Origin: an uncultured Candidatus Saccharibacteria bacterium
GTDB lineage: Bacteria; Patescibacteriota; UBA1384; CAYGGE01
Length of the DNA stretch: 50,256 nucleotides
NCBI GenBank assembly: GCA_964349485.1
Contig: CAYGGE010000006.1
Coordinates: 1 to 50,256 of the forward strand
Direction of reading: 5' to 3'
Made by a program: the position numbers and the translations under genes. Below, piece after piece: positions 1 to 50,256 of the stretch. The notes beneath the pieces are model-generated. The model was not told the DNA's origin, did not search any database, and worked only from the letters and a program-made list of their open reading frames with translations. How positions within the stretch are numbered: position 1 is the stretch's first letter; every line of letters starts with the position of its first letter.

Positions 1-66
1 GCTCAGTGGTAGAGCAGGGGCCTGAAGAGCCTCGTGTCGTCAGTTCGATTCTGACCCTAGGCACCA
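1..66 (+). tRNA. tRNA-Phe(GAA), 5' end cut by window edge
   Basis: D arm GCTC-AGTGGTA-GAGC. Anticodon stem GGGGC/GCCTC with loop CTGAAGA (anticodon GAA). T arm GTCAG-TTCGATT-CTGAC. 3' acceptor CCTAGGC + A + encoded CCA. Confidence 0.9.
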
Positions 67-70
67 TAAA

Positions 71-147
71 GGACGTTTAGCTCAGCTGGTCAGAGCGCCT
101 CGTTTACACCGAGGATGTCGGGGGTTCGAATCCCTCAACGTCCACCA
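71..147 (+). tRNA. tRNA-Val(TAC)
   Basis: Acceptor GGACGTT/AACGTCC. D arm GCTC-AGCTGGTCA-GAGC. Anticodon stem CCTCG/CGAGG with loop TTTACAC (anticodon TAC). T arm GGGGG-TTCGAAT-CCCTC. Encoded ACCA. Confidence 0.93.
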
Positions 148-190
148 GAGACATTTTACCGATTGTCAAATCGGTGGAATTTCTCTGGTG
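143..190 (+). repeat. 48-nt near-perfect hairpin starting inside the CCA end of tRNA-Val
   Basis: Hand pairing of 143-164 with 169-190 around loop GTCA (165-168) gives 19 Watson-Crick pairs, 2 G:U pairs and 1 mismatch (152/181). There is no T-run after it. Confidence 0.8.
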
Positions 191-247
191 TATGAACAAA
201 GAGGGGTGAGAAGGGCGCGAGCTGGCGCAGTGCCCCGGCCCGGAGGG

Positions 248-279
248 CGAATCCCTCAACGTCCACCATAGACATTTTA
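248..279 (+). repeat. Duplicate of the tRNA-Val 3' end plus downstream flank (att-like scar)
   Basis: CGAATCCCTCAACGTCCACCA[T]AGACATTTTA at 248-279 matches 127-158 at 31/32 positions. No matching 5' acceptor strand lies upstream, so it is not a second tRNA. Confidence 0.85.
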
Positions 280-311
280 TCTTAGTTATTCATAATAGAA
301 TCTTCGCTGAT

Positions 312-716
312 ATGTTAGACATCCAGAAACTCATCGACATCCGTTACCTACTCGATCCGAAGCCATCGTATAATTTTGCGTTTTTTGTGCCCACGTTTGT
401 GGTGATGTCGATAGCATTTATTGTCGGTATTGTCCTGGCAACGGCCTACTTTAGGCGCTACGTCTGGTCAGAGATGATCGGTCAATGGCTACGTTGGTTT
501 GGTTTTACCGGGTTGATCCTCTTGTTTTTCCGATATGAGGGTATTCCTTTCCTTTCCATACGTATCTATTTCATAATCTTGACGCTTGGTTTTTTTGTCT
601 GGCTAATCATGATTCTCCGAAACTTTCGGTTGATCAGAGAGAGTCAAATCGAAAAAGCCAGACGACAGGAATCGTATGATAAATACTTGCCTCGACCAAA
701 ACGTAAACGCGCCTAG
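312..716 (+). CDS. Small integral membrane protein, unknown function
   Basis: 134-aa ORF with about 4 hydrophobic helices and a basic C-terminal tail (PRPKRKRA). No recognisable catalytic motif. Confidence 0.6.
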   Translation: MLDIQKLIDIRYLLDPKPSYNFAFFVPTFVVMSIAFIVGIVLATAYFRRYVWSEMIGQWLRWFGFTGLILLFFRYEGIPFLSIRIYFIILTLGFFVWLIMILRNFRLIRESQIEKARRQESYDKYLPRPKRKRA

Positions 717-765
717 GTTGGGAGCTTAAAAAAAGTCCCGGAACACCCGGGCAGGAGTATAAACA

Positions 766-1836
766 ATGGCCAATACAGCCACAATCACATCCATGGACGA
801 GCTCGTCCAACAAGAAGGGGTCGATCTAGTACCATTTAAGGCTGGTACCGTTATTGAGGCGGAAATAATCTCAGCCTCCCGCAATAAGATACTAGTTGAT
901 CTGGGTGGATTAACGATCGGCATGGTGCCTGGACGAGAATTCTCAACCGACGCCCACGAACTTAAGCCGGGCAATAAAGCACTGTGCTACATCATCACCC
1001 TTGAGAACGAGGATGGATACGCCGTACTTTCGATGCGACGCGCTGACCGTGAGCGAATCTGGCGAACGGTAAAAGATAAATTAGATAACGGTGAGATTGT
1101 CACCGTCAAGATTGTCGATGCCAACAAGGGTGGTCTACTAGTTGATTACTCAGGTCTTGAAGGCTTTATTCCAACCTCACAATTAGGTACAGCCCACTAC
1201 CCTAAAGTACCTGAAGGCGATCGAGATCAGATCGTTACTCAACTGCGTGAATTAATCAACAAAAACCTCTCAGTCAAGATTCTGAGTTTTGATCAGATGA
1301 CCAACAAACTAATCTTTTCTGAAAAAGCTGCTGGGAATGTCGAAATGGTGGAAAAAGCCAAGAGTCTGCCGGTCGGTAAGGAATTGGTCGGTGAAGTAAC
1401 TGGCGTAGTCGACTTCGGGGTCTTTGTTCGAATCGAGGACATTGAAGGTCTTGTTCACATCTCTGAAGTCTCCTGGGAAAAAGTTGACGATCTTAAAGAT
1501 CGTTATAAACCAGGTGATAAGGTAAATGTTGTCGTCATTGGCGTTGAAGGTAGTCGAGTTTCCCTTTCAATTAAGCGATTACTAGAAGACCCATGGAAGC
1601 TAGAAGTCGGTAAGATGAAGGTTGGAGATAAAATTGAAGGTGAAGTCACTCGAGTGACTGCCTTTGGAGCCTTTGTTCGTCTAGTTGACGGTGTCGACGG
1701 CTTAGTCCACATCTCAGAGCTTGGCGACAAATTGACTGATCCGCACGAAGCCGTTACACTCGGAGAAAAATATACCTTCGAGATTCTCTCAATTGAGCCA
1801 GATACCCACCGCATCTCTTTACGTCTACAGAAGTAA
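766..1836 (+). CDS. rpsA: S1 RNA-binding domain protein (ribosomal protein S1-like, 4 S1 repeats)
   Basis: Repeated S1 signatures (G.V....GGL.VD, GVVDFGVFVRI..IEGLVHISE, VTAFGAFVRLVDGVDGLVHISE). AGGAG lies upstream of the ATG. Confidence 0.8.
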   Translation: MANTATITSMDELVQQEGVDLVPFKAGTVIEAEIISASRNKILVDLGGLTIGMVPGREFSTDAHELKPGNKALCYIITLENEDGYAVLSMRRADRERIWRTVKDKLDNGEIVTVKIVDANKGGLLVDYSGLEGFIPTSQLGTAHYPKVPEGDRDQIVTQLRELINKNLSVKILSFDQMTNKLIFSEKAAGNVEMVEKAKSLPVGKELVGEVTGVVDFGVFVRIEDIEGLVHISEVSWEKVDDLKDRYKPGDKVNVVVIGVEGSRVSLSIKRLLEDPWKLEVGKMKVGDKIEGEVTRVTAFGAFVRLVDGVDGLVHISELGDKLTDPHEAVTLGEKYTFEILSIEPDTHRISLRLQK

Positions 1837-1870
1837 TCAGTCGGTTTAAGGGCAATAAAAGGAGAAGCCG

Positions 1871-2365
1871 ATGACTATCACGCATCAAGGTAAGGGTCAA
1901 TTCACGATTCGGAGCAAAGATGCGACTATTAAATTGGGCCCGGAGTTCACTATTGGTGAGCGAACCTTACCTGGAGCCGGTGAATATGATATCAACGGCG
2001 TTGAAATCGAAGGCCTGGAGGGTGGTATCTTCTTAGTGCGGACTGAAGATGTCTTCCTCCTTTATCTCGATCGTTTAGATCGATCACTCACTGACAATGA
2101 GCTTGAGGCAGTTGAGTTGGCTGATGTTCTCTTTGTGCCAGTCGGTGGTAAAGATACCGACGTTCCTGATCAGACAGTTCTGAATCCTGAAGCAGCAGTT
2201 AAGGCTATCAACCTGATCGATCCACGAATAGTCATCCCCATGTATTACACCTCTCTCGAACCATTTCGAAAAGCTGAAGGTAAGCCACTCGAGATGGTCA
2301 AGGAATTGAAGATAACTAAAGCGACCTTACCTCAAGAGGATAGGCTAGTTTACGTCCTTGAGTGA
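1871..2365 (+). CDS. Hypothetical protein, degenerate MBL-fold (Lactamase_B_3-like) without HxHxDH
   Basis: The N-terminus (ITHQGKGQFTI) and C-terminus (IDPRIVIPMYY) resemble the UPF0173/MBL_3 layout, but the metal-binding histidines are absent. GGAG RBS. Confidence 0.45.
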   Translation: MTITHQGKGQFTIRSKDATIKLGPEFTIGERTLPGAGEYDINGVEIEGLEGGIFLVRTEDVFLLYLDRLDRSLTDNELEAVELADVLFVPVGGKDTDVPDQTVLNPEAAVKAINLIDPRIVIPMYYTSLEPFRKAEGKPLEMVKELKITKATLPQEDRLVYVLE

Positions 2366-2371
2366 GACACA

Positions 2372-3340
2372 ATGACACAGTTTAACAAACTGATCCAGTG
2401 CATCAATCAATATAGTAGGTTCGTAATTCTCATGCACGAGCGACCAGATGGCGATACTATCGCCTGCAGTTTGGCATTTGCCGAGGTGCTTGAACAACTT
2501 GGTAAATCAGTCGTCTGTGTCTGCAAAGATGCCATTCCCAAGCCGTTTCAGTTCCTAGAAGGCTCAAAGCAGATCCAGTCAGATTTCCTTTCTGGCGACT
2601 ATGAAGTGATGATTGTGCTTGATTGTGGTGATCTGCGACGAACCGGCTTTCCAGCTCGAGTGCGTGAATTTGCCTCTAAGCAGGGTACGGTCATTCATAT
2701 CGATCACCATCAAAAAAGTGATCTGTATAAACTCGCCAATCTCCGCATTTTTGATCCTCAGGCAGCTGCAACAGGAGAGATTCTGTTTAGACTGTTTAAT
2801 CTGTTGCCGGTGACCATAACGCCATCTATCGCGACCTGCCTCCTGACAAGCCTTTATTACGACACCGGAGCCTTTAAACATGCCAACACAGGTGATACGG
2901 TATTAAAGATAGCCGCGCAACTACTTCACCTAGGAGCCAGACTAAAGGACATTACCGAGCATGTTGAGCTGACGAAGTCAGTCCCCATGCTTAAGCTATG
3001 GGGTATCGCTCTCGCCAGGTCAAAACGTCATCCAAAATATTGTTTGGTGAGCAGTCTGATTACGAGACAAGATATTGCAGACTGTGGGGCGTGTGACGAA
3101 GACGTAGCTGGTATCGTCAACCTACTTAATACCGTCCCCGGCAGTCGTGCAGCCATGCTTCTATATGAGTCCAAGGATGGCCAACTTCATGGCAGTCTAC
3201 GAACCGAACAGAGCAACGTCGATGTTTCGGCCCTCGCCTCAGTCTTAGGCGGCGGCGGTCTTCGTAAGGCCAGCGGTTTTTCTTTACCAGGCAAGATCGT
3301 AATGACAGGTACCGATTGGCACGTCAAACTAGGCTATTGA
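2372..3340 (+). CDS. DHH/DHHA1 phosphoesterase (NrnA-like oligoribonuclease/pAp phosphatase)
   Basis: Motifs HERPDGDTIAC, LDCGD, IDHH and the C-terminal GGGGLRKASGF (DHHA1 GGGH-type). Confidence 0.85.
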   Translation: MTQFNKLIQCINQYSRFVILMHERPDGDTIACSLAFAEVLEQLGKSVVCVCKDAIPKPFQFLEGSKQIQSDFLSGDYEVMIVLDCGDLRRTGFPARVREFASKQGTVIHIDHHQKSDLYKLANLRIFDPQAAATGEILFRLFNLLPVTITPSIATCLLTSLYYDTGAFKHANTGDTVLKIAAQLLHLGARLKDITEHVELTKSVPMLKLWGIALARSKRHPKYCLVSSLITRQDIADCGACDEDVAGIVNLLNTVPGSRAAMLLYESKDGQLHGSLRTEQSNVDVSALASVLGGGGLRKASGFSLPGKIVMTGTDWHVKLGY

Positions 3341-3351
3341 AAATTCTAAAC

Positions 3352-3438
3352 GCCGAGGTGGTGGAACGGTATACACGGAGGACTTAAAATCCTCTGCCCT
3401 AATCCGGCTTGCGGGTTCGAATCCCGCCCTCGGCACCA
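3352..3438 (+). tRNA. tRNA-Leu(TAA), long variable arm
   Basis: Acceptor GCCGAGG/CCTCGGC. Anticodon stem GAGGA/TCCTC with loop CTTAAAA. 16-nt variable arm. T arm GCGGG-TTCGAAT-CCCGC. ACCA. Confidence 0.93.
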
Positions 3439-3548
3439 GAACGAGTCATCGGTTGACAGAGATTGGTTTTCAACACGCTCGTGACAGATGGTAACTGACA
3501 ACTTGTGAGGTGGTTTCCAAACTGCCGAGAAACTGTTAGCATGGAGGT

Positions 3549-4256
3549 ATGAAGCGAATGCAGCCTCGAAAGCTTATAAGACTTGGTTTTTTTGTTGCCA
3601 TAGTCCTAACTATAGGTATCGTTTTGGTTAGAACGCCTCGAGACTATGCGGCAATTATCTATCCACCTATCCCTGCTGAGCATTTTGCGTATATAGATAA
3701 GGCCGTTGATCATTGTGGAGTTCCGAAAAGTAAGCGTGGATTTATCGCCGCTACGGCCTACGCTGAGAGCTCGTTTCACCCCGGTTCTCAGTCGGGTGCT
3801 GGTGCGATTGGGGTCATGCAGTTACTACGTGCTACCGGTTACGGTACGGCCATTAAATATGGTATACCTGGCCTCAATGCCAACACTTTTACCGACCCTC
3901 AAATTAGCTACATGATGGGTACCTGTTATCTTCATTATGTAATGGGGGAGATTGTCGGTAACCATGACGAAGCCAATTGGGATGACGAACGTATACTGAC
4001 CTCGATGCTTGTCGGTTACAACGCTGGTCCAGCTCGCGGTAGATCTTACTACAACGGAGCATATAATGGTCCAGCTTCTAGTGTTCACTATGGTGCAAAA
4101 ATATTACGAGCCAGCCAAGTTTACAATCTTGACTTCGCCAGGTATGATCAAGCCAAACTCCAGGGTGGTACCGAGATCGATGTTCTATCACGAATTCGTG
4201 AGATCGTATGGAACATCTTACTACGAATCGGGCCAGATGAGTCGGAGAACCTATGA
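3549..4256 (+). CDS. Lytic transglycosylase (SLT domain) with N-terminal membrane anchor
   Basis: SLT catalytic block AESSFHPGSQSGAGAIGVMQL and the downstream YNAGP motif. N-terminal TM helix. 4-nt overlap (ATGA) with alaS. Confidence 0.8.
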   Translation: MKRMQPRKLIRLGFFVAIVLTIGIVLVRTPRDYAAIIYPPIPAEHFAYIDKAVDHCGVPKSKRGFIAATAYAESSFHPGSQSGAGAIGVMQLLRATGYGTAIKYGIPGLNANTFTDPQISYMMGTCYLHYVMGEIVGNHDEANWDDERILTSMLVGYNAGPARGRSYYNGAYNGPASSVHYGAKILRASQVYNLDFARYDQAKLQGGTEIDVLSRIREIVWNILLRIGPDESENL

Positions 4257-5998
4257 CCAGTCAACAAATTCGCGAAAAATTCATTAGTTTTCTAGAGAAA
4301 CGGGGGCATACATTAATGCCACCGTCTTCGTTAGTGCCCGAAGGTGATCCGTCGGCCTTATTCACGACTGCCGGCATGCACCAATTCAAAGAATACTATT
4401 CGAAACCGGACGCCTCACCGAGTAAGCGCATAGTCACAATTCAGCCATCATTGCGCACTAACGATATCGATGAGGTTGGTGACCAAACCCACCTAACCTT
4501 TTTTGAGATGCTGGGTTGGTTTAGTTTTGGTTATAAAGCTGGCATGACAGAAGATGAGCAGGGGACTGGCCCGTACTTTAAACGTGTGGCGATCAAACAG
4601 GCTTATGAGTTTTATTGGAATATCTTGAAGGTGGATCCAAAACGTCTCTCGGTGACTGTCTACGAGGGTAAGCCTGGCGTCCCAAAAGACGATGAATCGG
4701 TCGCTATATGGAAAGAACTCGGCCTTACTGATGAACAAATTCGCTACGAAGGCGAGGACAATTTCTGGAAACTCGGTCCCAACAGCCCTTGTGGTCCGAC
4801 AACTGAGATCTACATCGACGATGTTGAGGTTGGCAATGTCGTTTTCAATCAGTTCTACATGCACGAAGATGGTTCGTTAACACCACTTGAGTATCAAGGC
4901 GTCGATACAGGGCTCGGTTTTGAACGAATTGCGACTAAGATGCAGGATCAACAAACGGTCTACGAGACTGATCTGTTTGCCCCACTAATCGATAAAATTC
5001 ATTCGCTGACCCAGGGCGAATTTACCAGACGTAGTGCCTACGTGATCGCCGACCATTTACGTGCATCAACATTTCTGATCAAAGACGGTGTAGCGCCATC
5101 CAATAAGGCCCAAGGCTACATCCTACGTCGGCTTCTTAGACGAGCAGTTGTTAATGCTCACCTACTGACCCTTGCAACCAGTTGGTCTGACGATCTAGTC
5201 TCACTGATTGTTAGTAACTATGCGACACAATACCCTGATCTCATGTCAAGAAAAGCAGAGATCATGCGAGTTGTCTCTAAGGAGAAGGATAAATTCGCAC
5301 GAACTCTTCAGCAAGGGCTACGAGAATTTGCGAAAATCACAGTTGATACAGGTAGTCAGAAGATCAGCGGAGAAAAGGCTTTTCATCTCTTCGATACTTT
5401 TGGTTTTCCTATCGAGCTTACCATTGAGCTAGCCGAAAAAGAGGGGATGGCTGTCGATCAAGCGGATTTTGATGCTCGCTTTAAGGCTCATCAAGAAACC
5501 TCCCGAGCAGGTCTTGATAAGGTATTTAAGGGTGGACTAGCCGACCATGAGCCACAGACGATTAAACATCATACCGTACACCATCTGTTACTTGCCGCTC
5601 TGCGTAAGGTCCTTGGTGACCATGTCTATCAACGTGGATCAAATGTGACAGCTGATCGACTTCGCATCGACTTTTCACATCCAGAAAAGGTCACGCCGGA
5701 ACAATTGTCAGAGATTGAAAGTATAGTCAATGAAGCAATCCAAGCAGACCTAGAAGTGCGACGCGAAGAGATGCCTAAGGCTGAAGCAGAGAAGCTTGGG
5801 GCGATGGCCGAGTTTGGCACGAAATATGGCGACACCGTCACTGTCTACTCAATCTTAAACCCGGATGGTTCCGCCTTATCAAGAGAATTCTGTGGCGGCC
5901 CCCACGTAAACCGAACTAGTGAGCTTGGTAGATTTAATATCCTCAAGGAAGAAGCCTCGTCGTCTGGCGTGAGGCGGATTAAAGCAACTATAACGTAG
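4253..5998 (+). CDS. alaS: Alanine--tRNA ligase, short form (581 aa, no C-Ala domain)
   Basis: N-terminus IREKFISFLEKRGH...SLVP..DPS.LFT.AGM. Editing-domain zinc motifs HHTVHHLL and CGGPHV. The protein ends about 28 aa after the CxxxH motif. Confidence 0.9.
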   Translation: MTSQQIREKFISFLEKRGHTLMPPSSLVPEGDPSALFTTAGMHQFKEYYSKPDASPSKRIVTIQPSLRTNDIDEVGDQTHLTFFEMLGWFSFGYKAGMTEDEQGTGPYFKRVAIKQAYEFYWNILKVDPKRLSVTVYEGKPGVPKDDESVAIWKELGLTDEQIRYEGEDNFWKLGPNSPCGPTTEIYIDDVEVGNVVFNQFYMHEDGSLTPLEYQGVDTGLGFERIATKMQDQQTVYETDLFAPLIDKIHSLTQGEFTRRSAYVIADHLRASTFLIKDGVAPSNKAQGYILRRLLRRAVVNAHLLTLATSWSDDLVSLIVSNYATQYPDLMSRKAEIMRVVSKEKDKFARTLQQGLREFAKITVDTGSQKISGEKAFHLFDTFGFPIELTIELAEKEGMAVDQADFDARFKAHQETSRAGLDKVFKGGLADHEPQTIKHHTVHHLLLAALRKVLGDHVYQRGSNVTADRLRIDFSHPEKVTPEQLSEIESIVNEAIQADLEVRREEMPKAEAEKLGAMAEFGTKYGDTVTVYSILNPDGSALSREFCGGPHVNRTSELGRFNILKEEASSSGVRRIKATIT

Positions 5999-6016
5999 AG
6001 TTTTGCCAGATCAACC

Positions 6017-6045
6017 TTGACGCACCTTGACAGGCGTGTTACAAT
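6017..6045 (+). promoter_or_regulatory. Sigma70-type promoter candidate for uvrA
   Basis: TTGACG (6017-6022), a 17-nt spacer, then TACAAT (6040-6045), about 58 nt upstream of the uvrA ATG. Confidence 0.5.
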
Positions 6046-6103
6046 CGTTCTCCGTTGTGTTTTTGGAGGGTCTCTATTTACCCTTATGTGAGGAGACGAT
6101 TGG

Positions 6104-8584
6104 ATGAAAGATACGATTAAAGTTATCGGCGCGCGAGTCCATAATCTTAAGAACATTAGCGTCGAAATCCCTAAGAATAAACTAACCGTTATAACTGGAC
6201 TCTCTGGTTCGGGAAAATCTTCGTTGGCCTTCGACACCATATATGCTGAAGGTCAACGCCGTTATGTCGAGTCGCTTTCAAGCTATGCACGACAGTTTTT
6301 AGGTGTGATGGAAAAGCCCGATGTCGATTATATCGAAGGTCTCTCCCCAGCCATCTCAATCGATCAAAAAACCGCTGGTCGCAGTCCTAGATCTACAGTC
6401 GGGACCATGAGTGAGGTCTATGACTACCTTCGTTTACTGTTCGCCAAGATCGGTGACGTACACTGTCCTGTTTGTAACGAGGTTGCCAACAAGGAACGCC
6501 GCGAAGTAATTACAACAAATAGTGCCGGTACTAAGCGCAAGATGTTGACTACTGTACACGTCTGTACTGCTTGTGCGCACGAATTTCCCGAGATCACCAT
6601 GAGCTCATTCTCATTCAACAGTCCTTCTGGTGCTTGTCAGACCTGTCAGGGACTTGGTGTACGGCTGGTAATCGACCCAGAATATGTCTTCCCAAATAAA
6701 CGCTTAACTCTCGCTGAAGGTGCCATCCGACCTTGGAGCCGGATCACTAGCCACGCCAGCTGGTACAACAAGACCCTGAAAACCATGAGTGAAGCCTACA
6801 ACATCTCACTTGATACGCCGATCAACAAATTGACTGACTCTGAGATCGACTTAATTCTCTATGGTGATAAATCGGGGGATAGAACATTTGAAGGTGTCAT
6901 CCCTAATCTTGAAAGACGTTACAAAGACACCGATTCCGACTATGTCCGTAACGAGATCGAAAAATACATGATCGAGAAGATTTGCGATATCTGTAAAGGC
7001 AAACGGCTAAGGCTTGAAGTACTTTCAATTACCATCAATGATCACTCAATTGCCGATATAACCTGCATGACAATTGAAACGGCAAACGCATTTTTTGCCA
7101 ACTTAACGTTTCCACACCACGACGAGAAAATTACCGGTCCGATTCTTCGGGAAATTCGCAATCGACTCGGTTATCTTGTCCAGGTCGGTTTGCCCTATCT
7201 AACGCTCGATCGAAACGCCGATACTTTAGCAGGCGGTGAGGCTCAACGCATTCGGCTAGCGACTCAATTGGGTTCTGCATTGACTGGCGTGCTCTACATT
7301 CTAGATGAGCCATCAATTGGTTTACACCCTAAAGATCACGATAATTTGATTCAGACCATCACTCAACTACGCGATCTCGGTAACACAGTCATTGTCGTTG
7401 AACATGACCAGACGACCATGGAAGCCGCTGACTACTTAATCGACGTAGGACCGGGCGCTGGTGACCATGGTGGACGAATCGTCGCCAAGGGTACTCCAGA
7501 AGAAGTAAAGCAGAATCCTCAATCGCCAACAGGTCGGTACCTTGCCGGAATCGAAACAGTTGAGGTACCTAAGAAGCGACGTAAACCGTCAGCGAATATT
7601 ATTACGATTACTGGCGCTAACGAATTTAATCTTAAAAATGTCACAGCAAGCTTTCCCTTACATAGCTTCGTTTGTGTAACTGGAGTCTCAGGTTCAGGTA
7701 AAAGTACTCTAGTTTCAGATATTTTAGCCAGAGCACTGTCCAAAAAGTTTCACAATGCCAAAACAGAGCCTGGTAAGCATGCATCGATCACCGGGCTTGA
7801 ACACATCAACAAGGTTATCGCAATTGATCAATCGCCGATTGGCCGAACACCTCGTTCGAATCCCGCGACCTATACTGGTGTTTTCACTCCGATTCGCGAG
7901 TTGTTTGCCAACACGGCCCTAGCGAAAGACAGAAAGTACGATGAAGGTCACTTCTCCTTTAACGTTCGTGGTGGACGATGTGAACACTGCCGAGGCGAAG
8001 GTGCCATGAAGATTGAGATGCACTTCTTGCCCGATGTCTATGTCACCTGTGAAACCTGTAACGGTACCCGGTATAATCAAGAGGTCTTAGATGTCCTATA
8101 TCGAGACAAAACTATTGCCGAAGTACTCGACCTGACCGTCGAGGAGGCCTGCAAATTTTTCGCTGACGTCAAACAGGTTTACGATAAGCTGAAAGTCCTT
8201 TCCGATGTTGGCTTAGACTACATGCGCCTCGGACAGACTGCCACTAGCCTTTCTGGTGGTGAGGCTCAGCGAGTAAAACTCGCGACTGAACTATCGCGTC
8301 ACGATACCGGAAAAACACTCTACATTCTCGATGAACCAACTAGTGGCCTCCATTTTGAGGACATCAAACGGTTACTCGTTGTCCTTCAAGCCCTCGTCGA
8401 GAAAGGCAATACAGTTCTGGTCATCGAACATAACTTAGACGTTATTAAATCGGCCGACTGGATTATTGACATGGGTCCAGACGGTGGCAGTCACGGCGGT
8501 CAGGTCGTAGCCACTGGCACTCCTGAACAAGTTGTCAGGGTCGCGGCTTCGCATACCGGACGTTACCTGTCTAAAGTACTCTAG
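6104..8584 (+). CDS. uvrA: Excinuclease ABC subunit A, 826 aa, apparently lacking the UvrB-binding domain
   Basis: Two ABC modules ([32 protein letters not shown] twice, ILDEP twice). Zinc modules CPVC...CTAC and CEHC...CETC. Confidence 0.93.
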
Positions 8585-8595
8585 GGGGCAGTTAC

Positions 8596-9240
8596 ATAGT
8601 CAATCCAACCTTAAGCCAAGAGATTCGACTAAGTAGCAAAGGCTACATATCAATTACTGGTGTCGATGAGGTTGGACGGGGAGCATGGGCCGGGCCAGTT
8701 ATAGCAGCGGCGGTAATTATTCCTTCTGACCTTATAAGCCAAGCAAAAATATCGACCAATGACTGGCTGTTAGATATCCGCGATTCCAAAACTTTATCGA
8801 AGAAACAACGTGAGTGGCTCGACATATTGATCAAGGAACAGATGATTTGGGCGATTGGGGAGTCTAGTAGTCAAGAGGTTGATCGACTAGGAATTGTTAA
8901 AGCGACCCGACTGGCCATGAAGCGAGCCATCAGATCGCTACGCACAGAACCAGATATCATCCTGGTCGACGGCCGAGAAGTGATTGACCTAAGCATCAAA
9001 CAACAGTCAATCATTGATGGCGACGCGAGTGTCCTTAGCATTGCAGCCGCGTCTATTATCGCCAAAGTGTATCGAGATCAACTCATGGCTGACTACGATA
9101 ATATGTATCCAGGATATGGTTTTAGCCAACATGTTGGCTACGGTACAGCGTTTCATCGTGAGGCATTGGTTAGCTACGGCTCAACACCCATTCACCGACT
9201 GACTTATAAACCACTTGTTGCCCTAGAACTGCGGGCTTGA
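8596..9240 (+). CDS. rnhB: Ribonuclease HII; start codon uncertain (non-canonical)
   Basis: The frame is open from 8575. It encodes the catalytic block ITGVDEVGRGAWAGPVIAAAV upstream of the tracked TTG at 8827. There is no ATG/GTG/TTG between 8575 and 8826. GGGGG (8584-8588) lies 7 nt before ATA 8596. Confidence 0.75.
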   Translation: MVNPTLSQEIRLSSKGYISITGVDEVGRGAWAGPVIAAAVIIPSDLISQAKISTNDWLLDIRDSKTLSKKQREWLDILIKEQMIWAIGESSSQEVDRLGIVKATRLAMKRAIRSLRTEPDIILVDGREVIDLSIKQQSIIDGDASVLSIAAASIIAKVYRDQLMADYDNMYPGYGFSQHVGYGTAFHREALVSYGSTPIHRLTYKPLVALELRA

Positions 9241-9273
9241 TTCTGGTATAGTCATCACATATTCGAGCTGTTC

Positions 9274-10365
9274 ATGAGGAATTTTATGACACCAAAACTT
9301 CCTAAACATAACTATGCAGTCATCATGGCTGGTGGATCGGGCACCCGGCTCTGGCCTTTATCGCGTAAAGACTTGCCTAAGCAGATGCAACGGTTCATCG
9401 GCGACAAATCTTTGATCAACGAGACGGTCGAACGACTCTCTGGGTTTATCGATGAGGATAACATCTACATCTCAACAACTGCCAACTATGAGGAAAAGAT
9501 TCGCTCACTCCTCCCCTCTATCCCAGAGGCAAACATTGTCGTTGAGCCGATTGCGCGTGGCACGACCGCAGCATTAGCCCTAGTTACGAGCACTATATTT
9601 GCTCGAGACAATGAAGCGCGATTGTTCTATATTGCCTCTGATCATGCCGTGACTGACATCGACAAGTTTCAGCAGACCCTACTCGAGACATTTAATTATG
9701 TCGCCGATCATCCGAACGATATAGCGCTGGTCGGTATCAAGCCAACCAGACCCGACACTGGGCTCGGATATATCAAAATGAGTAATAAGATCAGCGATAA
9801 CCCAGTAGTTCATCTGGTCGACAAATTCGTCGAGAAGCCCAGTCTGAAAATCGCTAAACTCTACGTTCAATCCGGCGAGTATTACTGGAATGCCGCTTAT
9901 TACTGCTTTAGCGCCAAAACCCTCCTGACGGCTTATGAAGATGCCGATCCAGCGATTACGACCAATATCGCTGCCTATCTCAAGTCACATGACATTGAGG
10001 ACTTCAACAAAGTGCCAATCAAGGCTCAGGAAATTGAAGTTATCGATGCCTCAAAATATCGTTTGGTCTTAGTCCCAGCTGATTTTGCCTGGAGCGATAT
10101 CGGTAACTGGCAAACCCTGCACGAGCTACTGGCATCGGTTGAGGGAAACGATATGATTGCCCATAGTTCAAAACATATCGATATCAATAGTACGAACTGT
10201 TTGGTTATGTCGACATCCGATAAACTGATTGCGACGGTTGGACTGGATAATTTGGTCGTCGTCGATACTCCAGACGTCACTCTCATTTTAAACAAAGAAC
10301 AACCGCAGGAGATAAAACAATTGCTGGAGATCCTGAAAGAAAAAGGAATGACCGAGTACTTATGA
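9274..10365 (+). CDS. Mannose-1-phosphate guanylyltransferase (NTP-transferase family)
   Basis: AVIMAGGSGTRLWPLSR nucleotide-binding motif and an ASDH block. The likely true start is ATG 9286, preceded by GAGGA. Confidence 0.85.
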   Translation: MRNFMTPKLPKHNYAVIMAGGSGTRLWPLSRKDLPKQMQRFIGDKSLINETVERLSGFIDEDNIYISTTANYEEKIRSLLPSIPEANIVVEPIARGTTAALALVTSTIFARDNEARLFYIASDHAVTDIDKFQQTLLETFNYVADHPNDIALVGIKPTRPDTGLGYIKMSNKISDNPVVHLVDKFVEKPSLKIAKLYVQSGEYYWNAAYYCFSAKTLLTAYEDADPAITTNIAAYLKSHDIEDFNKVPIKAQEIEVIDASKYRLVLVPADFAWSDIGNWQTLHELLASVEGNDMIAHSSKHIDINSTNCLVMSTSDKLIATVGLDNLVVVDTPDVTLILNKEQPQEIKQLLEILKEKGMTEYL

Positions 10366-10401
10366 TATAACAGGCATATTTTAACTACAAAGGATACAAC
10401 T

Positions 10402-11355
10402 ATGCACAGAATCTTAGTAACGGGTGGAGCAGGCTTTGTCGGGAGCAATGCCGCTAATTGGTTCTCACGTAATGGTTATGAAGTTATTGCGATCGACGAC
10501 TTATCTTTAGGGTGGCAGCAGAACCTTGAGCCATCGGTAACCTTTATCAAAGGTGATGTGAACCGAAAAGAGGATTTGGAAAAAGTGGGCAAGGTTGATT
10601 TTGTGATCCATCTCGCTGCTTCCTCATCGGCTCCGATGTTTACCAAGGACCTTGGTCAAGCAGTGACTAACAACATCAACGGCCATATCAAGGTCATGGA
10701 GTATGCAACGAAGGTTGGAGCAAAGAAGATGCTTTTTGCTTCAACTTCATCGATTTATGGCAATAACCCGGTCCCGCTGACCGAATACCAACCGGTTAGC
10801 CCGCCGAACTATTATGCGACCAGTAAGCATGCCCAAGAAGAATTATCACAAGTCTATAGCCAAATAAATAACTTAGAGATAATTGGTTTCCGCTTCATGA
10901 GTGTTTATGGCCTTCATGAAGAGCATAAAGGAAGTTTCGCGAACCTCGTATCACAATTTATCTGGGGCATGGAGCAGGGTAAACAACCAACAATCTATGG
11001 CGATGGCACCCAGACCCGCGATCTGACTAACGTGAAAGACCTCATCCAGGCCTTTAAATTGGCCTTGGATACCGAAAAACATTTCGGTTACACGATGTTC
11101 AACGTCGGTACATCGCTAGCCATCAACATGCTTGATCTAATGGTCCTGCTGAACAAAGCGATGGGGACAAATATCCCTGGTAACTTGATCGAAAATCCGA
11201 TCAAGTCCGGCTACGTCAAACATCAACAAGCCTCGTTAGCAAAGATTGAGCGTGAGCTTGGTTACAAACCAACTGTCACGTTAGAAGATGGGGTACGTGA
11301 AATTGTTGACTTTCGTAAGACAAATCCAATACCACCGTCATCCTTGAGTTTTTAA
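10402..11355 (+). CDS. NAD-dependent epimerase/dehydratase (SDR family)
   Basis: VTGGAGFVGSN Rossmann motif and the YATSK catalytic YxxxK. Confidence 0.85.
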   Translation: MHRILVTGGAGFVGSNAANWFSRNGYEVIAIDDLSLGWQQNLEPSVTFIKGDVNRKEDLEKVGKVDFVIHLAASSSAPMFTKDLGQAVTNNINGHIKVMEYATKVGAKKMLFASTSSIYGNNPVPLTEYQPVSPPNYYATSKHAQEELSQVYSQINNLEIIGFRFMSVYGLHEEHKGSFANLVSQFIWGMEQGKQPTIYGDGTQTRDLTNVKDLIQAFKLALDTEKHFGYTMFNVGTSLAINMLDLMVLLNKAMGTNIPGNLIENPIKSGYVKHQQASLAKIERELGYKPTVTLEDGVREIVDFRKTNPIPPSSLSF

Positions 11356-11363
11356 GGAGTAAT

Positions 11364-12569
11364 ATGGCTCTAGATGTAACCTTTTATAATATCGATACCG
11401 ATATGGCAGAGACCAAAGCGGCAAACCGCTCACTCCTTGAGTCCATTCAAACACCGCCCTTCCTAAGTCATAAAGAAGATATTGCTGCCCTTCGCACCAA
11501 ACTCGAGCCGTACCAAAAGTATGAAAATATCCTGATCATCGGCAATGGCGGCTCCATCTGGTCATTTATGCCTTTGTATGTCGCGCTGGCTGATCGAGTA
11601 AATGGCAAAACAGTCGTGCCGGTAACCGACATGGAACCAGATAACATCAATATTCTTAAGGCGAAATATCCTAAAGAGACGACCGTTGTACTGGTTATTA
11701 GCAAGTCTGGATCGACGGTAGGTGTCATTGAAGACCTCTTTGTGTTCGCAGACTACCCGGCCATCTACGTTACTGATCCCGCAGGCACGATAGGGGAGAT
11801 AGGTTCACGACGCAATGTTCAGATTATACCTCATCCAATAGTTGGTGGCAGATACTCAACCTTCACCTGCTGCGCCTACGTACCGGCTATTTTAGCTGGT
11901 CTAGACGTTGAAGAGATTGAAGCTGGCGGGAGGAGATTCTACGGAGAATATTCGGATCTTGATGACCGAAATAATAACGCTCTCGACACTGCACTTGTCC
12001 TCAATGAGCTAGAAGATAAGGGCTACACCGAGATGTTCCTGCCGATCTACTCAAACTTTTTTCAGACATTTGGCAATATCGTCACCCAGCTTTTCCATGA
12101 GTCGTTCGGCAAAGTCGGGAAGGGGATTACCGTCGTTGCGGCCCAAGCCCCAGAGAGCCAACACCACACCAACCAACGCTTCTTCGGCGGCCGCAAAAAC
12201 ATGGTCGGCTGCTTCACGCGCGTCGTAAACCAGATCGATGTCGTATCGAAAGTGAGCGTTCCAACTGAACTTCACGACATCCCACTTCGAACCGGAACGT
12301 TAGCCGATATCGACGGCTTGCGACTCACCGATTCATTCCGATCTGAGTATGAAGGGACGTTTACTAATGCGAAAAACCAAAACATCCCAATTATCGATAT
12401 CGCCATTGCCGAAGTCTCCCCCTACACCGTCGGCGCCCTCATGGCATTCTGGCACTACGTCACCGTCTACAGCGCCGCTCTCCGTCAAGTAGACCCCTTC
12501 GACCAACCCCAAGTAGAAGCCAGCAAAGTCATCTCTTTCGAACAACGCAAAGCCTCAAAGCAATCTTGA
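11364..12569 (+). CDS. pgi: Glucose-6-phosphate isomerase (short type)
   Basis: IGNGGS and ISKSGST sugar-isomerase motifs, with a length of about 400 aa. Confidence 0.8.
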   Translation: MALDVTFYNIDTDMAETKAANRSLLESIQTPPFLSHKEDIAALRTKLEPYQKYENILIIGNGGSIWSFMPLYVALADRVNGKTVVPVTDMEPDNINILKAKYPKETTVVLVISKSGSTVGVIEDLFVFADYPAIYVTDPAGTIGEIGSRRNVQIIPHPIVGGRYSTFTCCAYVPAILAGLDVEEIEAGGRRFYGEYSDLDDRNNNALDTALVLNELEDKGYTEMFLPIYSNFFQTFGNIVTQLFHESFGKVGKGITVVAAQAPESQHHTNQRFFGGRKNMVGCFTRVVNQIDVVSKVSVPTELHDIPLRTGTLADIDGLRLTDSFRSEYEGTFTNAKNQNIPIIDIAIAEVSPYTVGALMAFWHYVTVYSAALRQVDPFDQPQVEASKVISFEQRKASKQS

Positions 12570-12637
12570 TATTTCAGGTTAGATTTGATATTATTCACTC
12601 TAATAACTGAAAATCGTTCGCTTATAATTAGTAGTCA

Positions 12638-12713
12638 GGGCCGTTAGCTCAGTTGGTAGAGCACTTCCATGGCATGGAAGGGGTCAGGAGTTCGAGTCTC
12701 CTACGGTCCACCA
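12638..12713 (+). tRNA. tRNA-Ala(GGC)
   Basis: Acceptor GGGCCGT/ACGGTCC with the G3:U70 identity pair. Anticodon stem CTTCC/GGAAG with loop ATGGCAT (GGC). T arm AGGAG-TTCGAGT-CTCCT. ACCA. Confidence 0.93.
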
Positions 12714-14235
12714 AATTGCTATTTGACATATTAATATATTCTTCCAACCTGAACGGAAGGCTTATATTGGGTGTTCCAAAACCATTTATAAGTGAGTATT
12801 TCGGATTAGCTGTAAAGATCATATTGTGAACCATATTTTTTAGTTCTATACCTGATCTTGTCCATGTTTCAGCCGGTGTTCCAAGGAATTTTAGTGTTAG
12901 TTGTAGAGCCTCCTCAAAGTTAGGTTCTTTTTTGTATACGACGTTTGTTCGCAAGTCTTTCACTTGTTGGTCTAATTCATCAATCCTTGCCTCGTAGCGG
13001 CCTCGTACGCTCTCTGAGCGAGCCGTAGGCATTAACTTTACATATTCATCGATCTGAGACTCTAGGGACTTAATCTCAGCTTCATTAGAAGCATTACCTA
13101 ATTCCATCTCCTCGACTTTTCGTTGCCATATTCGCATAGCGACGATTTCTGCCATTTCAAGCACCTCCTTCTCGATTTTTATATTTTCAAGTAGCTGAAT
13201 ATAATCTGTTTCAACACGACTAGCAGTAATATTCTTCGGATTAGCAACGCACTCTTTGTTATTGCACGTGTAGTGGGAATAATACTTACGCTTACCTCTG
13301 CTGGTACTTCCAGTTAACTTTCTGTCGCAAAAAGCGCAGTCGACGACTCTTCGTAGTGGGAACTCTCGACTGTCATACTCACGTGGGCCACGGTCAGGCC
13401 GCTTAAGCTTCTTTTGAATCTTCACGAATGTTTCTTCGGAGATAAGGGCAGTATGTTGACCTCTTCTTTTGGAAATATCCCATGCCTTGTATTCGACAAT
13501 GCCAGCATAGAGCGGTTGCATCATAATGCCTTTAACGTAATCGCAATCGATCTTTCTTTTATCGCTGCCGATAAGGTTGTGATAATTTTGAGTAATAAGA
13601 AATTCAATAAAATCTGTTTGGCTTATAATTCTGTCTTCAGCAAAAGCATTGAGTGCCTCTGTCAAAATATCGGTAATATCTGTTATGGGCATTAAGAGCT
13701 TGCCATGTTCGCTATTCTTTCTGTACTCATAACCTGCCGGCGCCTTGAAGCACCAATAGCCTCGTTCGACACGTGCTCGCATCTTCTGGCAAACTTGGCG
13801 TCGGTTTTGTTTTCGCTCTAGCTCATTTTGAGCAGCGAATATTGTTTCAACAAACTCGCCCTCAGCACTATCGTCAAACTGATAGTTAAGGCAGCGCAGT
13901 CGTGCGTCGCGGGCATGTAACTCAGCTCTCAATTTTCGGTGAACGCCTACGTCTCGCGCAAAGCGTTTCAGATCATCAAAGATGACGACATATTTACTTT
14001 CCCAATGGTCGTCTAAGTACTTAAGAAGGGCCGTCATGGCCGGTCGGTCAAAGAGTCCGCCAGAGATACCTTCTTCACGAAAAACTTCCTCAACCTCTAG
14101 ACTTACCGAGGCGGCGTCAAGTCGACAGCGATGTTCTTGGCTGTCGAGTCCGCTCCCTTCCTTAACTTGCTTATCGGAAGAAACGCGGCAATAAATTAGG
14201 GCTCTAGCGTACTCGTTTTCCATCTTCGTACTCAA
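12649..14235 (-). CDS. Large serine recombinase (integrase)
   Basis: Resolvase catalytic block ALIYCRVSSDKQ, a recombinase domain, the zinc ribbon CAFCDRK...YTCNNKEC and a coiled-coil. TTG at 14235, or more likely ATG at 14223. The last 18 codons are antisense to tRNA-Ala. Confidence 0.9.
   Translation of the reverse strand: MSTKMENEYARALIYCRVSSDKQVKEGSGLDSQEHRCRLDAASVSLEVEEVFREEGISGGLFDRPAMTALLKYLDDHWESKYVVIFDDLKRFARDVGVHRKLRAELHARDARLRCLNYQFDDSAEGEFVETIFAAQNELERKQNRRQVCQKMRARVERGYWCFKAPAGYEYRKNSEHGKLLMPITDITDILTEALNAFAEDRIISQTDFIEFLITQNYHNLIGSDKRKIDCDYVKGIMMQPLYAGIVEYKAWDISKRRGQHTALISEETFVKIQKKLKRPDRGPREYDSREFPLRRVVDCAFCDRKLTGSTSRGKRKYYSHYTCNNKECVANPKNITASRVETDYIQLLENIKIEKEVLEMAEIVAMRIWQRKVEEMELGNASNEAEIKSLESQIDEYVKLMPTARSESVRGRYEARIDELDQQVKDLRTNVVYKKEPNFEEALQLTLKFLGTPAETWTRSGIELKNMVHNMIFTANPKYSLINGFGTPNISLPFRLEEYINMSNSNLVDRRRLELLTPSMPWKCSTN
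12705..12812 (+). repeat. Left direct repeat (attL-like), overlaps the last 9 nt of tRNA-Ala
   Basis: Gap-free hand alignment with 39829-39936 gives 94/108 identities. Shared 14-mer GGTCCACCAAATTG. 33-nt perfect core at 12755-12787. Confidence 0.85.
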
Positions 14236-14443
14236 AATCCTTTAGATAGGCACCGATAACTTTATCGACGATGCCAATCATGTTATTTCGTATTTCTAAA
14301 ATGCGTTTGTCGGGTAGTTGAAACTCACCCATGTATTGCTTGCATTCTTCAAGCGAAATTACTTCTTGACTGTTAGACTTTTTCTTAGCCACTGGTGAGC
14401 CTGTATTCTGTTGTCTAACAGGTTGAGACAGATCGAGATTCAT
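14204..14443 (-). CDS. Hypothetical 79-aa protein upstream of and overlapping the recombinase gene
   Basis: Strong RBS (GGAGGGG then ATG on the minus strand). 32-nt overlap with the recombinase ORF. No recognisable motif. Confidence 0.55.
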   Translation of the reverse strand: MNLDLSQPVRQQNTGSPVAKKKSNSQEVISLEECKQYMGEFQLPDKRILEIRNNMIGIVDKVIGAYLKDFEYEDGKRVR

Positions 14444-14474
14444 ACCCCTCCTCGTTATCTATATATCGATAATA

Positions 14475-14490
14475 TATCTGTATACAGATA
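14475..14490. promoter_or_regulatory. Perfect 16-bp palindrome TATCTGTATACAGATA in a divergent intergenic region
   Basis: The sequence equals its own reverse complement. It lies 32 nt upstream of the 79-aa gene start, between that operon and def. Confidence 0.5.
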
Positions 14491-14630
14491 GTTGTCAATA
14501 GGTAGTTTATACATACTTTTTGGCATAGTCGTCACTATCGAGCGTGCTATATATTAAATCTGTAGCAAGCTAACGGCCGTAACAGTAAAAGTCTACAGAT
14601 TATCAGTTCTTTTTTTGGTATAGTGCAGCT

Positions 14631-15251
14631 ATGTATGAAACGCTTACGTTGGCTGATCCAACTAGCCCTACACTTAACCGCGTAGCAAATTTAGTATCAA
14701 TAGATGCTATTAATTCACCAGATATTGAAGATACGATAAGCCAAATGCTTCATATCGCTTATGGACGACAAGGTGACGTAAAGGCTAGAACAATGGTTGG
14801 CCTAGCAGCACCTCAAGTTGGTGTTTCGAAAAGAATTATCGTCGTAGGGGTGAACTCGACCGGATTAGGAGAAATACCCGATCTAAAAGTATTTATAAAT
14901 CCTACGATCATATATAAATCAGAGTTAACTGAAGAGGGACGTGAAGGGTGCTTCTCGACTGGCCACATCTGCGGTGTAGTGAGCCGTTCTGTCTCAATTA
15001 CAGTGCGAGCTTACGATCAGACCGGAAAAGAAATAGAAGTAACTCTTGAAGGCTTTCCGGCACGTGTCATGCAGCATGAGATTGATCATCTTGATGGCAT
15101 TCGCTTCCCAGACCACATTACCGACGGAAATAAACTACACTGGGTTGAGACAGATGAATTTGGTGACTATCGCGATCATTGGCGGACTTGGGGTAAATAT
15201 TGCTCATTCGAGAAATGGAACGCAATGAAGAGCGGTGAAGCAGTCGGATAA
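14631..15251 (+). CDS. def: Peptide deformylase
   Basis: All three motifs are present: GLAAPQVG, EGCFS and QHEIDHLDG. Confidence 0.9.
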   Translation: MYETLTLADPTSPTLNRVANLVSIDAINSPDIEDTISQMLHIAYGRQGDVKARTMVGLAAPQVGVSKRIIVVGVNSTGLGEIPDLKVFINPTIIYKSELTEEGREGCFSTGHICGVVSRSVSITVRAYDQTGKEIEVTLEGFPARVMQHEIDHLDGIRFPDHITDGNKLHWVETDEFGDYRDHWRTWGKYCSFEKWNAMKSGEAVG

Positions 15252-15284
15252 GTATTTTCTGGTATACTTCAAACAAAGGAGATC

Positions 15285-15800
15285 ATGATGAAGGTGATCT
15301 TATACATGGCAACTACTCTCAATGGAATGATCGCGAAGCTCGATGATGATACGAGCTGGATCAGTGGTGCAGAATGGGATCAATACAGTAAGATTGTACG
15401 ATCAGCAGGTCACCTTATCGTTGGACATAGAACATACGATATACTTACTAAGCAGCCAGAGTTCGTTGAGTTTAAGAATGTGAAAGTCGTTGTGGTTGCA
15501 ACAAAAGAGGTGGATCTCGTTGATGATAGCCATAAAATAGCTACTTCTCCTGAAGCAGCACTCAATCTATGCGAAGGCGCTAAAGAAGTGGTTGTCGCTG
15601 GCGGCGGAATTCTTAATGCTGCCTTCTTAGAGAAACGTTTAGTTAATGAAATATATATCGATATTGAGCCTATCATCTTAGGTAGAGGCCTGCCTCTTTT
15701 TAATGGCTCAGACTTTGTTGCCAACCTCAGGTTAATAGACAGCCAGAAGATTGCGGACAATGAAATTCAACTACACTTTGAGGTAGAGAAGGATAAGTAA
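15285..15800 (+). CDS. Dihydrofolate reductase-family protein (RibD C-terminal domain)
   Basis: About 170 aa. The N-terminus KVILYMATTLNGMIA...W and the LIVGHRTYD block are typical of RibD_C/DHFR-like reductases. Confidence 0.75.
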   Translation: MMKVILYMATTLNGMIAKLDDDTSWISGAEWDQYSKIVRSAGHLIVGHRTYDILTKQPEFVEFKNVKVVVVATKEVDLVDDSHKIATSPEAALNLCEGAKEVVVAGGGILNAAFLEKRLVNEIYIDIEPIILGRGLPLFNGSDFVANLRLIDSQKIADNEIQLHFEVEKDK

Positions 15801-17173
15801 TGGATAAAATTGCATCAACAAACCCATCGAAGAGTTATTCTGTAATCGATTCAGTCGAGATTTCAACAAGCGAAGAAATCGCAGAAAAAGTTGCCTTAGC
15901 CCGTAATGCAGCTAAGGCTTGGCAAGAGCTTGGTATAGATGGGCGATCTCAGTTAATACGAAAGCTCATGGAGGCTTTTGGCAATGATGAAGAACAACTA
16001 GCCCAGCTCATGTCTAAGGAAATGGGAATGCCGATTAAAGAGACACGCGAAGATCTGAAATTTGGTTTAGATTATCTTAACTCCTATATCGACCAGGCAC
16101 AGGACTATTTTAAACCAGAGATTACTTACCAGACTGAAAGTGAAGTTCACGAAGTATATCGTGAGCCTTATGGCGTGGCTGCGGTAATCGTACCCTGGAA
16201 TTTTCCATTTACAAACTTTGTATGGCAATGCGGACAAAATTTAATTGCGGGTAATACAATCGTATTTAAGCACTCAGAGGAAACACCTCTCTTTGGCCGT
16301 GAGATCGAGAAACTCACAAATGCTGTATTGCCGAAAGGTGTATTTAATGAGATTTATGGTGACGGTTCGGTCGGAGAATTGCTAGTTAATGAAGATGTGA
16401 ATCTTATCTGTTTCACTGGTAGTACCAAGACGGGACGTAGAATCAACGAATTAGCTGCAAAACGGTTTATTCCAACAATTATGGAACTTGGAGGTTCGGC
16501 ACCTGGAATTATATTTGAAGATACCGATATAGATACGATCAAACAGACTCTTTTTAATGTCAGATTCATTAACTGCGGACAGATGTGTGACGCCCTCAAG
16601 AGGTTAATTGTTCATGAAAGCAAGATAGATGAGGTTGTCGCAAAACTGATCGAGATTATTCAGTTAAAGAAAATTGGCTCAGCTCAAGATGAACATACAG
16701 ATATCGGACCTCTTCTTGCTGAGAGACAACTAATATTGCTAGAGAATCAGGTCGCTGATGCAAAAGAAAAAGGAGCCGAAATAGTAGTCGGCGGGAAGCG
16801 CCCAGGCGGATTAAGTGGAGCATATTACGAACCAACGATACTAACTAGCGTTACGAGTGATATGCGAGTATGGAAAGAGGAAGTTTTCGGCCCAGTATTG
16901 CCGGTAGTTAGTTTTACAACGGAAGAAGAAGCGATCAAGCTTGCGAACGATACTTCGTTTGGACTGGGCGCTTATATCTTTACGCAAGATAAAGAGCGGT
17001 TTATGCGAGTAGCAAAACAGATAGAGTCTGGTATGGTCGCACAGAATAATATTAGCTATATCAATACCAATAATCCCTTTGGTGGCTATAAGTTATCTGG
17101 TAATAGTCGTGAAAATGGAATCATAGGATTTGATGAAGTTACTCAAGTCAAAATTATTGCAAAGGAATGTTAA
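15800..17173 (+). CDS. NAD(P)-dependent aldehyde dehydrogenase
   Basis: VPWNFP, ELGGSAP and the catalytic-Cys block FINCGQMCDA, plus EEVFGPVL. Start overlaps the previous stop by 1 nt. Confidence 0.9.
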   Translation: MDKIASTNPSKSYSVIDSVEISTSEEIAEKVALARNAAKAWQELGIDGRSQLIRKLMEAFGNDEEQLAQLMSKEMGMPIKETREDLKFGLDYLNSYIDQAQDYFKPEITYQTESEVHEVYREPYGVAAVIVPWNFPFTNFVWQCGQNLIAGNTIVFKHSEETPLFGREIEKLTNAVLPKGVFNEIYGDGSVGELLVNEDVNLICFTGSTKTGRRINELAAKRFIPTIMELGGSAPGIIFEDTDIDTIKQTLFNVRFINCGQMCDALKRLIVHESKIDEVVAKLIEIIQLKKIGSAQDEHTDIGPLLAERQLILLENQVADAKEKGAEIVVGGKRPGGLSGAYYEPTILTSVTSDMRVWKEEVFGPVLPVVSFTTEEEAIKLANDTSFGLGAYIFTQDKERFMRVAKQIESGMVAQNNISYINTNNPFGGYKLSGNSRENGIIGFDEVTQVKIIAKEC

Positions 17174-17574
17174 TGGCCGATTGTGTTTTTTGTAAAATCA
17201 GTTCTAAAGATATCGGTGCTCATACCATTTGGGAAGATGATAAATTTATTGCCTTTCTAGATGTTAATCCTGTTAACCCGGGTCATGTTCTTATTATTCC
17301 TAGGGAACATATCTCGTACATATTTGATCTAGAAGAGCCTGGTTATACTGAGATTTTTCAAGTGGCTAAGAAACTTTCCTTACCACTCAAAAATGCCACG
17401 GAGGCAAAGCGTATTGGTTTGGCAATTGAAGGGTTTGGGGTTGATCATCTTCATCTACATTTAGTGCCGGTCAATACCGGTGGCGAGCTAAACCCTGAGA
17501 GAGCTCAGATTGCTGATGATTCGGATCTAGTCCGTATGGCTAATACAATTACAAGTCACATATCCGACTTGTAA
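17167..17574 (+). CDS. HIT-family nucleotide hydrolase/transferase
   Basis: CVFCKI N-terminus and the histidine triad HLHLHLVP. 7-nt overlap with the ALDH gene. Confidence 0.9.
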   Translation: MLMADCVFCKISSKDIGAHTIWEDDKFIAFLDVNPVNPGHVLIIPREHISYIFDLEEPGYTEIFQVAKKLSLPLKNATEAKRIGLAIEGFGVDHLHLHLVPVNTGGELNPERAQIADDSDLVRMANTITSHISDL

Positions 17575-17580
17575 CACTCA

Positions 17581-18207
17581 CTAAGGTTCTCCGTCCAGAA
17601 ATACCCTTGGATTGACCGGGATACCGAACACCCGAATCTCAAAGTGTAAGTGAGGCCCCGTAGACCAGCCTGTGCTGCCTCGTGTACCAATTAACTGACC
17701 AATCTCCACTTCGTCACCAACAGCGACATTCAGGCTATCTAGGTGGGCGTATACCGAACTCGTAAAATGCCCGTGGTCTATTTTGACATGCTTGCCGTAG
17801 CCCCAGGAGACGGAATCGGCATAGGTAACCTTGCCTTTCATAAACGCCACAACTGGATCACCAACAGTACGGGTAAACGTGGCAATATCTATGCCTGTAT
17901 GAAACGGCTGGTATGGTAGGTCTATCTCACCAAACTCTAAACTAATCGGTCCGGAGACTGGCCAGACGCCGAGAGATTCAATATGGTCGACCACTTCGCC
18001 CGTGCGAGGATCCCGAATGTCGACTTGCACAGATTGCGGATCGCGACTAACTAACGCGCCGGATACAATCTCTAGACCAACTTCGGTAATCATAATGACC
18101 GTAAAGACGGGAATAAGACAGATGACTAAAAAAGTAATAAAGACGTATTTAATTTCTTTCTTCATCGAGAAAGCAGTGGCAATAGCGCTAATGGTTTGGG
18201 GTGTCAT
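17581..18207 (-). CDS. Membrane-anchored M23 metallopeptidase (T4SS cell-wall hydrolase candidate)
   Basis: N-terminal TM helix and the M23 motifs HTGIDIA and GPHLHFEI. ATGA overlap with the VirB4 gene. Confidence 0.88.
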   Translation of the reverse strand: MTPQTISAIATAFSMKKEIKYVFITFLVICLIPVFTVIMITEVGLEIVSGALVSRDPQSVQVDIRDPRTGEVVDHIESLGVWPVSGPISLEFGEIDLPYQPFHTGIDIATFTRTVGDPVVAFMKGKVTYADSVSWGYGKHVKIDHGHFTSSVYAHLDSLNVAVGDEVEIGQLIGTRGSTGWSTGPHLHFEIRVFGIPVNPRVFLDGEP

Positions 18208-19994
18208 TTCTTCGGTCGGTAATTCTCAGCCGGATCTGTTGTAATAAGTGGGTGCTCGTCTTCGGAAGCAGTGATTTTGACGACGACGTGGTGTTGATCA
18301 GCCACAATCAAAGCTTCGCCCCGTTCACAGGTTAAGAGAAACTTTTGTTCGTATTCACTGAGCCTGAATTCTTCCGCCACAGTGCGGATTGTAGTTGTGT
18401 CTTGGCGCATCAAAATACGGAGCGCACTTTGGGAAGCGATTGCCCGGCCATACGCATTTTGAAGAAAGTCGTTGGCTTGTTGAGAAATGATACTGACGCC
18501 TAAATAGTACTTACGAGCACGACGAACCAGGCCAGCAATGAACCTTGCGCTTTCTTCGTGCTGGAGCATCAACCAAGCTTCATCAATTACGAGGAGTCGT
18601 TTGCATGGTTCGCTTTTTACTTGATTCTGGACAAACTGCGCCACGACTAAGTGCATGATTTCTCTGAGGGATTCAGGCAGGTCTTTGGTGTCGAAAACAA
18701 CCAGACGATTATCTAGCTGGATATTCGTCTGTTCCTCAAAGACTTCAGCGAGAGAACCGGTCGTATATTTCTCAAGTCGACGACAAAGTTTGTGTTGTTT
18801 TAGAGATTTGAGGGTGGCGTAGAAGTCATAAAGTACCGGATAGTTAGCCGAGTCGCGTTTACGAGATTTCTTAGACGACCAGCCAGCCTTTTTGTAGGTC
18901 TTGAGGATAGCTTGGTCAACGACAGACTTTTCTTCGGCATCCAAGCCTTCTGCCATGAGGGAAATAATTTCCGTTAAGGACTGAACGTGATCGGCGAAGC
19001 TGTCCGGTTCAGTAAAGGCATTGATCGAAAGGTCAAACGGATTAATCTTTTCTTTTGAGTGAACTGAGAGTTTTACATAAGTGCCCTTAACCGACTCCGC
19101 CAGCTGGCGATATTCTCGCTCTGGGTCAATGACTATGACTTTTGTCCCGCGCATGAGGTTACGTAGAATCTCAACCTTCGCGGTATAACTTTTCCCAGCA
19201 CCAGACTGAGCAAAAAGGATGCTGTTGGCATTCGGTAGTGCAAAACGGTCAAGTATCACTAATGAGCTATTGGAGCGGTTCACGCCGTAAAGAATGCCGG
19301 ACTCGTGGACAAGTTCGGACGAAATAAATGGAAAGGTCAGGGCGGTTGAGGAGCTGTCTAAGTTACGCTTTTGAGCAAGTAAGTTATCTCCTCGCGGTAG
19401 AACAGATTGCAAACCTTCAACCTGCTGGAAGGTAGCGCACTTCGTATAGAACAAACGAGTGGCTAAGACGGTTTCAAGGAGTTTGGTTGTCTTTTCTAGC
19501 TCGATTAACGAATTGGCTGAAAGAGTAATGTAAATCGAGACTTGAAACAGGTTTTCTTGGCCACGCTGGATCTTGTCGCGTAGTTCAATCGCTGATTCCA
19601 GTGGATCCATTAATTCAGCCCCAATAATCTTACCGGCTCGTTCCATGGCTCGTTTGGTCGAAGTTAGCTCAGTAATCTTACGATTGAGCTTAGGTAACGC
19701 TAATGTCGCTTCAATCGGTTCGATATGGTACGAAATATCAACGTTGTAGTTGAAGTTAATGAGTTGATTCAACCACCCACTAGAAGCGGTATAGGGATAG
19801 CCAGAAACAAACAGCGTCCGAACGTAGCGGTCATCAATCACCAGATAGTTGCGCTGCTCTTCGAGGCCCGAGTAAGTAATCAGATCAAGCTGATCTTGAT
19901 CGCCGACGTGAAACTCGAGCGTCTGTTTACGCTGCCAACGGTCGTCACGGATCTTATTTAATTTGGTTTTCAATTTAGATATGGGTGAAGGCAT
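18204..19994 (-). CDS. VirB4-family T4SS ATPase (middle and C-terminal ATPase part)
   Basis: Walker A FAQSGAGKSYTAK and Walker B LLVIDEAWLML. The upstream block YVRTLFVSGYP...GWL is typical of Gram-positive VirB4/TcpF/PrgJ proteins. Confidence 0.88.
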   Translation of the reverse strand: MPSPISKLKTKLNKIRDDRWQRKQTLEFHVGDQDQLDLITYSGLEEQRNYLVIDDRYVRTLFVSGYPYTASSGWLNQLINFNYNVDISYHIEPIEATLALPKLNRKITELTSTKRAMERAGKIIGAELMDPLESAIELRDKIQRGQENLFQVSIYITLSANSLIELEKTTKLLETVLATRLFYTKCATFQQVEGLQSVLPRGDNLLAQKRNLDSSSTALTFPFISSELVHESGILYGVNRSNSSLVILDRFALPNANSILFAQSGAGKSYTAKVEILRNLMRGTKVIVIDPEREYRQLAESVKGTYVKLSVHSKEKINPFDLSINAFTEPDSFADHVQSLTEIISLMAEGLDAEEKSVVDQAILKTYKKAGWSSKKSRKRDSANYPVLYDFYATLKSLKQHKLCRRLEKYTTGSLAEVFEEQTNIQLDNRLVVFDTKDLPESLREIMHLVVAQFVQNQVKSEPCKRLLVIDEAWLMLQHEESARFIAGLVRRARKYYLGVSIISQQANDFLQNAYGRAIASQSALRILMRQDTTTIRTVAEEFRLSEYEQKFLLTCERGEALIVADQHHVVVKITASEDEHPLITTDPAENYRPKK

Positions 19995-20619
19995 TGGATT
20001 GTCTCACTAAGGCTTGGGCTAATGGCTGGGTTTTAGCTTGTTGTGGCTGGTAAAAGCTGTAGAAGAGATCAAGAATCTCAAGGCTGGATAGCGGCCGGGC
20101 CGTCATACCAAGCTTCTCCAGTCCCTTGATAATAATCTCCTGTTCAAGCATCAACTGTTCTTTAACCATGGCGAAATCAGTCACGCCGCGATTTTCATAA
20201 GGGATCACGACATAGAACCGGCGGGAGAGAATCTTGTTACCGGCCACGAGCTTGCGGATGAACTCGCTGTAGTTCGCCAGCTGCTTCTTATAGATGGCTT
20301 CGGTCTCATTGGCGCGAGAGGCTTGGAAGTCTTCAAGATAGCGTTCGATATCCAGTTCTCGCACTCGAATCAGGATTTGGAGCGGCGTGGTAATCGAGTT
20401 GAGAAAAGACTGAAACGAGTCCATTAGGGCATCTTGCTCGGCTTCACTCTGGAGCTCAAAGTTTAATGATGAAGTCGTCAGAATCATGCGGTAGCGGTTG
20501 TCGGGAAGAATGAGAATGTTATCTCTGACTTCCTTAATCCCGATTTGCGTTCTGGCGGATCCTTTAGTCTTTGATTGGGACAAGCGAGACATCGATGCCT
20601 CCTTTCTTGGCAAGTTCAA
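19975..20619 (-). CDS. VirB4 N-terminal-domain-like protein (separate ORF)
   Basis: The pattern IKEVRDNILILPDNRYRMILTTSSLNFELQSEAEQDALMDSFQSFLNS matches the N-terminal region of full-length Gram-positive VirB4 proteins. 20-nt overlap with the ATPase ORF in another frame. Confidence 0.6.
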   Translation of the reverse strand: MNLPRKEASMSRLSQSKTKGSARTQIGIKEVRDNILILPDNRYRMILTTSSLNFELQSEAEQDALMDSFQSFLNSITTPLQILIRVRELDIERYLEDFQASRANETEAIYKKQLANYSEFIRKLVAGNKILSRRFYVVIPYENRGVTDFAMVKEQLMLEQEIIIKGLEKLGMTARPLSSLEILDLFYSFYQPQQAKTQPLAQALVRQSNAFTHI

Positions 20620-21070
20620 ATGAGAGCGTTAAGGAATCGCTTTCAAGCAGTTGATCGACGCGCATTTGTTCGGCAAAAGATAAGTGTGGTCGAACCTGCT
20701 CTAACTTGGTAGTCGCTGGGATAGCAAGTTCTTTCTTCGGAGCTTCTGGCAAGACAACATTGCGGTGAATAGGATCGTTTTTGGTAAAGATATAAAACCG
20801 TGGCCGGCGGTAGAACGCAAAGTAAACCACAAGCCACTGAGCCAAAATCTTGCCGTTATAGCGAATCGCTAACCCACCGAAGAAGAGAAACTGAATGACG
20901 ACAAGAATAGATTTGAGTGGTGTTAGATCGGTTCGTGGGGCAATCCCGACGTACACGCCTGTACCTACTAATAGGGCGGCAATAAGTAAAAGGATTTGGG
21001 CAAACGTAAAATTGCCGGCAATCCGGTCTTCGACTGACGTTATTTGAGCGGGAACAACAGTGGTTCTCAT
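20564..21070 (-). CDS. PrgI/VirB3-like small T4SS membrane protein
   Basis: The N-terminus VPAQITSVEDRIAGNFTFAQILLL followed by two TM helices is the PrgI-family layout. It sits between the VirB6-like and VirB4 genes. Confidence 0.6.
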   Translation of the reverse strand: MRTTVVPAQITSVEDRIAGNFTFAQILLLIAALLVGTGVYVGIAPRTDLTPLKSILVVIQFLFFGGLAIRYNGKILAQWLVVYFAFYRRPRFYIFTKNDPIHRNVVLPEAPKKELAIPATTKLEQVRPHLSFAEQMRVDQLLESDSLTLSFELAKKGGIDVSLVPIKD

Positions 21071-22335
21071 AGTGGCCTCCCTTGGCGAGCAATTGTTTTG
21101 ACTCTGGTAGCGGCGGTCGCGGGACTTAAGACATTGAAGAGCTGGCCGCCGAATTTCTTCATGGCGCCACTGGCTTGCGACGAAAGAGCTAACTGCATCA
21201 TCATGGTCGAGCTCTTAAGTAAGATCGAGAACAAAGCGATACCGATCAAGATCGAGATAAACGGATTGGTGCCGACTTGGTCAGGCACCGTCAGAAATGC
21301 CGAAGCAAGTTGAATGATCACTACATGAACAAAGAGGGTAAAGATCGTGACGAAATAGGTCTTAATGGCGCTATCGGCAAAGTCTGTCCAGCGAGGCAAG
21401 AGCCAGACCAGGAAGATAAGCGGCGAGATAACCGCCCCAAAGGCTAGAAGCATCAGGCGGCTGATGTAGAACAGTAACAATACGATCGCTAAGAGTATAA
21501 ATACCACCATGAAGATGAGGGTAATTAAGACCGTACCGCCACTGAGTAATGCCGCCGGATCAAAAGCATTAAGAATCCAGGCTTCACCAAGGCCGCCAGT
21601 GGCATTCAAGACAGCGCTAATCATAGTTTGCGAGAGCGAGATAATCCAGTCGATCAGAAAGATTGAGGTATTAGCCAGTAAGAAAGCTAGGCCAATACGA
21701 GGTAAGAGGTCTTTAAGGCTCAGTTCCTCAAAACCGAAACTTGCTGCACTCATGACTTGAAAGCCAAGGAGGGCAATTACAATGGCAAAGAGTGAGTCAG
21801 TAATACCAACTACGATAAGCCAAAAATTAAAGACAACCGAGTTCGTGGCTAAGGATGGCGTAGTCGTCAGGAATCCCGTAATGCCATCAATGATCGGTTG
21901 CGTCGCCGACTGAATAATGTTTTGTAAGAATCCAGAGACTGCATCAAGTAATATCCTGGTGAGGGAGCCACTTTCTTCGGTGGGAATGATAGGACTAAGA
22001 CTAATAGTCGTGCCTAGATTCCCAGCGCTCGGTTCAGTAAAAGCCGTGTTAAGGAGGGAAGAAAACACGCCTGCGCCAATCACTATCGCTAGACCAATAA
22101 GGGCATTACGGATGGTTCGCTTCGCCTCACTCAGTGCCTCAGGTTTGCCGGTTGAAGTAATGTAGAGGTATGCGCCGCGAATCAGGAAAAAGACTGCAGA
22201 GAGTGACGCCAGGCTCATGAGAATAGTTAAGGTGTCACGAGTAAAACTAGCTACTTCGCTATTGGAAGCAGCAAAAGCTACGGCGGGAGACAAAAGGATT
22301 CCCGCCAGAACGAGGGAGGGAATGGCCTTCTTCAT
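21067..22335 (-). CDS. VirB6/TrbL-like polytopic T4SS channel protein with an N-terminal VirB2-like pilin module
   Basis: Signal peptide and at least 7 hydrophobic helices. Residues about 15-100 are clearly paralogous to the neighbouring 113-aa pilin-like protein. Confidence 0.65.
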   Translation of the reverse strand: MKKAIPSLVLAGILLSPAVAFAASNSEVASFTRDTLTILMSLASLSAVFFLIRGAYLYITSTGKPEALSEAKRTIRNALIGLAIVIGAGVFSSLLNTAFTEPSAGNLGTTISLSPIIPTEESGSLTRILLDAVSGFLQNIIQSATQPIIDGITGFLTTTPSLATNSVVFNFWLIVVGITDSLFAIVIALLGFQVMSAASFGFEELSLKDLLPRIGLAFLLANTSIFLIDWIISLSQTMISAVLNATGGLGEAWILNAFDPAALLSGGTVLITLIFMVVFILLAIVLLLFYISRLMLLAFGAVISPLIFLVWLLPRWTDFADSAIKTYFVTIFTLFVHVVIIQLASAFLTVPDQVGTNPFISILIGIALFSILLKSSTMMMQLALSSQASGAMKKFGGQLFNVLSPATAATRVKTIARQGRPL

Positions 22336-22343
22336 GGATACTC

Positions 22344-22685
22344 CTATCCGCCAAAGGCGCTTTTAGCAAGGTCGGTAACGATGTTACTGATAACAAAGGC
22401 ACCGATAGCGATCGCTAGGCCAATCCCAGCGTAGATAATAGTTTTCTTTGATCGGTCGAGATGCTCAGGATTCCCAGAGCTCGTAATGTATCCAATGCCG
22501 CCGACGACTAAAAAACCGGCTGCAAGCAGACCGGCTAACGTCACTAACACCTGGATTACATTTTGAATAAAATTCTGGACCTTGGACAAGTCGGCAGATT
22601 CCGCAGCCAATGCAGGACTTACAGCCAAAGCTGTGAGAACAAGAGATAGACAGATCGCACCAGAAAGAGAACGGAGACGGTTCAT
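22344..22685 (-). CDS. VirB2/TrbC-like pilin
   Basis: 113 aa. Signal peptide ending ALAAES, followed by two hydrophobic helices separated by SSGNPEHLDRSKK. Strong GGAGGAGG RBS. First gene of the T4SS operon. Confidence 0.65.
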   Translation of the reverse strand: MNRLRSLSGAICLSLVLTALAVSPALAAESADLSKVQNFIQNVIQVLVTLAGLLAAGFLVVGGIGYITSSGNPEHLDRSKKTIIYAGIGLAIAIGAFVISNIVTDLAKSAFGG

Positions 22686-22823
22686 AGATGACCTCCTCCC
22701 CTCCCGGCGGAATGTTCACACATCACGCTTGTTTAGTATGTATATGACTAGTTGTTACTTCAAACCTAGTTGAGGCCTTTTTATCACGTCGGTAAATAAG
22801 CTGTCAAGTGCTTGGTTGGTTAT

Positions 22824-23582
22824 TTAATCTTTAGAAGCAAGTAGATCGGCTCCTAGCCAAGCAAGTTCAAAGATTCCTCGCAAGGAATCAGCAATAACCT
22901 TGTGCTCGATGAGTACACCAAAGAGAGGCGCAGAAAGAGAGAAGAGCGCTACTTTGTTTCCAGTAATACCAAGATCTATCCCGATAGACTTTTCGGTAGG
23001 TACAAACTTATACGTAAAATTAGGGTACGCATACTGCTGAACCAATTCACGTGCATTAGGGCTATCCTGAATAATTTCACGCTTTTTCACTTTCTTTTTA
23101 CTATGAACGCGAAATGATCGAGCTAGTTCACCGGGTCGGCGAGCTTCGAGGGATTCCCAATTTGCAAACCAAACAATCTCGGGTTGTTTTTGAGAACTGA
23201 GAGTTTGAAGAATTTCTGTAAAGAGGACTTTTTGGCCGGATTTGCCTTCAAATAACTTTACTTTAGGTGAAAGAGAGTCTTGACCGTAGAGTGAAGCAAG
23301 CAGTGGGACAAGAGATTTAGCCTGTTGCATATAGTCTTCGGCTGCATGAAGCAGTGCTGTTGGCTTGCTAGCACGATAATGAATCTTGTTGGCAAACGGT
23401 ACAACTGCTACGAAACCTTTTTTCTCAAGTTGGTCGAGTGTAAGGTAGCATGTCGGTCGTTTTATCCCAGCATTAATAGCGATTTGACTAACTGGTGCTT
23501 CGCCTAATTCTAAAAGAGCCAAATAGACTTTGGCTTCGTTATCCGAAAAGCCCAACTGAGCTAAAGAGTCCTTAATAATCAT
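22824..23582 (-). CDS. TrmB-family transcriptional regulator
   Basis: N-terminal wHTH LGFSDNEAKVYLALLELGEAPVSQIAINAGIKRPTCYLTLDQLEKKGFV. Confidence 0.85.
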   Translation of the reverse strand: MIIKDSLAQLGFSDNEAKVYLALLELGEAPVSQIAINAGIKRPTCYLTLDQLEKKGFVAVVPFANKIHYRASKPTALLHAAEDYMQQAKSLVPLLASLYGQDSLSPKVKLFEGKSGQKVLFTEILQTLSSQKQPEIVWFANWESLEARRPGELARSFRVHSKKKVKKREIIQDSPNARELVQQYAYPNFTYKFVPTEKSIGIDLGITGNKVALFSLSAPLFGVLIEHKVIADSLRGIFELAWLGADLLASKD

Positions 23583-23750
23583 ATATAGTTTATACTCTTT
23601 TCGTGCTGTATTGTCAACTATTCTGACAACTATATTAGATTAAACCTATTGACTGATCATATTTAATTATTAATTGAAACTATTTTATGACAAACATGAG
23701 AATAGGAAGTAATATTCCCTGTATCGGGCCTTTCTCGTAGGAGATATATC

Positions 23751-24614
23751 TTGAACCCTGCATGTTTACCGTGGGTCGGTCGTGACATTCTCACGACTGG
23801 CAACCTCGCAGAGTGGCTGAGTGATCAGCTACCCGCTCATCTGCGTCACTATATTCCCGGATCTCTAACGATCTGCTGCGATCCAGAAGCGGCTAGCCAG
23901 TTCGCCGGATTTCAGGGTGAGATGGCGCGCGTACTACGCACTGAGTTCGAGGATCGATACCAGCAGGAGCCACATTTCAGCGAAGTCGGCCTTCCGAGAG
24001 AGGAGCTGCAAAGCATTCTGAATGCTACGCGGCACGCACAGCCTTGGATTCTCTATCACTCACGTGACGGTGGGCTTCGGCTGGATGAGGGAGGTAGTAT
24101 TACTCCCTGCGCTACGATGCCCAATCATGCCGTGGCCTGGAACGATGGTCAGACCTATCTTGTTACAGCTCGGAAGTATGGGCAGCCATGGGATTGGGAG
24201 TCTGACGGGGCACACGAGTCTTCACATGTCGCGTTGGGCGGCCTGCCGTTCTTCGCTCACCAAGTAGGAGCCCAGGTTTGGAATACTGAGTTCCCGCATG
24301 ACCCGACCAATGTTTCGCCAGCTCAGATCGCCAAGATCTGGTACGGTCTGTGTGAAATTGCTGCGACGACCATGATAGGCGAAACCAGGGAAACCGAAAC
24401 ATCACTTCCTGTCGTAGAGACATGGACTGAGATGGGTCAGTTTCTCTCCGTGATGTCAGTCCTGCTTCCGGGCAAAGGATTCGACAGGATTACTCCCGAA
24501 GCAAGTACGCTTAGGTATCAGATCGGCGCAGCGGCGATCCGTTGTATGCTGCATCTGGCCAAGTTCGTTAACCGGTTCGACACGCCGTCGGCGAGCGAAC
24601 TGTTCTCACTCTAA
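23751..24614 (+). CDS. Hypothetical protein with HExxH motif (putative zinc metallopeptidase), GC-rich
   Basis: 287-aa ORF (TTG start). AHESSHVALGG maps to nt 24213-24227. Spot counts of four 60-nt lines give 53-63% GC, against about 30-48% in flanking lines. Confidence 0.55.
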   Translation: MNPACLPWVGRDILTTGNLAEWLSDQLPAHLRHYIPGSLTICCDPEAASQFAGFQGEMARVLRTEFEDRYQQEPHFSEVGLPREELQSILNATRHAQPWILYHSRDGGLRLDEGGSITPCATMPNHAVAWNDGQTYLVTARKYGQPWDWESDGAHESSHVALGGLPFFAHQVGAQVWNTEFPHDPTNVSPAQIAKIWYGLCEIAATTMIGETRETETSLPVVETWTEMGQFLSVMSVLLPGKGFDRITPEASTLRYQIGAAAIRCMLHLAKFVNRFDTPSASELFSL

Positions 24615-24616
24615 CC

Positions 24617-24663
24617 GCCCCCGATAGGAAGCTCCTAGCCTCCGACTGGGGGCTTTCTATTTA
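24617..24663 (+). terminator. Rho-independent terminator candidate after the HExxH gene
   Basis: GCCCCC (24617-24622) pairs with GGGGGC (24648-24653). An inner TAGGA/TCCTA stem is present. TTTCTATTTATT follows. Confidence 0.5.
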
Positions 24664-24751
24664 TTAAGCCTCTTTACTTCAGTTGCCAGGTTATGTTAAA
24701 CCTAGCTCAATAGGAGGGCGATGATACTTTCACTGATAAAGGTAAGTAACT

Positions 24752-27394
24752 ATGTCTTCCGATATTCTCTCTGTCCTTACAACGAGATGGGCTACGCCAG
24801 ATTTTAACCATATTGGGCAGGTTATTTTATCTGCTCTATTTCCAGCGTTTATTGTGGTGTGCGTATTTGTTGGCATTTCACTACTTCTGGCTGTAATTCG
24901 TTACTTTCTAGACAGGAAAAGCTACCCGAAGACATTCTTAGAGCTACGTTTCCCGTCGGATACAGCCAAGTCAGCTTTTGCCACAGAACAACTTTACGTC
25001 TTGCTTCATACGCGCTCAAAACAACAGCGCCTAATCGAAAAACTACTTGGGCCCAAGAAGATTTATTCATTTGAGCTAGTTTCTACGAAAGCTGAGGGTA
25101 TTCGGTATATTGTCAGCGTGCCGCAAAAAGAAGTTGACACCTTTCAGCGCAGCTTGCTCGCATTTTTACCGGGTATTAAAATTCAGGAAGTCGAAGACTA
25201 TGTGCAACCACCGGAAAATAAATCAACCCGCCTCGTTGAGCTAAAGTTGTCGGCGGATTTTGTTTTACCGCTGCAAGACCAGAAAGCCCTCTCCGAACAC
25301 GACCCAATGTCGTACCTCACTGGCCATATGACTAAGCTGGCCTTAAACGAGTTAGTGGCTTTTCAGCTTGTTGTTACGCCGGTATTACCTTCGTTGCATC
25401 GAGGCGTCATGCGACGGATAAGCGAAGTGCGGCAAACGATTTCGCGCGGGCTACCGCTCTCAACCATTCTTAAACCCCGATTTACTTTTGTTCCGGTCGT
25501 AATACAAGTACTGCTCAAGGTAGTGCTGTGGCTAGTTGAGTCAATCGTTAAACTTCTAATCTCTCTACCGTCACTGATCTTTGACCCAAATAGCAAAACT
25601 ATCCCCATCTTCCAAGCGGATAGCAAACAAGCTAAGAAAGACACAGATGATCCGTACGAAACGGAGTTAGGCCAAACTCTCAAAAGTAAGCTAGATCAGC
25701 ACTTGTATGAAACATCACTGCGTATGTTTGTAGTGTCAAATACGCAGGAGGCTGCCCGTTACCGCATCGATGAACTAATAGCCGCATTCCGTCCGTTTGC
25801 CAGCTCAATCCAATCCATCGTTGCTCGGAAGAGTTACTTGTCTTCCGTTCGTCAACAAGTAAAACAGTTTCAGGCGAGGCACTTGTCACAATCTTTGTTT
25901 GTTCAAAATCCGATCCTCTCTAGCTCAGAGCTATCCGACGTCTATCACTTCCCGCATACAAAGACGACTCGAACAGAAGACCTGATTAAATCTAAGAGCC
26001 AGGAACTACCGGCACCGTTGTCGTTAAAGAATAATCATAATCTCGATGTCATATTCGGCGTAAATAATTACGGTAATTCATCAAGCAATGTCGGTCTCAC
26101 AGATGACGACCGCTCGCGCCATATGTACTTAATCGGACAGACGGGCTCAGGTAAATCGACGATTATTTACCACATGGCCAAAGACGATATTGCCAAAGGT
26201 CGTGGCTTAGCGGTAATTGATCCGCACGGTGACTTAGCTGAAGACTTGGTCGCTACCGTACCGGAATCACGAATCGACGATCTGATCTACTTCAACCCAT
26301 TTGATATCAAACATCCAATCGGCGTGAACTTGCTTGAGCTCACGCCGGACTTAGACGAGGATGAATTAGAACTAGAAAAGGAACTTGTCTGCGAGAGTAT
26401 CATCTCGATCTTCCGCCGTGTATTCAACAAAGATGAGAACACCGACGCTCACCGTATTGAATACATTCTCCGTAATACGATCTATACCGCTTTCAATGTG
26501 CCTGACGCCACAATCTTTACCATCTACGACTTACTTAATGATCCGGATATTCGTAAGAAAACCATTCGCACACTAACCGATGAGAATCTCATTAACTTTT
26601 GGAAACAAGAGTTTGGCAAGGCGGGTGGGTATCAAGTCGTAAAGATGGTCAGTGGCGTTACCGCTAAAGTCGGACGATTCTTATTCTCACCAACAGCTAA
26701 GAGAATTCTAGAGCAATCGAAGTCCACAATTAAGTTCGATGAAGTTTTAGATAAAAGTAAGATTCTTATTTGCAATCTAGCTGAAGGCAAGCTCGGCGAA
26801 GATACATCGCAGCTCTTAGGCACAATGATCATAGCTAAGATCCAGCAAGCTGCCATGCGCCGAGCAAGAAACGAACGAGCTACCCGTACGTCGTTCTATC
26901 TTTTCGTTGACGAGTTTCAAAATTTTGCTACCAGCTCGTTTACTAAGCTTCTTTCTGGTGGTCGTAAGTTTGGCTTACGCGTTACTATTGCCGAGCAATC
27001 TACTGCTCAGCAGTCGGATAGAAATACGGTAAACGTTATTCTGGCTAACACTGGTACCGTCGTTTGTTTCCGCACGGCCAGCCCAATTGATGAAGAATTA
27101 ATGCTGTTGCAATTCTCACCACTGGTACAGCCGGGAGATATTGGTAACTTACCTCGCTATCATTTTTATATGCGTTTAGCAGCCATGGAACCGACCGATC
27201 CATTCTCTGGCGAAACCTTGCCGATGAATGCCCCCAAAGATGAGGCAAAGATCGAAAAGTTAGTTGAAGCTTCACGCAGTAATTACGCTATTGTCTACCA
27301 AAAACCTGAACCGAAAGTAGTTGTTCCCGATACGAAACCAAAGGCGAAAAAGGCTATGAAGGTGGCTCAAGAGGCAGTTGATACTCTGCCTTGA
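24752..27394 (+). CDS. VirD4/TraG-type type IV coupling protein
   Basis: N-terminal TM helix. Walker A YLIGQTGSGKST and Walker B FYLFVDEFQNF. 880 aa. Confidence 0.85.
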   Translation: MSSDILSVLTTRWATPDFNHIGQVILSALFPAFIVVCVFVGISLLLAVIRYFLDRKSYPKTFLELRFPSDTAKSAFATEQLYVLLHTRSKQQRLIEKLLGPKKIYSFELVSTKAEGIRYIVSVPQKEVDTFQRSLLAFLPGIKIQEVEDYVQPPENKSTRLVELKLSADFVLPLQDQKALSEHDPMSYLTGHMTKLALNELVAFQLVVTPVLPSLHRGVMRRISEVRQTISRGLPLSTILKPRFTFVPVVIQVLLKVVLWLVESIVKLLISLPSLIFDPNSKTIPIFQADSKQAKKDTDDPYETELGQTLKSKLDQHLYETSLRMFVVSNTQEAARYRIDELIAAFRPFASSIQSIVARKSYLSSVRQQVKQFQARHLSQSLFVQNPILSSSELSDVYHFPHTKTTRTEDLIKSKSQELPAPLSLKNNHNLDVIFGVNNYGNSSSNVGLTDDDRSRHMYLIGQTGSGKSTIIYHMAKDDIAKGRGLAVIDPHGDLAEDLVATVPESRIDDLIYFNPFDIKHPIGVNLLELTPDLDEDELELEKELVCESIISIFRRVFNKDENTDAHRIEYILRNTIYTAFNVPDATIFTIYDLLNDPDIRKKTIRTLTDENLINFWKQEFGKAGGYQVVKMVSGVTAKVGRFLFSPTAKRILEQSKSTIKFDEVLDKSKILICNLAEGKLGEDTSQLLGTMIIAKIQQAAMRRARNERATRTSFYLFVDEFQNFATSSFTKLLSGGRKFGLRVTIAEQSTAQQSDRNTVNVILANTGTVVCFRTASPIDEELMLLQFSPLVQPGDIGNLPRYHFYMRLAAMEPTDPFSGETLPMNAPKDEAKIEKLVEASRSNYAIVYQKPEPKVVVPDTKPKAKKAMKVAQEAVDTLP

Positions 27395-27490
27395 ATGCTA
27401 TCAGCCGTATGATAGTATTTTGCTCACAACTACAGGTTAAACAAATATAATAACGTACGCTTATATTTATATATTATACTTCTCGCTTCT

Positions 27491-28273
27491 ATGCTTATGA
27501 CACAGCTTACTCAAACAACTCTCACATCTCGACAACTCGAAATCTTAATCCTGCTTTACCGCTTCCGCTTTTTAACACGCTCTCATATTCAAACTCTCCT
27601 GCATCACAAGAACCACGCACACATACTCAAATGGCTTAACGAACTAACTTCCCAAAACTACATCACTCAGTACTACACGAAAACCATCCCTGCTTCTCCA
27701 GCCATCTACTCACTAGCCAAACTAGGCCGTACCTATCTCAAAGCCCATACAGACAGTAATACGAAACATCTCAGTCGGTTAAGGAGGGATCCGGTCTATA
27801 CGTCAAAGTTTCGCAGTCACTGTCTCTTTCTGGCTGACATCTATATTTCACTACTTGAGCTGACAGCTAAAACGAAAGCCACCCTACACTTTTCAACCAA
27901 AGCCGAACTCTACGGTATGGAAAGCCTCATTAAGCCAGCGCCGGACGCATACATAGCTATCGAAGAGGCCACAGGAACGACCAAGCGCTACTTTCTTGAT
28001 GTCTTTGATGATATTCCACCCGTAGGCATGCGTAAGCGTGTGAGGCAATATTTCGACTATTACGAAAGCGACGAATGGCAGAGCAGTACCGACAAACCAT
28101 TCCCATCAATAATTCTTGTTTGTCCGAATGAACGAGTGAAGAAACACCTAGGATTTATTATCCGAAGAAAGCTCGAAGATGAATCCAATATGAACTTTTA
28201 CCTTGCGTGCAGTGAAGCTGTTAAGGCAAAAGGTCTTACGGTAGAAACTTTATATAAAGTCTTTTCGGGCTAG
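27491..28273 (+). CDS. Replication-relaxation family protein (putative relaxase/DNA-processing protein)
   Basis: The N-terminus LTSRQLEILILLYRFRFLTRSHIQTLL and the later block PDAYIAIE are typical of the Replic_Relax family. It lies directly downstream of the coupling protein gene. Confidence 0.75.
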   Translation: MLMTQLTQTTLTSRQLEILILLYRFRFLTRSHIQTLLHHKNHAHILKWLNELTSQNYITQYYTKTIPASPAIYSLAKLGRTYLKAHTDSNTKHLSRLRRDPVYTSKFRSHCLFLADIYISLLELTAKTKATLHFSTKAELYGMESLIKPAPDAYIAIEEATGTTKRYFLDVFDDIPPVGMRKRVRQYFDYYESDEWQSSTDKPFPSIILVCPNERVKKHLGFIIRRKLEDESNMNFYLACSEAVKAKGLTVETLYKVFSG

Positions 28274-28279
28274 CCTCCC

Positions 28280-28927
28280 TTGGCTAAACCTGATAATTGT
28301 GGTATATTTTGCGCAGAACGAAAGGAAGGTTTTATGCAGCAGCACACTCAGCTGATTGGTATCGCGGGTGGGAGTTGCAGCGGCAAAACTACCCTCGTTG
28401 AAGAGCTGATCATCCGTCTTGGCGAAAGCCTTGAGGTTATCTCCTTCGACGATTACTTCGTTGGTACCCAAGCCTTAGAAGGCCTGGTCGTGGACGATTG
28501 GGAAAGCCCGACACTTTATCATATGGACCGCTTTGTCGAAGACCTCACCAGTCTCAAAGCTGGTAGAAGTGTGAGAATTGCCTGTCGTTCACGAGAAAGC
28601 GTAGCACGTGGCATTAGTGAACGAGTCGTCGAGCCAAAGCTATTTATTATCGTGGAAGGGTTCCTGATCTTTCACGAGCCAGCCGTCAGACCACTGTTTG
28701 ACCGAAAGTTCTTTACTGACCTGCCTGAAGATGAAATCATCAGGCGCCGGTTAGCACGAATCCAAGGTACAAGCGGTTGGGACGACCAAGGCTACATCAC
28801 GGAAAAACTCATTCCTGGCCATCGACGACTTGTTCTTCCACAGCGGGAGCTTGCCGACGTTGTCTTGGATGGCACTTTAACTACATCACTTCTCGCAGAC
28901 CGAGTCTGCGACCTTCTCAGCACATAA
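28280..28927 (+). CDS. Uridine kinase-like P-loop nucleoside kinase
   Basis: LIGIAGGSCSGKTTL P-loop followed by ISFDDYF. The likely true start is ATG 28334 (MQQHTQ). Confidence 0.7.
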   Translation: MAKPDNCGIFCAERKEGFMQQHTQLIGIAGGSCSGKTTLVEELIIRLGESLEVISFDDYFVGTQALEGLVVDDWESPTLYHMDRFVEDLTSLKAGRSVRIACRSRESVARGISERVVEPKLFIIVEGFLIFHEPAVRPLFDRKFFTDLPEDEIIRRRLARIQGTSGWDDQGYITEKLIPGHRRLVLPQRELADVVLDGTLTTSLLADRVCDLLST

Positions 28928-28937
28928 GGGGGAAACC

Positions 28938-29234
28938 GTGCTCAAGGATAATGCCGCTCTCTGCTGGGCAACCGATGAGCAGCTCGCTCTGCTCGAAGTT
29001 GATTTGCGCGTACATGTTCGCATCATAGATACGCTCTGGGAACCAGCAGTCATCAGAGAACTCTATATCTACGAGGAACTACCGAGTGTGGCAATCGTAG
29101 TTGAGTGCGACAACTTCAAATGGAAGGATGGGAACCTCTATGACGGCCGCGGTGGCGTCATCACGATCAGCCCCGATGGGACTGAACCACTCGGCAACGC
29201 TATCCGCCGCAGTCTAGGTCGTGACGATTTCTAG
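28938..29234 (+). CDS. Hypothetical 98-aa protein
   Basis: GTG-start ORF 10 nt after the kinase gene, with a GGGGGAAA RBS-like run upstream. No motif recognised. Confidence 0.45.
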   Translation: MLKDNAALCWATDEQLALLEVDLRVHVRIIDTLWEPAVIRELYIYEELPSVAIVVECDNFKWKDGNLYDGRGGVITISPDGTEPLGNAIRRSLGRDDF

Positions 29235-29299
29235 ACGTTGGTTGCTCGCTCTATCTCATAACTTTACTGTTGGCTGGATCAGTGGATAAACCAGCACGC

Positions 29300-29328
29300 G
29301 CCGTAGACTAGAAGGTCTGCGGCTTTTT
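29300..29328 (+). terminator. Rho-independent terminator
   Basis: GCCGTAGAC (29300-29308), loop TAGAAG, GTCTGCGGC (29315-23), giving one G:U and eight Watson-Crick pairs, then TTTTT. Confidence 0.7.
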
Positions 29329-29580
29329 AATAATTCTTTAATGCCTCTTAAGTTATACTCGCTACGAAAGGTTCATCATGAGAAGACTATGTCAGTTAAG
29401 TATAGAGGAATTAAAAATCGAGGAACGTACGATAACAGCTCGATTAGAGCGTGATCTCATGGTTATTTCTTGGCTATTAAAAAGGTGTCAGAAGAATCTC
29501 CAACAGTTTCTAAGTGATAATAATGAAAAGTGAAAGAGCTTGGAAACCCGAGGGCTCCCAAGCTCACTTCTTGCTGACGA

Positions 29581-29892
29581 CTAATATTCCTCAGCAAGCA
29601 TCACCGTCATCACCCGACGGCACCTATCTGTCTCCGGATCTTCCCAATGCGTTAGCGACTGATCGTAGTAATCTATCTTCCAAAAGATCTTCTCTCCTTC
29701 CCAAACGATAATGCCGAAATCATGCTCACCGTACGGATCATTCGCTCCGCTGAAATTATCGTACTCGCGTACTGCCTTCATTAACCCATTGATATCCTCC
29801 AGATACTGAACCCCTGTCGTAAACATTACCCCTTGTCCTGACTTCCGAAACACATCGTTCACCCGTGCAATTTGATCAAGTACTGTTTCCAT
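29581..29892 (-). CDS. DUF3768-family protein
   Basis: Hallmark DPYGEHDFG and FWKIDYYD. The tracked GTG start (29949) is unlikely. ATG 29892 is preceded by AGGAGG with a 4-nt spacer. Confidence 0.75.
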   Translation of the reverse strand: METVLDQIARVNDVFRKSGQGVMFTTGVQYLEDINGLMKAVREYDNFSGANDPYGEHDFGIIVWEGEKIFWKIDYYDQSLTHWEDPETDRCRRVMTVMLAEEY

Positions 29893-30125
29893 ATAACCTC
29901 CTAATGTTCTTAATGATCGGGCGTATCGACCTTCCCGCCCTTTGACCACACAGCAAGGAAGGAAGCTGGTCGGGTCAAGGTGGAGCCCTTCCGCTGGAAA
30001 TTTAAAAGAAAAGGGACTACCTTGAGGCGGCCAGACCCTATCCTTATACTGGAAAGACAGGGCGGGAGAACAACTTACCTAGCGCTCATATGGTATTTTC
30101 TCGGTTAAAAGAGTAGAATTAGGGC

Positions 30126-32933
30126 ATGTCATATAGTGAAGCACTAACTAGACAAGAGATCATCGATATTCGACTTAAAAAGGCTGGATGGGATGTTCAT
30201 AATCCTTCTCAGGTTACCTCTGAGTTGGATATTTGGATTGGCTTACCAGAAGGTGTTACGGAACCTCAACATGAGTATCAAGGATATCAATTTGCTGATT
30301 ACGCCTTACTTGACGATAGCGGTTATCCTTTAGCTATCGTTGAAGCTAAAAAGACTTCAAAAGATGCACGTATTGGACAAGAGCAGGCTCGACAATACGC
30401 TGAGAATATTCAGAAGAGTTCCGGCAAATACATGCCGTTTGTCTATTACTCAAACGGACACGATATCTACTTTTGGGACACTGAAAAATCACCACCTCGC
30501 AAGGCATACGGGTTCCCAACCAAACGAGATCTAGAGCGTATGCTTTTCCTGCGAAAGAACGAGAAGCCTCTCTCACAAGAACTGATCAACCGAGAAATTT
30601 CGGGACGTCCTTACCAGATAGAGGCAATTCGCTCAGTCTTTGAGAATCTTGATAAAGGCAAAAGAAAATCGTTACTCGTCATGGCGACTGGTACAGGCAA
30701 AACGAGAACCTGTGTCTCGATGCTCGACGTATTAATGCGTACAAACCATGTGCAACGAGTTCTCTTTCTCGTAGATAGAATCGCCCTGCGCGATCAAGCT
30801 CTGAGTGCCTTTAAAGAGTATCTTCCCAACGCCCCCGTTTGGCCAAAGTCTGGTGAGCAAGAAATTGCAACCGACAGACGCGTATATGTCGCGACATACC
30901 CGACGATGCTCAATATTATCGAGAATAAAGACTGCCCTCTCAGTCCATTCTTTTTCGATATGATTGTGGCTGATGAAAGCCACCGATCAATTTATAATGT
31001 TTATAAAAATATATTTGACTATTTTGATACGATCCAACTTGGCCTAACCGCCACACCCAAAGACGCCCTCGAGCATAATACCTTCGGTCTGTTTGGCTGC
31101 GAAGATGGTATTCCTACCTATGCTTACTCATACGAAGAAGCTGTTAACAACAAACCGCCATATCTCTGCGATTTTGAAGTACTGAAGGTTCGTACTAAGT
31201 TTCAGAAAGAAGGTATTAGGAAAGATAATATTTCACTTGCTGAACAGCAAAAGCTTCTCGCAGATGGCAAAGAGCCGACTGAAATTAACTACGAAGGTAG
31301 TGAGATCGAGAAAAAGGTCACGAACAAAGGGACTAATGCCCTTATCGTTCAAGAGTTCATGGAAGAATGCATTAAGGACGAGAGCGGAACCTTGCCTGGA
31401 AAAACGATCTTCTTTGCTATGACGATGAAGCATGCACGAAGAATACAAGAAGTATTTGATGATCTGTATCCTGAACACAAAGGCACTATCGCCAAAGTGA
31501 TTGTTTCTGATGATTCTCGAGTTTATGGAAAAGGCGGATTGCTCGATCAGTTCGTCAACCAAGACTTCCCTCGCATCGCCATTAGCGTTGACATGCTTGA
31601 TACAGGCATCGACGTTAGAGAATTAGTAAACCTTGTCTTTGCTAAGCCAGTCTTTTCGTATACCAAGTTCTGGCAAATGATTGGACGTGGTACGCGATTG
31701 CTTGAATCCAAAAAGTTAAAGCCGTGGTGTAAAGAAAAAGACAAATTCTTGATTATCGACTGCTGGGAAAACTTCGAGTACTTCGGTATGAATCCCAAGG
31801 GCAAGATTGATCAGCCGTCAAAGCCTATTTCGGTTCGAATTTTTGAAGCAAAGATTCAGAAACTTTTTCTTGCAGGATCACAAAATAACTCCTTACTTAG
31901 CCAGAAAATCATCGAGAAGCTACAAATAGATATTGAGAAACTACCTCAAAACAACGTGGTTGTTTTAGACGCGCAGAGCAAACTCGACAAACTCAACGAT
32001 ACGTTCTGGCAAAGACTGACCGAAGATAAAAAGTTGTTTCTCGAAAAAGAGATTGCTCCACTCATGCGTACTCGCACCGGTGAAGATTTTAAGGCAATGA
32101 GTTTTGAGCTCAAGGTTTTAAATTACTCCCTCGCAAAGCTCGAAGGGCAGACTGAAGAAACCAAGATTCAGACTCTCGAAGAAGCCATGATAGAAATGGT
32201 TTCTGATCTTCCTCTCTCAGTAAATATTGTTGCCAAAGAAAAGGTATTGATCGAAGAAGTGTTAAATAATCATTACATCGCAAGCGCAGATGAAGACGCT
32301 CTCGACCTCCTAATTCAATCAATCGCTCCGCTAATGAAATATCGGGAAGAAGGCATTAAGCCCGATCAAACATCTTTGAACTTGCGTGATATTACGAGCG
32401 AGAAAGAATATATTAAATTCGGCCCCGAGAATGAGCGAATCACAATTCACAAGTATCGAGAAAAAGTAGAAGCGCTCGTTAAACGACTCGAAACTGAAAA
32501 TGATATTTTGTCACGAATCAAAAGCGGAGAGCAAATCAGCCAAGCAGAGGTTGAAGCGCTAGCAAACACTCTTTCCGGATACGAACCATACCCAACTGAG
32601 GAGAACCTTCAAAGGGCTTATGATGCCCGGAAAGTTAGTTTCTTGGATTTAATAAAATACATTATGGGAATCGGTGGGTTAGTCACATTCTCGGAAAAAG
32701 TTTCCGAGTCATTTGCGGAGTTTATCGCTGAACACAACACGTTAACCTCTCAGCAAATACAATTCCTCATCGTGTTGCGTGACTTCATTATCGATAACGG
32801 CGACCTTACTAAGCGAGATCTTGTGAGCGAACCGTTCACAAAGCTTCATGCTCGTGGGTTCTTAGGAATCTTTACTCCACAAATGCAGCAAGAAATTTTA
32901 CAGTTTACAAACAGGATACTGCAACATGCTTAA
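30126..32933 (+). CDS. hsdR: Type I restriction enzyme R subunit
   Basis: N-terminal nuclease region. Helicase motifs LLVMATGTGKT, MIVADESHR and LGLTATP. EcoEI-R-type C-terminal domain. Confidence 0.93.
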   Translation: MSYSEALTRQEIIDIRLKKAGWDVHNPSQVTSELDIWIGLPEGVTEPQHEYQGYQFADYALLDDSGYPLAIVEAKKTSKDARIGQEQARQYAENIQKSSGKYMPFVYYSNGHDIYFWDTEKSPPRKAYGFPTKRDLERMLFLRKNEKPLSQELINREISGRPYQIEAIRSVFENLDKGKRKSLLVMATGTGKTRTCVSMLDVLMRTNHVQRVLFLVDRIALRDQALSAFKEYLPNAPVWPKSGEQEIATDRRVYVATYPTMLNIIENKDCPLSPFFFDMIVADESHRSIYNVYKNIFDYFDTIQLGLTATPKDALEHNTFGLFGCEDGIPTYAYSYEEAVNNKPPYLCDFEVLKVRTKFQKEGIRKDNISLAEQQKLLADGKEPTEINYEGSEIEKKVTNKGTNALIVQEFMEECIKDESGTLPGKTIFFAMTMKHARRIQEVFDDLYPEHKGTIAKVIVSDDSRVYGKGGLLDQFVNQDFPRIAISVDMLDTGIDVRELVNLVFAKPVFSYTKFWQMIGRGTRLLESKKLKPWCKEKDKFLIIDCWENFEYFGMNPKGKIDQPSKPISVRIFEAKIQKLFLAGSQNNSLLSQKIIEKLQIDIEKLPQNNVVVLDAQSKLDKLNDTFWQRLTEDKKLFLEKEIAPLMRTRTGEDFKAMSFELKVLNYSLAKLEGQTEETKIQTLEEAMIEMVSDLPLSVNIVAKEKVLIEEVLNNHYIASADEDALDLLIQSIAPLMKYREEGIKPDQTSLNLRDITSEKEYIKFGPENERITIHKYREKVEALVKRLETENDILSRIKSGEQISQAEVEALANTLSGYEPYPTEENLQRAYDARKVSFLDLIKYIMGIGGLVTFSEKVSESFAEFIAEHNTLTSQQIQFLIVLRDFIIDNGDLTKRDLVSEPFTKLHARGFLGIFTPQMQQEILQFTNRILQHA

Positions 32934-34443
32934 TACCACTCTTAAGTCATCAATCAATAAGCTCTGGGACAAGTTCTGGAGTGGTGGTATTTCTAACCCA
33001 CTCACAGCTATTGATCAGATTTCCTATTTGCTTTTTATGAAGCGGCTTGATGAGCTCGATACCAAAAAGAGACACGATGCAGCATTCACTGGAGAGACAT
33101 ATGTTTCTCCCTTTGCGGGTGAAAACGAGAGGATGCGTTGGAGTTATTTCCGCCAGCTAGAGGGTGGCGAAATGCTATCGCATATCCAGACTAGAGTCTT
33201 TCCTTTTCTCAAAACCCTTGGGAAAGAAGAAAGTCCCTTCGCCAAGCACATGGGAAACGCAGTATTTATTATCTCTAAGCCGTCACTCTTAGTTGAGGCT
33301 GTAGGTATTATCGATGACATTTTCACCGAGATCGAAAAGCAAGAATCCCATGGACAAGGCTTCCAGGACACTCAAGGTGACCTTTATGAATATTTATTAT
33401 CTGAGATCACGAGTGCTGGTAAGCTGGGGCAATTTCGCACACCTCGTCACATCATCCAGCTTATGTGCGAACTTGTTGACCCAAAGCTTGGTGACACCAT
33501 TTGTGACCCCGCATGCGGTACCGGTGGCTTCCTATTAGGAGCCTATCAACACATCATTACAGCGTATACGAGTAACGAACACCGTATAACCGACGACAAC
33601 GGTTTAACCCGTGGACTCCTAGGCGACAAATTAACTGACGAAAGACAATGGACACAGTTAAAAGAAAAAACGTTCTACGGCTATGACATGGACGAAAGCA
33701 TGGTACGAATCGGCCTAATGAACCTTATGATGCACGGCATTTCGACTCCTAATATCGAGCAAAAAGATACGCTGTCCAAGAAATATGACGACGACAACTA
33801 TTACGATTGTATTCTTGCCAACCCACCTTTCAAAGGAAGCATTGATAAGGGCGACATCAACGAATCACTTTCGCTTCCAACAACGAAAACAGAACTTTTA
33901 TTTTTAAACAGAATCATTAAGTCTCTTAAAATCGGTGGCAGAGCCGGAGTAATCGTTCCTGACGGCGTTCTATTTGGCTCTAGTAATGCCCACAAACAAG
34001 CACGCCAGATGCTTCTCAACGATTGTGAACTTCAAGGGGTGATCTCTTTGCCTAGTGGTGTCTTTAAGCCTTACGCTGGAGTAAGTACCGCTATTCTCAT
34101 CTTTGTAAAAGGCGGTGAAACAGAGAAAGTATGGTTTTACGATATGCAAGCTGATGGCTATACGCTGGATGATAAACGCACTAAAATAAGCTCAACGGAT
34201 CTGCCTGATATTGTAGAGAAGTGGCAAGCCAGAAAAGAGCAAGCCGATAACAATCGAGGGTGTAAATTCTTCTCGGTTGATAAGATAGAAATAGAAGAAG
34301 CAGGGTTTGATTTCAGCATTAAGCGCTATAAAGATATAGAACATGCAAAAGTAGATTACGAAAGCTCAGAACTTGTCTTGCAAAAGATTAATATATTAGA
34401 ACAAGTAATTATTACTGGTTTATCAGATTTAGAAGAAATTTAA
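32926..34443 (+). CDS. hsdM: Type I R-M N6-adenine DNA methyltransferase subunit
   Basis: HsdM N-terminal block LWDKFWSGGISNP, AdoMet motif DPACGTGGFL and catalytic NPPF. 8-nt overlap with hsdR. Confidence 0.93.
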   Translation: MLNTTLKSSINKLWDKFWSGGISNPLTAIDQISYLLFMKRLDELDTKKRHDAAFTGETYVSPFAGENERMRWSYFRQLEGGEMLSHIQTRVFPFLKTLGKEESPFAKHMGNAVFIISKPSLLVEAVGIIDDIFTEIEKQESHGQGFQDTQGDLYEYLLSEITSAGKLGQFRTPRHIIQLMCELVDPKLGDTICDPACGTGGFLLGAYQHIITAYTSNEHRITDDNGLTRGLLGDKLTDERQWTQLKEKTFYGYDMDESMVRIGLMNLMMHGISTPNIEQKDTLSKKYDDDNYYDCILANPPFKGSIDKGDINESLSLPTTKTELLFLNRIIKSLKIGGRAGVIVPDGVLFGSSNAHKQARQMLLNDCELQGVISLPSGVFKPYAGVSTAILIFVKGGETEKVWFYDMQADGYTLDDKRTKISSTDLPDIVEKWQARKEQADNNRGCKFFSVDKIEIEEAGFDFSIKRYKDIEHAKVDYESSELVLQKINILEQVIITGLSDLEEI

Positions 34444-34445
34444 TT

Positions 34446-35585
34446 ATGAATTTAGTTGAGCTAGGAAAAGTAGCAGAATTTATTAATGGCTATGCTTTTA
34501 AGCCTTCCAGTTGGTCTTCAGAGGGTATGAAAATAATTCGAATCCAGAACTTAACAAACCCTAGTAAGTCATATAACAGAACAAAGCAAGTAGTTCAAGA
34601 AAGATATAGGGTTCGGAAGGGTGATATTTTAGTGTCTTGGTCAGCGACTCTTGGGGTTTTTGAGTGGGAAGACCAAGAAGATGCATTGCTAAATCAGCAC
34701 ATATTCAAAGTACAGCTAGATTCAACGGTTGTTGATAAACAATACTTTAAGTACGTACTACGATACTCGATCGAAAAAATGGCTCAATTTACACATGGTT
34801 CAACCATGAAACATATTGTTAGACGTGATTTCTTGAACCACCAAATTCCGCTTCCGTCTCTCGAGGACCAGAAGAATATTGTGAAAGTGATAGAGCTGGC
34901 AGAAAGCTTGCTTACGAAACGCAAGAAATCAATTGCATTACTTGATAATTATTTAAAATCAGTCTTTTTGGATATCTTTGGAGACCCAGTAAAGAATCCT
35001 ATTGGATGGAAGACTGAAAAGCTTGGAAATGTTGCAAGTAAAATAACTGACGGAACACATAAAACTCCCGTATACACTAAGGATGGAGTGAAGTTTATCT
35101 CAGCTAAAAATATTAAAGCGGAAGAAGTCACATGGAAAGATATAAAGTTTATATCACAAGTGGAGCATGATAGTCTTTATCAGAGATGTAACCCTGAACG
35201 CAACGATTTGCTTTTAACGAAAAGTGGCAGCTTAGGAATGGTTGCGTTGGTAGATGTTGATTTTGAATTTAGTCTATTCGAAAGTGTTGCCTTAATAAAA
35301 GTAAACCAAAAACTAATCGACCCCATTTTTCTCCGTGAGTATCTTAATTTAAAAGAAATAAAATCTTTTTACTCACAGAGAACCAAGGGGATAGGTGTTA
35401 AACACTTACATTTAGTAGATATCAAATCGTTACCAGTACTTTTGCCACCAATAACTGACCAGCAGAGGTTCGCACGATTAGTTCAGAAGGTTAAAACGCT
35501 AAAGCAGAAAATGTTTGCTCAGTCGTATGCAATGGAAATTCAGCTCCAGTCTTTAATGCAAAAATCGTTTACTTCGGAATTATAG
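34446..35585 (+). CDS. hsdS: Type I R-M specificity subunit (two TRDs)
   Basis: Two target-recognition halves separated by conserved helices (LPSLEDQKNIVKVIE... and LPPITDQQRFARLVQKV...). 2-nt gap after hsdM. Confidence 0.9.
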   Translation: MNLVELGKVAEFINGYAFKPSSWSSEGMKIIRIQNLTNPSKSYNRTKQVVQERYRVRKGDILVSWSATLGVFEWEDQEDALLNQHIFKVQLDSTVVDKQYFKYVLRYSIEKMAQFTHGSTMKHIVRRDFLNHQIPLPSLEDQKNIVKVIELAESLLTKRKKSIALLDNYLKSVFLDIFGDPVKNPIGWKTEKLGNVASKITDGTHKTPVYTKDGVKFISAKNIKAEEVTWKDIKFISQVEHDSLYQRCNPERNDLLLTKSGSLGMVALVDVDFEFSLFESVALIKVNQKLIDPIFLREYLNLKEIKSFYSQRTKGIGVKHLHLVDIKSLPVLLPPITDQQRFARLVQKVKTLKQKMFAQSYAMEIQLQSLMQKSFTSEL

Positions 35586-35690
35586 ACAACCACACTTCAA
35601 TTCTAATTACTTTTCTTTCACGTTTCATTTCTAGTCTGACCCAAGGGATTAAGTCCAGGCTGTTTCTCGATCTCTGTCGAGCAGAAAAAC

Positions 35691-35924
35691 CTAATTAGAA
35701 AGTGCTTGCTTCATCTCTCTTATTTGGTTCTCTCCAAGTTCGATTATTGCACCGGCACAAATCACACAATAGTTACGCCTTGCTCGCGATGCTGTATCGA
35801 CTACGACCAGACAAGGTTGCCCCATAGTAATACTATGGACGTTTGGCTTATGGTAGCATTTTCGCCGAGCCGATGCCGTTTCTACTAGTACATGTTTTAG
35901 AATGTTCTTAGTTTGTGCCATCAT
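35691..35924 (-). CDS. Small 77-aa Cys/His-containing protein, last gene of the PLD-helicase operon
   Basis: Overlaps the helicase gene's 3' end by 17 nt. Contains C-x-H, C and a CVIC (CxxC) motif, which may form a zinc-binding fold. No family recognised. Confidence 0.5.
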   Translation of the reverse strand: MMAQTKNILKHVLVETASARRKCYHKPNVHSITMGQPCLVVVDTASRARRNYCVICAGAIIELGENQIREMKQALSN

Positions 35925-38001
35925 CGCTCCTTATTGCAAGCTTAATGCGTCTCGCCACTCCATCCCCAACCTGGTCAAGTGATTTATAGGCGAGTTCAAG
36001 CTGCTCAGCAGTCCATTTCTCTCTTGTGTCCAGGTCTTGTCCCACGAGCTCGTTGATTTGATTGTTTAGGAATGAGAATAGAGCATCCGCATTATTACCC
36101 CTTACTCCAGGTACTGCCCTTGAGATATCGTAACCAGCGCGTGATAAGCCAAGGTCTGCGAGAATCCGATTGTGAATGCTTTTCGAGCGTTCGTCGAGTC
36201 GTTTGCGAAGTATCTGACGATGCACCTGAGGCTGTACAGGTGACGGTGTAGCGGGTGCTTCTTTACGGGTATTTCTGGCTGCATGCATCTCTCGAAGTTT
36301 TTCAGGTGTAATACCTAATTCTCTGAGCGTAAAGCCACCTGGGGCCTTAGAATCAAGTAATCTGTCTATCACCGTATCGTCTTCTGGGTCTAGATAGGCT
36401 TGTGATAAGAAATGACTTAATATTTCTTTATCAGCTAGCGGCTGATTGTCGTACCTGTGAGCTTCTTGCTCTCCGTCTTCTTTAGTTCTAGAAGTGCCAC
36501 CACTAGCCCCTGACCCGCGCGCCCAAACCTTAACAAGCTCCTGGTCTTGAGCGTCTAGCTCTCTAAAGTCATCCCAGCGGTCCTCGTTGTTTAATCCAAT
36601 ATGGGATACGATATACGCTTGATTATTAGGATGGTCCGCAGCGTTTGGCTCTACTGTTCTCATGACGCGACCTACAAACTGAATATATGGAGCCAAGGAT
36701 CGGTAGGGCTTAAATATGGCTGCAACGCTTAGCGGTGGGTGATCAAAGCCTTCCCCAAGCATAGCCACTTGAACGATACAATCGAGCTGACCACTTCTCA
36801 GTTTGCTAAAAATTGTCTCCTTACGATCATCTGGCATCTCTCCGTAAATTTCCGCAGCTTGAAGCCCCATTTCCTCATATATCGCTCTGACTTGGCGAGC
36901 GTGGTCAACAGACATCGCTGAAGCGATTATCTGGTGAGGGAAACCGGTATGTGCTCGTAACTCCTGCATCTTTTCTACGCTTTTTTCAGCAATGTGGCGA
37001 TTACACTCTTCCGAAAGGGCTACGCCACGTCGAAACCACGCTTGCTCCTTAAGTGCCAGTACCTCTTCAAGGCTAAAGCTTCTACTTTCGTCTTTAACGC
37101 TGAAACTAATCTCTGTTGGTCGGGCGGACGCAGAAGAAACGTGTTTAATGTATCCATTAATCATTGCTAGTGAGAAAGGGTAATGATAAATAAGAGTACC
37201 AACCAGATCTTGATTGTCTGATCGGAATGGTGTCGCGGTCATGCTTACAAAGCGTGCACCAGGGAAAGCTCTAATTACCCGTTGCCAGCTTTCGGCGGCA
37301 ACATGGTGTCCCTCGTCAATTATTATGAGATCGAAGAAGTCCGATGGAAACTGTGAAAGCCAACGGTCAGCTCTACTCGCCAGCTGTTGAATGTTTGCTA
37401 CTACGATATGGCTCTTTGAGCAGTCGTCAATATTCGCCTTGGGGCCGTCTACGAGTGCAGTGAATGGTCCTTTTGAGAAATCGGTGAGTACGTTAGCTTT
37501 TTTCCAAAAGCAACCAGTATTAGAAATGTTAAGGTCAGCGTAGAGCCCAGTCCGAATAGTTTTATTCGGCGCCACAATAAGTACCCTGCCGTTTGATAAT
37601 CCAAAAGGTAGTATTGCAGCGAGGCCTGTCTTGCCGCACCCAACGGGAAGTTGGATGATAGCAGGCTCGGTTGATTTTTCGAAGTGAGTGACTGCGGCAT
37701 CGAATGCTTCCTGTTGTGGTTCGCGAAGATATGGGTTCTTGTTTATCTTTGGATCTGCTTCCGAAAAATAGCCCGCAATGTTACTGGCGTTCATTCCTGC
37801 GTGTCCAAACTCAAGTCGGAACTGTTCAAGGTCGGCTATCTTGTAGTATCGGTAGTCGCTACCGGGGCGTTTTGTTGCGATTAGTTTACCTGCATCATCC
37901 CAACGTCGAAGAGTGGCCGCTGAGACTCCGACGAACTCAGCTGCTTGAGCAACCGTTAGAAAATCAAGTTCTTTTTCATCTTTCATGAATCTACCATACA
38001 A
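35908..38001 (-). CDS. SF2 (DEAD/DEAH, ResIII-like) helicase with N-terminal MerR/excisionase-type HTH
   Basis: HTH LTVAQAAEFVGVSAATLRRWDDAGKL. Q motif LREPQQEAF. Motif I PVGCGKTG, II IIIDEGHH, III MTATPFR, V LGEGFDHP, VI QFVGRVMR. Start is TTG 38001 or ATG 37986. Confidence 0.88.
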   Translation of the reverse strand: MYGRFMKDEKELDFLTVAQAAEFVGVSAATLRRWDDAGKLIATKRPGSDYRYYKIADLEQFRLEFGHAGMNASNIAGYFSEADPKINKNPYLREPQQEAFDAAVTHFEKSTEPAIIQLPVGCGKTGLAAILPFGLSNGRVLIVAPNKTIRTGLYADLNISNTGCFWKKANVLTDFSKGPFTALVDGPKANIDDCSKSHIVVANIQQLASRADRWLSQFPSDFFDLIIIDEGHHVAAESWQRVIRAFPGARFVSMTATPFRSDNQDLVGTLIYHYPFSLAMINGYIKHVSSASARPTEISFSVKDESRSFSLEEVLALKEQAWFRRGVALSEECNRHIAEKSVEKMQELRAHTGFPHQIIASAMSVDHARQVRAIYEEMGLQAAEIYGEMPDDRKETIFSKLRSGQLDCIVQVAMLGEGFDHPPLSVAAIFKPYRSLAPYIQFVGRVMRTVEPNAADHPNNQAYIVSHIGLNNEDRWDDFRELDAQDQELVKVWARGSGASGGTSRTKEDGEQEAHRYDNQPLADKEILSHFLSQAYLDPEDDTVIDRLLDSKAPGGFTLRELGITPEKLREMHAARNTRKEAPATPSPVQPQVHRQILRKRLDERSKSIHNRILADLGLSRAGYDISRAVPGVRGNNADALFSFLNNQINELVGQDLDTREKWTAEQLELAYKSLDQVGDGVARRIKLAIRSDDGTN

Positions 38002-38094
38002 CGTTTAACAACGTTATGCAACCCAATCTTTTTCAGCCGGTGAGTAGGTTTTTACATTTGTTTTACATAGTTGACGGGTTAAATTGGCTCAAAG

Positions 38095-38754
38095 CTAAAG
38101 AGCGCGGTGTTCTTCTCCAGTTAATTTAGAGACCGTCAGATCTAGGGCTTGGCGAACCGCATCGTGCAACATAGCGTCTTTTATTCGTTCACCACGTTTT
38201 CGCTTGTTGGTATAAAGGATAAGGTCGTCTAGACATTCCTCGAGTGAGCTTTCGAGACCTACCTCGTACCATAGTTTTCTCGTTAAGAATGGGATGACTT
38301 GCTCAAGCTGTTCGTCAGTAAGCGTTACATCATAGTGCGTCTTGAGTAACTCGACGGTCTTCACGGATACTGTAGGTTCGAAAGGCACTGGTCGATGCTC
38401 TACGAGAATACCGCGTATCTCAGCGGCTACTCGTTGTTTTTCTTTCATCGGCACAAGAGCCAGAAGAGATGTTGCATGATTACGAAGGTCTGATCGAGAC
38501 AAGCTCTGACTGCCAGATTGCTCTAATAAATCTCGTAAATCATCGAGCTGCTCTTCTCTGAACTGCCGAGGTGAATCTGATTTTGCGCTAGCTTTTTGCC
38601 ACCATTCAAGCTCTTTAATCAACGTAACTAGCCGTCCTGTTTCAGTATCAGGCATAACAATATCGTACTTATCTTTGATAAGCTTCTTGGTCTGTATAAT
38701 CTCTAATTCAGTAGGCTCAGAAAAATCTGAGTTAAGTAGGGATGAGTTATCCAT
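38095..38754 (-). CDS. Hypothetical acidic 219-aa protein, possible two-repeat architecture
   Basis: 7-nt gap after the PLD gene. No known motif. Residues about 22-52 and 131-161 look related (KLIKDKYDIVMPD...LEWW and ELLKTHYDVTLTD...KLWY). Confidence 0.55.
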   Translation of the reverse strand: MDNSSLLNSDFSEPTELEIIQTKKLIKDKYDIVMPDTETGRLVTLIKELEWWQKASAKSDSPRQFREEQLDDLRDLLEQSGSQSLSRSDLRNHATSLLALVPMKEKQRVAAEIRGILVEHRPVPFEPTVSVKTVELLKTHYDVTLTDEQLEQVIPFLTRKLWYEVGLESSLEECLDDLILYTNKRKRGERIKDAMLHDAVRQALDLTVSKLTGEEHRAL

Positions 38755-38761
38755 AGCACTC

Positions 38762-39436
38762 CTAGTGAGGCGTGTTTGCTGTCAGTATTTCTACCCACTG
38801 CATAACAACTTTCAAAGGTATAATATCCAATAAAGCGATAAATAGCCACCATATCACCATTACAGATAACCAGCACAGTACAATTGTACGTAGGATACTT
38901 CGTCGCCTGGGTCGCGCAGTCCTGCTAAAAGCTCGGCCGACTTGGTTGTGTTTCGCACTTAATCCTTCCGCTAGCATGTCGCTAAGCCGAAGGTGACGAA
39001 TAACTTCCACAGTCGAATCCTTATCGGTTATACGGCGCATCATCTCTCGGCTGGACCGTTGCGAAAGGATGTTCAAACTCCCTTCCCAAAGTATTTCCCG
39101 GTCGATAATGGCTACTTTTTCATGAATATAACCGCTAAGGTAATAAATGGTTGCGCCCGTTTCTTCATACTGACCAAGGATGTCCGTGATTTCGCTACGT
39201 TGACCCGGAGCATACTCACGAAGTGGGCGGGTAAAGATAAAGACGTTGATATTGGTGTCTTTAAGTTTGTGCATTAGGCGAAGAAACGTATCAGCGCGGT
39301 GTTTAGAGACAAACGGGCTATAAATAATAATCTCTTCTTTTGCCTTTAACATGTCATTGGCTAGGGCGGAATAGAAAGAAGTTTGATTATAGAGTTTACT
39401 CGTGACGGTATTTTTCTTGTGATTATTAGCTAACAT
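38762..39436 (-). CDS. PLD-superfamily (single HKD) nuclease-like protein with C-terminal TM helix
   Basis: HKD motif HEKVAIIDREILWEGSLN (HxK-x4-D-x6-GSxN). C-terminal hydrophobic segment ILRTIVLCWLSVMVIWWLFIALL. Confidence 0.85.
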   Translation of the reverse strand: MLANNHKKNTVTSKLYNQTSFYSALANDMLKAKEEIIIYSPFVSKHRADTFLRLMHKLKDTNINVFIFTRPLREYAPGQRSEITDILGQYEETGATIYYLSGYIHEKVAIIDREILWEGSLNILSQRSSREMMRRITDKDSTVEVIRHLRLSDMLAEGLSAKHNQVGRAFSRTARPRRRSILRTIVLCWLSVMVIWWLFIALLDIIPLKVVMQWVEILTANTPH

Positions 39437-39489
39437 ATTGCTCCTTAGACCATTTTACCTTAATTGATCTGTAATTCTGAGTAGCGAGT

Positions 39490-39498
39490 TGGTATAAT
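39490..39498 (+). promoter_or_regulatory. Extended -10 promoter (TGgTATAAT) for the XRE gene, predicting a leaderless mRNA
   Basis: TATAAT at 39493-39498 with TG at 39490-39491. The ATG lies at 39507, only 8 nt downstream, and no Shine-Dalgarno is possible. Confidence 0.5.
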
Positions 39499-39506
39499 GT
39501 CGGTAT

Positions 39507-39722
39507 ATGGATAATGAAAAAGACCAAAAAGCTCGCAATAAACTTGGCGCAATACTTAAAGAGGCTCGCTTGAAAGCGGGTCTTACTCAAGCTGAAGTTG
39601 CCGCCAAGGCTAAAGTAAACGCAAATTATTATGCGATTGTTGAACGTGGAGAAGGAACCTACTCCTTCGCTAATTTGCAACGAATAATGAAGGTACTTCA
39701 TATTAAGTCCTTAGACTTATAA
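39507..39722 (+). CDS. XRE-family HTH transcriptional regulator (71 aa)
   Basis: HTH_3 pattern LGAILKEARLKAGLTQAEVAAKAKVNANYYAIVERGE. Divergent from the PLD-helicase operon. Confidence 0.85.
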   Translation: MDNEKDQKARNKLGAILKEARLKAGLTQAEVAAKAKVNANYYAIVERGEGTYSFANLQRIMKVLHIKSLDL

Positions 39723-39943
39723 GAATCAGGGCGCGCTTCGTCGTCCTGTTGTTCTTTATAGATTTTCTCTAATTTAGGCTTCCACTCAATTACGTACTCG
39801 AGAAAGGTGTTCCAAAAAATACCGCTAGGGTCCACCAAATTGTTTTTTAACTTGTTGATATATTCCTCCAACCTGAAAGGAAGGCTTATATTGGGTGTTC
39901 CAAAACCATTTTTAAGCGAGTATTTTGGGTTTTCTGACACCAC
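39698..39943 (-). pseudogene. Recombinase 3'-end fragment, or an alternative recombinase C-terminal segment
   Basis: Encodes NPKYSLKNGFGTPNISLPFRLEEYINKLKNNLVD, homologous to the recombinase C-terminal region. There is no homology upstream of codon 5. The frame continues for 43 more codons into the island. Confidence 0.6.
39829..39936 (+). repeat. Right direct repeat (attR-like)
   Basis: 94/108 identical to 12705-12812 at a constant offset of 27124. Contains the tRNA-Ala 3' terminal 9-mer GGTCCACCA. Confidence 0.85.
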
Positions 39944-40036
39944 AGTCGGGGAATCGCTAAGAGCATATATCTTTGCGCACCCCGAGATCTTTGCGAGCCC
40001 AACACCACAGTAAGCTAAGGGTAAGGAGTACCGACA

Positions 40037-40066
40037 AACAAGGCCCCTTTCAGAAGGGGCCTTGTT
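40037..40066. terminator. Perfect 13-bp stem hairpin just outside the island
   Basis: AACAAGGCCCCTT, loop TCAG, AAGGGGCCTTGTT. Only weak T tracts lie on either side. Confidence 0.4.
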
Positions 40067-40189
40067 ACTGGGAGCTGAGTTATTGACCTATCATTAGGGC
40101 GAACTTAGGATGATACGATCGGTCTTTATTATGATAAGACAACTGTCTTTAAAGTACCCTTACAATGTGCTATTTGATATACTTTCTTT

Positions 40190-40819
40190 ATGGACAGACT
40201 TACCTCGAAGCCAATCCTAGCCTGGATCAACGCCTATGGCGCTTGGGATGCAACACTTCGTGACCCGATAGAAATGCGTGGTTACGACCAATACCTCGAC
40301 GCACTGGTTAATTATTTGAAAAATGTGAATGGACAGGTCAAGGCTGTCTATTTTTCGGGTGGGATGCTTGATACGAAGGGTCGGACAGAGTGTGAAACTG
40401 TCATCCCCATCCTTAAACAACGACTAGCGGAGTATGGCATAGTGGTCCCGATTCACGCCGACACTGAAAGTATCACTTCGATAGGTATCGCCCAAAAATT
40501 TGTTCATACCTACTTGTCTACCTATGCCAACCATCAGCCGTTACTTTTTTGCGATGAGGTGCGAGTTGAGGTGAATACTTATGCAGTACAGTATTTCTTA
40601 GACGAATCTGGTAGGCCAGACATTTCTGCGAGCAGTGTGGTAATTGGGTTACCTAGACAGGATATACACCCACATAGCACAATTCAGCATCAACAAGAGA
40701 AGCTGACTCACATGAAACAAGTCGGGGTCATGGAGGCTGATATAGCGCTAATAACAAGTCGAATGGCAGAAAATGCAGCTATCTTGAGGAAGATTGCTGC
40801 CTCAAATGGTAAAACTTGA
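40190..40819 (+). CDS. DUF218/YdcF-family protein
   Basis: VYFSGGMLDTKGRTECE ... ESITSIGIAQ matches the DUF218 core (SGG...sEa...eS.nT.eNa pattern). Confidence 0.65.
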   Translation: MDRLTSKPILAWINAYGAWDATLRDPIEMRGYDQYLDALVNYLKNVNGQVKAVYFSGGMLDTKGRTECETVIPILKQRLAEYGIVVPIHADTESITSIGIAQKFVHTYLSTYANHQPLLFCDEVRVEVNTYAVQYFLDESGRPDISASSVVIGLPRQDIHPHSTIQHQQEKLTHMKQVGVMEADIALITSRMAENAAILRKIAASNGKT

Positions 40820-40850
40820 CAGTGCTACATATATCTACTATAATTAATTC

Positions 40851-40881
40851 AAGCAAGTTGAATAGACTTGTTTTTATTTTT
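40851..40881 (+). terminator. Rho-independent terminator after the DUF218 gene
   Basis: AAGCAAGT (40851-58), loop TGAATAG, ACTTGTTT (40866-73; 7 Watson-Crick pairs and 1 G:U), followed by TTATTTTT. Confidence 0.6.
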
Positions 40882-40951
40882 CAATCGTACAAGATTGATT
40901 AGATAATTCATGATAAAGTAGAAGCGTAGTACGCTAACGAAAGGACTCAAT

Positions 40952-42199
40952 ATGGCAACATCACCATTTATGGCTGCAATCAACCAAATTGCTGACGAAA
41001 AAGGTCTCGACGTCGAGACTATTCTCGAGACCGTGGAAGCGGCTCTGGCGGCAGCCTATCGCAAGGATTACGGCAATCCCCATCAAGTTATTCGAGCTGA
41101 ACTTGAACCAGAGACAATGGAAACAAAGATGTACCAGGTGTTCACCATAGTCGAAGAAGAGTTACTTGAGGATGAGCAGTCACAACTTACCTTAAAGAAT
41201 GGTCGCAAACTTCGCAAGAATGCCGAAATTGGCGAGGAAGTTGAGATTGCCCTACCGGTTCACACCGATTTCGGACGGATTGCCGCTCAAACAGCTAAAC
41301 AAGTTATTATCCAACGTATCCGCGAAGCTGAACGCGAGATGCTCTACAACGAGTTTAAGGGTAAAGAAGGTGAACTGTTGAACGGTAACGTTCAACAAGT
41401 TGAAGGTGACGTAGTCATCATCAACCTCGGCCGGATTAACGCCCTACTCCTCCCGAGTGGTCAAATACCTAATGAACGTTATTACACCGGTCAGCGACTC
41501 AAGGTCTTCGTACAGGGAGTTGAAGAAACGGCCAAAGGACCAAAAGTCGTTGTCAGCCGAACCGACGCAGGCTTGATTGAAGCCCTCTTTAGCCTTGAAG
41601 TTCCCGAGATTAGTTCTGGTTCGGTCAGCATCAAAACAATCGCCCGCGAAGCAGGTGCTCGCACCAAGATGGCTGTCGCATCAAACCAAGAAGGACTCGA
41701 TCCAGTCGGTTCATGCGTTGGTCAACGCGGTACCCGGGTCCAAGCGGTCTTAGCCGAGATTGGCGACGAGAAGATTGATATTATCCTCTGGGACGATGAT
41801 ACTAAACGATTTATCGCCAATGCCCTGTCCCCAGCAAAAATTAGTGAGATTGCGCTCTCTGAAAACGATCGCAAGGCAACAGTTATCGTGCCTGAAGATC
41901 AACTGTCATTAGCAATCGGCCGCGGTGGTCAAAATGTCCGTTTAGCCAGCAAACTCTCAGGCTGGAGTATTGATATCGATAAGGAAAACTCGCGCGACGA
42001 ACTTGAAGTTGTAGCTGAAGCCTCACCTCATGATGGTGATACAGATGAGATTACTGAGGCTGCAATCGATGACGAGGGCCAGGCCTTGACGGTTGAACCG
42101 ATTGTTGACACGACAAGTGAAGAGACGCCAGCGAAAGCCGTCATGAATGTAAAGGCCAAAGCAAAAGCGAAGACCAAACCTAAAACGAAAAAGGCGTAA
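40952..42199 (+). CDS. nusA: Transcription termination/antitermination factor NusA
   Basis: N-terminal domain, S1 domain and two KH domains (GQRGTRVQAV, AIGRGGQNVRLASKLSGWSIDI). Lys-rich C-terminal tail. Confidence 0.92.
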   Translation: MATSPFMAAINQIADEKGLDVETILETVEAALAAAYRKDYGNPHQVIRAELEPETMETKMYQVFTIVEEELLEDEQSQLTLKNGRKLRKNAEIGEEVEIALPVHTDFGRIAAQTAKQVIIQRIREAEREMLYNEFKGKEGELLNGNVQQVEGDVVIINLGRINALLLPSGQIPNERYYTGQRLKVFVQGVEETAKGPKVVVSRTDAGLIEALFSLEVPEISSGSVSIKTIAREAGARTKMAVASNQEGLDPVGSCVGQRGTRVQAVLAEIGDEKIDIILWDDDTKRFIANALSPAKISEIALSENDRKATVIVPEDQLSLAIGRGGQNVRLASKLSGWSIDIDKENSRDELEVVAEASPHDGDTDEITEAAIDDEGQALTVEPIVDTTSEETPAKAVMNVKAKAKAKTKPKTKKA

Positions 42200-42230
42200 C
42201 AGGTCCACAATCCAACTGAATGGAGGTTTA

Positions 42231-44738
42231 GTGGAAGAAAACATCTTTGACAAATTTTCCGAGTCAGCCAAAAATATTCTTGTCTCAAGTCAACAAATTG
42301 CTGAGTCAATGAACAGCACTATTGGCTCGGAACACATCTTAATTGCTCTAGTCACGAACCGAGGGACCTTCGCCCACGAGATCTTAAAAGAATACGATAT
42401 TAATCTTGATCAGATTAAACTAATCTTGGCTATCCAGCCAGTAGTGTCCCTCCCGATCAGCAAAGACATGTCCGAAGAGGCTCGATCAGTTATGCTTGAG
42501 GCGGCGAAGATTGCCGCTCACCATAACCACCCAACTGTCGACGCTGAGCATCTTTTACTGACCATCGTTAATACGCCGAGCTTATTGGCACATCAAATTA
42601 TCGAACGTATTGGTGTTAATCCCGATCACCTGCGTAAACAGATTGAGACCATCTTTCACGAGATCGCTGAAGTCGATAAGATGATCCGAAGCGAAGAGAA
42701 ACAGGATCGTAAATCGAGCAAGAAACCAAAACCCAAGACACCGGCCTTAGATTACTTTACGGTGGATCTGACCTACGAGGCACACCAAGGAAAACTCGAC
42801 CCGGTTATAGGTAGAGTATCTGAAATAAATAAGGCTATCCAGATCCTAGCTAGACGAACCAAGAACAATCCGCTTTTACTCGGTCCGCCTGGGGTAGGAA
42901 AGACGGCAATTGTCGAAGGTTTAGCTCAACGAATTGTGAGCGGTAGAGTCCCCACCAAGCTGCTCCAAAAACGTTTGGTTACGCTTGACCTATCTTTACT
43001 GGTCGCTGGTACCATGTACCGTGGTCAGTTTGAAGATCGGGTCAAGAAGATTATGGAAGAGCTTAAGACTAATCCAGACATTATACTGTTTATCGATGAG
43101 CTACATACAATCGTCGGTGCTGGAAGTGCCGAAGGATCACTCGATGCGGCCAACATCTTAAAACCAGCATTGGCCAAAGGCTGGATCAGATTGATAGGGG
43201 CAACAACCCACGATGAATACCGCAAGCATATTAAGAAGGATTCGGCTTTCGAGCGTCGCCTACAGGCTATCCAGATTGAAGAGCCATCGGTCGATCAGAC
43301 CGTAGCCATCCTTAAAGGTTTACGCGGCGCTTACGAGAAACATCATAGCGTGACCATCACTGACGATGCGATCGAAGCGGCGGTGGAACTTTCTGAGCGT
43401 TACCTCACCGACCGATTCTTGCCCGATAAGGCTATTGATCTTATCGACGAAGCAGGTGCCGCGACTTGCTTAACTAAGGATCTAGGAACCAAGGAAGCCT
43501 CGGTTCAAAAGAAAATCGCTAAACTTACTCGCGAAAAAGAAGCGGCCGTCACCGATGAGAATTATGACCGAGCTAGCATCATCAAAGAACAGATTAAGAC
43601 CCTTTCGAACGACTTACTACATCAAACCAAGGTGACCAAAAAGAGTCAGCCACCGATTATCAATAGTGTAGTTATCGCCAAGTTACTGTCAGAGTCGACT
43701 GGCATGCCCATAACTGAATTAGTGGGCATCGAGAAGATACGCTACCGCAATCTGCCAGAGCTCTTAAGTAAATATGTTGTCGGCCAAGCTGAGGCAATTA
43801 ATGCCGTCACTCAAGCTATCAAGCGTTCCCGAACGAACATTGCCGATCCTAACCGACCGATGGGTAGCTTCATGTTTCTTGGTCCGACTGGGGTAGGTAA
43901 AACTGAGCTAGCCAAAGTATTGGCCCGAGAAGTCTTTGGTAGTGAGAAGAATCTAATCAAGATCGACATGTCAGACTTCATGGAACGACACAATACGTCA
44001 CGCCTCGTTGGTGCACCGGCAGGGTACATTGGCTATGAAGATGGCGGCCAGTTAACTGAAAAGGTCCGACGTAAACCATACAGTGTCATCTTGTTTGATG
44101 AGATTGAAAAGGCGCACCCCGAGGTATTCAACCTTTTTCTCCAGATTCTTGAAGAAGGTCAGCTCATGGATGCTAAGGGTGATCCAGTCAACTTTCGAAA
44201 TACAATCATTATTTTAACCAGTAACCTCGGCATGGCCGAACTGACTAAGCAGGGCGCACTAGGTTTTCAAGTCAGCACGACAGATGAGTTGGCCAAGGCT
44301 AAACGTCGCTATGAGGAGATTAGTCAAAGTGTGACTAAACAGCTTAAGGAACAGTTTAGACCCGAGTTCCTAAACCGACTAGATCAAATAATCATTTTTG
44401 CCCCTTTGGGTCGTAAAGAGCTTGAAGAAATAGTCAATCTTGAGCTGAATAAATTGAAACGAAGGATCAAGAAACTAGGATTCACCCTCGAAGTTTCAGC
44501 CAAAGCAGTTAACGAACTCATGACTCTAGGTTATGATCCGCTTTACGGGGCAAGACCACTGCGACGAGCGATCGCCGCCCATCTTGAGGCACCACTGGCC
44601 GATTATCTACTAGAGGATGAGATCGAAACTGGCACAACACTGGTTATCGATACCCTACCCAAAGGCATGACAGTCAATAATATCGACAAATCAATGCCGA
44701 CACGATTAAAGCCACCAAAGAAACTAATGCGTAAATAG
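42231..44738 (+). CDS. clpC: ClpC-type AAA+ chaperone/protease ATPase
   Basis: Clp_N repeats. Two AAA modules (GPPGVGKTAIVEGLA, GPTGVGKTELAK). A short UVR-like linker (YDRASIIKEQI) rather than the long ClpB middle domain. GTG start with a GGAGG RBS. Confidence 0.88.
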   Translation: MEENIFDKFSESAKNILVSSQQIAESMNSTIGSEHILIALVTNRGTFAHEILKEYDINLDQIKLILAIQPVVSLPISKDMSEEARSVMLEAAKIAAHHNHPTVDAEHLLLTIVNTPSLLAHQIIERIGVNPDHLRKQIETIFHEIAEVDKMIRSEEKQDRKSSKKPKPKTPALDYFTVDLTYEAHQGKLDPVIGRVSEINKAIQILARRTKNNPLLLGPPGVGKTAIVEGLAQRIVSGRVPTKLLQKRLVTLDLSLLVAGTMYRGQFEDRVKKIMEELKTNPDIILFIDELHTIVGAGSAEGSLDAANILKPALAKGWIRLIGATTHDEYRKHIKKDSAFERRLQAIQIEEPSVDQTVAILKGLRGAYEKHHSVTITDDAIEAAVELSERYLTDRFLPDKAIDLIDEAGAATCLTKDLGTKEASVQKKIAKLTREKEAAVTDENYDRASIIKEQIKTLSNDLLHQTKVTKKSQPPIINSVVIAKLLSESTGMPITELVGIEKIRYRNLPELLSKYVVGQAEAINAVTQAIKRSRTNIADPNRPMGSFMFLGPTGVGKTELAKVLAREVFGSEKNLIKIDMSDFMERHNTSRLVGAPAGYIGYEDGGQLTEKVRRKPYSVILFDEIEKAHPEVFNLFLQILEEGQLMDAKGDPVNFRNTIIILTSNLGMAELTKQGALGFQVSTTDELAKAKRRYEEISQSVTKQLKEQFRPEFLNRLDQIIIFAPLGRKELEEIVNLELNKLKRRIKKLGFTLEVSAKAVNELMTLGYDPLYGARPLRRAIAAHLEAPLADYLLEDEIETGTTLVIDTLPKGMTVNNIDKSMPTRLKPPKKLMRK

Positions 44739-44747
44739 ATTGAGGCT

Positions 44748-46310
44748 ATGGAACATCCGCAGAATTTGCTGACATTTGACGATGTTCGGTTAGAGGCGCT
44801 TACCTATATCAGTGAGTCGGATTTTAGAGTAGTGGCTAAAGCCTATAAGGTTGCGCTTACTGCCCATGCCGGTCAGTTGCGGAAGTCTGGAGTGCCGTAT
44901 ATCCAGCATCCTCTTCATGTCTGTTTGACTTTAGCTGAATTGCATCTCGATCCGGCAACCCTTGCCGCCGCTTTTTTGCACGATGTAGCCGAGGACACAT
45001 ATCAAACCGTCTTTAGTGTCGCCACCCAGTTTGGACTTCGCATTGCCTATCTAGTCGATGGCGTAACCAAGCTCACTAATCTCGAAACTCGCCGAGGTTT
45101 CTTTAGTGGCTTATTTCGTCGAGAAAACCCCCAACTCTCCCGGCAACAACAACGGATTGAGTCATTACGAAAAATGCTCCTCGCCACCAGTAAGGATATC
45201 CGGATAGTCCTGATTAAACTGGCCGACCGCTTGCATAATATGCAGACATTGGATGCTATGGAGACTTCACGTCGATATGACATCGCCAAAGAGACGATGG
45301 AAATATATGCGCCATTAGCTTATCGGCTAGGTATTGGTTCATTAAAGGGTGACCTAGAGGATTTAGCATTTGCCCATATCGATCCCGATGCCTATCGACA
45401 GACTCAGAAGCTGATGAACCAAGAAGCGCCGACCAGGAGACGAGCCGTCCTCAGGGGCAAACGAGCGATCCAGCGCATGCTAGCCAAGTTTGGTATCAAG
45501 GCTGAAATTCATGCAAGGTCCAAACATCTTTACAGTCTTTATCGTAAACTCGAGCGATACGATAACGACATCACTAAGGTATACGATCTGGTAGCTTGTA
45601 GAGTTATTGTAGACACCATCGAAGAGTGCTACCAAGTCCTGGGCATACTCCATAAGCGATGGAAGCCATATGATGGGCGTATCAAGGACTATATCGCGGC
45701 GCCGAAACCGAACGGTTACCGATCACTTCACACTACAGTGCGGGCTTTTGGCGATAGGCCGATTGAGATTCAGATCAGAACAAAAGACATGCATCAACAT
45801 GCCGAGTTTGGTATTGCGGCTCACTGGTATTACAGCGAGCAGAAGGGTGGGCTCGGTTATCTTAAACGTAAGAGTATTCCTGTCCCCAAGAATGAACTAG
45901 TCTGGATCAATGAATTGGCTAAATGGCAACGCCAAGCCAGCTCATTTAACGATATTGATTCATTAATGAGAATCGACTTCTTTGGAGACAGAATCTTTGT
46001 CTACACCCCGAAGGGTGATGTTATCGATTTACCAGTCGGTGCAACCGCCATTGATCTAGCCTACGCAATTCACTCGGAGATCGGAAATCATCTATATGCC
46101 GCCAAGGTCAATGGGAATATTGTTCGCTTAACTGAAAGCCTTCAATCTGGGGTAACGGTCGAGTTGATCGTCAACAAAAAAACCAATCCGACCACCGGCT
46201 GGCTTACGTCAGTCAAGACCCAAAACGCCCGATCGCATATAAAACGCTTCCTACGCCCAGAGGAACCTAAACGGACTGAGGGAATTCAGAATCAAAAGTC
46301 CAAGGGATAA
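44748..46310 (+). CDS. RelA/SpoT-family (p)ppGpp synthetase/hydrolase, short (520 aa)
   Basis: HD hydrolase motifs (HPLHV, HDVAEDT), synthetase block YRSLHTTV and TGS domain (VYTPKGDVIDLPVGATAIDLAYAIHSEIG). The protein ends soon after the TGS domain. Confidence 0.9.
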   Translation: MEHPQNLLTFDDVRLEALTYISESDFRVVAKAYKVALTAHAGQLRKSGVPYIQHPLHVCLTLAELHLDPATLAAAFLHDVAEDTYQTVFSVATQFGLRIAYLVDGVTKLTNLETRRGFFSGLFRRENPQLSRQQQRIESLRKMLLATSKDIRIVLIKLADRLHNMQTLDAMETSRRYDIAKETMEIYAPLAYRLGIGSLKGDLEDLAFAHIDPDAYRQTQKLMNQEAPTRRRAVLRGKRAIQRMLAKFGIKAEIHARSKHLYSLYRKLERYDNDITKVYDLVACRVIVDTIEECYQVLGILHKRWKPYDGRIKDYIAAPKPNGYRSLHTTVRAFGDRPIEIQIRTKDMHQHAEFGIAAHWYYSEQKGGLGYLKRKSIPVPKNELVWINELAKWQRQASSFNDIDSLMRIDFFGDRIFVYTPKGDVIDLPVGATAIDLAYAIHSEIGNHLYAAKVNGNIVRLTESLQSGVTVELIVNKKTNPTTGWLTSVKTQNARSHIKRFLRPEEPKRTEGIQNQKSKG

Positions 46311-46397
46311 GCTGACAGCTTGTGACAGCCTTTAGAATATGATAACATCAGGTTCGGTTAGGCATTACTTCTCTTCACTTACAATGATAGGGGCCCC

Positions 46398-47699
46398 ATG
46401 GCAGATCTCCTTCAAACCGCCCGTGGCACTCACGACATCCTTCCCGATGAGCAACCATACTGGCGCTGGTTAACCCAAACTTTTATTATCCGAGCAGAAG
46501 CGTTAGGCTTCGAACGCATCAATACACCGACCTTTGAAACACTAAGCGTGTTTACTAAAGGAGTGGGTCAGTCGACAGACATTGTCGAAAAAGAGATGTT
46601 CGAAGTTAAGCGCCTCACTAAGGTAGAAGATGCCGATAGCGATAAAGACACGTTAGTGCTACGTCCCGAAGGGACAGCGGCCATCGCCCGTGCCTACAAC
46701 CAGCACGGCATGCACACTTGGCCTCAACCGGTTCGACTTTATTACATTGAACCAATGTTCCGTTACGAGCGACCTCAAAAAGGTCGACTTCGGGAACATC
46801 ATCAATTTGGTCTAGAATATTTCGGCGACGCAGATCCGTCGGCCGACGCCATGATCATTATGCTCTATTGGCAGTTTCTAACTGATCTAGGGTTGACGAA
46901 GGGAATTAGTTTCACCATGAATAGTCTCGGCGATGAAACCTGTCGTCCGAAGTACCGTAAAAAGCTCAAGGCTTTTTTTGAGCCTTACAAAAAGCAACTT
47001 TGTGACGATTGTCAGCGCCGGCTCACCACCAATCCACTCCGGATTCTCGACTGTAAAGAACCGGCCTGCCAGGCAATAGCGGTCAGTGCCCCGGTCATCC
47101 TTGATGAGCTATGCAGTGGCTGTAAGGTCCATCTAGGGACATTGCTTGAGTATCTTGACGAACTGGCAATTCCGTACAACCTAAATCCCCATCTTGTTCG
47201 GGGACTCGACTATTATAACCGAACGGTTTTTGAGGTTGTCGACGCAAGTGATTCTGCTCGTCAAGGTAGTCTTTCTGGTGGCGGTCGCTATGACGGACTG
47301 ATCAAACTCTATAGTGGCAAGGATACACCTGGAGTCGGTACGGGTATTGGTATCGAGCGAATTATTGAGAAGCTCAAGGAGCGGGGGATTAAACCGCCAT
47401 CTAGCAGTCCGGTTAAGACCGTAGTCATTCCACTCGGTGAAAAAGCCAAAAAAGCTGGACTGCATGCCATCCAGATCTTGAATAGTTGGGGCGTCGGTGC
47501 AACTGGAGCATTTGCTAAAGAAAGTCTTAAATCACAATTAAAGTATGCCGATAAAATGGCTGTACCCTTCGCCATCATTATTGGCACCCGTGAAGTGTTC
47601 GACCACGCAGTGATCATACGAGATATGAAGACAGGGGTGCAGGATACGGTTAGTCTCGACTTACTCGAAGAAACAATTAAAGACAGGTTGAACGCTTAA
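46398..47699 (+). CDS. hisS: Histidine--tRNA ligase
   Basis: Class II motifs: MFRYERPQKGRLREHHQFGLE, GGGRYD and GTGIGIERI, with a C-terminal anticodon-binding domain. Confidence 0.93.
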   Translation: MADLLQTARGTHDILPDEQPYWRWLTQTFIIRAEALGFERINTPTFETLSVFTKGVGQSTDIVEKEMFEVKRLTKVEDADSDKDTLVLRPEGTAAIARAYNQHGMHTWPQPVRLYYIEPMFRYERPQKGRLREHHQFGLEYFGDADPSADAMIIMLYWQFLTDLGLTKGISFTMNSLGDETCRPKYRKKLKAFFEPYKKQLCDDCQRRLTTNPLRILDCKEPACQAIAVSAPVILDELCSGCKVHLGTLLEYLDELAIPYNLNPHLVRGLDYYNRTVFEVVDASDSARQGSLSGGGRYDGLIKLYSGKDTPGVGTGIGIERIIEKLKERGIKPPSSSPVKTVVIPLGEKAKKAGLHAIQILNSWGVGATGAFAKESLKSQLKYADKMAVPFAIIIGTREVFDHAVIIRDMKTGVQDTVSLDLLEETIKDRLNA

Positions 47700-47808
47700 A
47701 TCAGACCAGTTATCTGGTTTTCTAGTTGGTAACCAGACAACCAGATAGTGAAGCGAACCAGAGAACTAGATAACTAATTTCGTCGATGTGGATAACTCAC
47801 ACTTGCTT

Positions 47809-47823
47809 GTTCGGTCTTCGTTC
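47809..47823 (+). promoter_or_regulatory. Candidate LexA operator of the direct-repeat type, GTTC-N7-GTTC
   Basis: GTTCggtcttcGTTC lies 56 nt upstream of the lexA ATG. The larger unit GTTCGGT is repeated at 47809-15 and 47820-26, an 11-nt period. Confidence 0.4.
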
Positions 47824-47878
47824 GGTATGCTATTGATGATATAAAAAATCATAACTTGTGACCGATTAAGGAGATCGT

Positions 47879-48481
47879 ATGCCTGAAACTCTAACCAGAC
47901 GCCAGAAGGAGATCTTGGATTATCTCCGATCCTTTATCGACAAACATGAGTACGCTCCAAGCTATCGGGAAATTGCCGACCACTTTAGTTTCTCCTCCGT
48001 TGCCACGGTCGCTGAGCATGTCGATACCTTAAAATCAAAGGGTTATCTCGAGAATGAGGAGAACATTGCCCGATCAATTCAGCTCACCCCAACCTGGGAT
48101 GAGCGAACATTTTCCATTCCTTTGCTAGGGGCGATTGCCGCTGGTTTACCGATCGAAGCAATCCGGACGCCTGAAACCATCGATATCCCAAAAGACATGA
48201 TGGGTCGCAACGTCTTTGCTCTTAAGGTTCGTGGAGACTCCATGATCGAGGATGGTATATTGGATGGCGACTATGTTATCATTGAGCAGACGCAGACACC
48301 CAAAAATGGCGACATTGTTGTTGCCTTGGTTGAAGGCTCAAACGTTACATTAAAGCGTTTTTATAAAGAAAAAGATCATATCCGTCTTCAGCCGGCTAAC
48401 GGTCGTTACCAGCCAATACGAACAAAACGAGTCATGATTCAAGGTAAGGTACGGGGTGTCATCCGGAAGTTCCACCACTAG
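47879..48481 (+). CDS. lexA: LexA repressor
   Basis: wHTH LTRRQKEILDYLRSFIDKHEYAPSYREIADHF. Ala-Gly cleavage site (IAAGLP). Ser/Lys dyad blocks VRGDSMIEDGI and TLKRFY. AAGGAG RBS. Confidence 0.92.
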   Translation: MPETLTRRQKEILDYLRSFIDKHEYAPSYREIADHFSFSSVATVAEHVDTLKSKGYLENEENIARSIQLTPTWDERTFSIPLLGAIAAGLPIEAIRTPETIDIPKDMMGRNVFALKVRGDSMIEDGILDGDYVIIEQTQTPKNGDIVVALVEGSNVTLKRFYKEKDHIRLQPANGRYQPIRTKRVMIQGKVRGVIRKFHH

Positions 48482-49109
48482 AGAGCATATGCAACAGACC
48501 ATGTTTACCCATCGTACTACCAAGGAGAGTTTCGCATCACTCGTCGCCTTAGTGACCCACCCGATCGTCATCGGTACTCTTGGCCTAACTACTGTAGTCA
48601 TGCAGTCAGTCACAGGTCTTAGCCAGCAACTCTTCTACCTAGTGCTCCTGACTATCATTACCTTTCTACCAGCCGCTTTCTATCTATTCGTCTACTTCAA
48701 AGGCGATATCGGTGAGATGCTCGAGCTGATCGAGCGGGAAGCTCGTCTTATACCGTATATCCTCATGATCATCGGCGCACTTGGCGCGATCATTGTTCTT
48801 GATAGACTCAATGCACCTCGACCAATCCTAGTCATGACGCTTGTCCTGCTCGCTAACGAAGTTATCCTCGGCACTCTTAATTTTTGGACTAAGGTCAGTA
48901 TTCATACCGCCACAGCTACTTTTACTTCCTTGACGCTCGGTTATCTAGTTAGTCCTTACTGGTATAGTCTAGTCTTCCTGGTCCCTCTTATTGGTTGGGC
49001 CCGAGTTTCACGTAAACGTCATACGCTTCAACAGGTGATCAGTGGCGCCCTGTTTGCCGCCATCATCAGTGCCGCTGTACTCATAATTGCTGATCGTTAC
49101 ATCATGTAA
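48456..49109 (+). CDS. Integral membrane protein (weak PAP2-like features)
   Basis: About 6 hydrophobic helices. The SIHTA and SRKRH blocks are only loosely PAP2-like. The likely start is ATG 48489. Confidence 0.55.
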   Translation: MSSGSSTTREHMQQTMFTHRTTKESFASLVALVTHPIVIGTLGLTTVVMQSVTGLSQQLFYLVLLTIITFLPAAFYLFVYFKGDIGEMLELIEREARLIPYILMIIGALGAIIVLDRLNAPRPILVMTLVLLANEVILGTLNFWTKVSIHTATATFTSLTLGYLVSPYWYSLVFLVPLIGWARVSRKRHTLQQVISGALFAAIISAAVLIIADRYIM

Positions 49110-49188
49110 ATAGTATCGCTATAGACACCTTCTAACCTCCGGTATATACTGAAGTTAAGCAATTCACCAGCTGTCTTTAGGAGGGGCA

Positions 49189-49440
49189 ATGGCAAAGCGT
49201 GCAATCGAAAAGCGACGATTAATTAAGTTCTCAAACTATTCTATGTGTGTCACCTTACCCAAATGGGTAATCGACCAACTCGCCTGGAAAAAAGGCGATG
49301 AACTATTGCTTCATACTGACATCAAAACAGGCAAGATCACCTTACACCGCAACCCAAACCAGCCCGAATCGATCACAATCGCCGAAACAGCGAAGGCAGT
49401 TAATATGGATCTAAAACCCATTCCAAAACTACGTTGGTAA
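49189..49440 (+). CDS. AbrB/SpoVT-like DNA-binding protein
   Basis: YSMCVTLPKWVIDQLAWKKGDELLL...GKITL matches the swapped-hairpin AbrB/MazE pattern. AGGAGG RBS. Confidence 0.65.
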   Translation: MAKRAIEKRRLIKFSNYSMCVTLPKWVIDQLAWKKGDELLLHTDIKTGKITLHRNPNQPESITIAETAKAVNMDLKPIPKLRW

Positions 49441-49469
49441 TCGGTACACTAGATATCGTGCCATAAGTT

Positions 49470-50144
49470 TTGTATGCTAGTATTATGGCCAAAGCATTTG
49501 ATCTGACTCACAAGGTCAACACTACTCCGAAGGATGAAGAGGGCCGGGTTCCTTTTGACGATCAACCGAAAGGCGAAGAAGAGAAACCTAAGAGTCGATT
49601 ACGCGTCGAGATGGGATTTTTCTACGGCTTGTTGTTTGTCGTTTTTTTTGTAATCGGCGCTAGTATCATCTCCCCCAGTTTTCTAGCTGGACTCACTAAA
49701 AAGTCGAATACTGAGGCATCACCGAGCCCTTCATTTGGACCAAAACAGGGTTTGGTCATCGATAAAGAAGGTTTGACAACCAAGGAAGCCACCCCAGCTG
49801 CAAAGGTCGGTGCCACAGCCAGTCCATCGGCAAATGCTGTATCAACTGCGTCACCCACCGTCGTACCAGCCGCGACCACACCCGCCAAGATCCAAGTCTT
49901 AAACGGTACCAATCGAACCGGTGGTGCCGCGAGTTTAAGAACCAAGCTTGCGGCGGCCGATATTGTGGTTGCCAGTATAGGCAATTACAAAAATCGTAAC
50001 GTGGCCAAAACAACAATTTACTTTAAACCAGGGTTTGAAACGACCGCCAACAGCGTGCAGACTATCGCGGGAGGGATCACAACCCAAACCTCAGACGGCA
50101 TTGGCGCATACGACGTCCTGGTTGTCATCGGCACAACAAATTGA
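49470..50144 (+). CDS. LytR_C domain membrane protein
   Basis: One TM helix, an Ala/Pro/Thr-rich linker and the C-terminal block IQVLNGTNRTGGAASLRTKL...TTIYF typical of LytR_C. ATG 49485 is a possible start. Confidence 0.7.
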   Translation: MYASIMAKAFDLTHKVNTTPKDEEGRVPFDDQPKGEEEKPKSRLRVEMGFFYGLLFVVFFVIGASIISPSFLAGLTKKSNTEASPSPSFGPKQGLVIDKEGLTTKEATPAAKVGATASPSANAVSTASPTVVPAATTPAKIQVLNGTNRTGGAASLRTKLAAADIVVASIGNYKNRNVAKTTIYFKPGFETTANSVQTIAGGITTQTSDGIGAYDVLVVIGTTN

Positions 50145-50180
50145 TCTCCTAGGCGATACCAGGTACAGTATGAGCTACAA

Positions 50181-50256
50181 GCGCCTGTAGCTCAGTGGAT
50201 AGAGCGTTAGGTTCCGGACCTAAAGGTCGGGGGTTCGAGCCCCTCCAGGCGCGCCA
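50181..50256 (+). tRNA. tRNA-Arg(CCG)
   Basis: Acceptor GCGCCTG/CAGGCGC. Anticodon stem TTAGG/CCTAA with loop TTCCGGA (CCG). T arm GGGGG-TTCGAGC-CCCTC. GCCA. Ends at the window edge. Confidence 0.93.

Follow-up and report, generated by a model that had tools for sequence, protein, structure and literature searches.

The stretch of DNA analysed here (the window) comprises 50,256 nucleotides of a contig from an uncultured Candidatus Saccharibacteria bacterium. A first-pass annotation had proposed an ICE-type island beside a tRNA-Ala gene. Such an island ends where it was said to, and closely related ICEs are found at other tRNA genes. The genes that had been named, namely: a large serine recombinase (LSR), M23 hydrolase, VirB4, PrgI, VirB6-like, VirB2/TrbC, VirD4-type coupling protein (T4CP), Replic_Relax and restriction-modification (R-M) genes, are supported by Pfam, NCBIfam and PADLOC. 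The features of the locus are as follows:

12638-12713, + strand: tRNA-Ala(GGC), intact, integration target (attB, B arm; ARAGORN, Rfam)
12649-14223, - strand: LSR, integrated form, 524 aa (Pfam Resolvase, Recombinase, Zn_ribbon_recom)
12705-12718, unstranded: attL core GGTCCACCAAATTG, the last 9 tRNA nt plus 5 nt (one of two perfect copies in the window)
12705-12812, - strand: left repeat copy, 3' end of the full-length integrase gene (residues 472-506)
14204-14443, - strand: 79-aa ORF with a 20-nt overlap with the integrase start, an upstream partner conserved family-wide
14631-17574, + strand: peptide deformylase (def), RibD_C/DHFR-like, aldehyde dehydrogenase and HIT genes, cargo specific to the window copy (Pfam)
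17581-22685, - strand: T4SS operon of six genes, whose ORFs overlap or abut
17581-18207, - strand: M23 hydrolase (Pfam, NCBIfam, PADLOC set)
18204-19994, - strand: VirB4 (Pfam, NCBIfam, PADLOC set)
19975-20619, - strand: TrsD/VirB4-N-like, within the T4SS operon
20564-21070, - strand: PrgI, VirB3-like (Pfam, NCBIfam, PADLOC set)
21067-22335, - strand: VirB6-like (Pfam, NCBIfam, PADLOC set)
22344-22685, - strand: VirB2/TrbC pilin (Pfam, NCBIfam, PADLOC set)
22824-23582, - strand: TrmB/MarR-type HTH regulator (Pfam)
24752-27394, + strand: T4CP, 880 aa (Pfam TrwB_AAD_bind, TraG-D_C)
27491-28273, + strand: Replic_Relax (PF13814), candidate MOBC-class relaxase (Pfam, 49.9 bits; cut-off 25.3)
29581-29949, - strand: DUF3768 protein, a conserved backbone gene adjoining the relaxase in relatives (Pfam, relatives)
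30126-35585, + strand: type I R-M genes hsdR, hsdM and hsdS (Pfam, PADLOC)
35908-39436, - strand: MerR-HTH/SF2 helicase (697 aa), 219-aa protein of unknown function and PLDc_2 nuclease-like protein (domain searches, PADLOC)
39507-39722, + strand: XRE/HTH_3 regulator, 71 aa (gene calls in L002 and L004; PADLOC control-protein-like)
39701-39829, - strand: displaced native integrase C-terminal tail, 43 aa (beginning PSGIFWNTFLEYVIEWKPKLEKIY), attP P arm (tail HMM, E = 2.8e-13)
39829-39842, unstranded: attR core GGTCCACCAAATTG, perfect copy
39843-39936, - strand: integrase fossil, 3' end of a second, related integrase gene, ~31 codons (codon pattern, repeat/att comparison)

The order of the T4SS genes is identical in L019, L020, L023, L096, L098 and L101-L103, and in L019, L020 and L023 the operon adjoins the small ORF and the integrase gene (int) at a tDNA. 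The block of T4CP, Replic_Relax and DUF3768 genes recurs, as in the window, in six other elements that cover this region (L018, L022, L096, L098/L099, L101 and L103). All backbone genes have the same length as their homologues. The T4CP is TraD- and CD1115-like in NCBIfam, and PF13814, the family of the putative relaxase, corresponds to MobC in CONJscan (PMC5357655).

The cargo at 14631-17574 is missing between int and the M23 gene in L019, L020, L023, L100, L101 and L102; a uridine-kinase-like gene is also present in the island, beside the def, DHFR-like, aldehyde dehydrogenase and HIT genes. At the other end, the XRE/HTH_3 regulator is convergent with the integrase tail and overlaps it. A homologue of this regulator occupies the same position in L011, where the PLDc_2 gene adjoins an uninterrupted integrase. 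A Pfam search of the island genes found no tyrosine recombinase. As for the flanks, the assignment of PGI on the left and of NusA and ClpC on the right holds, but the DUF218 label does not: the 209-aa protein at 40190-40819 has no match in Pfam or NCBIfam, and the label is thus unsupported.

The imperfect direct repeat of 108 bp that had been described at the island ends was reproduced in all its particulars. Positions 12705-12812 and 39829-39936 align without gaps at a constant offset of 27124, with 94/108 identities and a longest perfect run of 33 nt (12755-12787 = 39879-39911), and the flanks at the same offset are random (28/105 identities on the left, 39/138 on the right). The pair ranks first in a repeat search of the window (112 nt, 87%), all other repeat families being 36 nt or shorter, and the 14-mer GGTCCACCAAATTG occurs there exactly twice, starting at 12705 and 39829. 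Since tRNA-Ala(ggc) spans 12638-12713 on the + strand, the repeat begins with the last 9 nt of the tRNA, which agrees with the start given by the earlier reading (these 9 nt plus 5 nt). Beyond those 9 nt, the repeat is integrase coding sequence on the - strand. The 14 differences between the copies are distributed 0/5/9 over codon positions 1/2/3; 7 are synonymous, and the non-synonymous ones cluster in a linker that is variable in the family. In the right copy, 35 codons of a second, diverged integrase continue in frame into the native 43-aa tail of the first. The 94 nt of this copy beyond the 14-nt core are the fossil of the 3' end of a related integrase gene; this fossil ends abruptly near 39937 and is presumably the remnant of an earlier or tandem occupant of the site.

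Residues 1-506 of the window integrase are homologous to the rest of its family, and the final 18 aa (RRRLELLTPSMPWKCSTN) are an antisense read of tRNA-Ala. Its identity as an LSR also finds support in the conserved catalytic motif YCRVSSxxQ and in invariant R/D residues. The protein resembles XisF and CcrB, scoring below their cut-offs, and the characterised phage LSRs obtained by tblastn, for example TP901-1, share only 25-29% identity with it. The homologues (120 listed) all keep ...GFGTPxLSLPF...LV[DE] and thereafter divide into two tail classes. Most of them continue with tRNA- or tmRNA-antisense residues, while at least 14 of the 120 listed carry the motif WNxFxxxxxxWxPxL, which matches window positions 39701-39829. 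Joining the island ends restores an integrase of 549 aa together with the gene order int / HTH_3 / PLDc_2, as found uninterrupted in a relative: L011 has the small ORF, int, a convergent HTH_3 gene and the PLDc_2 gene in one contiguous block. The rejoined C-terminus aligns with the end of the uninterrupted homologue P0011 without a gap across the junction (E = 5e-37). In the AF2 model of P0011 (mean pLDDT 88.7), the core codons fall in a linker of low confidence and the tail that follows is a helix (510-537); the best Foldseek matches are full-length serine integrase-att complexes.

Across the family, 74 loci include an integrase gene whose 3' end is complete. In at least 49 of these the stop codon overlaps an RNA gene in antisense, a tRNA at 37 loci and a tmRNA at 12. 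Both attL and a tail-bearing attR are held by 17 loci (15 distinct elements of 3.9-9 kb). In the 15 other complete elements, attL and attR have a common core of only 7-13 nt, with 22-30% identity over the 82-130 nt compared beyond it. The attL core of the window corresponds to this short core and encodes integrase residues N-L-V-D on the - strand. The 7-13 nt shared in the other elements, together with the native tail at the right copy, place attP on sequence grounds within the 3' part of the integrase gene, at codons N-L-V-D. Because the attachment site is inside the integrase's own gene, just 14 nt of the 108-bp repeat belong to it, and the true att core is GGTCCACCAAATTG. The tRNA is left intact by integration since the N-L-V-D codons read GTCCACCAA, the tRNA end, on the other strand. 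The position of attP within int, and of the tail 27 kb away from the truncated integrase, are points absent from the first-pass annotation.

Taken together, we consider it probable that 12705-39828 is one ICE of 27.1 kb, integrated by its own LSR at the extreme 3' end of tRNA-Ala(GGC), with attP in its integrase gene and a fossil as the source of the long repeat. The repeat had previously been read as an att duplication produced by integration, as in tyrosine-integrase islands that copy the tRNA 3' end. Such an origin would suit a repeat whose first nucleotides are those of the tRNA 3' end and whose two copies delimit the island exactly, and in the Dehalococcoides ssrA islands a serine recombinase does occur together with a repeat of 20 bp (PMC3146451). 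It was nevertheless rejected, and is very unlikely, on the grounds that all but 9 nt of the repeat is integrase coding sequence and that the 15 other elements share only 7-13 nt at their ends; in addition, the two copies differ in a codon-dependent pattern, as functional alleles do, and the island lacks a tyrosine recombinase. An assembly artefact, i.e. a chimeric join at the repeated 33-mer, is scarcely credible: Logan contigs break at 39882, within the 33-nt perfect core, but attL (L008 and L009) and attR (L002 and L004) are each spanned by independent megahit contigs, four in all and from three other samples, at 99.9-100% identity to the window, which answers a concern raised with the annotation. 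It is also highly improbable that the ends belong to two elements with chromosomal genes between them, namely a short int element on the left and a 5'-truncated element on the right (integrase fragment plus tail, HTH, PLD, helicase and R-M), such that the 27 kb would not be a single ICE. The fossil and the tail ORF do read on without a break, as the 3' part of an uninterrupted integrase would, a tandem array of elements is present in L011, and housekeeping-like genes lie within the block. Against this, the left integrase would be without an attR of its own, because the window holds only one tail and two cores. Furthermore, the T4SS operon lies directly inward of the integrase in L019, L020, L023 and L100-L103, the backbone carries on into the relaxase / T4CP / DUF3768 block, and the absence of the def-to-HIT block from that position in relatives fits cargo.

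A further alternative, which we regard as unlikely, is that the region is fixed and no longer mobile, its T4SS being typical host-interaction machinery of Patescibacteria and its integrase and att sites relics. A T4SS is nearly ubiquitous in Patescibacteria, occurring in 2417/3035 assemblies, mostly without a relaxase, and is reported to be mostly non-conjugative (PMC12102498); the same paper cites a T4SS that is essential for the epibiotic growth of a cultivated Saccharimonadia strain. The island contains housekeeping-like genes, and the circular junction and empty site that the annotation had suggested seeking were seen neither in the strain's contigs, every one of which in the collections carries the island, nor in viral_contigs, where the exact attP and empty-site strings have no match. 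However, the integrase reading frame is undamaged up to residue 506, the displaced tail is still an open frame that conserves its motif, and the T4CP and MOBC relaxase genes are linked here just as they are in every relative examined. In addition, the block is missing from the closest available relative, a Ca. Berkelbacteria MAG (PGI 81% at the amino acid level), in line with the comparison that had been proposed: synteny breaks exactly at the 3' end of tRNA-Ala, and no island genes are found within 10 kb. Genes for tRNA-Ala, tmRNA, tRNA-Pro and, in two cases, tRNA-Arg all have this T4SS backbone beside them. The two tRNA-Arg cases, L102 and L103, come from the samples that also yielded the window strain; they share 99.7% identity over 9.5 kb but have unrelated flanks, one abutting tRNA-Arg(tct) and the other tRNA-Arg(gcg). 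L101 has a VirB4 94.6% and an integrase 82% identical to those of the window and differs in cargo; beyond the core it reads LVE... where the window reads LVD..., and its contig ends there, with no tRNA called.

For the single ICE, the following course of events is proposed. A related element would already have occupied the tRNA-Ala site when the present ICE arrived and inserted between the tRNA and this resident, much as elements stand in tandem at Dehalococcoides ssrA and in L011, and the older resident would then have been deleted down to its last ~94 nt. It speaks against this history that serine integrases normally recombine attP with attB only; insertion beside a resident element would imply attP x attL-like or homologous recombination. 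As the sequence shows, integration replaces the native 43-aa tail of the integrase (a predicted helix in the uninterrupted homologue) by 18 tRNA-antisense residues and leaves the codons for that tail stranded at the opposite end of the island, at 39701-39829. Excision would fall to the truncated integrase, since the integrated element encodes no other form; the 79-aa upstream ORF, a candidate accessory or directionality factor, may assist it. The MOBC-type relaxase would nick the excised element, which the VirD4-type coupling protein and the MPF-FATA-like T4SS would export. Full-length integrase would be made only from the circular form, and the C-terminal swap may serve as a built-in switch between integration and excision, as far as can be inferred. 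The T4SS could also, or instead, serve in host interaction.

By analogy, the closest precedent appears to be DsiB of the Dehalococcoides ssrA islands (2011, PMC3146451). As described, both are serine recombinases of ~540 aa encoded at the tDNA-proximal end, and the 3' end of dsiB, like that of the window integrase, always overlaps attL, with its stop in the tmRNA gene or a neighbouring island. The ssrA islands also form tandem arrays at one site, and their authors suggested that the recombinase gene may need the circular form, or an adjacent island, to be complete. The ssrA-repeat primer of that work begins with TGGTGGA, the same word as the window core. The targets differ, however: in the window it is the very 3' end of a true tRNA gene, with a core of 14 nt, and for DsiB a 20-bp repeat from the tmRNA T-loop. 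Unlike the Dehalococcoides islands, the window element has no DsiA small recombinase, ParB, Mom or embedded tRNA-like gene, and its family has a conserved upstream ORF of 50-90 aa instead; it is an ICE of the self-transmissible type, with T4SS, T4CP and relaxase genes, whereas the ssrA islands were interpreted as mobilizable only.

Integrases of the SSV type and IntP/IntX of myxophage Mx8 likewise have attP within their coding sequence. Once inserted in a tRNA gene, the prophage encodes an integrase with a new 3' end, and the activity of the Mx8 enzyme is thereby altered (PMC6070905, PMC4383910). These are tyrosine recombinases, unrelated to the window LSR in fold and mechanism, and they belong to phages or archaeal viruses rather than to a conjugative element. 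The combination of a VirD4 coupling protein, a MobC/PF13814 relaxase and a serine integrase is shared with streptococcal IME_Class_8 (PMC5357655), and the MPF-FATA-type parts PrgI, TrsD, VirB4 and cell-wall hydrolase with Firmicutes ICEs/IMEs, but the host here is a member of the Patescibacteria (CPR).

Within the Patescibacteria, the chromosomal T4SSs surveyed by Quinonero-Coronel et al. (2025, PMC12102498) have VirB4, TrsD, VirB3/PrgI, VirB6 and VirB2-like pilins in common with the window and are likewise related to MPF-FATA; MOBC was the commonest relaxase, often near t4cp. These systems were described as chromosomal and mostly co-opted for non-conjugative roles, with no integrase, att site or tRNA linkage described. 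The survey delineates no ICE, which fits the earlier remark that ICEs are barely characterised in CPR genomes. In contrast, the T4SS of the window lies inside an att-bounded element together with a T4CP and a relaxase, and its siblings are found at different tRNA genes.

The largest repeat in the window, formed by positions 12705-12812 and 39829-39936, aligns without gaps at an offset of 27124, with 94 of 108 identities and a longest perfect run of 33 nt (12755-12787 = 39879-39911), just as the first-pass annotation had counted by hand. All other repeats are 36 nt or shorter, and identity at the same offset is random outside the two copies (28/105 and 39/138). With tRNA-Ala(ggc) at 12638-12713, the repeat therefore starts with the last 9 nt of the tRNA, as had also been stated. 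The 14-mer GGTCCACCAAATTG has exactly two copies in the window. Assemblies of other samples supply four independent contigs that span one or other of the two junctions at 99.9-100% identity, and the structure is therefore no assembly artefact, an outcome that would have undone the original claim; since both junctions are spanned by independent contigs, an assembly chimera is ruled out as well. Two Logan contigs of the same strain stop inside tRNA-Ala at 12682-12684, about 21 nt before the att core, and may mark a branching variant in those samples. Logan contigs also break at the 33-nt core.

The main features of the island and its target are the following:

12638-12713, tRNA-Ala(ggc)
12649-14223, minus strand, large serine recombinase (LSR; int), by Pfam
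14204-14443, minus strand, small ORF (79 aa) directly upstream of int
17581-22685, minus strand, type IV secretion system (T4SS) operon of overlapping ORFs
24752-27394, plus strand, VirD4-type coupling protein of 880 aa (TrwB_AAD_bind, TraG-D_C; TraD- and CD1115-like)
27491-28273, plus strand, Replic_Relax protein (PF13814, 49.9 bits vs. a cut-off of 25.3)
30126-35585, plus strand, type I hsdRMS
35908-38001, minus strand, MerR-helicase
38762-39436, minus strand, PLD-like protein

Pfam, NCBIfam and PADLOC bear out the gene list of the first-pass annotation. The T4SS operon encodes an M23 hydrolase, VirB4, a TrsD-like (VirB4 N-domain-like) protein, a PrgI/VirB3-like protein, a VirB6-like protein and a VirB2/TrbC pilin, i.e. 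by Pfam/NCBIfam a mating-pair-formation T4SS with its VirB4 ATPase. A type IV coupling protein (T4CP) is present, and the match to PF13814, which is the MOBC relaxase class in CONJscan (PMC5357655), makes the Replic_Relax protein a candidate relaxase. In addition, def, a RibD_C/DHFR-like gene, an aldehyde dehydrogenase gene and a HIT gene lie between the integrase and the T4SS. A recombinase with bounding att sites is seen in the LSR at the left end, the 14-nt core at both ends and an integrase gene that can be rejoined. The earlier call of an integrative and conjugative element (ICE) was right: the LSR with its att cores, the T4SS, the T4CP and a candidate MOBC relaxase are all there, and we infer that the element transfers by conjugation. 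The plus-strand housekeeping flanks are also as first described (PGI on the left; NusA and ClpC on the right, where RelA/SpoT and HisRS are found as well), except that Pfam and NCBIfam lend no support to the label DUF218 for a 209-aa protein of the right flank. A tRNA island of the tyrosine-integrase (Islander) type is rejected: the island holds no Phage_integrase domain, and the displaced tRNA fragment is only 9 nt long.

In the integrase, the Pfam Resolvase domain scores above its cut-off, while Recombinase (19.8 vs. 21.1 bits) and Zn_ribbon_recom (21.3 vs. 25.3) fall just below theirs. Both the YCRVSSxxQ catalytic motif and the invariant Arg and Asp are retained. In NCBIfam, XisF, CcrB and CcrC show similarity only below threshold, and the PDB sequence matches are the integrase domains of TP901-1 and A118. 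The AlphaFold model of P0011, an uninterrupted homologue located in locus L011, has a mean pLDDT of 88.7 and reproduces the complete LSR architecture; it contains a coiled coil (352-429), a helical C-terminal subdomain (436-498), a linker of low confidence that coincides exactly with the core codons, and a tail folded as a single confident helix (510-537); its best Foldseek matches are full-length serine integrase-att complexes (E = 4e-18). The domain set of a large serine recombinase, namely resolvase, recombinase and zinc ribbon with a coiled coil, is thus complete, and the att sites are short, with shared cores of 7-13 nt in 15 complete family elements. Throughout the family (loci L011-L095), a small ORF of 50-90 aa lies just upstream of int and often overlaps its start. 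It bears the motif ..EC+xYLxxYxLSDxxIxxIRNxLxGIVDxxIxSYL; neither Pfam nor NCBIfam gives a match, and it is the sole visible candidate for an accessory or directionality factor.

The integrase gene itself is split by the two ends of the element: the chromosomal form encodes 524 aa, and rejoining the ends gives a protein of 549 aa. On the minus strand, the left repeat copy encodes integrase residues 472-506 (ANPKYSLINGFGTPNISLPFRLEEYINMSNSNLVD), past which the reading frame enters the tRNA in antisense and terminates in RRRLELLTPSMPWKCSTN. For the right copy, the encoded peptide is ENPKYSLKNGFGTPNISLPFRLEEYINKLKNNLVD, and it goes on leftwards into the island as PSGIFWNTFLEYVIEWKPKLEKIYKEQQDDEARPDSYKSKDLI and a stop codon. 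A search with the rejoined protein returns hundreds of homologues of 40-70% identity, mostly from Patescibacteria or metagenome contigs, all of which keep ...GFGTPxLSLPF...LV[DE] and then fall into two C-terminal classes. In the majority class, the terminal peptides are antisense translations of tRNA/tmRNA T-arms (e.g. DPTGFEPATSSVQTRRSTN and EVAGVAPASKR). The second class, at least 14 of the 120 homologues listed, has the tail xxxxWNxFxxxxxxWxPxL, which is the peptide at the right end of the island. An HMM built from these tails matches the window at 39701-39829 (E = 2.8e-13), and the rejoined C-terminus aligns without gaps to the very end of P0011 (51% identity, E = 5e-37). Around P0011, the gene order in L011 is small ORF, int, convergent HTH_3 and PLDc_2, and joining the left end of the island to its right end gives exactly this order. 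Taken together, the tail matches, the P0011 alignment and the L011 gene order place attP within the integrase gene: it falls on the N-L-V-D codons, which on the opposite strand read as the end of the tRNA, ...GTCCACCAA.

Integration leaves the tRNA intact and swaps the last 43 residues of the integrase for junk, so that the gene, as far as sequence can tell, spans attP and is remodelled by integration. The predicted attP junction reads ...ACCGCTAG|GGTCCACCAAATTGCTATTTGAC..., and the predicted attB, with the older sequence to its right, tRNA-Ala...CTAC|GGTCCACCAAATTGTTTTTTAAC.... The C-terminal swap may itself be functional, and a self-splitting integrase gene suggests a simple genetic control of directionality. 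At the right end, a 71-aa XRE/HTH_3 gene (39507-39722, plus strand) overlaps the end of the integrase tail; it is favoured by gene callers and homology over a 91-aa ORF on the minus strand (39426-39701), which is probably spurious.

The word GGTGTTCCAA occurs four times near the att sites, at 12770-12781, 12873-12884, 39806-39817 and 39894-39905, and encodes LGTP, GFGTP and WNTF on the minus strand. Across 69 homologues, codon fixation is extreme only in the core, at V505 (GTG in 66/68); F491 is TTC in 42/43, T484 and P450 are skewed, and fixation at these three is moderate. This is suggestive of a possible DNA-level constraint beyond the core at the GGTGTTCCAA words, a pattern confounded by the relatedness of the homologues.

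Family loci were collected by a metagenome scan with the integrase alignment, which gave 80 loci, with 464 confirmed relatives among the first 600 candidates. A 77-aa C-terminal query returned only 75 representatives, many of them fragments, such a short single-sequence query being not sensitive enough. Targets were counted in the 74 loci with a complete integrase 3′ end, taken from the 80 loci plus L011-L015, and antisense tDNA overlaps the integrase stop codon in 49 of the 74:

tRNA-Ala, 17 loci
tmRNA, 12 loci
tRNA-Thr, 9 loci
tRNA-Leu, 3 loci
tRNA-Ile, 2 loci
tRNA-Arg, 2 loci
tRNA-Glu, tRNA-Val, tRNA-Lys and tRNA-Tyr, 1 locus each

A further member, L100, sits on tRNA-Pro, and the targets seen in the family are Ala, Thr, Leu, Ile, Arg, Glu, Lys, Val, Tyr, Pro and tmRNA, in hosts that include both CPR (Patescibacteria) members and at least one named alphaproteobacterium. 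Among the known plasmids of PLSDB there is no family member at E <= 1e-20, and the phage LSRs found by tblastn are only 25-29% identical. Five small family islands (L025, L028, L031, L080 and L085) measure 4.9-9 kb; their cargo is defence-like (OLD/AAA_15 nuclease, DUF4238, HATPase_c_3, NYN and a trypsin-like protease), with no transfer genes among the genes scanned. The contigs with uninterrupted integrases in L013-L015 have ends that coincide across assemblies, which suggests repeats rather than circles. In the window itself, the last 21 nt of tRNA-Val(tac) and the 11 nt downstream (127-158) recur 121 nt further on, at 248-279, as a repeat of 32 nt with 1 mismatch, resembling an att scar or the vestige of some other element that targets tRNA genes.

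Both ends of the element are visible in 17 loci (15 distinct elements), where a tail fragment is found 3.9-9.0 kb upstream of the integrase and on its strand. In all of them, attL and attR share 7-13 nt only, around (T)TGGTGGA[CG]; beyond this core, identity is 22-30% over 82-130 nt (20-39 matches), as against 93/130 in the window. A short core is the norm of the family, and the extended repeat of the window is therefore no product of the recombination mechanism. The 14 differences between its two copies fall 0/5/9 at codon positions 1/2/3, with a synonymous change in 7 codons, and the non-synonymous changes gather in a linker that is variable among homologues (MSNS vs. KLKN). This is the pattern of two integrase alleles that diverged while functional, and it argues that the right copy is the fossil 3′ end of a second, related integrase, cut off near 39937. 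Of the boundary repeat first described, the repeat thus stands and its reading as a 108-bp att site does not: it consists of a 14-nt att core and the fossil of an earlier integrase gene.

L011 is an intact version of this arrangement. There, core and tail come after the chromosomal flank, at about 1601, and lead into a 9.9-kb element that ends in its integrase (10001-11617 region). Beyond this lie, with no tRNA in between, the tail, HTH_3 and PLDc_2 of the next element, and it is this tail that completes the integrase of the 9.9-kb element. The 9.9-kb element carries a sortase gene and a gene for a 1306-aa Big-domain protein. Tandem arrays are the rule at the ssrA gene of Dehalococcoides (PMC3146451). 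The most economical history of the window locus would run from an occupant through the ICE to a deletion: a related element held the tRNA-Ala site, the present ICE went in between the tRNA and the resident element, and deletion then reduced the older element to 94 nt. Accretion may have been site-specific, at the junction of the tRNA and the P′-arm, or may have come about through homologous recombination within the integrase 3′ sequence that the two elements share.

The first-pass annotation had also proposed a comparison with relatives and a search for the circular junction and the empty site. A scan of genome contigs with PGI gave a single relative and no empty site or polymorphism. This relative, L001 (a Ca. 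Berkelbacteria MAG, PGI 81% identical), answers the comparison in part: it loses synteny exactly at the 3′ end of tRNA-Ala and has no island gene within 10 kb, but its sequence to the right of tRNA-Ala is not the right flank of the window, so it is no true empty site. At L001 2456-2664, a terminator hairpin comes after tRNA-Ala, and a second copy of GGTCCACCA, possibly an att scar, lies 125 nt downstream. Exact-protein look-ups for the two flanks found only the same strain with the island present. For this copy, neither a circular junction nor an empty site is seen in the same-strain contigs, and the exact attP and empty-site strings are absent from viral_contigs.

Movement is visible in related elements. 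For VirB4, over 120 database clusters lie at 78-96% identity, the few named ones being Saccharimonadales or Patescibacteria, and several match integrase homologues in the size of their longest contig, which suggests, short of proof, that the two genes share contigs. In the closest integrase relatives (L019, L020 and L023), the order is VirB2, VirB6, PrgI, TrsD, VirB4, M23, small ORF and int against the tDNA; in L018 and L022, DUF3768, relaxase and T4CP genes precede the small ORF and int at the tDNA. The T4CP/Replic_Relax/DUF3768 block of the window is also found in six other elements that cover the region (L018, L022, L096, L098/L099, L101 and L103). In L101, which stems from another sample, VirB4 is 94.6% and int 82% identical to those of the window, and the cargo differs; beyond the core, L101 reads LVE... 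vs. LVD... in the window, and its contig ends there with no tRNA called.

The samples that yielded the window strain also contain L102 and L103, whose T4SS proteins mostly share 83-91% identity with those of the window (PrgI 61%); their serine integrase is only 24% identical and also runs antisense into a tRNA. L102 1-9518 and L103 5049-14566 are 99.7% identical over 9518 nt, yet the flanks are unrelated, with tRNA-Arg(tct) beside one copy and tRNA-Arg(gcg) beside the other. This is direct evidence that a sibling ICE has undergone recent integration events. Directly upstream of the VirB2 pilin gene, both carry a bAvd and reverse transcriptase pair (L102 664-2075, L103 5712-7123) that resembles a diversity-generating retroelement; reverse transcriptase genes also occur in L101 (12408-13325) and at the start of L096.

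The window thus holds a nucleotide-resolved, apparently intact ICE in a Patescibacteria (CPR) genome, whose T4SS/T4CP/MOBC backbone recurs at different tRNA genes, with near-identical copies at two sites in one community. T4SS genes are found in about 80% of Patescibacteria assemblies and relaxases in 103 genomes only; MOBC is the commonest relaxase, often adjoining t4cp, and these T4SSs were concluded to be mostly co-opted for other roles, with no integrase or att site described (PMC12102498). The present element bears on whether they are conjugative or host-interaction machinery only. A wider reading, which we regard as tentative and rather doubtful when taken whole, would see an unrecognised clade of serine integrases, large and specialised on the last few nucleotides of tRNA/tmRNA genes; isoforms that set direction, full-length from the circle and tail-swapped from the chromosome; and a large T4SS subclade of Patescibacteria, described as core and non-conjugative, that is borne on ICEs and conjugates among ultra-small bacteria. 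Broad-host landing-pad tools could be built on serine integrases whose recognition sites are short, near-universal tRNA ends.

According to the Islander paper, no serine-family integrase is known to have a tRNA gene as its target (PMC4383910), a field summary against which the broad family using tRNA/tmRNA 3′ ends stands. The one precedent we found, later reports of serine integrases at tDNAs after 2014 being possible, is DsiB of the Dehalococcoides ssrA islands, whose serine recombinase gene always lies over attL with its stop codon outside the island (PMC3146451); the authors of that work speculated that a complete gene exists only in the circular form or beside an adjacent island (PMC3146451). 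In the literature searched, DsiB is named in this single paper, with little follow-up. The primers of the ssrA paper (PMC3146451) match no fetched locus, and the likeness is one of gene logic, by description. The partners of DsiB, namely DsiA (a small serine recombinase), RecF-like, ParB and Mom with an embedded tRNA-like locus, are absent from the island, and none is found among the genes scanned in five small family elements. DsiB targets ssrA and leaves a 20-bp direct repeat, whereas the window has tRNA-Ala and a 14-nt core; unlike the window, 12 other family loci do sit on tmRNA genes, as DsiB does. Among tyrosine recombinases, Mx8 IntP/IntX and SSV are analogues with attP inside int. What is shared with DsiB is the integrase 3′ end over attL at a tDNA. 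The element is a variation on known kinds, a serine-integrase ICE with DsiB-like integration logic, in a lineage for which no ICE had been delimited before.

Follow-up and report, generated by a model that had tools for sequence, protein, structure and literature searches.

Two adjacent candidate conflict cassettes in the cargo end of a tRNA-Ala-integrated element of an uncultured Saccharibacteria bacterium

The stretch of DNA analyzed here (the window, 50,256 nucleotides) contains four tightly packed genes on the minus strand that diverge from an XRE regulator gene, and which had been proposed to form one undescribed defence operon. The question raised by this locus is whether these genes constitute one system or more than one, and what they may do. 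The interval as a whole is probably best explained as two independent gene cassettes, each a candidate conflict module with a proposed function: cassette A (XRE/PLD/G2, 39722–38095) and cassette B (predicted operator/G3/G4, 38033–35691). A conflict function of both is suggested by their context, and a defence assignment would derive from gene neighbourhood; the molecular mechanisms proposed below are those that the domain families would suggest.

Genes of the interval and the element that carries them

The five open reading frames of the original prediction were all recovered in place, and the domains and motifs named there are present in G1 and G3 according to Pfam and homolog alignments. In cassette A, the XRE gene (39507–39722, plus strand, 71 aa) is separated by a divergent control region of 70 nt (39437–39506) from G1 (38762–39436, minus strand, 224 aa), which encodes a PLD-family phosphodiesterase with one HKD motif and a membrane anchor at its C terminus and is followed by G2 (38095–38754, minus strand, 219 aa), encoding an acidic all-alpha protein. 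Cassette B, on the minus strand, is formed by a conserved, predicted promoter/operator (37987–38033) upstream of G3, which encodes a MerR/excisionase-type HTH-SF2 helicase, and by G4 (35691–35924), which encodes a basic protein of 77 aa and runs 17 nt over the helicase stop. The helicase gene had been called from a TTG at 38001 (35908–38001, 697 aa), but its start is almost certainly the ATG at 37986 (35908–37986), because close homologs have 691 aa and the TTG falls within the conserved element ahead of the gene. Hence, of the junctions as called (gaps of 7 and 93 nt, then an overlap of 17 nt), the G2-G3 gap becomes 108 nt, while the others stand.

The type I restriction-modification (R-M) genes reported beside the operon were confirmed as a complete hsdR, hsdM and hsdS set (30126–35585, plus strand), convergent with cassette B, with the Pfam domains HSDR_N, ResIII and EcoEI_R_C in HsdR, HsdM_N and N6_Mtase in HsdM, and two Methylase_S domains in HsdS. 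Both cassettes lie beside it in the cargo end of a tRNA-Ala-integrated T4SS element of about 27 kb, in agreement with the mobile-island context proposed earlier. The element is flanked by two plus-strand direct repeats, 87.9% identical over 107 nt: an attL-like copy (12701–12807), beginning within the 3' end of the tRNA-Ala gene (12638–12713), and an attR-like copy (39825–39931), 100 nt beyond the XRE gene, whose start repeats the 3' end of the tRNA (CTAGGGTCCACCA). Enclosed by the repeats are a large serine recombinase gene (12649–14235), T4SS genes, a T4CP-like ATPase, Replic_Relax, the R-M genes and both cassettes.

Co-occurrence of the genes and the junction between the cassettes

The proposal of a single defence operon under XRE control, in which the PLD nuclease and the SF2 helicase are the two halves of a DISARM-, Mokosh- or SauUSI-like effector and G2 and G4 are accessories, can appeal to the common strand and short junctions of all four genes, and to the matches of the PLD domain to MkoC and DrmC and of the helicase core to SauUSI-type type IV enzymes. 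Moreover, a search of the G2-G3 gap gave no terminator-like site on the minus strand, so read-through co-expression is possible in this genome. The comparison of relatives speaks against it. There was zero overlap between 109 helicase loci and 82 PLD loci: no PLD or G2 homolog was present in the 84 helicase loci that keep G4, and a helicase was never seen alongside cassette A in its loci. The original prediction had made its single system depend on conserved co-occurrence of the four genes, which was absent, and its joint effector logic is likewise not supported.

The cassettes themselves are kept. Loci with G2 homologs retained XRE, PLD and G2, followed by unrelated genes, and the closest G2 relative (89% identity) has DUF3105 and other genes downstream, not a helicase. 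Helicase loci retained G4, with flanks that differ on both sides. In one locus (L106), a type I R-M system 82–83% identical to that of the window directly follows PLD and a short form of G2, with no helicase between. At the DNA level, the similarity to two helicase loci (L005 and L007) stops at 38033, and that to three PLD loci (L001, L002 and L003) starts at 38120–38219, so that homology to relatives is lost inside the G2-G3 gap or right beside it; the junction (38034–38119) covers the very end of the G2 coding sequence, stop codon included, and part of the gap that follows. In addition, the helicase has a predicted operator of its own, and neither DUF1998, whose absence had already been noted, nor DUF3427 was matched in Pfam or PADLOC, nor was a Mokosh helicase. 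A single operon is thus scarcely credible. The locus comparisons show both cassettes to be modular and autonomous: they are unrelated, travel independently, and happen to stand side by side.

Cassette A

Concerning G1, Pfam matched it to PF13091 PLDc_2 (2.3e-9), and its HKD motif, HEKVAIIDREILWEGSLN, occupies residues 105–122 (39071–39124, minus strand), with H105, K107, D112 and N122 invariant in 23 homologs. The search returned 626 homologous proteins, those listed being of about 225–245 aa. A C-terminal hydrophobic helix (residues 185–203; 38828–38884, minus strand; Kyte-Doolittle 2.66) has RPRRR just before it and is retained in 39/41 PLD-TM loci. Because G1 lacks a signal peptide, is tail-anchored and has positive charges before the TM helix, its catalytic domain would face the cytoplasm at the membrane. 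From what is known of other single-HKD enzymes (Nuc, Zucchini), G1 would act as a dimer with a single active site that cleaves nucleic acid.

It is very improbable that G1 is instead a PLD-type phospholipid hydrolase or transphosphatidylase acting on membrane lipids. The membrane anchor is compatible with that activity, and the homologs carry the source annotation 'cardiolipin synthase-like enzyme', while the nearest solved relative, mouse Zucchini/MitoPLD (4ggj, E 0.0096), was deposited as 'mitochondrial cardiolipin hydrolase'. However, Zucchini is nowadays regarded as a nuclease; the single HKD in a core of about 150 aa resembles Nuc/Zucchini-type nucleases; the soluble sister forms have no TM helix (0/31 loci); the best profile matches, at domain level in PADLOC, are the nuclease domains of Mokosh (MkoC C-terminal PLD, 1.6e-13) and DISARM (DrmC, 1e-5); and the NCBIfam cardiolipin synthase model gave 12 bits versus a cut-off of 290.

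The XRE protein matched PF01381 HTH_3 in Pfam (8.5e-10) and C-protein and CapH-type regulators in PADLOC, and a divergent homologous gene lies upstream of the PLD-TM gene in 37/41 loci. The XRE-PLD region of related loci contains a strong Shine-Dalgarno sequence ahead of the PLD ATG and a semi-conserved A/T-rich dyad-like segment, (c)AGAAATT-N6-9-AATTT(c)CAG, which may be an operator. The XRE protein would act as a repressor that holds transcription of the bicistronic PLD-G2 operon low.

G2 had been described as devoid of any nameable motif, and profile searches gave no family match; only 62 representative clusters among 1.84 billion proteins matched it. Its AF2 model (pLDDT 81, pTM 0.71) has nine helices, and Foldseek found no match for this model in PDB or BFVD. 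A G2-type gene directly follows the PLD-TM gene in 24/41 loci, 10 with long forms and 14 with short ones of about 120 aa, corresponding to the N-terminal half, while other small ORFs take its place in the remaining 17/41. No similarity of G2 to any known inhibitor was detectable. The acidic G2 (pI 5.19), as against the basic G1 (pI 9.7), could be a cognate binding partner that restrains the nuclease or senses a trigger.

Cassette A is recurrent in Patescibacteria, one MAG holding five copies divergent from each other. Its neighbours also include housekeeping genes (LeuRS, NusB, RNase Y).

A different role would be that of a T4SS-linked DNA-processing or scavenging nuclease, with XRE as a local regulator and no conflict function. 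Patescibacteria depend on scavenged nucleotides, and comparisons are offered by NucT, the PLD nuclease partner of the ComB T4SS when Helicobacter takes up DNA, and by Nuc of the conjugative plasmid pKM101. A soluble PLD form of about 150 aa, accompanied by a small helical ORF and, in 25/31 loci, by a convergent XRE gene, lies in 19/31 loci 1–6 kb from PrgI and pilin genes and a VirB4 gene 65–75% identical to that of the window, invariably in one orientation; in one TM-form locus (L091) the PLD gene directly adjoins a VirB4 gene 81% identical to the window's. The Patescibacteria T4SS cluster is reported to be widespread in the phylum and mostly relaxase-less, suggesting non-conjugative roles (PMC12102498), and cassette A, a recurrent accessory often found beside it, could therefore serve T4SS-linked DNA handling. 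Nevertheless, a role of this kind is unlikely. T4SS or ICE-type genes (VirB4, PrgI, pilin or Replic_Relax) occur within 6 kb in only 3/41 TM-form loci, and in the window the place beside the T4SS operon is taken by unrelated metabolic genes, as would suit a slot for variable cargo. Nuc and NucT are exported or reside in the outer membrane, whereas the lack of a signal peptide and the charge distribution of G1 point to a cytoplasmic PLD domain. The cassette also has traits typical of conflict cassettes: a MAG can hold as many as five divergent copies, a repressor is dedicated to it, and its small partner genes are interchangeable. It seems reasonable to interpret cassette A as a toxin/immunity-like conflict cassette, which might act in addiction, exclusion or abortive defence.

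Cassette B and the comparison with known systems

In G3, Pfam recognized a MerR/HTH_17 domain (residues 14–63; 37813–37962), ResIII (1.8e-27) and Helicase_C (1e-11). The helicase core (36646–37728, with DEGH at 37306–37317) is followed by a conserved C-terminal tail (35911–36645), all on the minus strand, and the motifs GxGKT, DEGH, TATP and QxxGRxxR were invariant in 14 homologs. G3 also matched phrog_16 (6.6e-55). Its homologs number 4313, with 65–70% identity to those of Actinomycetota; 404 species genomes from different phyla contain a relative, and 37 plasmid records had a match over at least 80% of the length of G3. Among solved structures, RadD, SauUSI and HsdR come nearest, and PADLOC gave only partial, domain-level matches to PbeA and type IV REase.

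In 81 of the 82 assessable loci (84 fetched), the gene directly after the helicase, on the same strand, is a G4 homolog, and homologs are also present on plasmids of Rhodococcus, Acinetobacter, Xanthomonas, Rhizobium and Aminobacter. The four Cys (23, 38, 53 and 56) and three His (11, 25 and 30) previously pointed out are present in the G4 of the window, but the four-Cys set is not a family feature: all four occur together in 37/83 members, with C23 in 82/83, H30 in 76/83, C or H at 38 in 81/83, C53 in 63/83 and C56 in 41/83. No G4 relative was found in Pfam or PDB, and no reliable model of its structure was obtained (pLDDT 57).

Just upstream of the G3 start codon there is a conserved tandem TTGCATAAnGTTG element. 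The predicted operator consists of TTGCATAACGTTG at 38009–38021 and a second, 10-nt repeat at 37999–38008, next to a -10-like TATGGT (37993–37998), 6 nt ahead of the ATG. With up to 2 mismatches, TTGCATAANGTTG was found in 51/83 loci, across phyla, within the 90 nt preceding the helicase, against a background rate of 0.004 per 100 nt, and the site upstream of G3 is its only match in the window. Helicase relatives with a different HTH have a different repeat upstream, and those lacking the HTH have none. Because the repeat covaries with the HTH type, the MerR-type HTH of the helicase itself most likely binds the element, in an autoregulatory manner.

Cassette B would thus be an autonomous two-gene unit, in which the predicted operator drives an ATP-dependent SF2 DNA translocase translationally coupled to G4, its obligate partner. 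No recognisable nuclease was found in cassette B by Pfam, the ATPase being the sole effector domain, and an anti-phage or anti-plasmid action might proceed by translocation or remodelling on foreign DNA. No conserved third gene was observed, the neighbours being variable. In relatives' loci they include SoFic (six times), dGTPase, PD-Lambda-2, KwaA, SAVED-HNH, HamA, a type IIG R-M enzyme, GmrSD, DruM and mad3, and on plasmids BsuBI/PstI R-M, HipAB and DUF1778-GNAT (neighbour genes in high-GC loci were called with a naive ORF caller). Relatives were also seen at the ends of predicted prophage contigs.

These last positions, the presence on plasmids, small mobilizable ones included, the absence of a nuclease or other killing domain, and the repair helicase RadD as closest characterised relative would also suit housekeeping or establishment of mobile elements (replication restart, repair or anti-restriction) rather than defence. 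This role is possible, if doubtful: membership of RadD fails (91 bits versus a cut-off of 720), the variable neighbours comprise many known defence genes rather than genes for replication or transfer, and cassette B is also chromosomal, away from replication modules. The predicted tight autoregulation and the small obligate partner recall conflict modules but are not exclusive to them. A candidate conflict module remains the preferred interpretation of cassette B.

The judgement that no named system fits holds for either cassette across PADLOC, Pfam, PDB and Foldseek, PADLOC giving domain-level matches only. Both are conserved yet uncharacterised, and two candidate conflict cassettes remain. 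As regards Mokosh, the likeness is confined to the C-terminal PLD of MkoC, matched by G1, while the MkoA and MkoC helicase models are absent from the PADLOC matches of G3; Mokosh helicases are SF1 enzymes, unlike the closest solved relatives of G3, which are SF2 enzymes such as RadD. With DISARM, the DrmC match of G1 is shared, but there is no DUF1998 match. The PLD domain of G1 is closest, among solved structures, to Zucchini, with which it has the single HKD in common.

Genes of the interval 35691-39722 and their assignment to two cassettes

The interval contains five ORFs, an XRE gene at 39507-39722 (+) and four minus-strand genes, G1 (38762-39436), G2 (38095-38754), G3 (35908-38001) and G4 (35691-35924), successively arranged with a 7-nt gap, a 93-nt gap and a 17-nt overlap. 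The ORF calls agreed with the positions and junctions of the original prediction, and its reading of three of the products was also borne out: G1 is an HKD protein of the PLD type (PLDc_2, 2.3e-9; HKD residues invariant in 23 homologs) with a C-terminal hydrophobic helix; G2 is acidic (pI 5.19) and gave no family match in Pfam, PADLOC, NCBIfam or PHROGs; and G3 joins an HTH (MerR/HTH_17) to a complete SF2 core (ResIII and Helicase_C in Pfam), with motifs I, II (DEGH), III and VI invariant. Some details had to be amended. The G3 gene is present, with its start moved from the TTG at 38001 to an ATG at 37986, which is almost certainly the true one because the homologs are of 691 aa and the TTG falls inside a conserved upstream element. 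The four Cys (including a CxxC) and three His assigned to G4 are indeed found in the window protein of 77 aa, but all four Cys are kept in only 37 of 83 family members, and what nearly all members share is limited to C23, H30 and either Cys or His at position 38.

These genes had been read as a single undescribed defence operon, a claim for which the absence of conserved four-gene co-occurrence was named beforehand as refuting. That absence was the result obtained, as the PLD/G2 and helicase/G4 homologs shared no locus among all 195 fetched loci (109 helicase loci against 82 PLD loci). Relatives of G2 amounted to eight close homologs, and to 62 representative clusters among 1.84 billion proteins. 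In the contigs of the G2 homologs, the order XRE, PLD, G2 is kept and unrelated genes follow: an inositol phosphatase, a 1311-aa protein and a different type I R-M system in the first, unknowns of 506, 195 and 262 aa in the second, and DUF3105 in the third. In L106, one of the fetched loci, the PLD-partner pair is followed directly by a type I R-M system 82–83% identical to that of the window, with the helicase absent. The contigs of three close helicase homologs differ in content to either side of the helicase. In DNA comparisons, the window resembled the helicase loci over 35707-38033 and the PLD loci from 38120-38219 to 39377-39837, the latter limits varying by locus; the 86-nt junction in between matches neither set.

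These comparative data contradict the single-system model, and the original four-gene claim should be dropped. On sequence grounds, it is very probable that the interval consists of two independently inherited cassettes: cassette A (XRE, G1 and G2; 39722-38095) and cassette B (G3 and G4; 38033-35691). Among the loci compared, the linkages G1-G2, G3-G4 and XRE with PLD are established as conserved. Close packing of genes on one strand of a defence island is no evidence that they form one system; the arrangement found here is a mosaic of cargo cassettes.

Cassette B and its upstream element

The G3 family gave 4313 matches, with 65–70% identity to proteins of Mycobacterium, Micrococcus and other Actinomycetota. 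An alignment-based scan located G3 relatives in 404 of 185,579 species genomes (about 0.2%); a single-sequence locus scan with G3 returned nothing. The helicase-G4 pair occurs in Actinomycetota, Alpha- and Gammaproteobacteria, Planctomycetota, Acidobacteriota and Patescibacteria, and a G4 homolog lies immediately downstream of the helicase, on the same strand, in 81 of the 82 assessable loci (84 fetched). On plasmids of Acinetobacter (9.9 and 25 kb) and Xanthomonas (47 kb), G4 accompanies even those helicases that lack the HTH. This micro-protein family is missed by some annotation pipelines: the G4-type gene is uncalled in Mycobacterium sherrisii (L006, 8075-8281, where an opposite-strand ORF is annotated) and in A. 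baumannii pAC1633-3 (L172, 2453-2683).

The ATPase core of G3 is nearest to those of RadD, SauUSI and HsdR and, from what is known of the family, G3 would be an ATP-driven DNA translocase. Its conserved tail of about 245 aa matched no Pfam family, nuclease or other. For G4, the single-sequence AF2 model reached a pLDDT of 57, and Pfam scans of 55 members yielded only noise.

Concerning the genomic surroundings, 37 plasmid records matched the helicase over 80% or more of its length, the hosts of plasmid-borne cassette B including Acinetobacter, Xanthomonas, Rhodococcus and Mycobacterium. Phage genomes contained only distant helicase cores, and the few predicted prophage contigs with cassette B carried it mostly at contig ends. 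No conserved third gene was found beside helicase-G4 among 135 flanking ORFs, in which the recurrent families were Fic/SoFic (6), HTH_37 (5), and dGTPase, PD-Lambda-2, KwaA, SAVED-HNH and HamA (2 each), with single cases that include a type IIG R-M enzyme, DruM, mad3, GmrSD, PsyrA and a KAP NTPase. The annotated plasmid neighbours included BsuBI/PstI R-M, HipAB and DUF1778-GNAT. Alternatively, cassette B may be a helper function of mobile genetic elements.

The helicase has its own upstream element, the conservation of which is established across the loci aligned: tandem repeats of about 10 nt, with consensus TTGCATAAnGTTG, placed 4–10 nt ahead of the start codon. With up to two mismatches, the element was present in 51 of 83 loci, against a background of 0.004 per 100 nt over the whole of these loci, and it has a single match within the window, at 38009-38021. 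The window layout, TTGCAT-N17-TATGGT-N6-ATG, is promoter-like and leaves almost no leader. In two relatives, a different HTH sequence goes with a different upstream repeat, and in three HTH-less relatives the repeat is absent and the leaders are of the ordinary Shine-Dalgarno kind. This covariation of HTH and repeat points to autoregulation of the helicase by its own HTH through the upstream repeats, and shows cassette B to be a self-contained expression unit. A putative operator conserved across phyla and travelling with its gene is a rare feature, and it offers a direct handle on regulation.

In plasmids of Rhizobium and Aminobacter (L173 and L174), TTGCATAAnGTTG is replaced by a GTTATCTG / CTATC-type repeat and the helicase carries a different excisionase-type HTH, a natural specificity swap that could serve as a test of HTH-operator pairing. 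Cassette B provides a candidate pair of helicase and micro-protein, not included in PADLOC, which lends itself to easy testing in model hosts.

Cassette A and the integrated element

Both cassettes lie within an integrated T4SS element, as established from the gene content and borders of the region. A large serine recombinase gene (12649-14235) overlaps a tRNA-Ala gene (12638-12713), and a 107-nt direct repeat (12701-12807 and 39825-39931; 87.9% identity), the right copy of which opens with the tRNA 3′ end, flanks the region. The recombinase gene is followed by genes for a VirB4/TraG-type ATPase, PrgI, two pilins and an M23 peptidase, and farther along by those for a DUF87/TrwB-like ATPase of 880 aa, Replic_Relax, DUF3768 and a complete hsdRMS (30126-35585); there are also metabolic genes (peptide deformylase, DHFR-like, aldehyde dehydrogenase and HIT). 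Beyond the right repeat there is a nusA-like gene, with others. A recombinase by a tRNA, flanking direct repeats, a T4SS, and coupling-protein and relaxase-type genes are the marks of an integrative (conjugative) element, and the region can be described as a putatively mobile element of about 27 kb integrated at tRNA-Ala (12638-39931), with the cassettes at its right end. The mobile island beside a type I R-M system that had been proposed is therefore supported, and this Patescibacteria genome thus carries its T4SS on a putatively mobile element.

Some further observations concern this region. The recombinase reading frame (12649-12807, −) crosses the left repeat into the tRNA gene, and an 81-aa ORF over the right repeat (39698-39943, −) is a second copy of the stretch encoding the recombinase C terminus, and is unlikely to be a real gene. 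Between nusA and the right repeat, an ORF of 209 aa (40190-40819) had no match in Pfam, PADLOC, NCBIfam or PHROGs. The DUF3768 gene (29581-29949) flanks a variable R-M slot, as it does in a related element (L005, 10394-10714); the slot holds type I hsdRMS in the window, and Z1, NgoFVII and a C5-methylase in L005. Two loci with PLD cassettes, L109 and L128, have DUF3768 nearby as well. Nothing relevant emerged when the interval was scanned for Rfam families and repeats.

Homologs of G1 with its TM helix (PLD-TM) numbered 626; those listed are of about 225–245 aa, and the source-named ones come from Patescibacteria. The closest G2 homolog is likewise annotated as from a Patescibacteria group bacterium. 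A genome scan with the PLD-TM alignment gave 435 PLD relatives, including shorter soluble forms and MkoC-like fusions; protein P0260 was discarded as a fusion, its N-terminal extension looking spuriously translated. In 41 PLD-TM loci, the C-terminal TM helix was kept in 39 and the divergent XRE gene in 37. A G2-type gene was directly downstream in 24, either in a long form (10) or as a form of about 120 aa corresponding to the N-terminal half of G2 (14). One MAG carried five copies of the cassette. In place of the G2-type gene, other small genes were seen: a convergent 56-aa Cys-rich ORF, CxxC...CxxxxxC (L105, L107, L111 and L113; e.g., L113 6627-6797), and a 72-aa ORF co-oriented with XRE (L096, L098, L101, L105 and L117; e.g., L101 5635-5853). 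Neighbours of the TM form were mixed, with reverse transcriptases (nine loci), HsdR, GmrSD, Fic and resolvases, and also LeuRS, NusB and RNase Y.

The reverse transcriptase gene, of about 320–370 aa, is convergent and lies just downstream of the XRE/PLD-TM cassette (L090, L105, L108, L114, L120, L122, L125, L126 and L128; e.g., L125 7018-8094); none was found in the window. The protein has the motif LGNLTSQ, which we take to be typical of the reverse transcriptases of diversity-generating retroelements, and its best PADLOC match was the generic RT model. A retron/DRT link of cassette A was discarded, as the enzyme looks DGR-like rather than retron-like and is absent in the window.

The soluble PLD form, of about 150 aa, had no TM helix in any of 31 loci and was followed by a helical ORF of 60–110 aa; a convergent XRE gene was present in 25. 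In 19 of these loci, VirB4 (65–75% identical to that of the window), PrgI and pilin genes were found 1–6 kb away, in constant orientation. The loci are L134-L163 (e.g., L139 5983-12108), and several of the MAGs are labelled Gammaproteobacteria, Methanobacterium or Desulfobacterota, which would reflect either mis-binned contigs or a wide host range of the element. Among the TM-form loci, L091 abuts a VirB4 81% identical to that of the window, where the slot adjoining the T4SS operon is occupied by metabolic genes instead of a PLD cassette. Therefore, this position behaves as a variable cargo slot.

The synteny of PLD loci with T4SS genes speaks for T4SS-linked DNA handling as a role of cassette A, and so does the report that T4SSs in Patescibacteria are widespread and mostly devoid of relaxase (PMC12102498). 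This is a serious alternative to a conflict function, but the predicted cytoplasmic topology, the copy number, the dedicated repressor and the interchangeable partners speak against it. A lipid substrate for G1 is unlikely. From what is known of the family, two G1 chains would dimerise into one HKD active site and cut nucleic acid. The C-terminal hydrophobic helix is preceded by RPRRR; by the positive-inside rule, and as there is no signal peptide, the G1 domain would face the cytoplasm at the membrane. The context suggests that G2 would restrain or trigger G1 and that XRE would repress the G1-G2 operon. The layout of cassette A is TA-like, with effector and small partner adjacent and several copies per genome possible; neutralisation of G1 by G2 is hypothetical.

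The AF2 model of G2 was all-alpha, with pLDDT 81 and pTM 0.71. The structure search proposed for it found no relatives in PDB or BFVD (best E 0.28, best TM 0.28), nor did profile-versus-PDB searches with G2 and G4 find anything. An internal repeat signal in G2 (BLAST 8e-5; hhalign probability 12%) is suggestive, but weak, as to an internal duplication. A comparison by hhalign (probability 14%) did not demonstrate that the G2-type partners are homologous to the small helical ORFs found in soluble-PLD cassettes.

Taking the contexts together, each cassette would serve inter-element conflict, be it addiction, exclusion or anti-phage defence; we hold the chances for and against such a function to be balanced in both cases, and the specific mechanisms proposed are tentative. 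It is possible, though rather doubtful, that both are genuine unnamed immune systems: helicase-G4, a widespread, cross-phylum and nuclease-free module whose MerR-type HTH senses or regulates via a co-transferred tandem operator, and XRE/PLD-TM/G2, a Patescibacteria-specific system with a cytoplasm-facing tethered nuclease. If so, the targets of the tethered nuclease would be nucleic acids arriving at the membrane, by phage injection or T4SS, and self and non-self would be told apart by location and not by modification. To our knowledge, almost nothing is known of conflict systems in the T4SS regions of Patescibacteria or of the role of the T4SS itself. Cassette A represents a repressor-controlled family of putative membrane-tethered PLD nucleases tied to these enigmatic regions.

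Comparison with named systems

In agreement with the original prediction that no named system fits, neither cassette was completely matched in PADLOC-DB 2.0.0. The closest likeness of the G1 PLD domain is to Mokosh. G1 has a PLD nuclease domain of the MkoB/MkoC type, its residues 11-134 matching positions 983-1109 of the MkoC model, i.e., the C-terminal PLD domain (PADLOC, 1.6e-13), and more weakly MkoB; the relatives of G1 included MkoC-like proteins of about 1055 aa. However, the Mokosh-type helicase is missing, as neither MkoA nor MkoC was among the 23 PADLOC matches of G3, and the Mokosh linkage or fusion of PLD and helicase was seen in none of the 82 PLD loci and in none of the 109 helicase loci. 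Unlike Mokosh proteins, G1 is a stand-alone protein of about 225 aa, membrane-anchored and accompanied by an XRE regulator and a helical protein. As to DISARM, the match of G1 to DrmC was weak (1e-5, 23 bits) and inferior to that with the MkoC PLD domain; none of the four proteins matched DrmA or DUF1998 (DrmB), and 35691-39722 holds no dedicated methylase (DrmMI/DrmMII), the nearby HsdM being part of the complete hsdRMS.

The G3 core is similar to that of SauUSI (PDB 7clg, 3.2e-16; PADLOC mREase_IV, 4e-14), and a PLD gene is nearby in the window. Nevertheless, SauUSI contains PLD, SF2 helicase and DUF3427 in one chain, whereas here the genes are separate, DUF3427 is absent and the PLD is unlinked; G3 has, in addition, an HTH at its N terminus, a conserved tail of another kind, and a 77-aa protein as its obligate partner. 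The characterised proteins most closely related to the ATPase core are of the RadD/XPB type (NCBIfam RadD, 5.3e-26; PDB 6jde, 4.5e-22). The identification of G3 as RadD was discarded, with 91 bits against the NCBIfam cut-off of 720; G3 differs from RadD by its HTH, distinct tail, G4 partner, mobility and a mixed neighbourhood including known defence genes.

Nuc (pKM101), NucT (H. pylori) and Zucchini/MitoPLD share with G1 one HKD per chain and a catalytic core of about 150 aa; Nuc and NucT have links with DNA uptake or with elements bearing a T4SS. Zucchini is also membrane-anchored, and its structure 4ggj was the closest PDB sequence to G1, with marginal similarity (E 0.0096; NucT, 0.07). Unlike these nucleases, G1 has a C-terminal anchor, no signal peptide, and XRE and G2-type partners. 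A small XRE gene by an effector operon, as in cassette A, recalls R-M C-proteins, CapH-regulated CBASS and tripartite TA systems; XRE matched the PADLOC Control_protein and CapH models, and an effector with a small co-transcribed partner resembles toxin-antitoxin pairs. In contrast to those conflict cassettes, a methylase and a CapP-type protease are both lacking, and XRE is not co-transcribed with the effector. C-protein-controlled R-M was discarded, as cassette A has no methylase here, in L001, in L002 or in other loci.

Literature searches for HTH-helicase or PLD-XRE systems gave nothing apparently relevant, judging from titles and abstracts. Only the PLD domain is Mokosh-like, and the cassettes are assigned neither to DISARM nor to the Mokosh, SauUSI-type or RadD groups. 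Judged by their domains, both cassettes draw on known building blocks, namely an HKD nuclease, an SF2 helicase, and HTH domains of the XRE or MerR type.

Follow-up and report, generated by a model that had tools for sequence, protein, structure and literature searches.

A large serine recombinase gene that appears to span its own attP site and to exchange its C-terminus upon integration into a tRNA-Ala gene

The integrase of phage Mx8 (IntP/IntX) is a known case of an enzyme altered by the reaction it catalyses: attP is located in the 3' part of the integrase gene, and integration generates a recombinant gene with a new C-terminus, while the enzyme stays active (Tojo et al. 1996; Magrini et al. 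1999; via PMC6070905 and PMC4383910). The genes of archaeal integrases of the SSV type are split into two separated parts on integration (PMC7253208). Serine integrases are described as not known to target tRNA genes in a source from 2014 (PMC4383910), and fusions of serine integrases with RDF proteins have been engineered in which a covalently attached C-terminal module switches the att pair (Olorunniji et al. 2017, PMC5737554). We found no description of a tail-swapping serine integrase in the literature searched, and none of serine integrases targeting tRNA or tmRNA genes or of conjugative elements of Patescibacteria (CPR) in the limited literature that was searched.

According to the explanation that we consider highly probable as a whole, the window analysed here, a stretch of 50,256 nucleotides, carries, between approximately 12714 and approximately 39828, an integrative conjugative element (ICE) which belongs to a Berkelbacteria-like member of the Patescibacteria and whose own large serine recombinase (LSR) placed it at the 3' terminus of a tRNA-Ala(GGC) gene; the LSR gene appears to span its own attP, and its C-terminus would depend on the integration state. 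The target gene was located by ARAGORN at 12638..12713 on the plus strand and forms attL together with the recombinase-gene side; the span of 12649-12704 given for it in the first-pass annotation is only the part overlapped by the recombinase ORF. The tRNA gene is intact, and its last 9 nt are copied together with 5 further nt at 39829-39842, which qualifies the region as an Islander-type tDNA island, with a displaced tDNA fragment far shorter than usual in islands of tyrosine integrases. The LSR gene is found at one end of the island, and the 14-bp cores start at 12705 and 39829. Pfam scans of the ICE body (14444..39506) revealed a VirB4-like ATPase, PrgI, a T4SS pilin, an M23 peptidase, a coupling protein and a Replic_Relax relaxase, and the presence of the respective families (P-loop_TraG/AAA_10, PrgI, T4SS_pilin, Peptidase_M23, TrwB/TraG-D and Replic_Relax) between the att cores identifies the element as an ICE. 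The same scans detected a type I R-M system, a helicase, a PLD nuclease and metabolic cargo. A conserved 79-aa ORF (14204..14443, minus strand) overlaps the start of the recombinase gene and occurs at the same position in loci L001, L004, L007 and L009 with the conserved motif E-C..Y...LSD..I..IRNNLVGIVD; it gave no Pfam match and is a candidate for an accessory protein or a directionality factor.

In its integrated (attL) form, the LSR gene occupies 12649..14235 on the minus strand (Pfam Resolvase; 1906 homologues), with an ATG at 14223 as the probable start (MENEY...), resulting in a protein of 524 aa. As already proposed in the first-pass annotation, the ORF does not end within the island: it is stop-free through the repeat and its translation ends with ...NPKYSLINGFGTPNISLPFRLEEYINMSNSNLVD-RRRLELLTPSMPWKCSTN and a stop codon, the final 18 codons being antisense to tRNA-Ala. 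This target-encoded replacement tail, RRRLELLTPSMPWKCSTN (12649..12705, minus strand), has equivalents in the antisense tRNA or tmRNA peptides that end the homologues. The catalytic domain was identified by Resolvase (PF00239, E=3.1e-22, residues 12-160) and the motif ALIYCRVSSDKQ, and is also matched by the catalytic domain of TP901-1 (3bvp, E=4.6e-9). PF07508 (Recombinase; 19.8 bits vs. a cut-off of 21.1) and PF13408 (Zn_ribbon_recom; 21.3 vs. 25.3) gave weak, sub-threshold matches in the window LSR; both domains are recorded for most of its homologues, the C-terminal domain of A118 integrase (4kis) aligns to residues 239-326, and in the AF2 model of P0038 the zinc ribbon is followed by long helices at 334-429. 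We conclude that the window LSR has a recombinase domain and a zinc ribbon with an inserted coiled coil, and among solved structures the integrases of TP901-1 and A118 are closest to it. The integrated ORF retains residues 1-510, including all recognised domains, and hence the gene is not split in the manner of the SSV-type integrases.

At the far end of the island, the right repeat copy was previously noted to continue into 43 open codons in frame, and the ORF at 39698-39943 (minus strand) indeed translates as VVSENPKYSLKNGFGTPNISLPFRLEEYINKLKNNLVD-PSGIFWNTFLEYVIEWKPKLEKIYKEQQDDEARPDSYKSKDLI up to a stop. Based on a tail HMM and on alignment, we assign its distal part (39698..39829, minus strand; PSGIFWNTFLEYVIEWKPKLEKIY...DLI) as the detached native C-terminal tail of the recombinase, located on the P arm side of attR. 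A word-indexed protein search with the 81-aa ORF returned two proteins only, P0121 and P0122, leading to loci L012 and L011. An Xre-type HTH_3 gene coding for 71 aa (39507..39722, plus strand; Pfam HTH_3, E=8.5e-10) is convergent with the tail ORF and overlaps its last 25 nt. It is a conserved partner of the tail module, as indicated by the same layout in L001, L012 and 17 GTDB loci.

We compared approximately 105 homologues with a C-terminal region, and the sequences split into two classes right after L-V-D/E. About 90 of them end in antisense tDNA peptides, which was confirmed on the DNA for tRNA-Ala(TGC) in L009 and tmRNA in L007, and at least 11 diverged full-length homologues (~10%) carry an in-frame WNTF...EW.P.L tail that can be aligned with the window tail; ~5% pass through the core in another reading frame. 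A wider survey of GTDB representative genomes yielded at least 481 LSR relatives, ranging from Patescibacteria to cultured Rhodobacteraceae, and 51 of the 76 complete ORFs examined have their 3' end within a detected tRNA or tmRNA gene, on the opposite strand. The tDNA-derived tails differ from one target to another (Ala, Thr, Leu, Arg, Tyr, Met, Lys or tmRNA), and in those C-termini that were checked by eye the antisense CCA (TGG) is nearly always in the same codon phase. The questions raised in the first-pass annotation, which of the two tails is conserved in homologues and whether the arrangement recurs at other sites, are thereby answered in favour of the WNTF tail and of recurrence at other tRNA and tmRNA genes, and the existence of both classes supports its proposal of a C-terminus dependent on the integration state. 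No tRNA gene is present in the loci of the tail-bearing L001 and L003, and the gene order of a small ORF, the LSR with its tail, a convergent HTH_3 gene and PLDc_2 is that of the window with the island ends joined. These contigs have not been shown to be circular, and the same junctions are possible between tandem elements, as is evident from the array in L022 described below.

A scan of GTDB genomes with a degenerate DNA pattern for the tail, in which 4 of 38 loci were chance or unrelated matches (three Bryobacterales, one Planctomycetia), detected 42 tail modules in 34 genomes, all from Patescibacteria except one from a member of Gemmataceae (L024). About 38 of these modules represent attR-type junctions with a terminator-like flank on the B' side and without LSR sequence. 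An array of the order LSR-tail-tail-tail-tmRNA is present in L022, and the tail ORF stands alone in L012 and several LSR-less mini-elements, in many cases with NTG as the codon at the core. Such a lone tail ORF might act as a separate peptide.

The 43 open codons could in principle be chance or decaying junk, with the natural LSR end at the tRNA-antisense stop or at a stop near LVD and without any dependence on the integration state. Open codons of this number are not rare by themselves, having initially been estimated to occur by chance in ~10% of cases, and AlphaFold predicts the tail of P0038 as helical only at low confidence (pLDDT 44-53) and without confident docking. However, the tail HMM, trained exclusively on tails contiguous with LSR homologues from other loci, matched the window segment 39701-40087 (minus strand) with E=1e-14 and 50 bits, while the next best of 1445 six-frame segments scored E=0.89, and this result supersedes the chance estimate. 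The tail motif W-N-T-F-x5-E-W-x-P-x-L-x2-I-Y follows a W/N/F/W/P/L pattern conserved in more than 40 sequences, and dN/dS values of 0.12-0.31 vs. L011 and L012, based on few substitutions, are well below 1 and indicate purifying selection. Because the tDNA-derived tails change with the target gene, they cannot be the conserved functional end. We conclude from these sequence comparisons that the 43-codon tail is not a product of chance and regard its interpretation as junk as extremely improbable. It may also be asked whether the tail is a separate small gene, coding for a ~40-aa peptide from the NTG codon at the core and continuous with the recombinase frame only incidentally. The tail of L012 possesses an ATG of its own and is not in frame with the unrelated LSR next to it, the tail ORFs are intact in LSR-less mini-elements and arrays, and the codon before VD/VE, as it codes for L, M or V, has the form NTG in nearly all cases and could often be a start. 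On the other hand, the tail is fused in frame and without a stop in the 11 or more diverged homologues as well as in L022 and L024, and a phase across the core that permits fusion is found in ~90-95% of the members, among them proteobacterial ones with 40% identity, vs. one third expected without constraint, although this figure is inflated by shared ancestry. Moreover, a conserved upstream ribosome-binding site is impossible because that flank consists of host DNA. We consider a separate gene unlikely and prefer to interpret the tail as the native C-terminus of the LSR.

The ends of the island are covered by a repeat pair (12701-12812 vs. 39825-39936; 112 bp, 87% identical in a repeat search) which includes a 33-bp identical block. 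The left copy (12701..12812) comprises the tRNA end and, on the P' arm side, the 3' terminus of the resident recombinase gene. The attL and attR core blocks (12705..12718 and 39829..39842) share the exactly identical 14-bp sequence GGTCCACCAAATTG, the first 9 nt of which equal the tRNA 3' end. The breakpoints of L011, L012 and the window attL and attR all meet at TGGTGGAC, which is antisense to the tDNA 3' end GTCCACCA; this argues for an attP core inside the LSR gene and a C-terminus that would depend on the integration state. L011 is the attR of an element with an 89% identical tail and shares only GGTCCACCAAA (11 bp) with the window att sites, and L012 contains an unrelated LSR (26% identity) joined to the same tail exactly at TGGTGGAC. 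We infer that the crossover takes place within an 8-11 bp core, GTCCACCA(AA), at the tDNA 3' end; the canonical 2-bp exchange of serine recombinases is likewise inferred and has not been shown. If the ~110-bp repeat itself were the functional att identity, as in tRNA islands of tyrosine integrases, exchange could occur anywhere within it, homologous or site-specific, and duplicated recombinase 3' ends of such length would be the rule in the family. This would fit the extent of identity in the window, and in L022, L036, L051 and L019 similar sequence extends for 40-100 bp downstream of the core beside the element nearest to the tDNA; homologous recombination in the 33-bp block would circularise the element as well. 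However, the attR of the close relative L011 has no more than its 11 bp in common with the window att sites and lacks any LSR remnant, and tandem copies of related mini-elements account for the longer flanks in the arrays. Only 2 of 46 GTDB tail matches, both of them contiguous full LSR genes, had LSR-coding sequence in the 300 nt upstream, and an LSR 3' remnant at attR was present in only 1 of ~39 junctions examined, being absent at L011 and ~38 others. The right-repeat remnant differs from the resident gene at 12 of 102 nt, and because these differences are mostly synonymous (pS 0.35, pN 0.06), the copies must have diverged as functional genes in different elements. We regard the repeat as very unlikely to serve as the att identity. 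As far as can be deduced from the DNA alone, it is the scar or tandem partner of a second related LSR gene, whose truncated 3' end (39843..39936, minus strand; ~31 codons, NPKYSLKNGFGTPNISLPFRLEEYINKLKNN) now forms the B' side of attR; in L013, a similar LSR 3' remnant adjoins a tmRNA gene. The first-pass annotation had mentioned a scar of an older related element as a caveat for its 108-bp repeat, and this caveat proves justified. Its idea that recombination in the repeat rebuilds the gene with the second tail holds for the rebuilt gene, in view of the tail-fused homologues, the tRNA-free loci and the joined-end gene order, but not for the place of the crossover, which we assign to the short core and not to the whole repeat.

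In the mechanism proposed for the LSR gene spanning attP, the core would be situated inside its 3' end, where TGGTGGAC on the sense strand, antisense of GTCCACCA, encodes the conserved L-V-D/E. The gene of the unintegrated attP form would extend ~30-45 codons past the core, code for a conserved amphipathic helix and end convergent with the Xre-type HTH gene. Integration would then cut in the core, and the attL form of the LSR would read into the tRNA antisense strand and acquire an unrelated tail of 18 residues, leaving the native tail 27 kb off at attR until it is restored by excision. The predicted attP junction reads ...AATATGTCAAATAGCAATTTGGTGGACCCTAGCGGTATTTTTTGGAAC..., and the predicted restored attB ...GAGTCTCCTACGGTCCACCAAATTGTTTTTTAACTTG.... 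The long repeat would be incidental: the tRNA gene may already have borne a ~100-bp 3' remnant of a related LSR, or the element may have formed a tandem with a relative since lost by deletion, and the B' side of attR would therefore resemble the P' side of attL. Neither an excised circle nor an empty site of the window element was found in the metagenome and genome collections, where a degenerate 31-mer over attB, attP, attL and attR gave 0 exact junctions (the source genome is evidently absent). Locus L006, from a Berkelbacteria MAG and retrieved via the left flanking gene (81% identity), was rejected as an empty site; it contains tRNA-Ala(GGC), but its downstream genes are unlike the right flank of the window. 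The coinciding ends of L003 and L004 were discarded as circle evidence, as they meet at an IS element and represent an assembly break. Searching the 10-kb flanks of 80 genomic LSR loci for both element ends yielded only ambiguous 12-mer repeats (L088, L089, L094 and L109).

A difference in activity between the two isoforms is an inference and has not been demonstrated. A tail-bearing form tuned for integration and a tail-less form that is still able to excise appear plausible, likewise by inference only, and the loss of the convergent HTH gene together with the gain of a convergent tRNA gene may also alter the expression of the LSR, which again has not been shown. We only tentatively consider the tail exchange as a built-in directionality switch of a serine integrase, and rather doubt it at present. 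In such a switch, the circular element would produce an LSR with the WNTF helix, favouring or permitting only integration of attP into the tDNA, and the integrated element an LSR with an arbitrary tDNA-derived tail, competent for excision from attL and attR, possibly with the help of the 79-aa upstream ORF. If this were true, recombination would rewrite its own enzyme and set the direction without a classical, separately regulated RDF, and occupied tDNA sites would be re-usable, which would account for the tandem arrays in other genomes. The tail swap provides a testable hypothesis for directionality without a classical directionality factor, and would carry the concept of a recombinase that covalently edits its own gene beyond a single phage with a tyrosine integrase (Mx8) to the serine integrases, on a family scale. 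A large clade of LSRs that target the CCA terminus of tRNA or tmRNA genes contradicts the published generalisation (PMC4383910). A main integration system of the conjugative elements of Patescibacteria, where mobile elements are poorly known, is identified. Because serine integrases are widely used in genome engineering, the recognition of conserved tRNA 3' ends and a removable C-terminal module could also be of practical interest.

Compared with canonical LSRs (phiC31, Bxb1, TP901-1, A118/LI and SPbeta SprA), the window LSR shows the same domain order of Resolvase, recombinase and zinc ribbon with a long coiled-coil insertion, and the common att core is short in both. The known canonical LSRs insert into protein-coding genes or between genes. 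Their own genes are not known to span attP, and a separate RDF determines their directionality, whereas the window family uses the CCA end of tRNA or tmRNA genes as its target, changes its own C-terminus and contains an extra helical domain (~436-497) and a tail helix after the zinc ribbon. The likeness to SSV-type integrases suggested in the first-pass annotation applies to an attP in the integrase ORF and a tRNA gene as target; it fails in that those enzymes are tyrosine recombinases with a halved gene, while the window LSR keeps its catalytic and DNA-binding domains in one ORF and exchanges the last ~40 residues. In the engineered integrase-RDF fusions, an artificially attached module is a known directionality factor, whereas the helix considered here would be attached and detached naturally by recombination itself, with an untested effect. 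The closest precedent for the tail swap is phage Mx8 IntP/IntX, as a functional analogue and not as a member of the same group: it likewise combines an attP core in the 3' part of the integrase gene with a C-terminus altered on integration. Mx8 is said to integrate in a tRNA gene (tRNA-Asp) and to carry a small gene, uoi, just upstream of int, which would resemble the 79-aa ORF upstream of the window LSR. The Mx8 integrase is a tyrosine recombinase with an arm-type attP, whereas the window enzyme is a large serine recombinase without tyrosine chemistry, and the change in activity was measured for Mx8 but is only inferred for the window LSR. Mx8 is a single phage, whereas the arrangement of the window is a family trait of hundreds of conjugative or mobilisable elements across phyla.

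The large serine recombinase ORF of the window (12649–14235, minus strand) matches three Pfam families, the Resolvase catalytic domain (E = 3e-22) and, more weakly, Recombinase and a zinc-ribbon, and its closest solved structures are the TP901-1 and A118 serine integrases. Its translation stayed open through ...NPKYSLINGFGTPNISLPFRLEEYINMSNSNLVD and added 18 codons antisense to the tRNA-Ala(GGC) gene identified by ARAGORN (12638–12713, plus strand). At the right end of the island, the ORF at 39698–39943 (minus strand) codes for a homologous peptide up to NLVD, followed by PSGIFWNTFLEYVIEWKPKLEKIYKEQQDDEARPDSYKSKDLI. Both translations agree with the first-pass annotation, which had the recombinase frame crossing the left repeat into the antisense strand of the tRNA gene and the right repeat encoding the same peptide plus 43 further open codons. 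The two repeat copies (12701–12812 and 39825–39936 by repeat search) are 87% identical and share the exact block GGTCCACCAAATTG (12705–12718 and 39829–39842), whose bases 1–9 are the tRNA-Ala 3' end including the encoded CCA.

Sequence search retrieved 1906 homologues of the recombinase, mainly from Patescibacteria metagenomes, which are similar up to a poorly conserved stretch ending in L-V-D/E and fall into two classes beyond it. About 90 of the approximately 105 homologues with a C-terminal region end in sequences such as PTGFEPATSSVQMRRSTN or VAGVAPASKRLKTYxLQV, and at least 11 continue with xxxxxWNTFxxxxxEWxPxLxxIY (P0032, P0038, P0071, P0075, P0076, P0080, P0082, P0096, P0108 and P0115, later also P0134 and P0124). 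The 43 codons of the window align with these WNTF tails column for column, with both tryptophans invariant, which answers the question raised earlier as to which tail is conserved among homologues. Using a profile trained solely on tails contiguous with homologous recombinases, we recovered the tail segment of the window with E = 1e-14, and the runner-up among 1445 six-frame segments reached only E = 0.89; the earlier concern that 43 open codons might arise by chance (ca. 10%) was thus removed. The first class has antisense-tDNA ends: at the DNA level, the C-terminus of P0029 lies antisense in a tRNA-Ala(TGC) gene (locus L009) and that of P0067 in a tmRNA gene (L007; Rfam 135.6 bits), and no tRNA was found in the tail-bearing loci L001 (P0038) and L003–L005 (P0071). 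Locus L001 contains, in this order, a small ORF, the tailed recombinase, a convergent 71-aa HTH_3 gene overlapping the tail end, and a PLDc_2 gene. In the window, this set is divided: the left island end has the small ORF and the recombinase, and the right end the tail, a convergent HTH_3 gene (39507–39722) and a PLDc_2 gene (38762–39436), so joining the island ends would recreate the L001 arrangement. Conservation across these loci extends to the small ORF and the HTH protein. A Gemmataceae MAG of the Planctomycetota (L024, 1242–2765) also contains a full-length recombinase to which a WNTF-type tail (LVDQIRISWNTFEPVIQDW...) is fused in frame, hence the fused form is not restricted to Patescibacteria.

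To locate the crossover point, we used two close relatives of the tail found by protein search with the 81-aa ORF. P0122 (L011) represents an attR-type junction, and its tail and that of the window are 89% identical; its other flank is unrelated sequence containing a terminator, and it has only GGTCCACCAAA in common with the att sites of the window. P0121 (L012) represents an attP-like junction, whose tail and HTH module is 87–89% identical to the window's and is joined out of frame to a very different serine recombinase (26% identity to the window's); similarity to the window starts exactly at TGGTGGAC. On the tRNA/tail side, attL and attR of the window part directly past TGGTGGACC. All these breakpoints meet at the sequence antisense to GTCCACCA, the 3' end of the tDNA. 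The conserved L-V-D/E results from this core reading xTG GTG GAx, and a few homologues read it in the other two frames (YGGAGG..., CCGGPK...). The L012 recombinase (1–1529) ends with MVYGGR*, three codons past the core, where the tail ORF has its own ATG start; this hybrid junction suggests that modules may be exchanged between different elements by recombination at a common core. Counting from the core, the adjacent P arm of the window (CCTAGCGGTAT) agrees at 19 of 20 positions with the acceptor and T stem of the L009 tRNA-Ala(UGC), which would fit mutually similar P and B half-sites. This P arm (CCGCTAGGGTCCACCA, 39818–39842; L009 11508–11530) is closer to the 3' end of tRNA-Ala(UGC) than to that of tRNA-Ala(GGC), and the present site of the element may be a secondary target.

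As far as sequence comparison can establish it, these data show that attP is located inside the recombinase gene, that integration would exchange the last 30–45 residues for a target-encoded peptide, and that the native tail would stay at attR until excision restores it. For this element itself, we recovered neither a circle nor an empty site, the circularity of the contigs with tail-bearing genes is unproven, and such junctions are also possible between tandem elements. The tail codons of the window, L011 and L012 showed pN/pS values of 0.12–0.31 (small counts), which remained low without the eight codons overlapping the HTH gene, indicating protein-level selection on the tail, albeit from few substitutions. 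W, N, F, W, P, L and I/V-Y are conserved at helical spacing in a set of over 40 diverged tails, and the AlphaFold model of P0038 places a helix at residues 507–537 after a disordered linker matching the core, with low confidence (pLDDT 44–53) and no confident docking of the tail helix. Because the tail is conserved, absent from the integrated-state enzyme, and excision is needed for transfer, we infer that it functions in the unintegrated state and is dispensable for excision. The simplest hypothesis, by analogy with the measured behaviour of Mx8 IntP/IntX, is that the isoforms differ in direction preference or activity. Integration would also separate the convergent overlapping HTH gene from the recombinase 3' end and put a convergent tRNA gene in its place, which may change recombinase expression.

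A profile scan of the GTDB representative genomes revealed at least 481 relatives, including cultured Rhodobacteraceae, other Proteobacteria, a Melainabacteria MAG and Oceanobacillus. In the best 80 loci of these, 51 of 76 complete ORFs end antisense in an ARAGORN-detected tDNA, with tRNA-Ala (cgc, ggc, tgc), Thr, Leu, Arg, Tyr, Met, Lys and tmRNA genes as targets. Inspecting the C-termini by eye, we found the CCA antisense almost always read in one codon phase (LV-, MV-, MA-) and in few cases in another. The prevalent phase is the one in which the frame can continue in the attP form, although the count is inflated by shared ancestry. Loci L077–L131, from cultured Alphaproteobacteria and other phyla at ca. 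40% identity (e.g., L077 of Sinisalibacter aestuarii, L079 of Thioclava marina and L086 of Roseovarius marisflavi), read antisense into tDNAs of many specificities, with no native (attP-form) tail identified among them; thus, the core varies with the target under a constant CCA phase.

The two repeats enclose an integrative conjugative element, with Pfam matches to a VirB4-like ATPase, PrgI, a T4SS pilin, an M23 peptidase, a TrwB/TraG-type coupling protein and a Replic_Relax relaxase, as well as a type I restriction-modification system, a helicase, a PLD-family nuclease and metabolic cargo. The recombinase-proximal cargo (14631–17574) codes for a peptide deformylase, a RibD_C/DHFR-like reductase, an aldehyde dehydrogenase and a HIT hydrolase, housekeeping-type genes that a bacterium with a reduced genome carries here on a conjugative element. 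A 79-aa ORF without a Pfam family (14204–14443, minus strand) overlaps the recombinase start and is conserved in position and sequence in integrated and unintegrated relatives alike; it is a candidate accessory factor, recombination directionality factor or regulator, its function being inferred.

Of 102 coding positions compared between the repeat copies, 12 differ, mainly synonymously (pS 0.35, pN 0.06). This implies that the copies diverged as functional genes in different elements and did not arise as a duplication made by integration, in line with the earlier caveat that the right copy might be the scar of a related element. The caveat was further supported by a degenerate DNA scan of the GTDB representative genomes (TGGTGGA, 16 nt of any base, TGGAAYACNTTY, 18 nt of any base, TGG), which detected 42 tail modules; the 34 genomes that contain them are Patescibacteria, apart from one Gemmataceae (L024). 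In only two modules, L022 (3804) and L024, do the 300 nt upstream contain recombinase-coding sequence, both being contiguous full-length genes, and about 38 of the 42 are attR-type junctions, usually with a terminator-like other flank. In L013, a tmRNA gene is followed by a degenerate recombinase 3'-end remnant of ca. 230 bp without a recombinase gene beside it, and we infer such a state for the tRNA-Ala of the window before the present element arrived. Equivalently, remnant and tail may be read together as an intact 3' end left by a tandem partner after deletion of its upstream part, with the same sequence consequences.

Arrays of two or three tail modules, 0.7–1.4 kb apart, adjoin tDNA in L022, L033, L036, L049 and L041, and single mini-elements of ca. 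1 kb occur in L019 and L051, the latter with only a 185-aa ORF. The arrays (e.g., L022 3804–7116 and L036 3539–6912) lie next to tmRNA or tRNA-Ala genes and have intact tail ORFs with no recombinase between them; at the tDNA-proximal end of arrays and mini-elements is a terminator hairpin near-identical to that beyond attR. Either decay of tandem insertions or mobilisation of non-autonomous elements in trans could explain them, and recurrent use of one tDNA followed by decay appears common. A host protein flanking the island is 81% identical to one of a Candidatus Berkelbacteria MAG. In this MAG (L006, 2456–2670), a terminator follows tRNA-Ala(GGC) and a second TGGTCCACCA lies 123 bp downstream; the genes past it bear no relation to the right flank of the window, and this could represent a further footprint, or else a different island inserted at that site. 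The window also contains a tRNA-Val gene (71–147) whose 3' end (117–147) is duplicated 121 bp downstream (238–279, behind a degenerate T-arm) as a 32-nt block, CGAATCCCTCAACGTCCACCA.AGACATTTTA, 97% identical between copies. The duplication resembles an att-type footprint or a miniature remnant left by another tDNA-inserted element, and no recognisable recombinase end or WNTF tail was found in the 100 bp between the copies.

Serine recombinases integrate within genes via very short repeats, according to a review of mobilisable elements (PMC5704250). Integrase genes extending across attP are recorded for Mx8 and SSV (PMC4383910), and integration of Mx8 provides int with a new 3' end that alters site preferences without inactivation (PMC6070905). 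Within a limited coverage of the literature, we found no description of serine integrases targeting tRNA or tmRNA genes, or of such a gene spanning attP. Like Mx8 Int, the recombinase of the window edits its own C-terminus, with the functional difference between its isoforms being inferred. Unlike Mx8 Int, it does not belong to the tyrosine family but satisfies every criterion for a large serine recombinase that could be tested.
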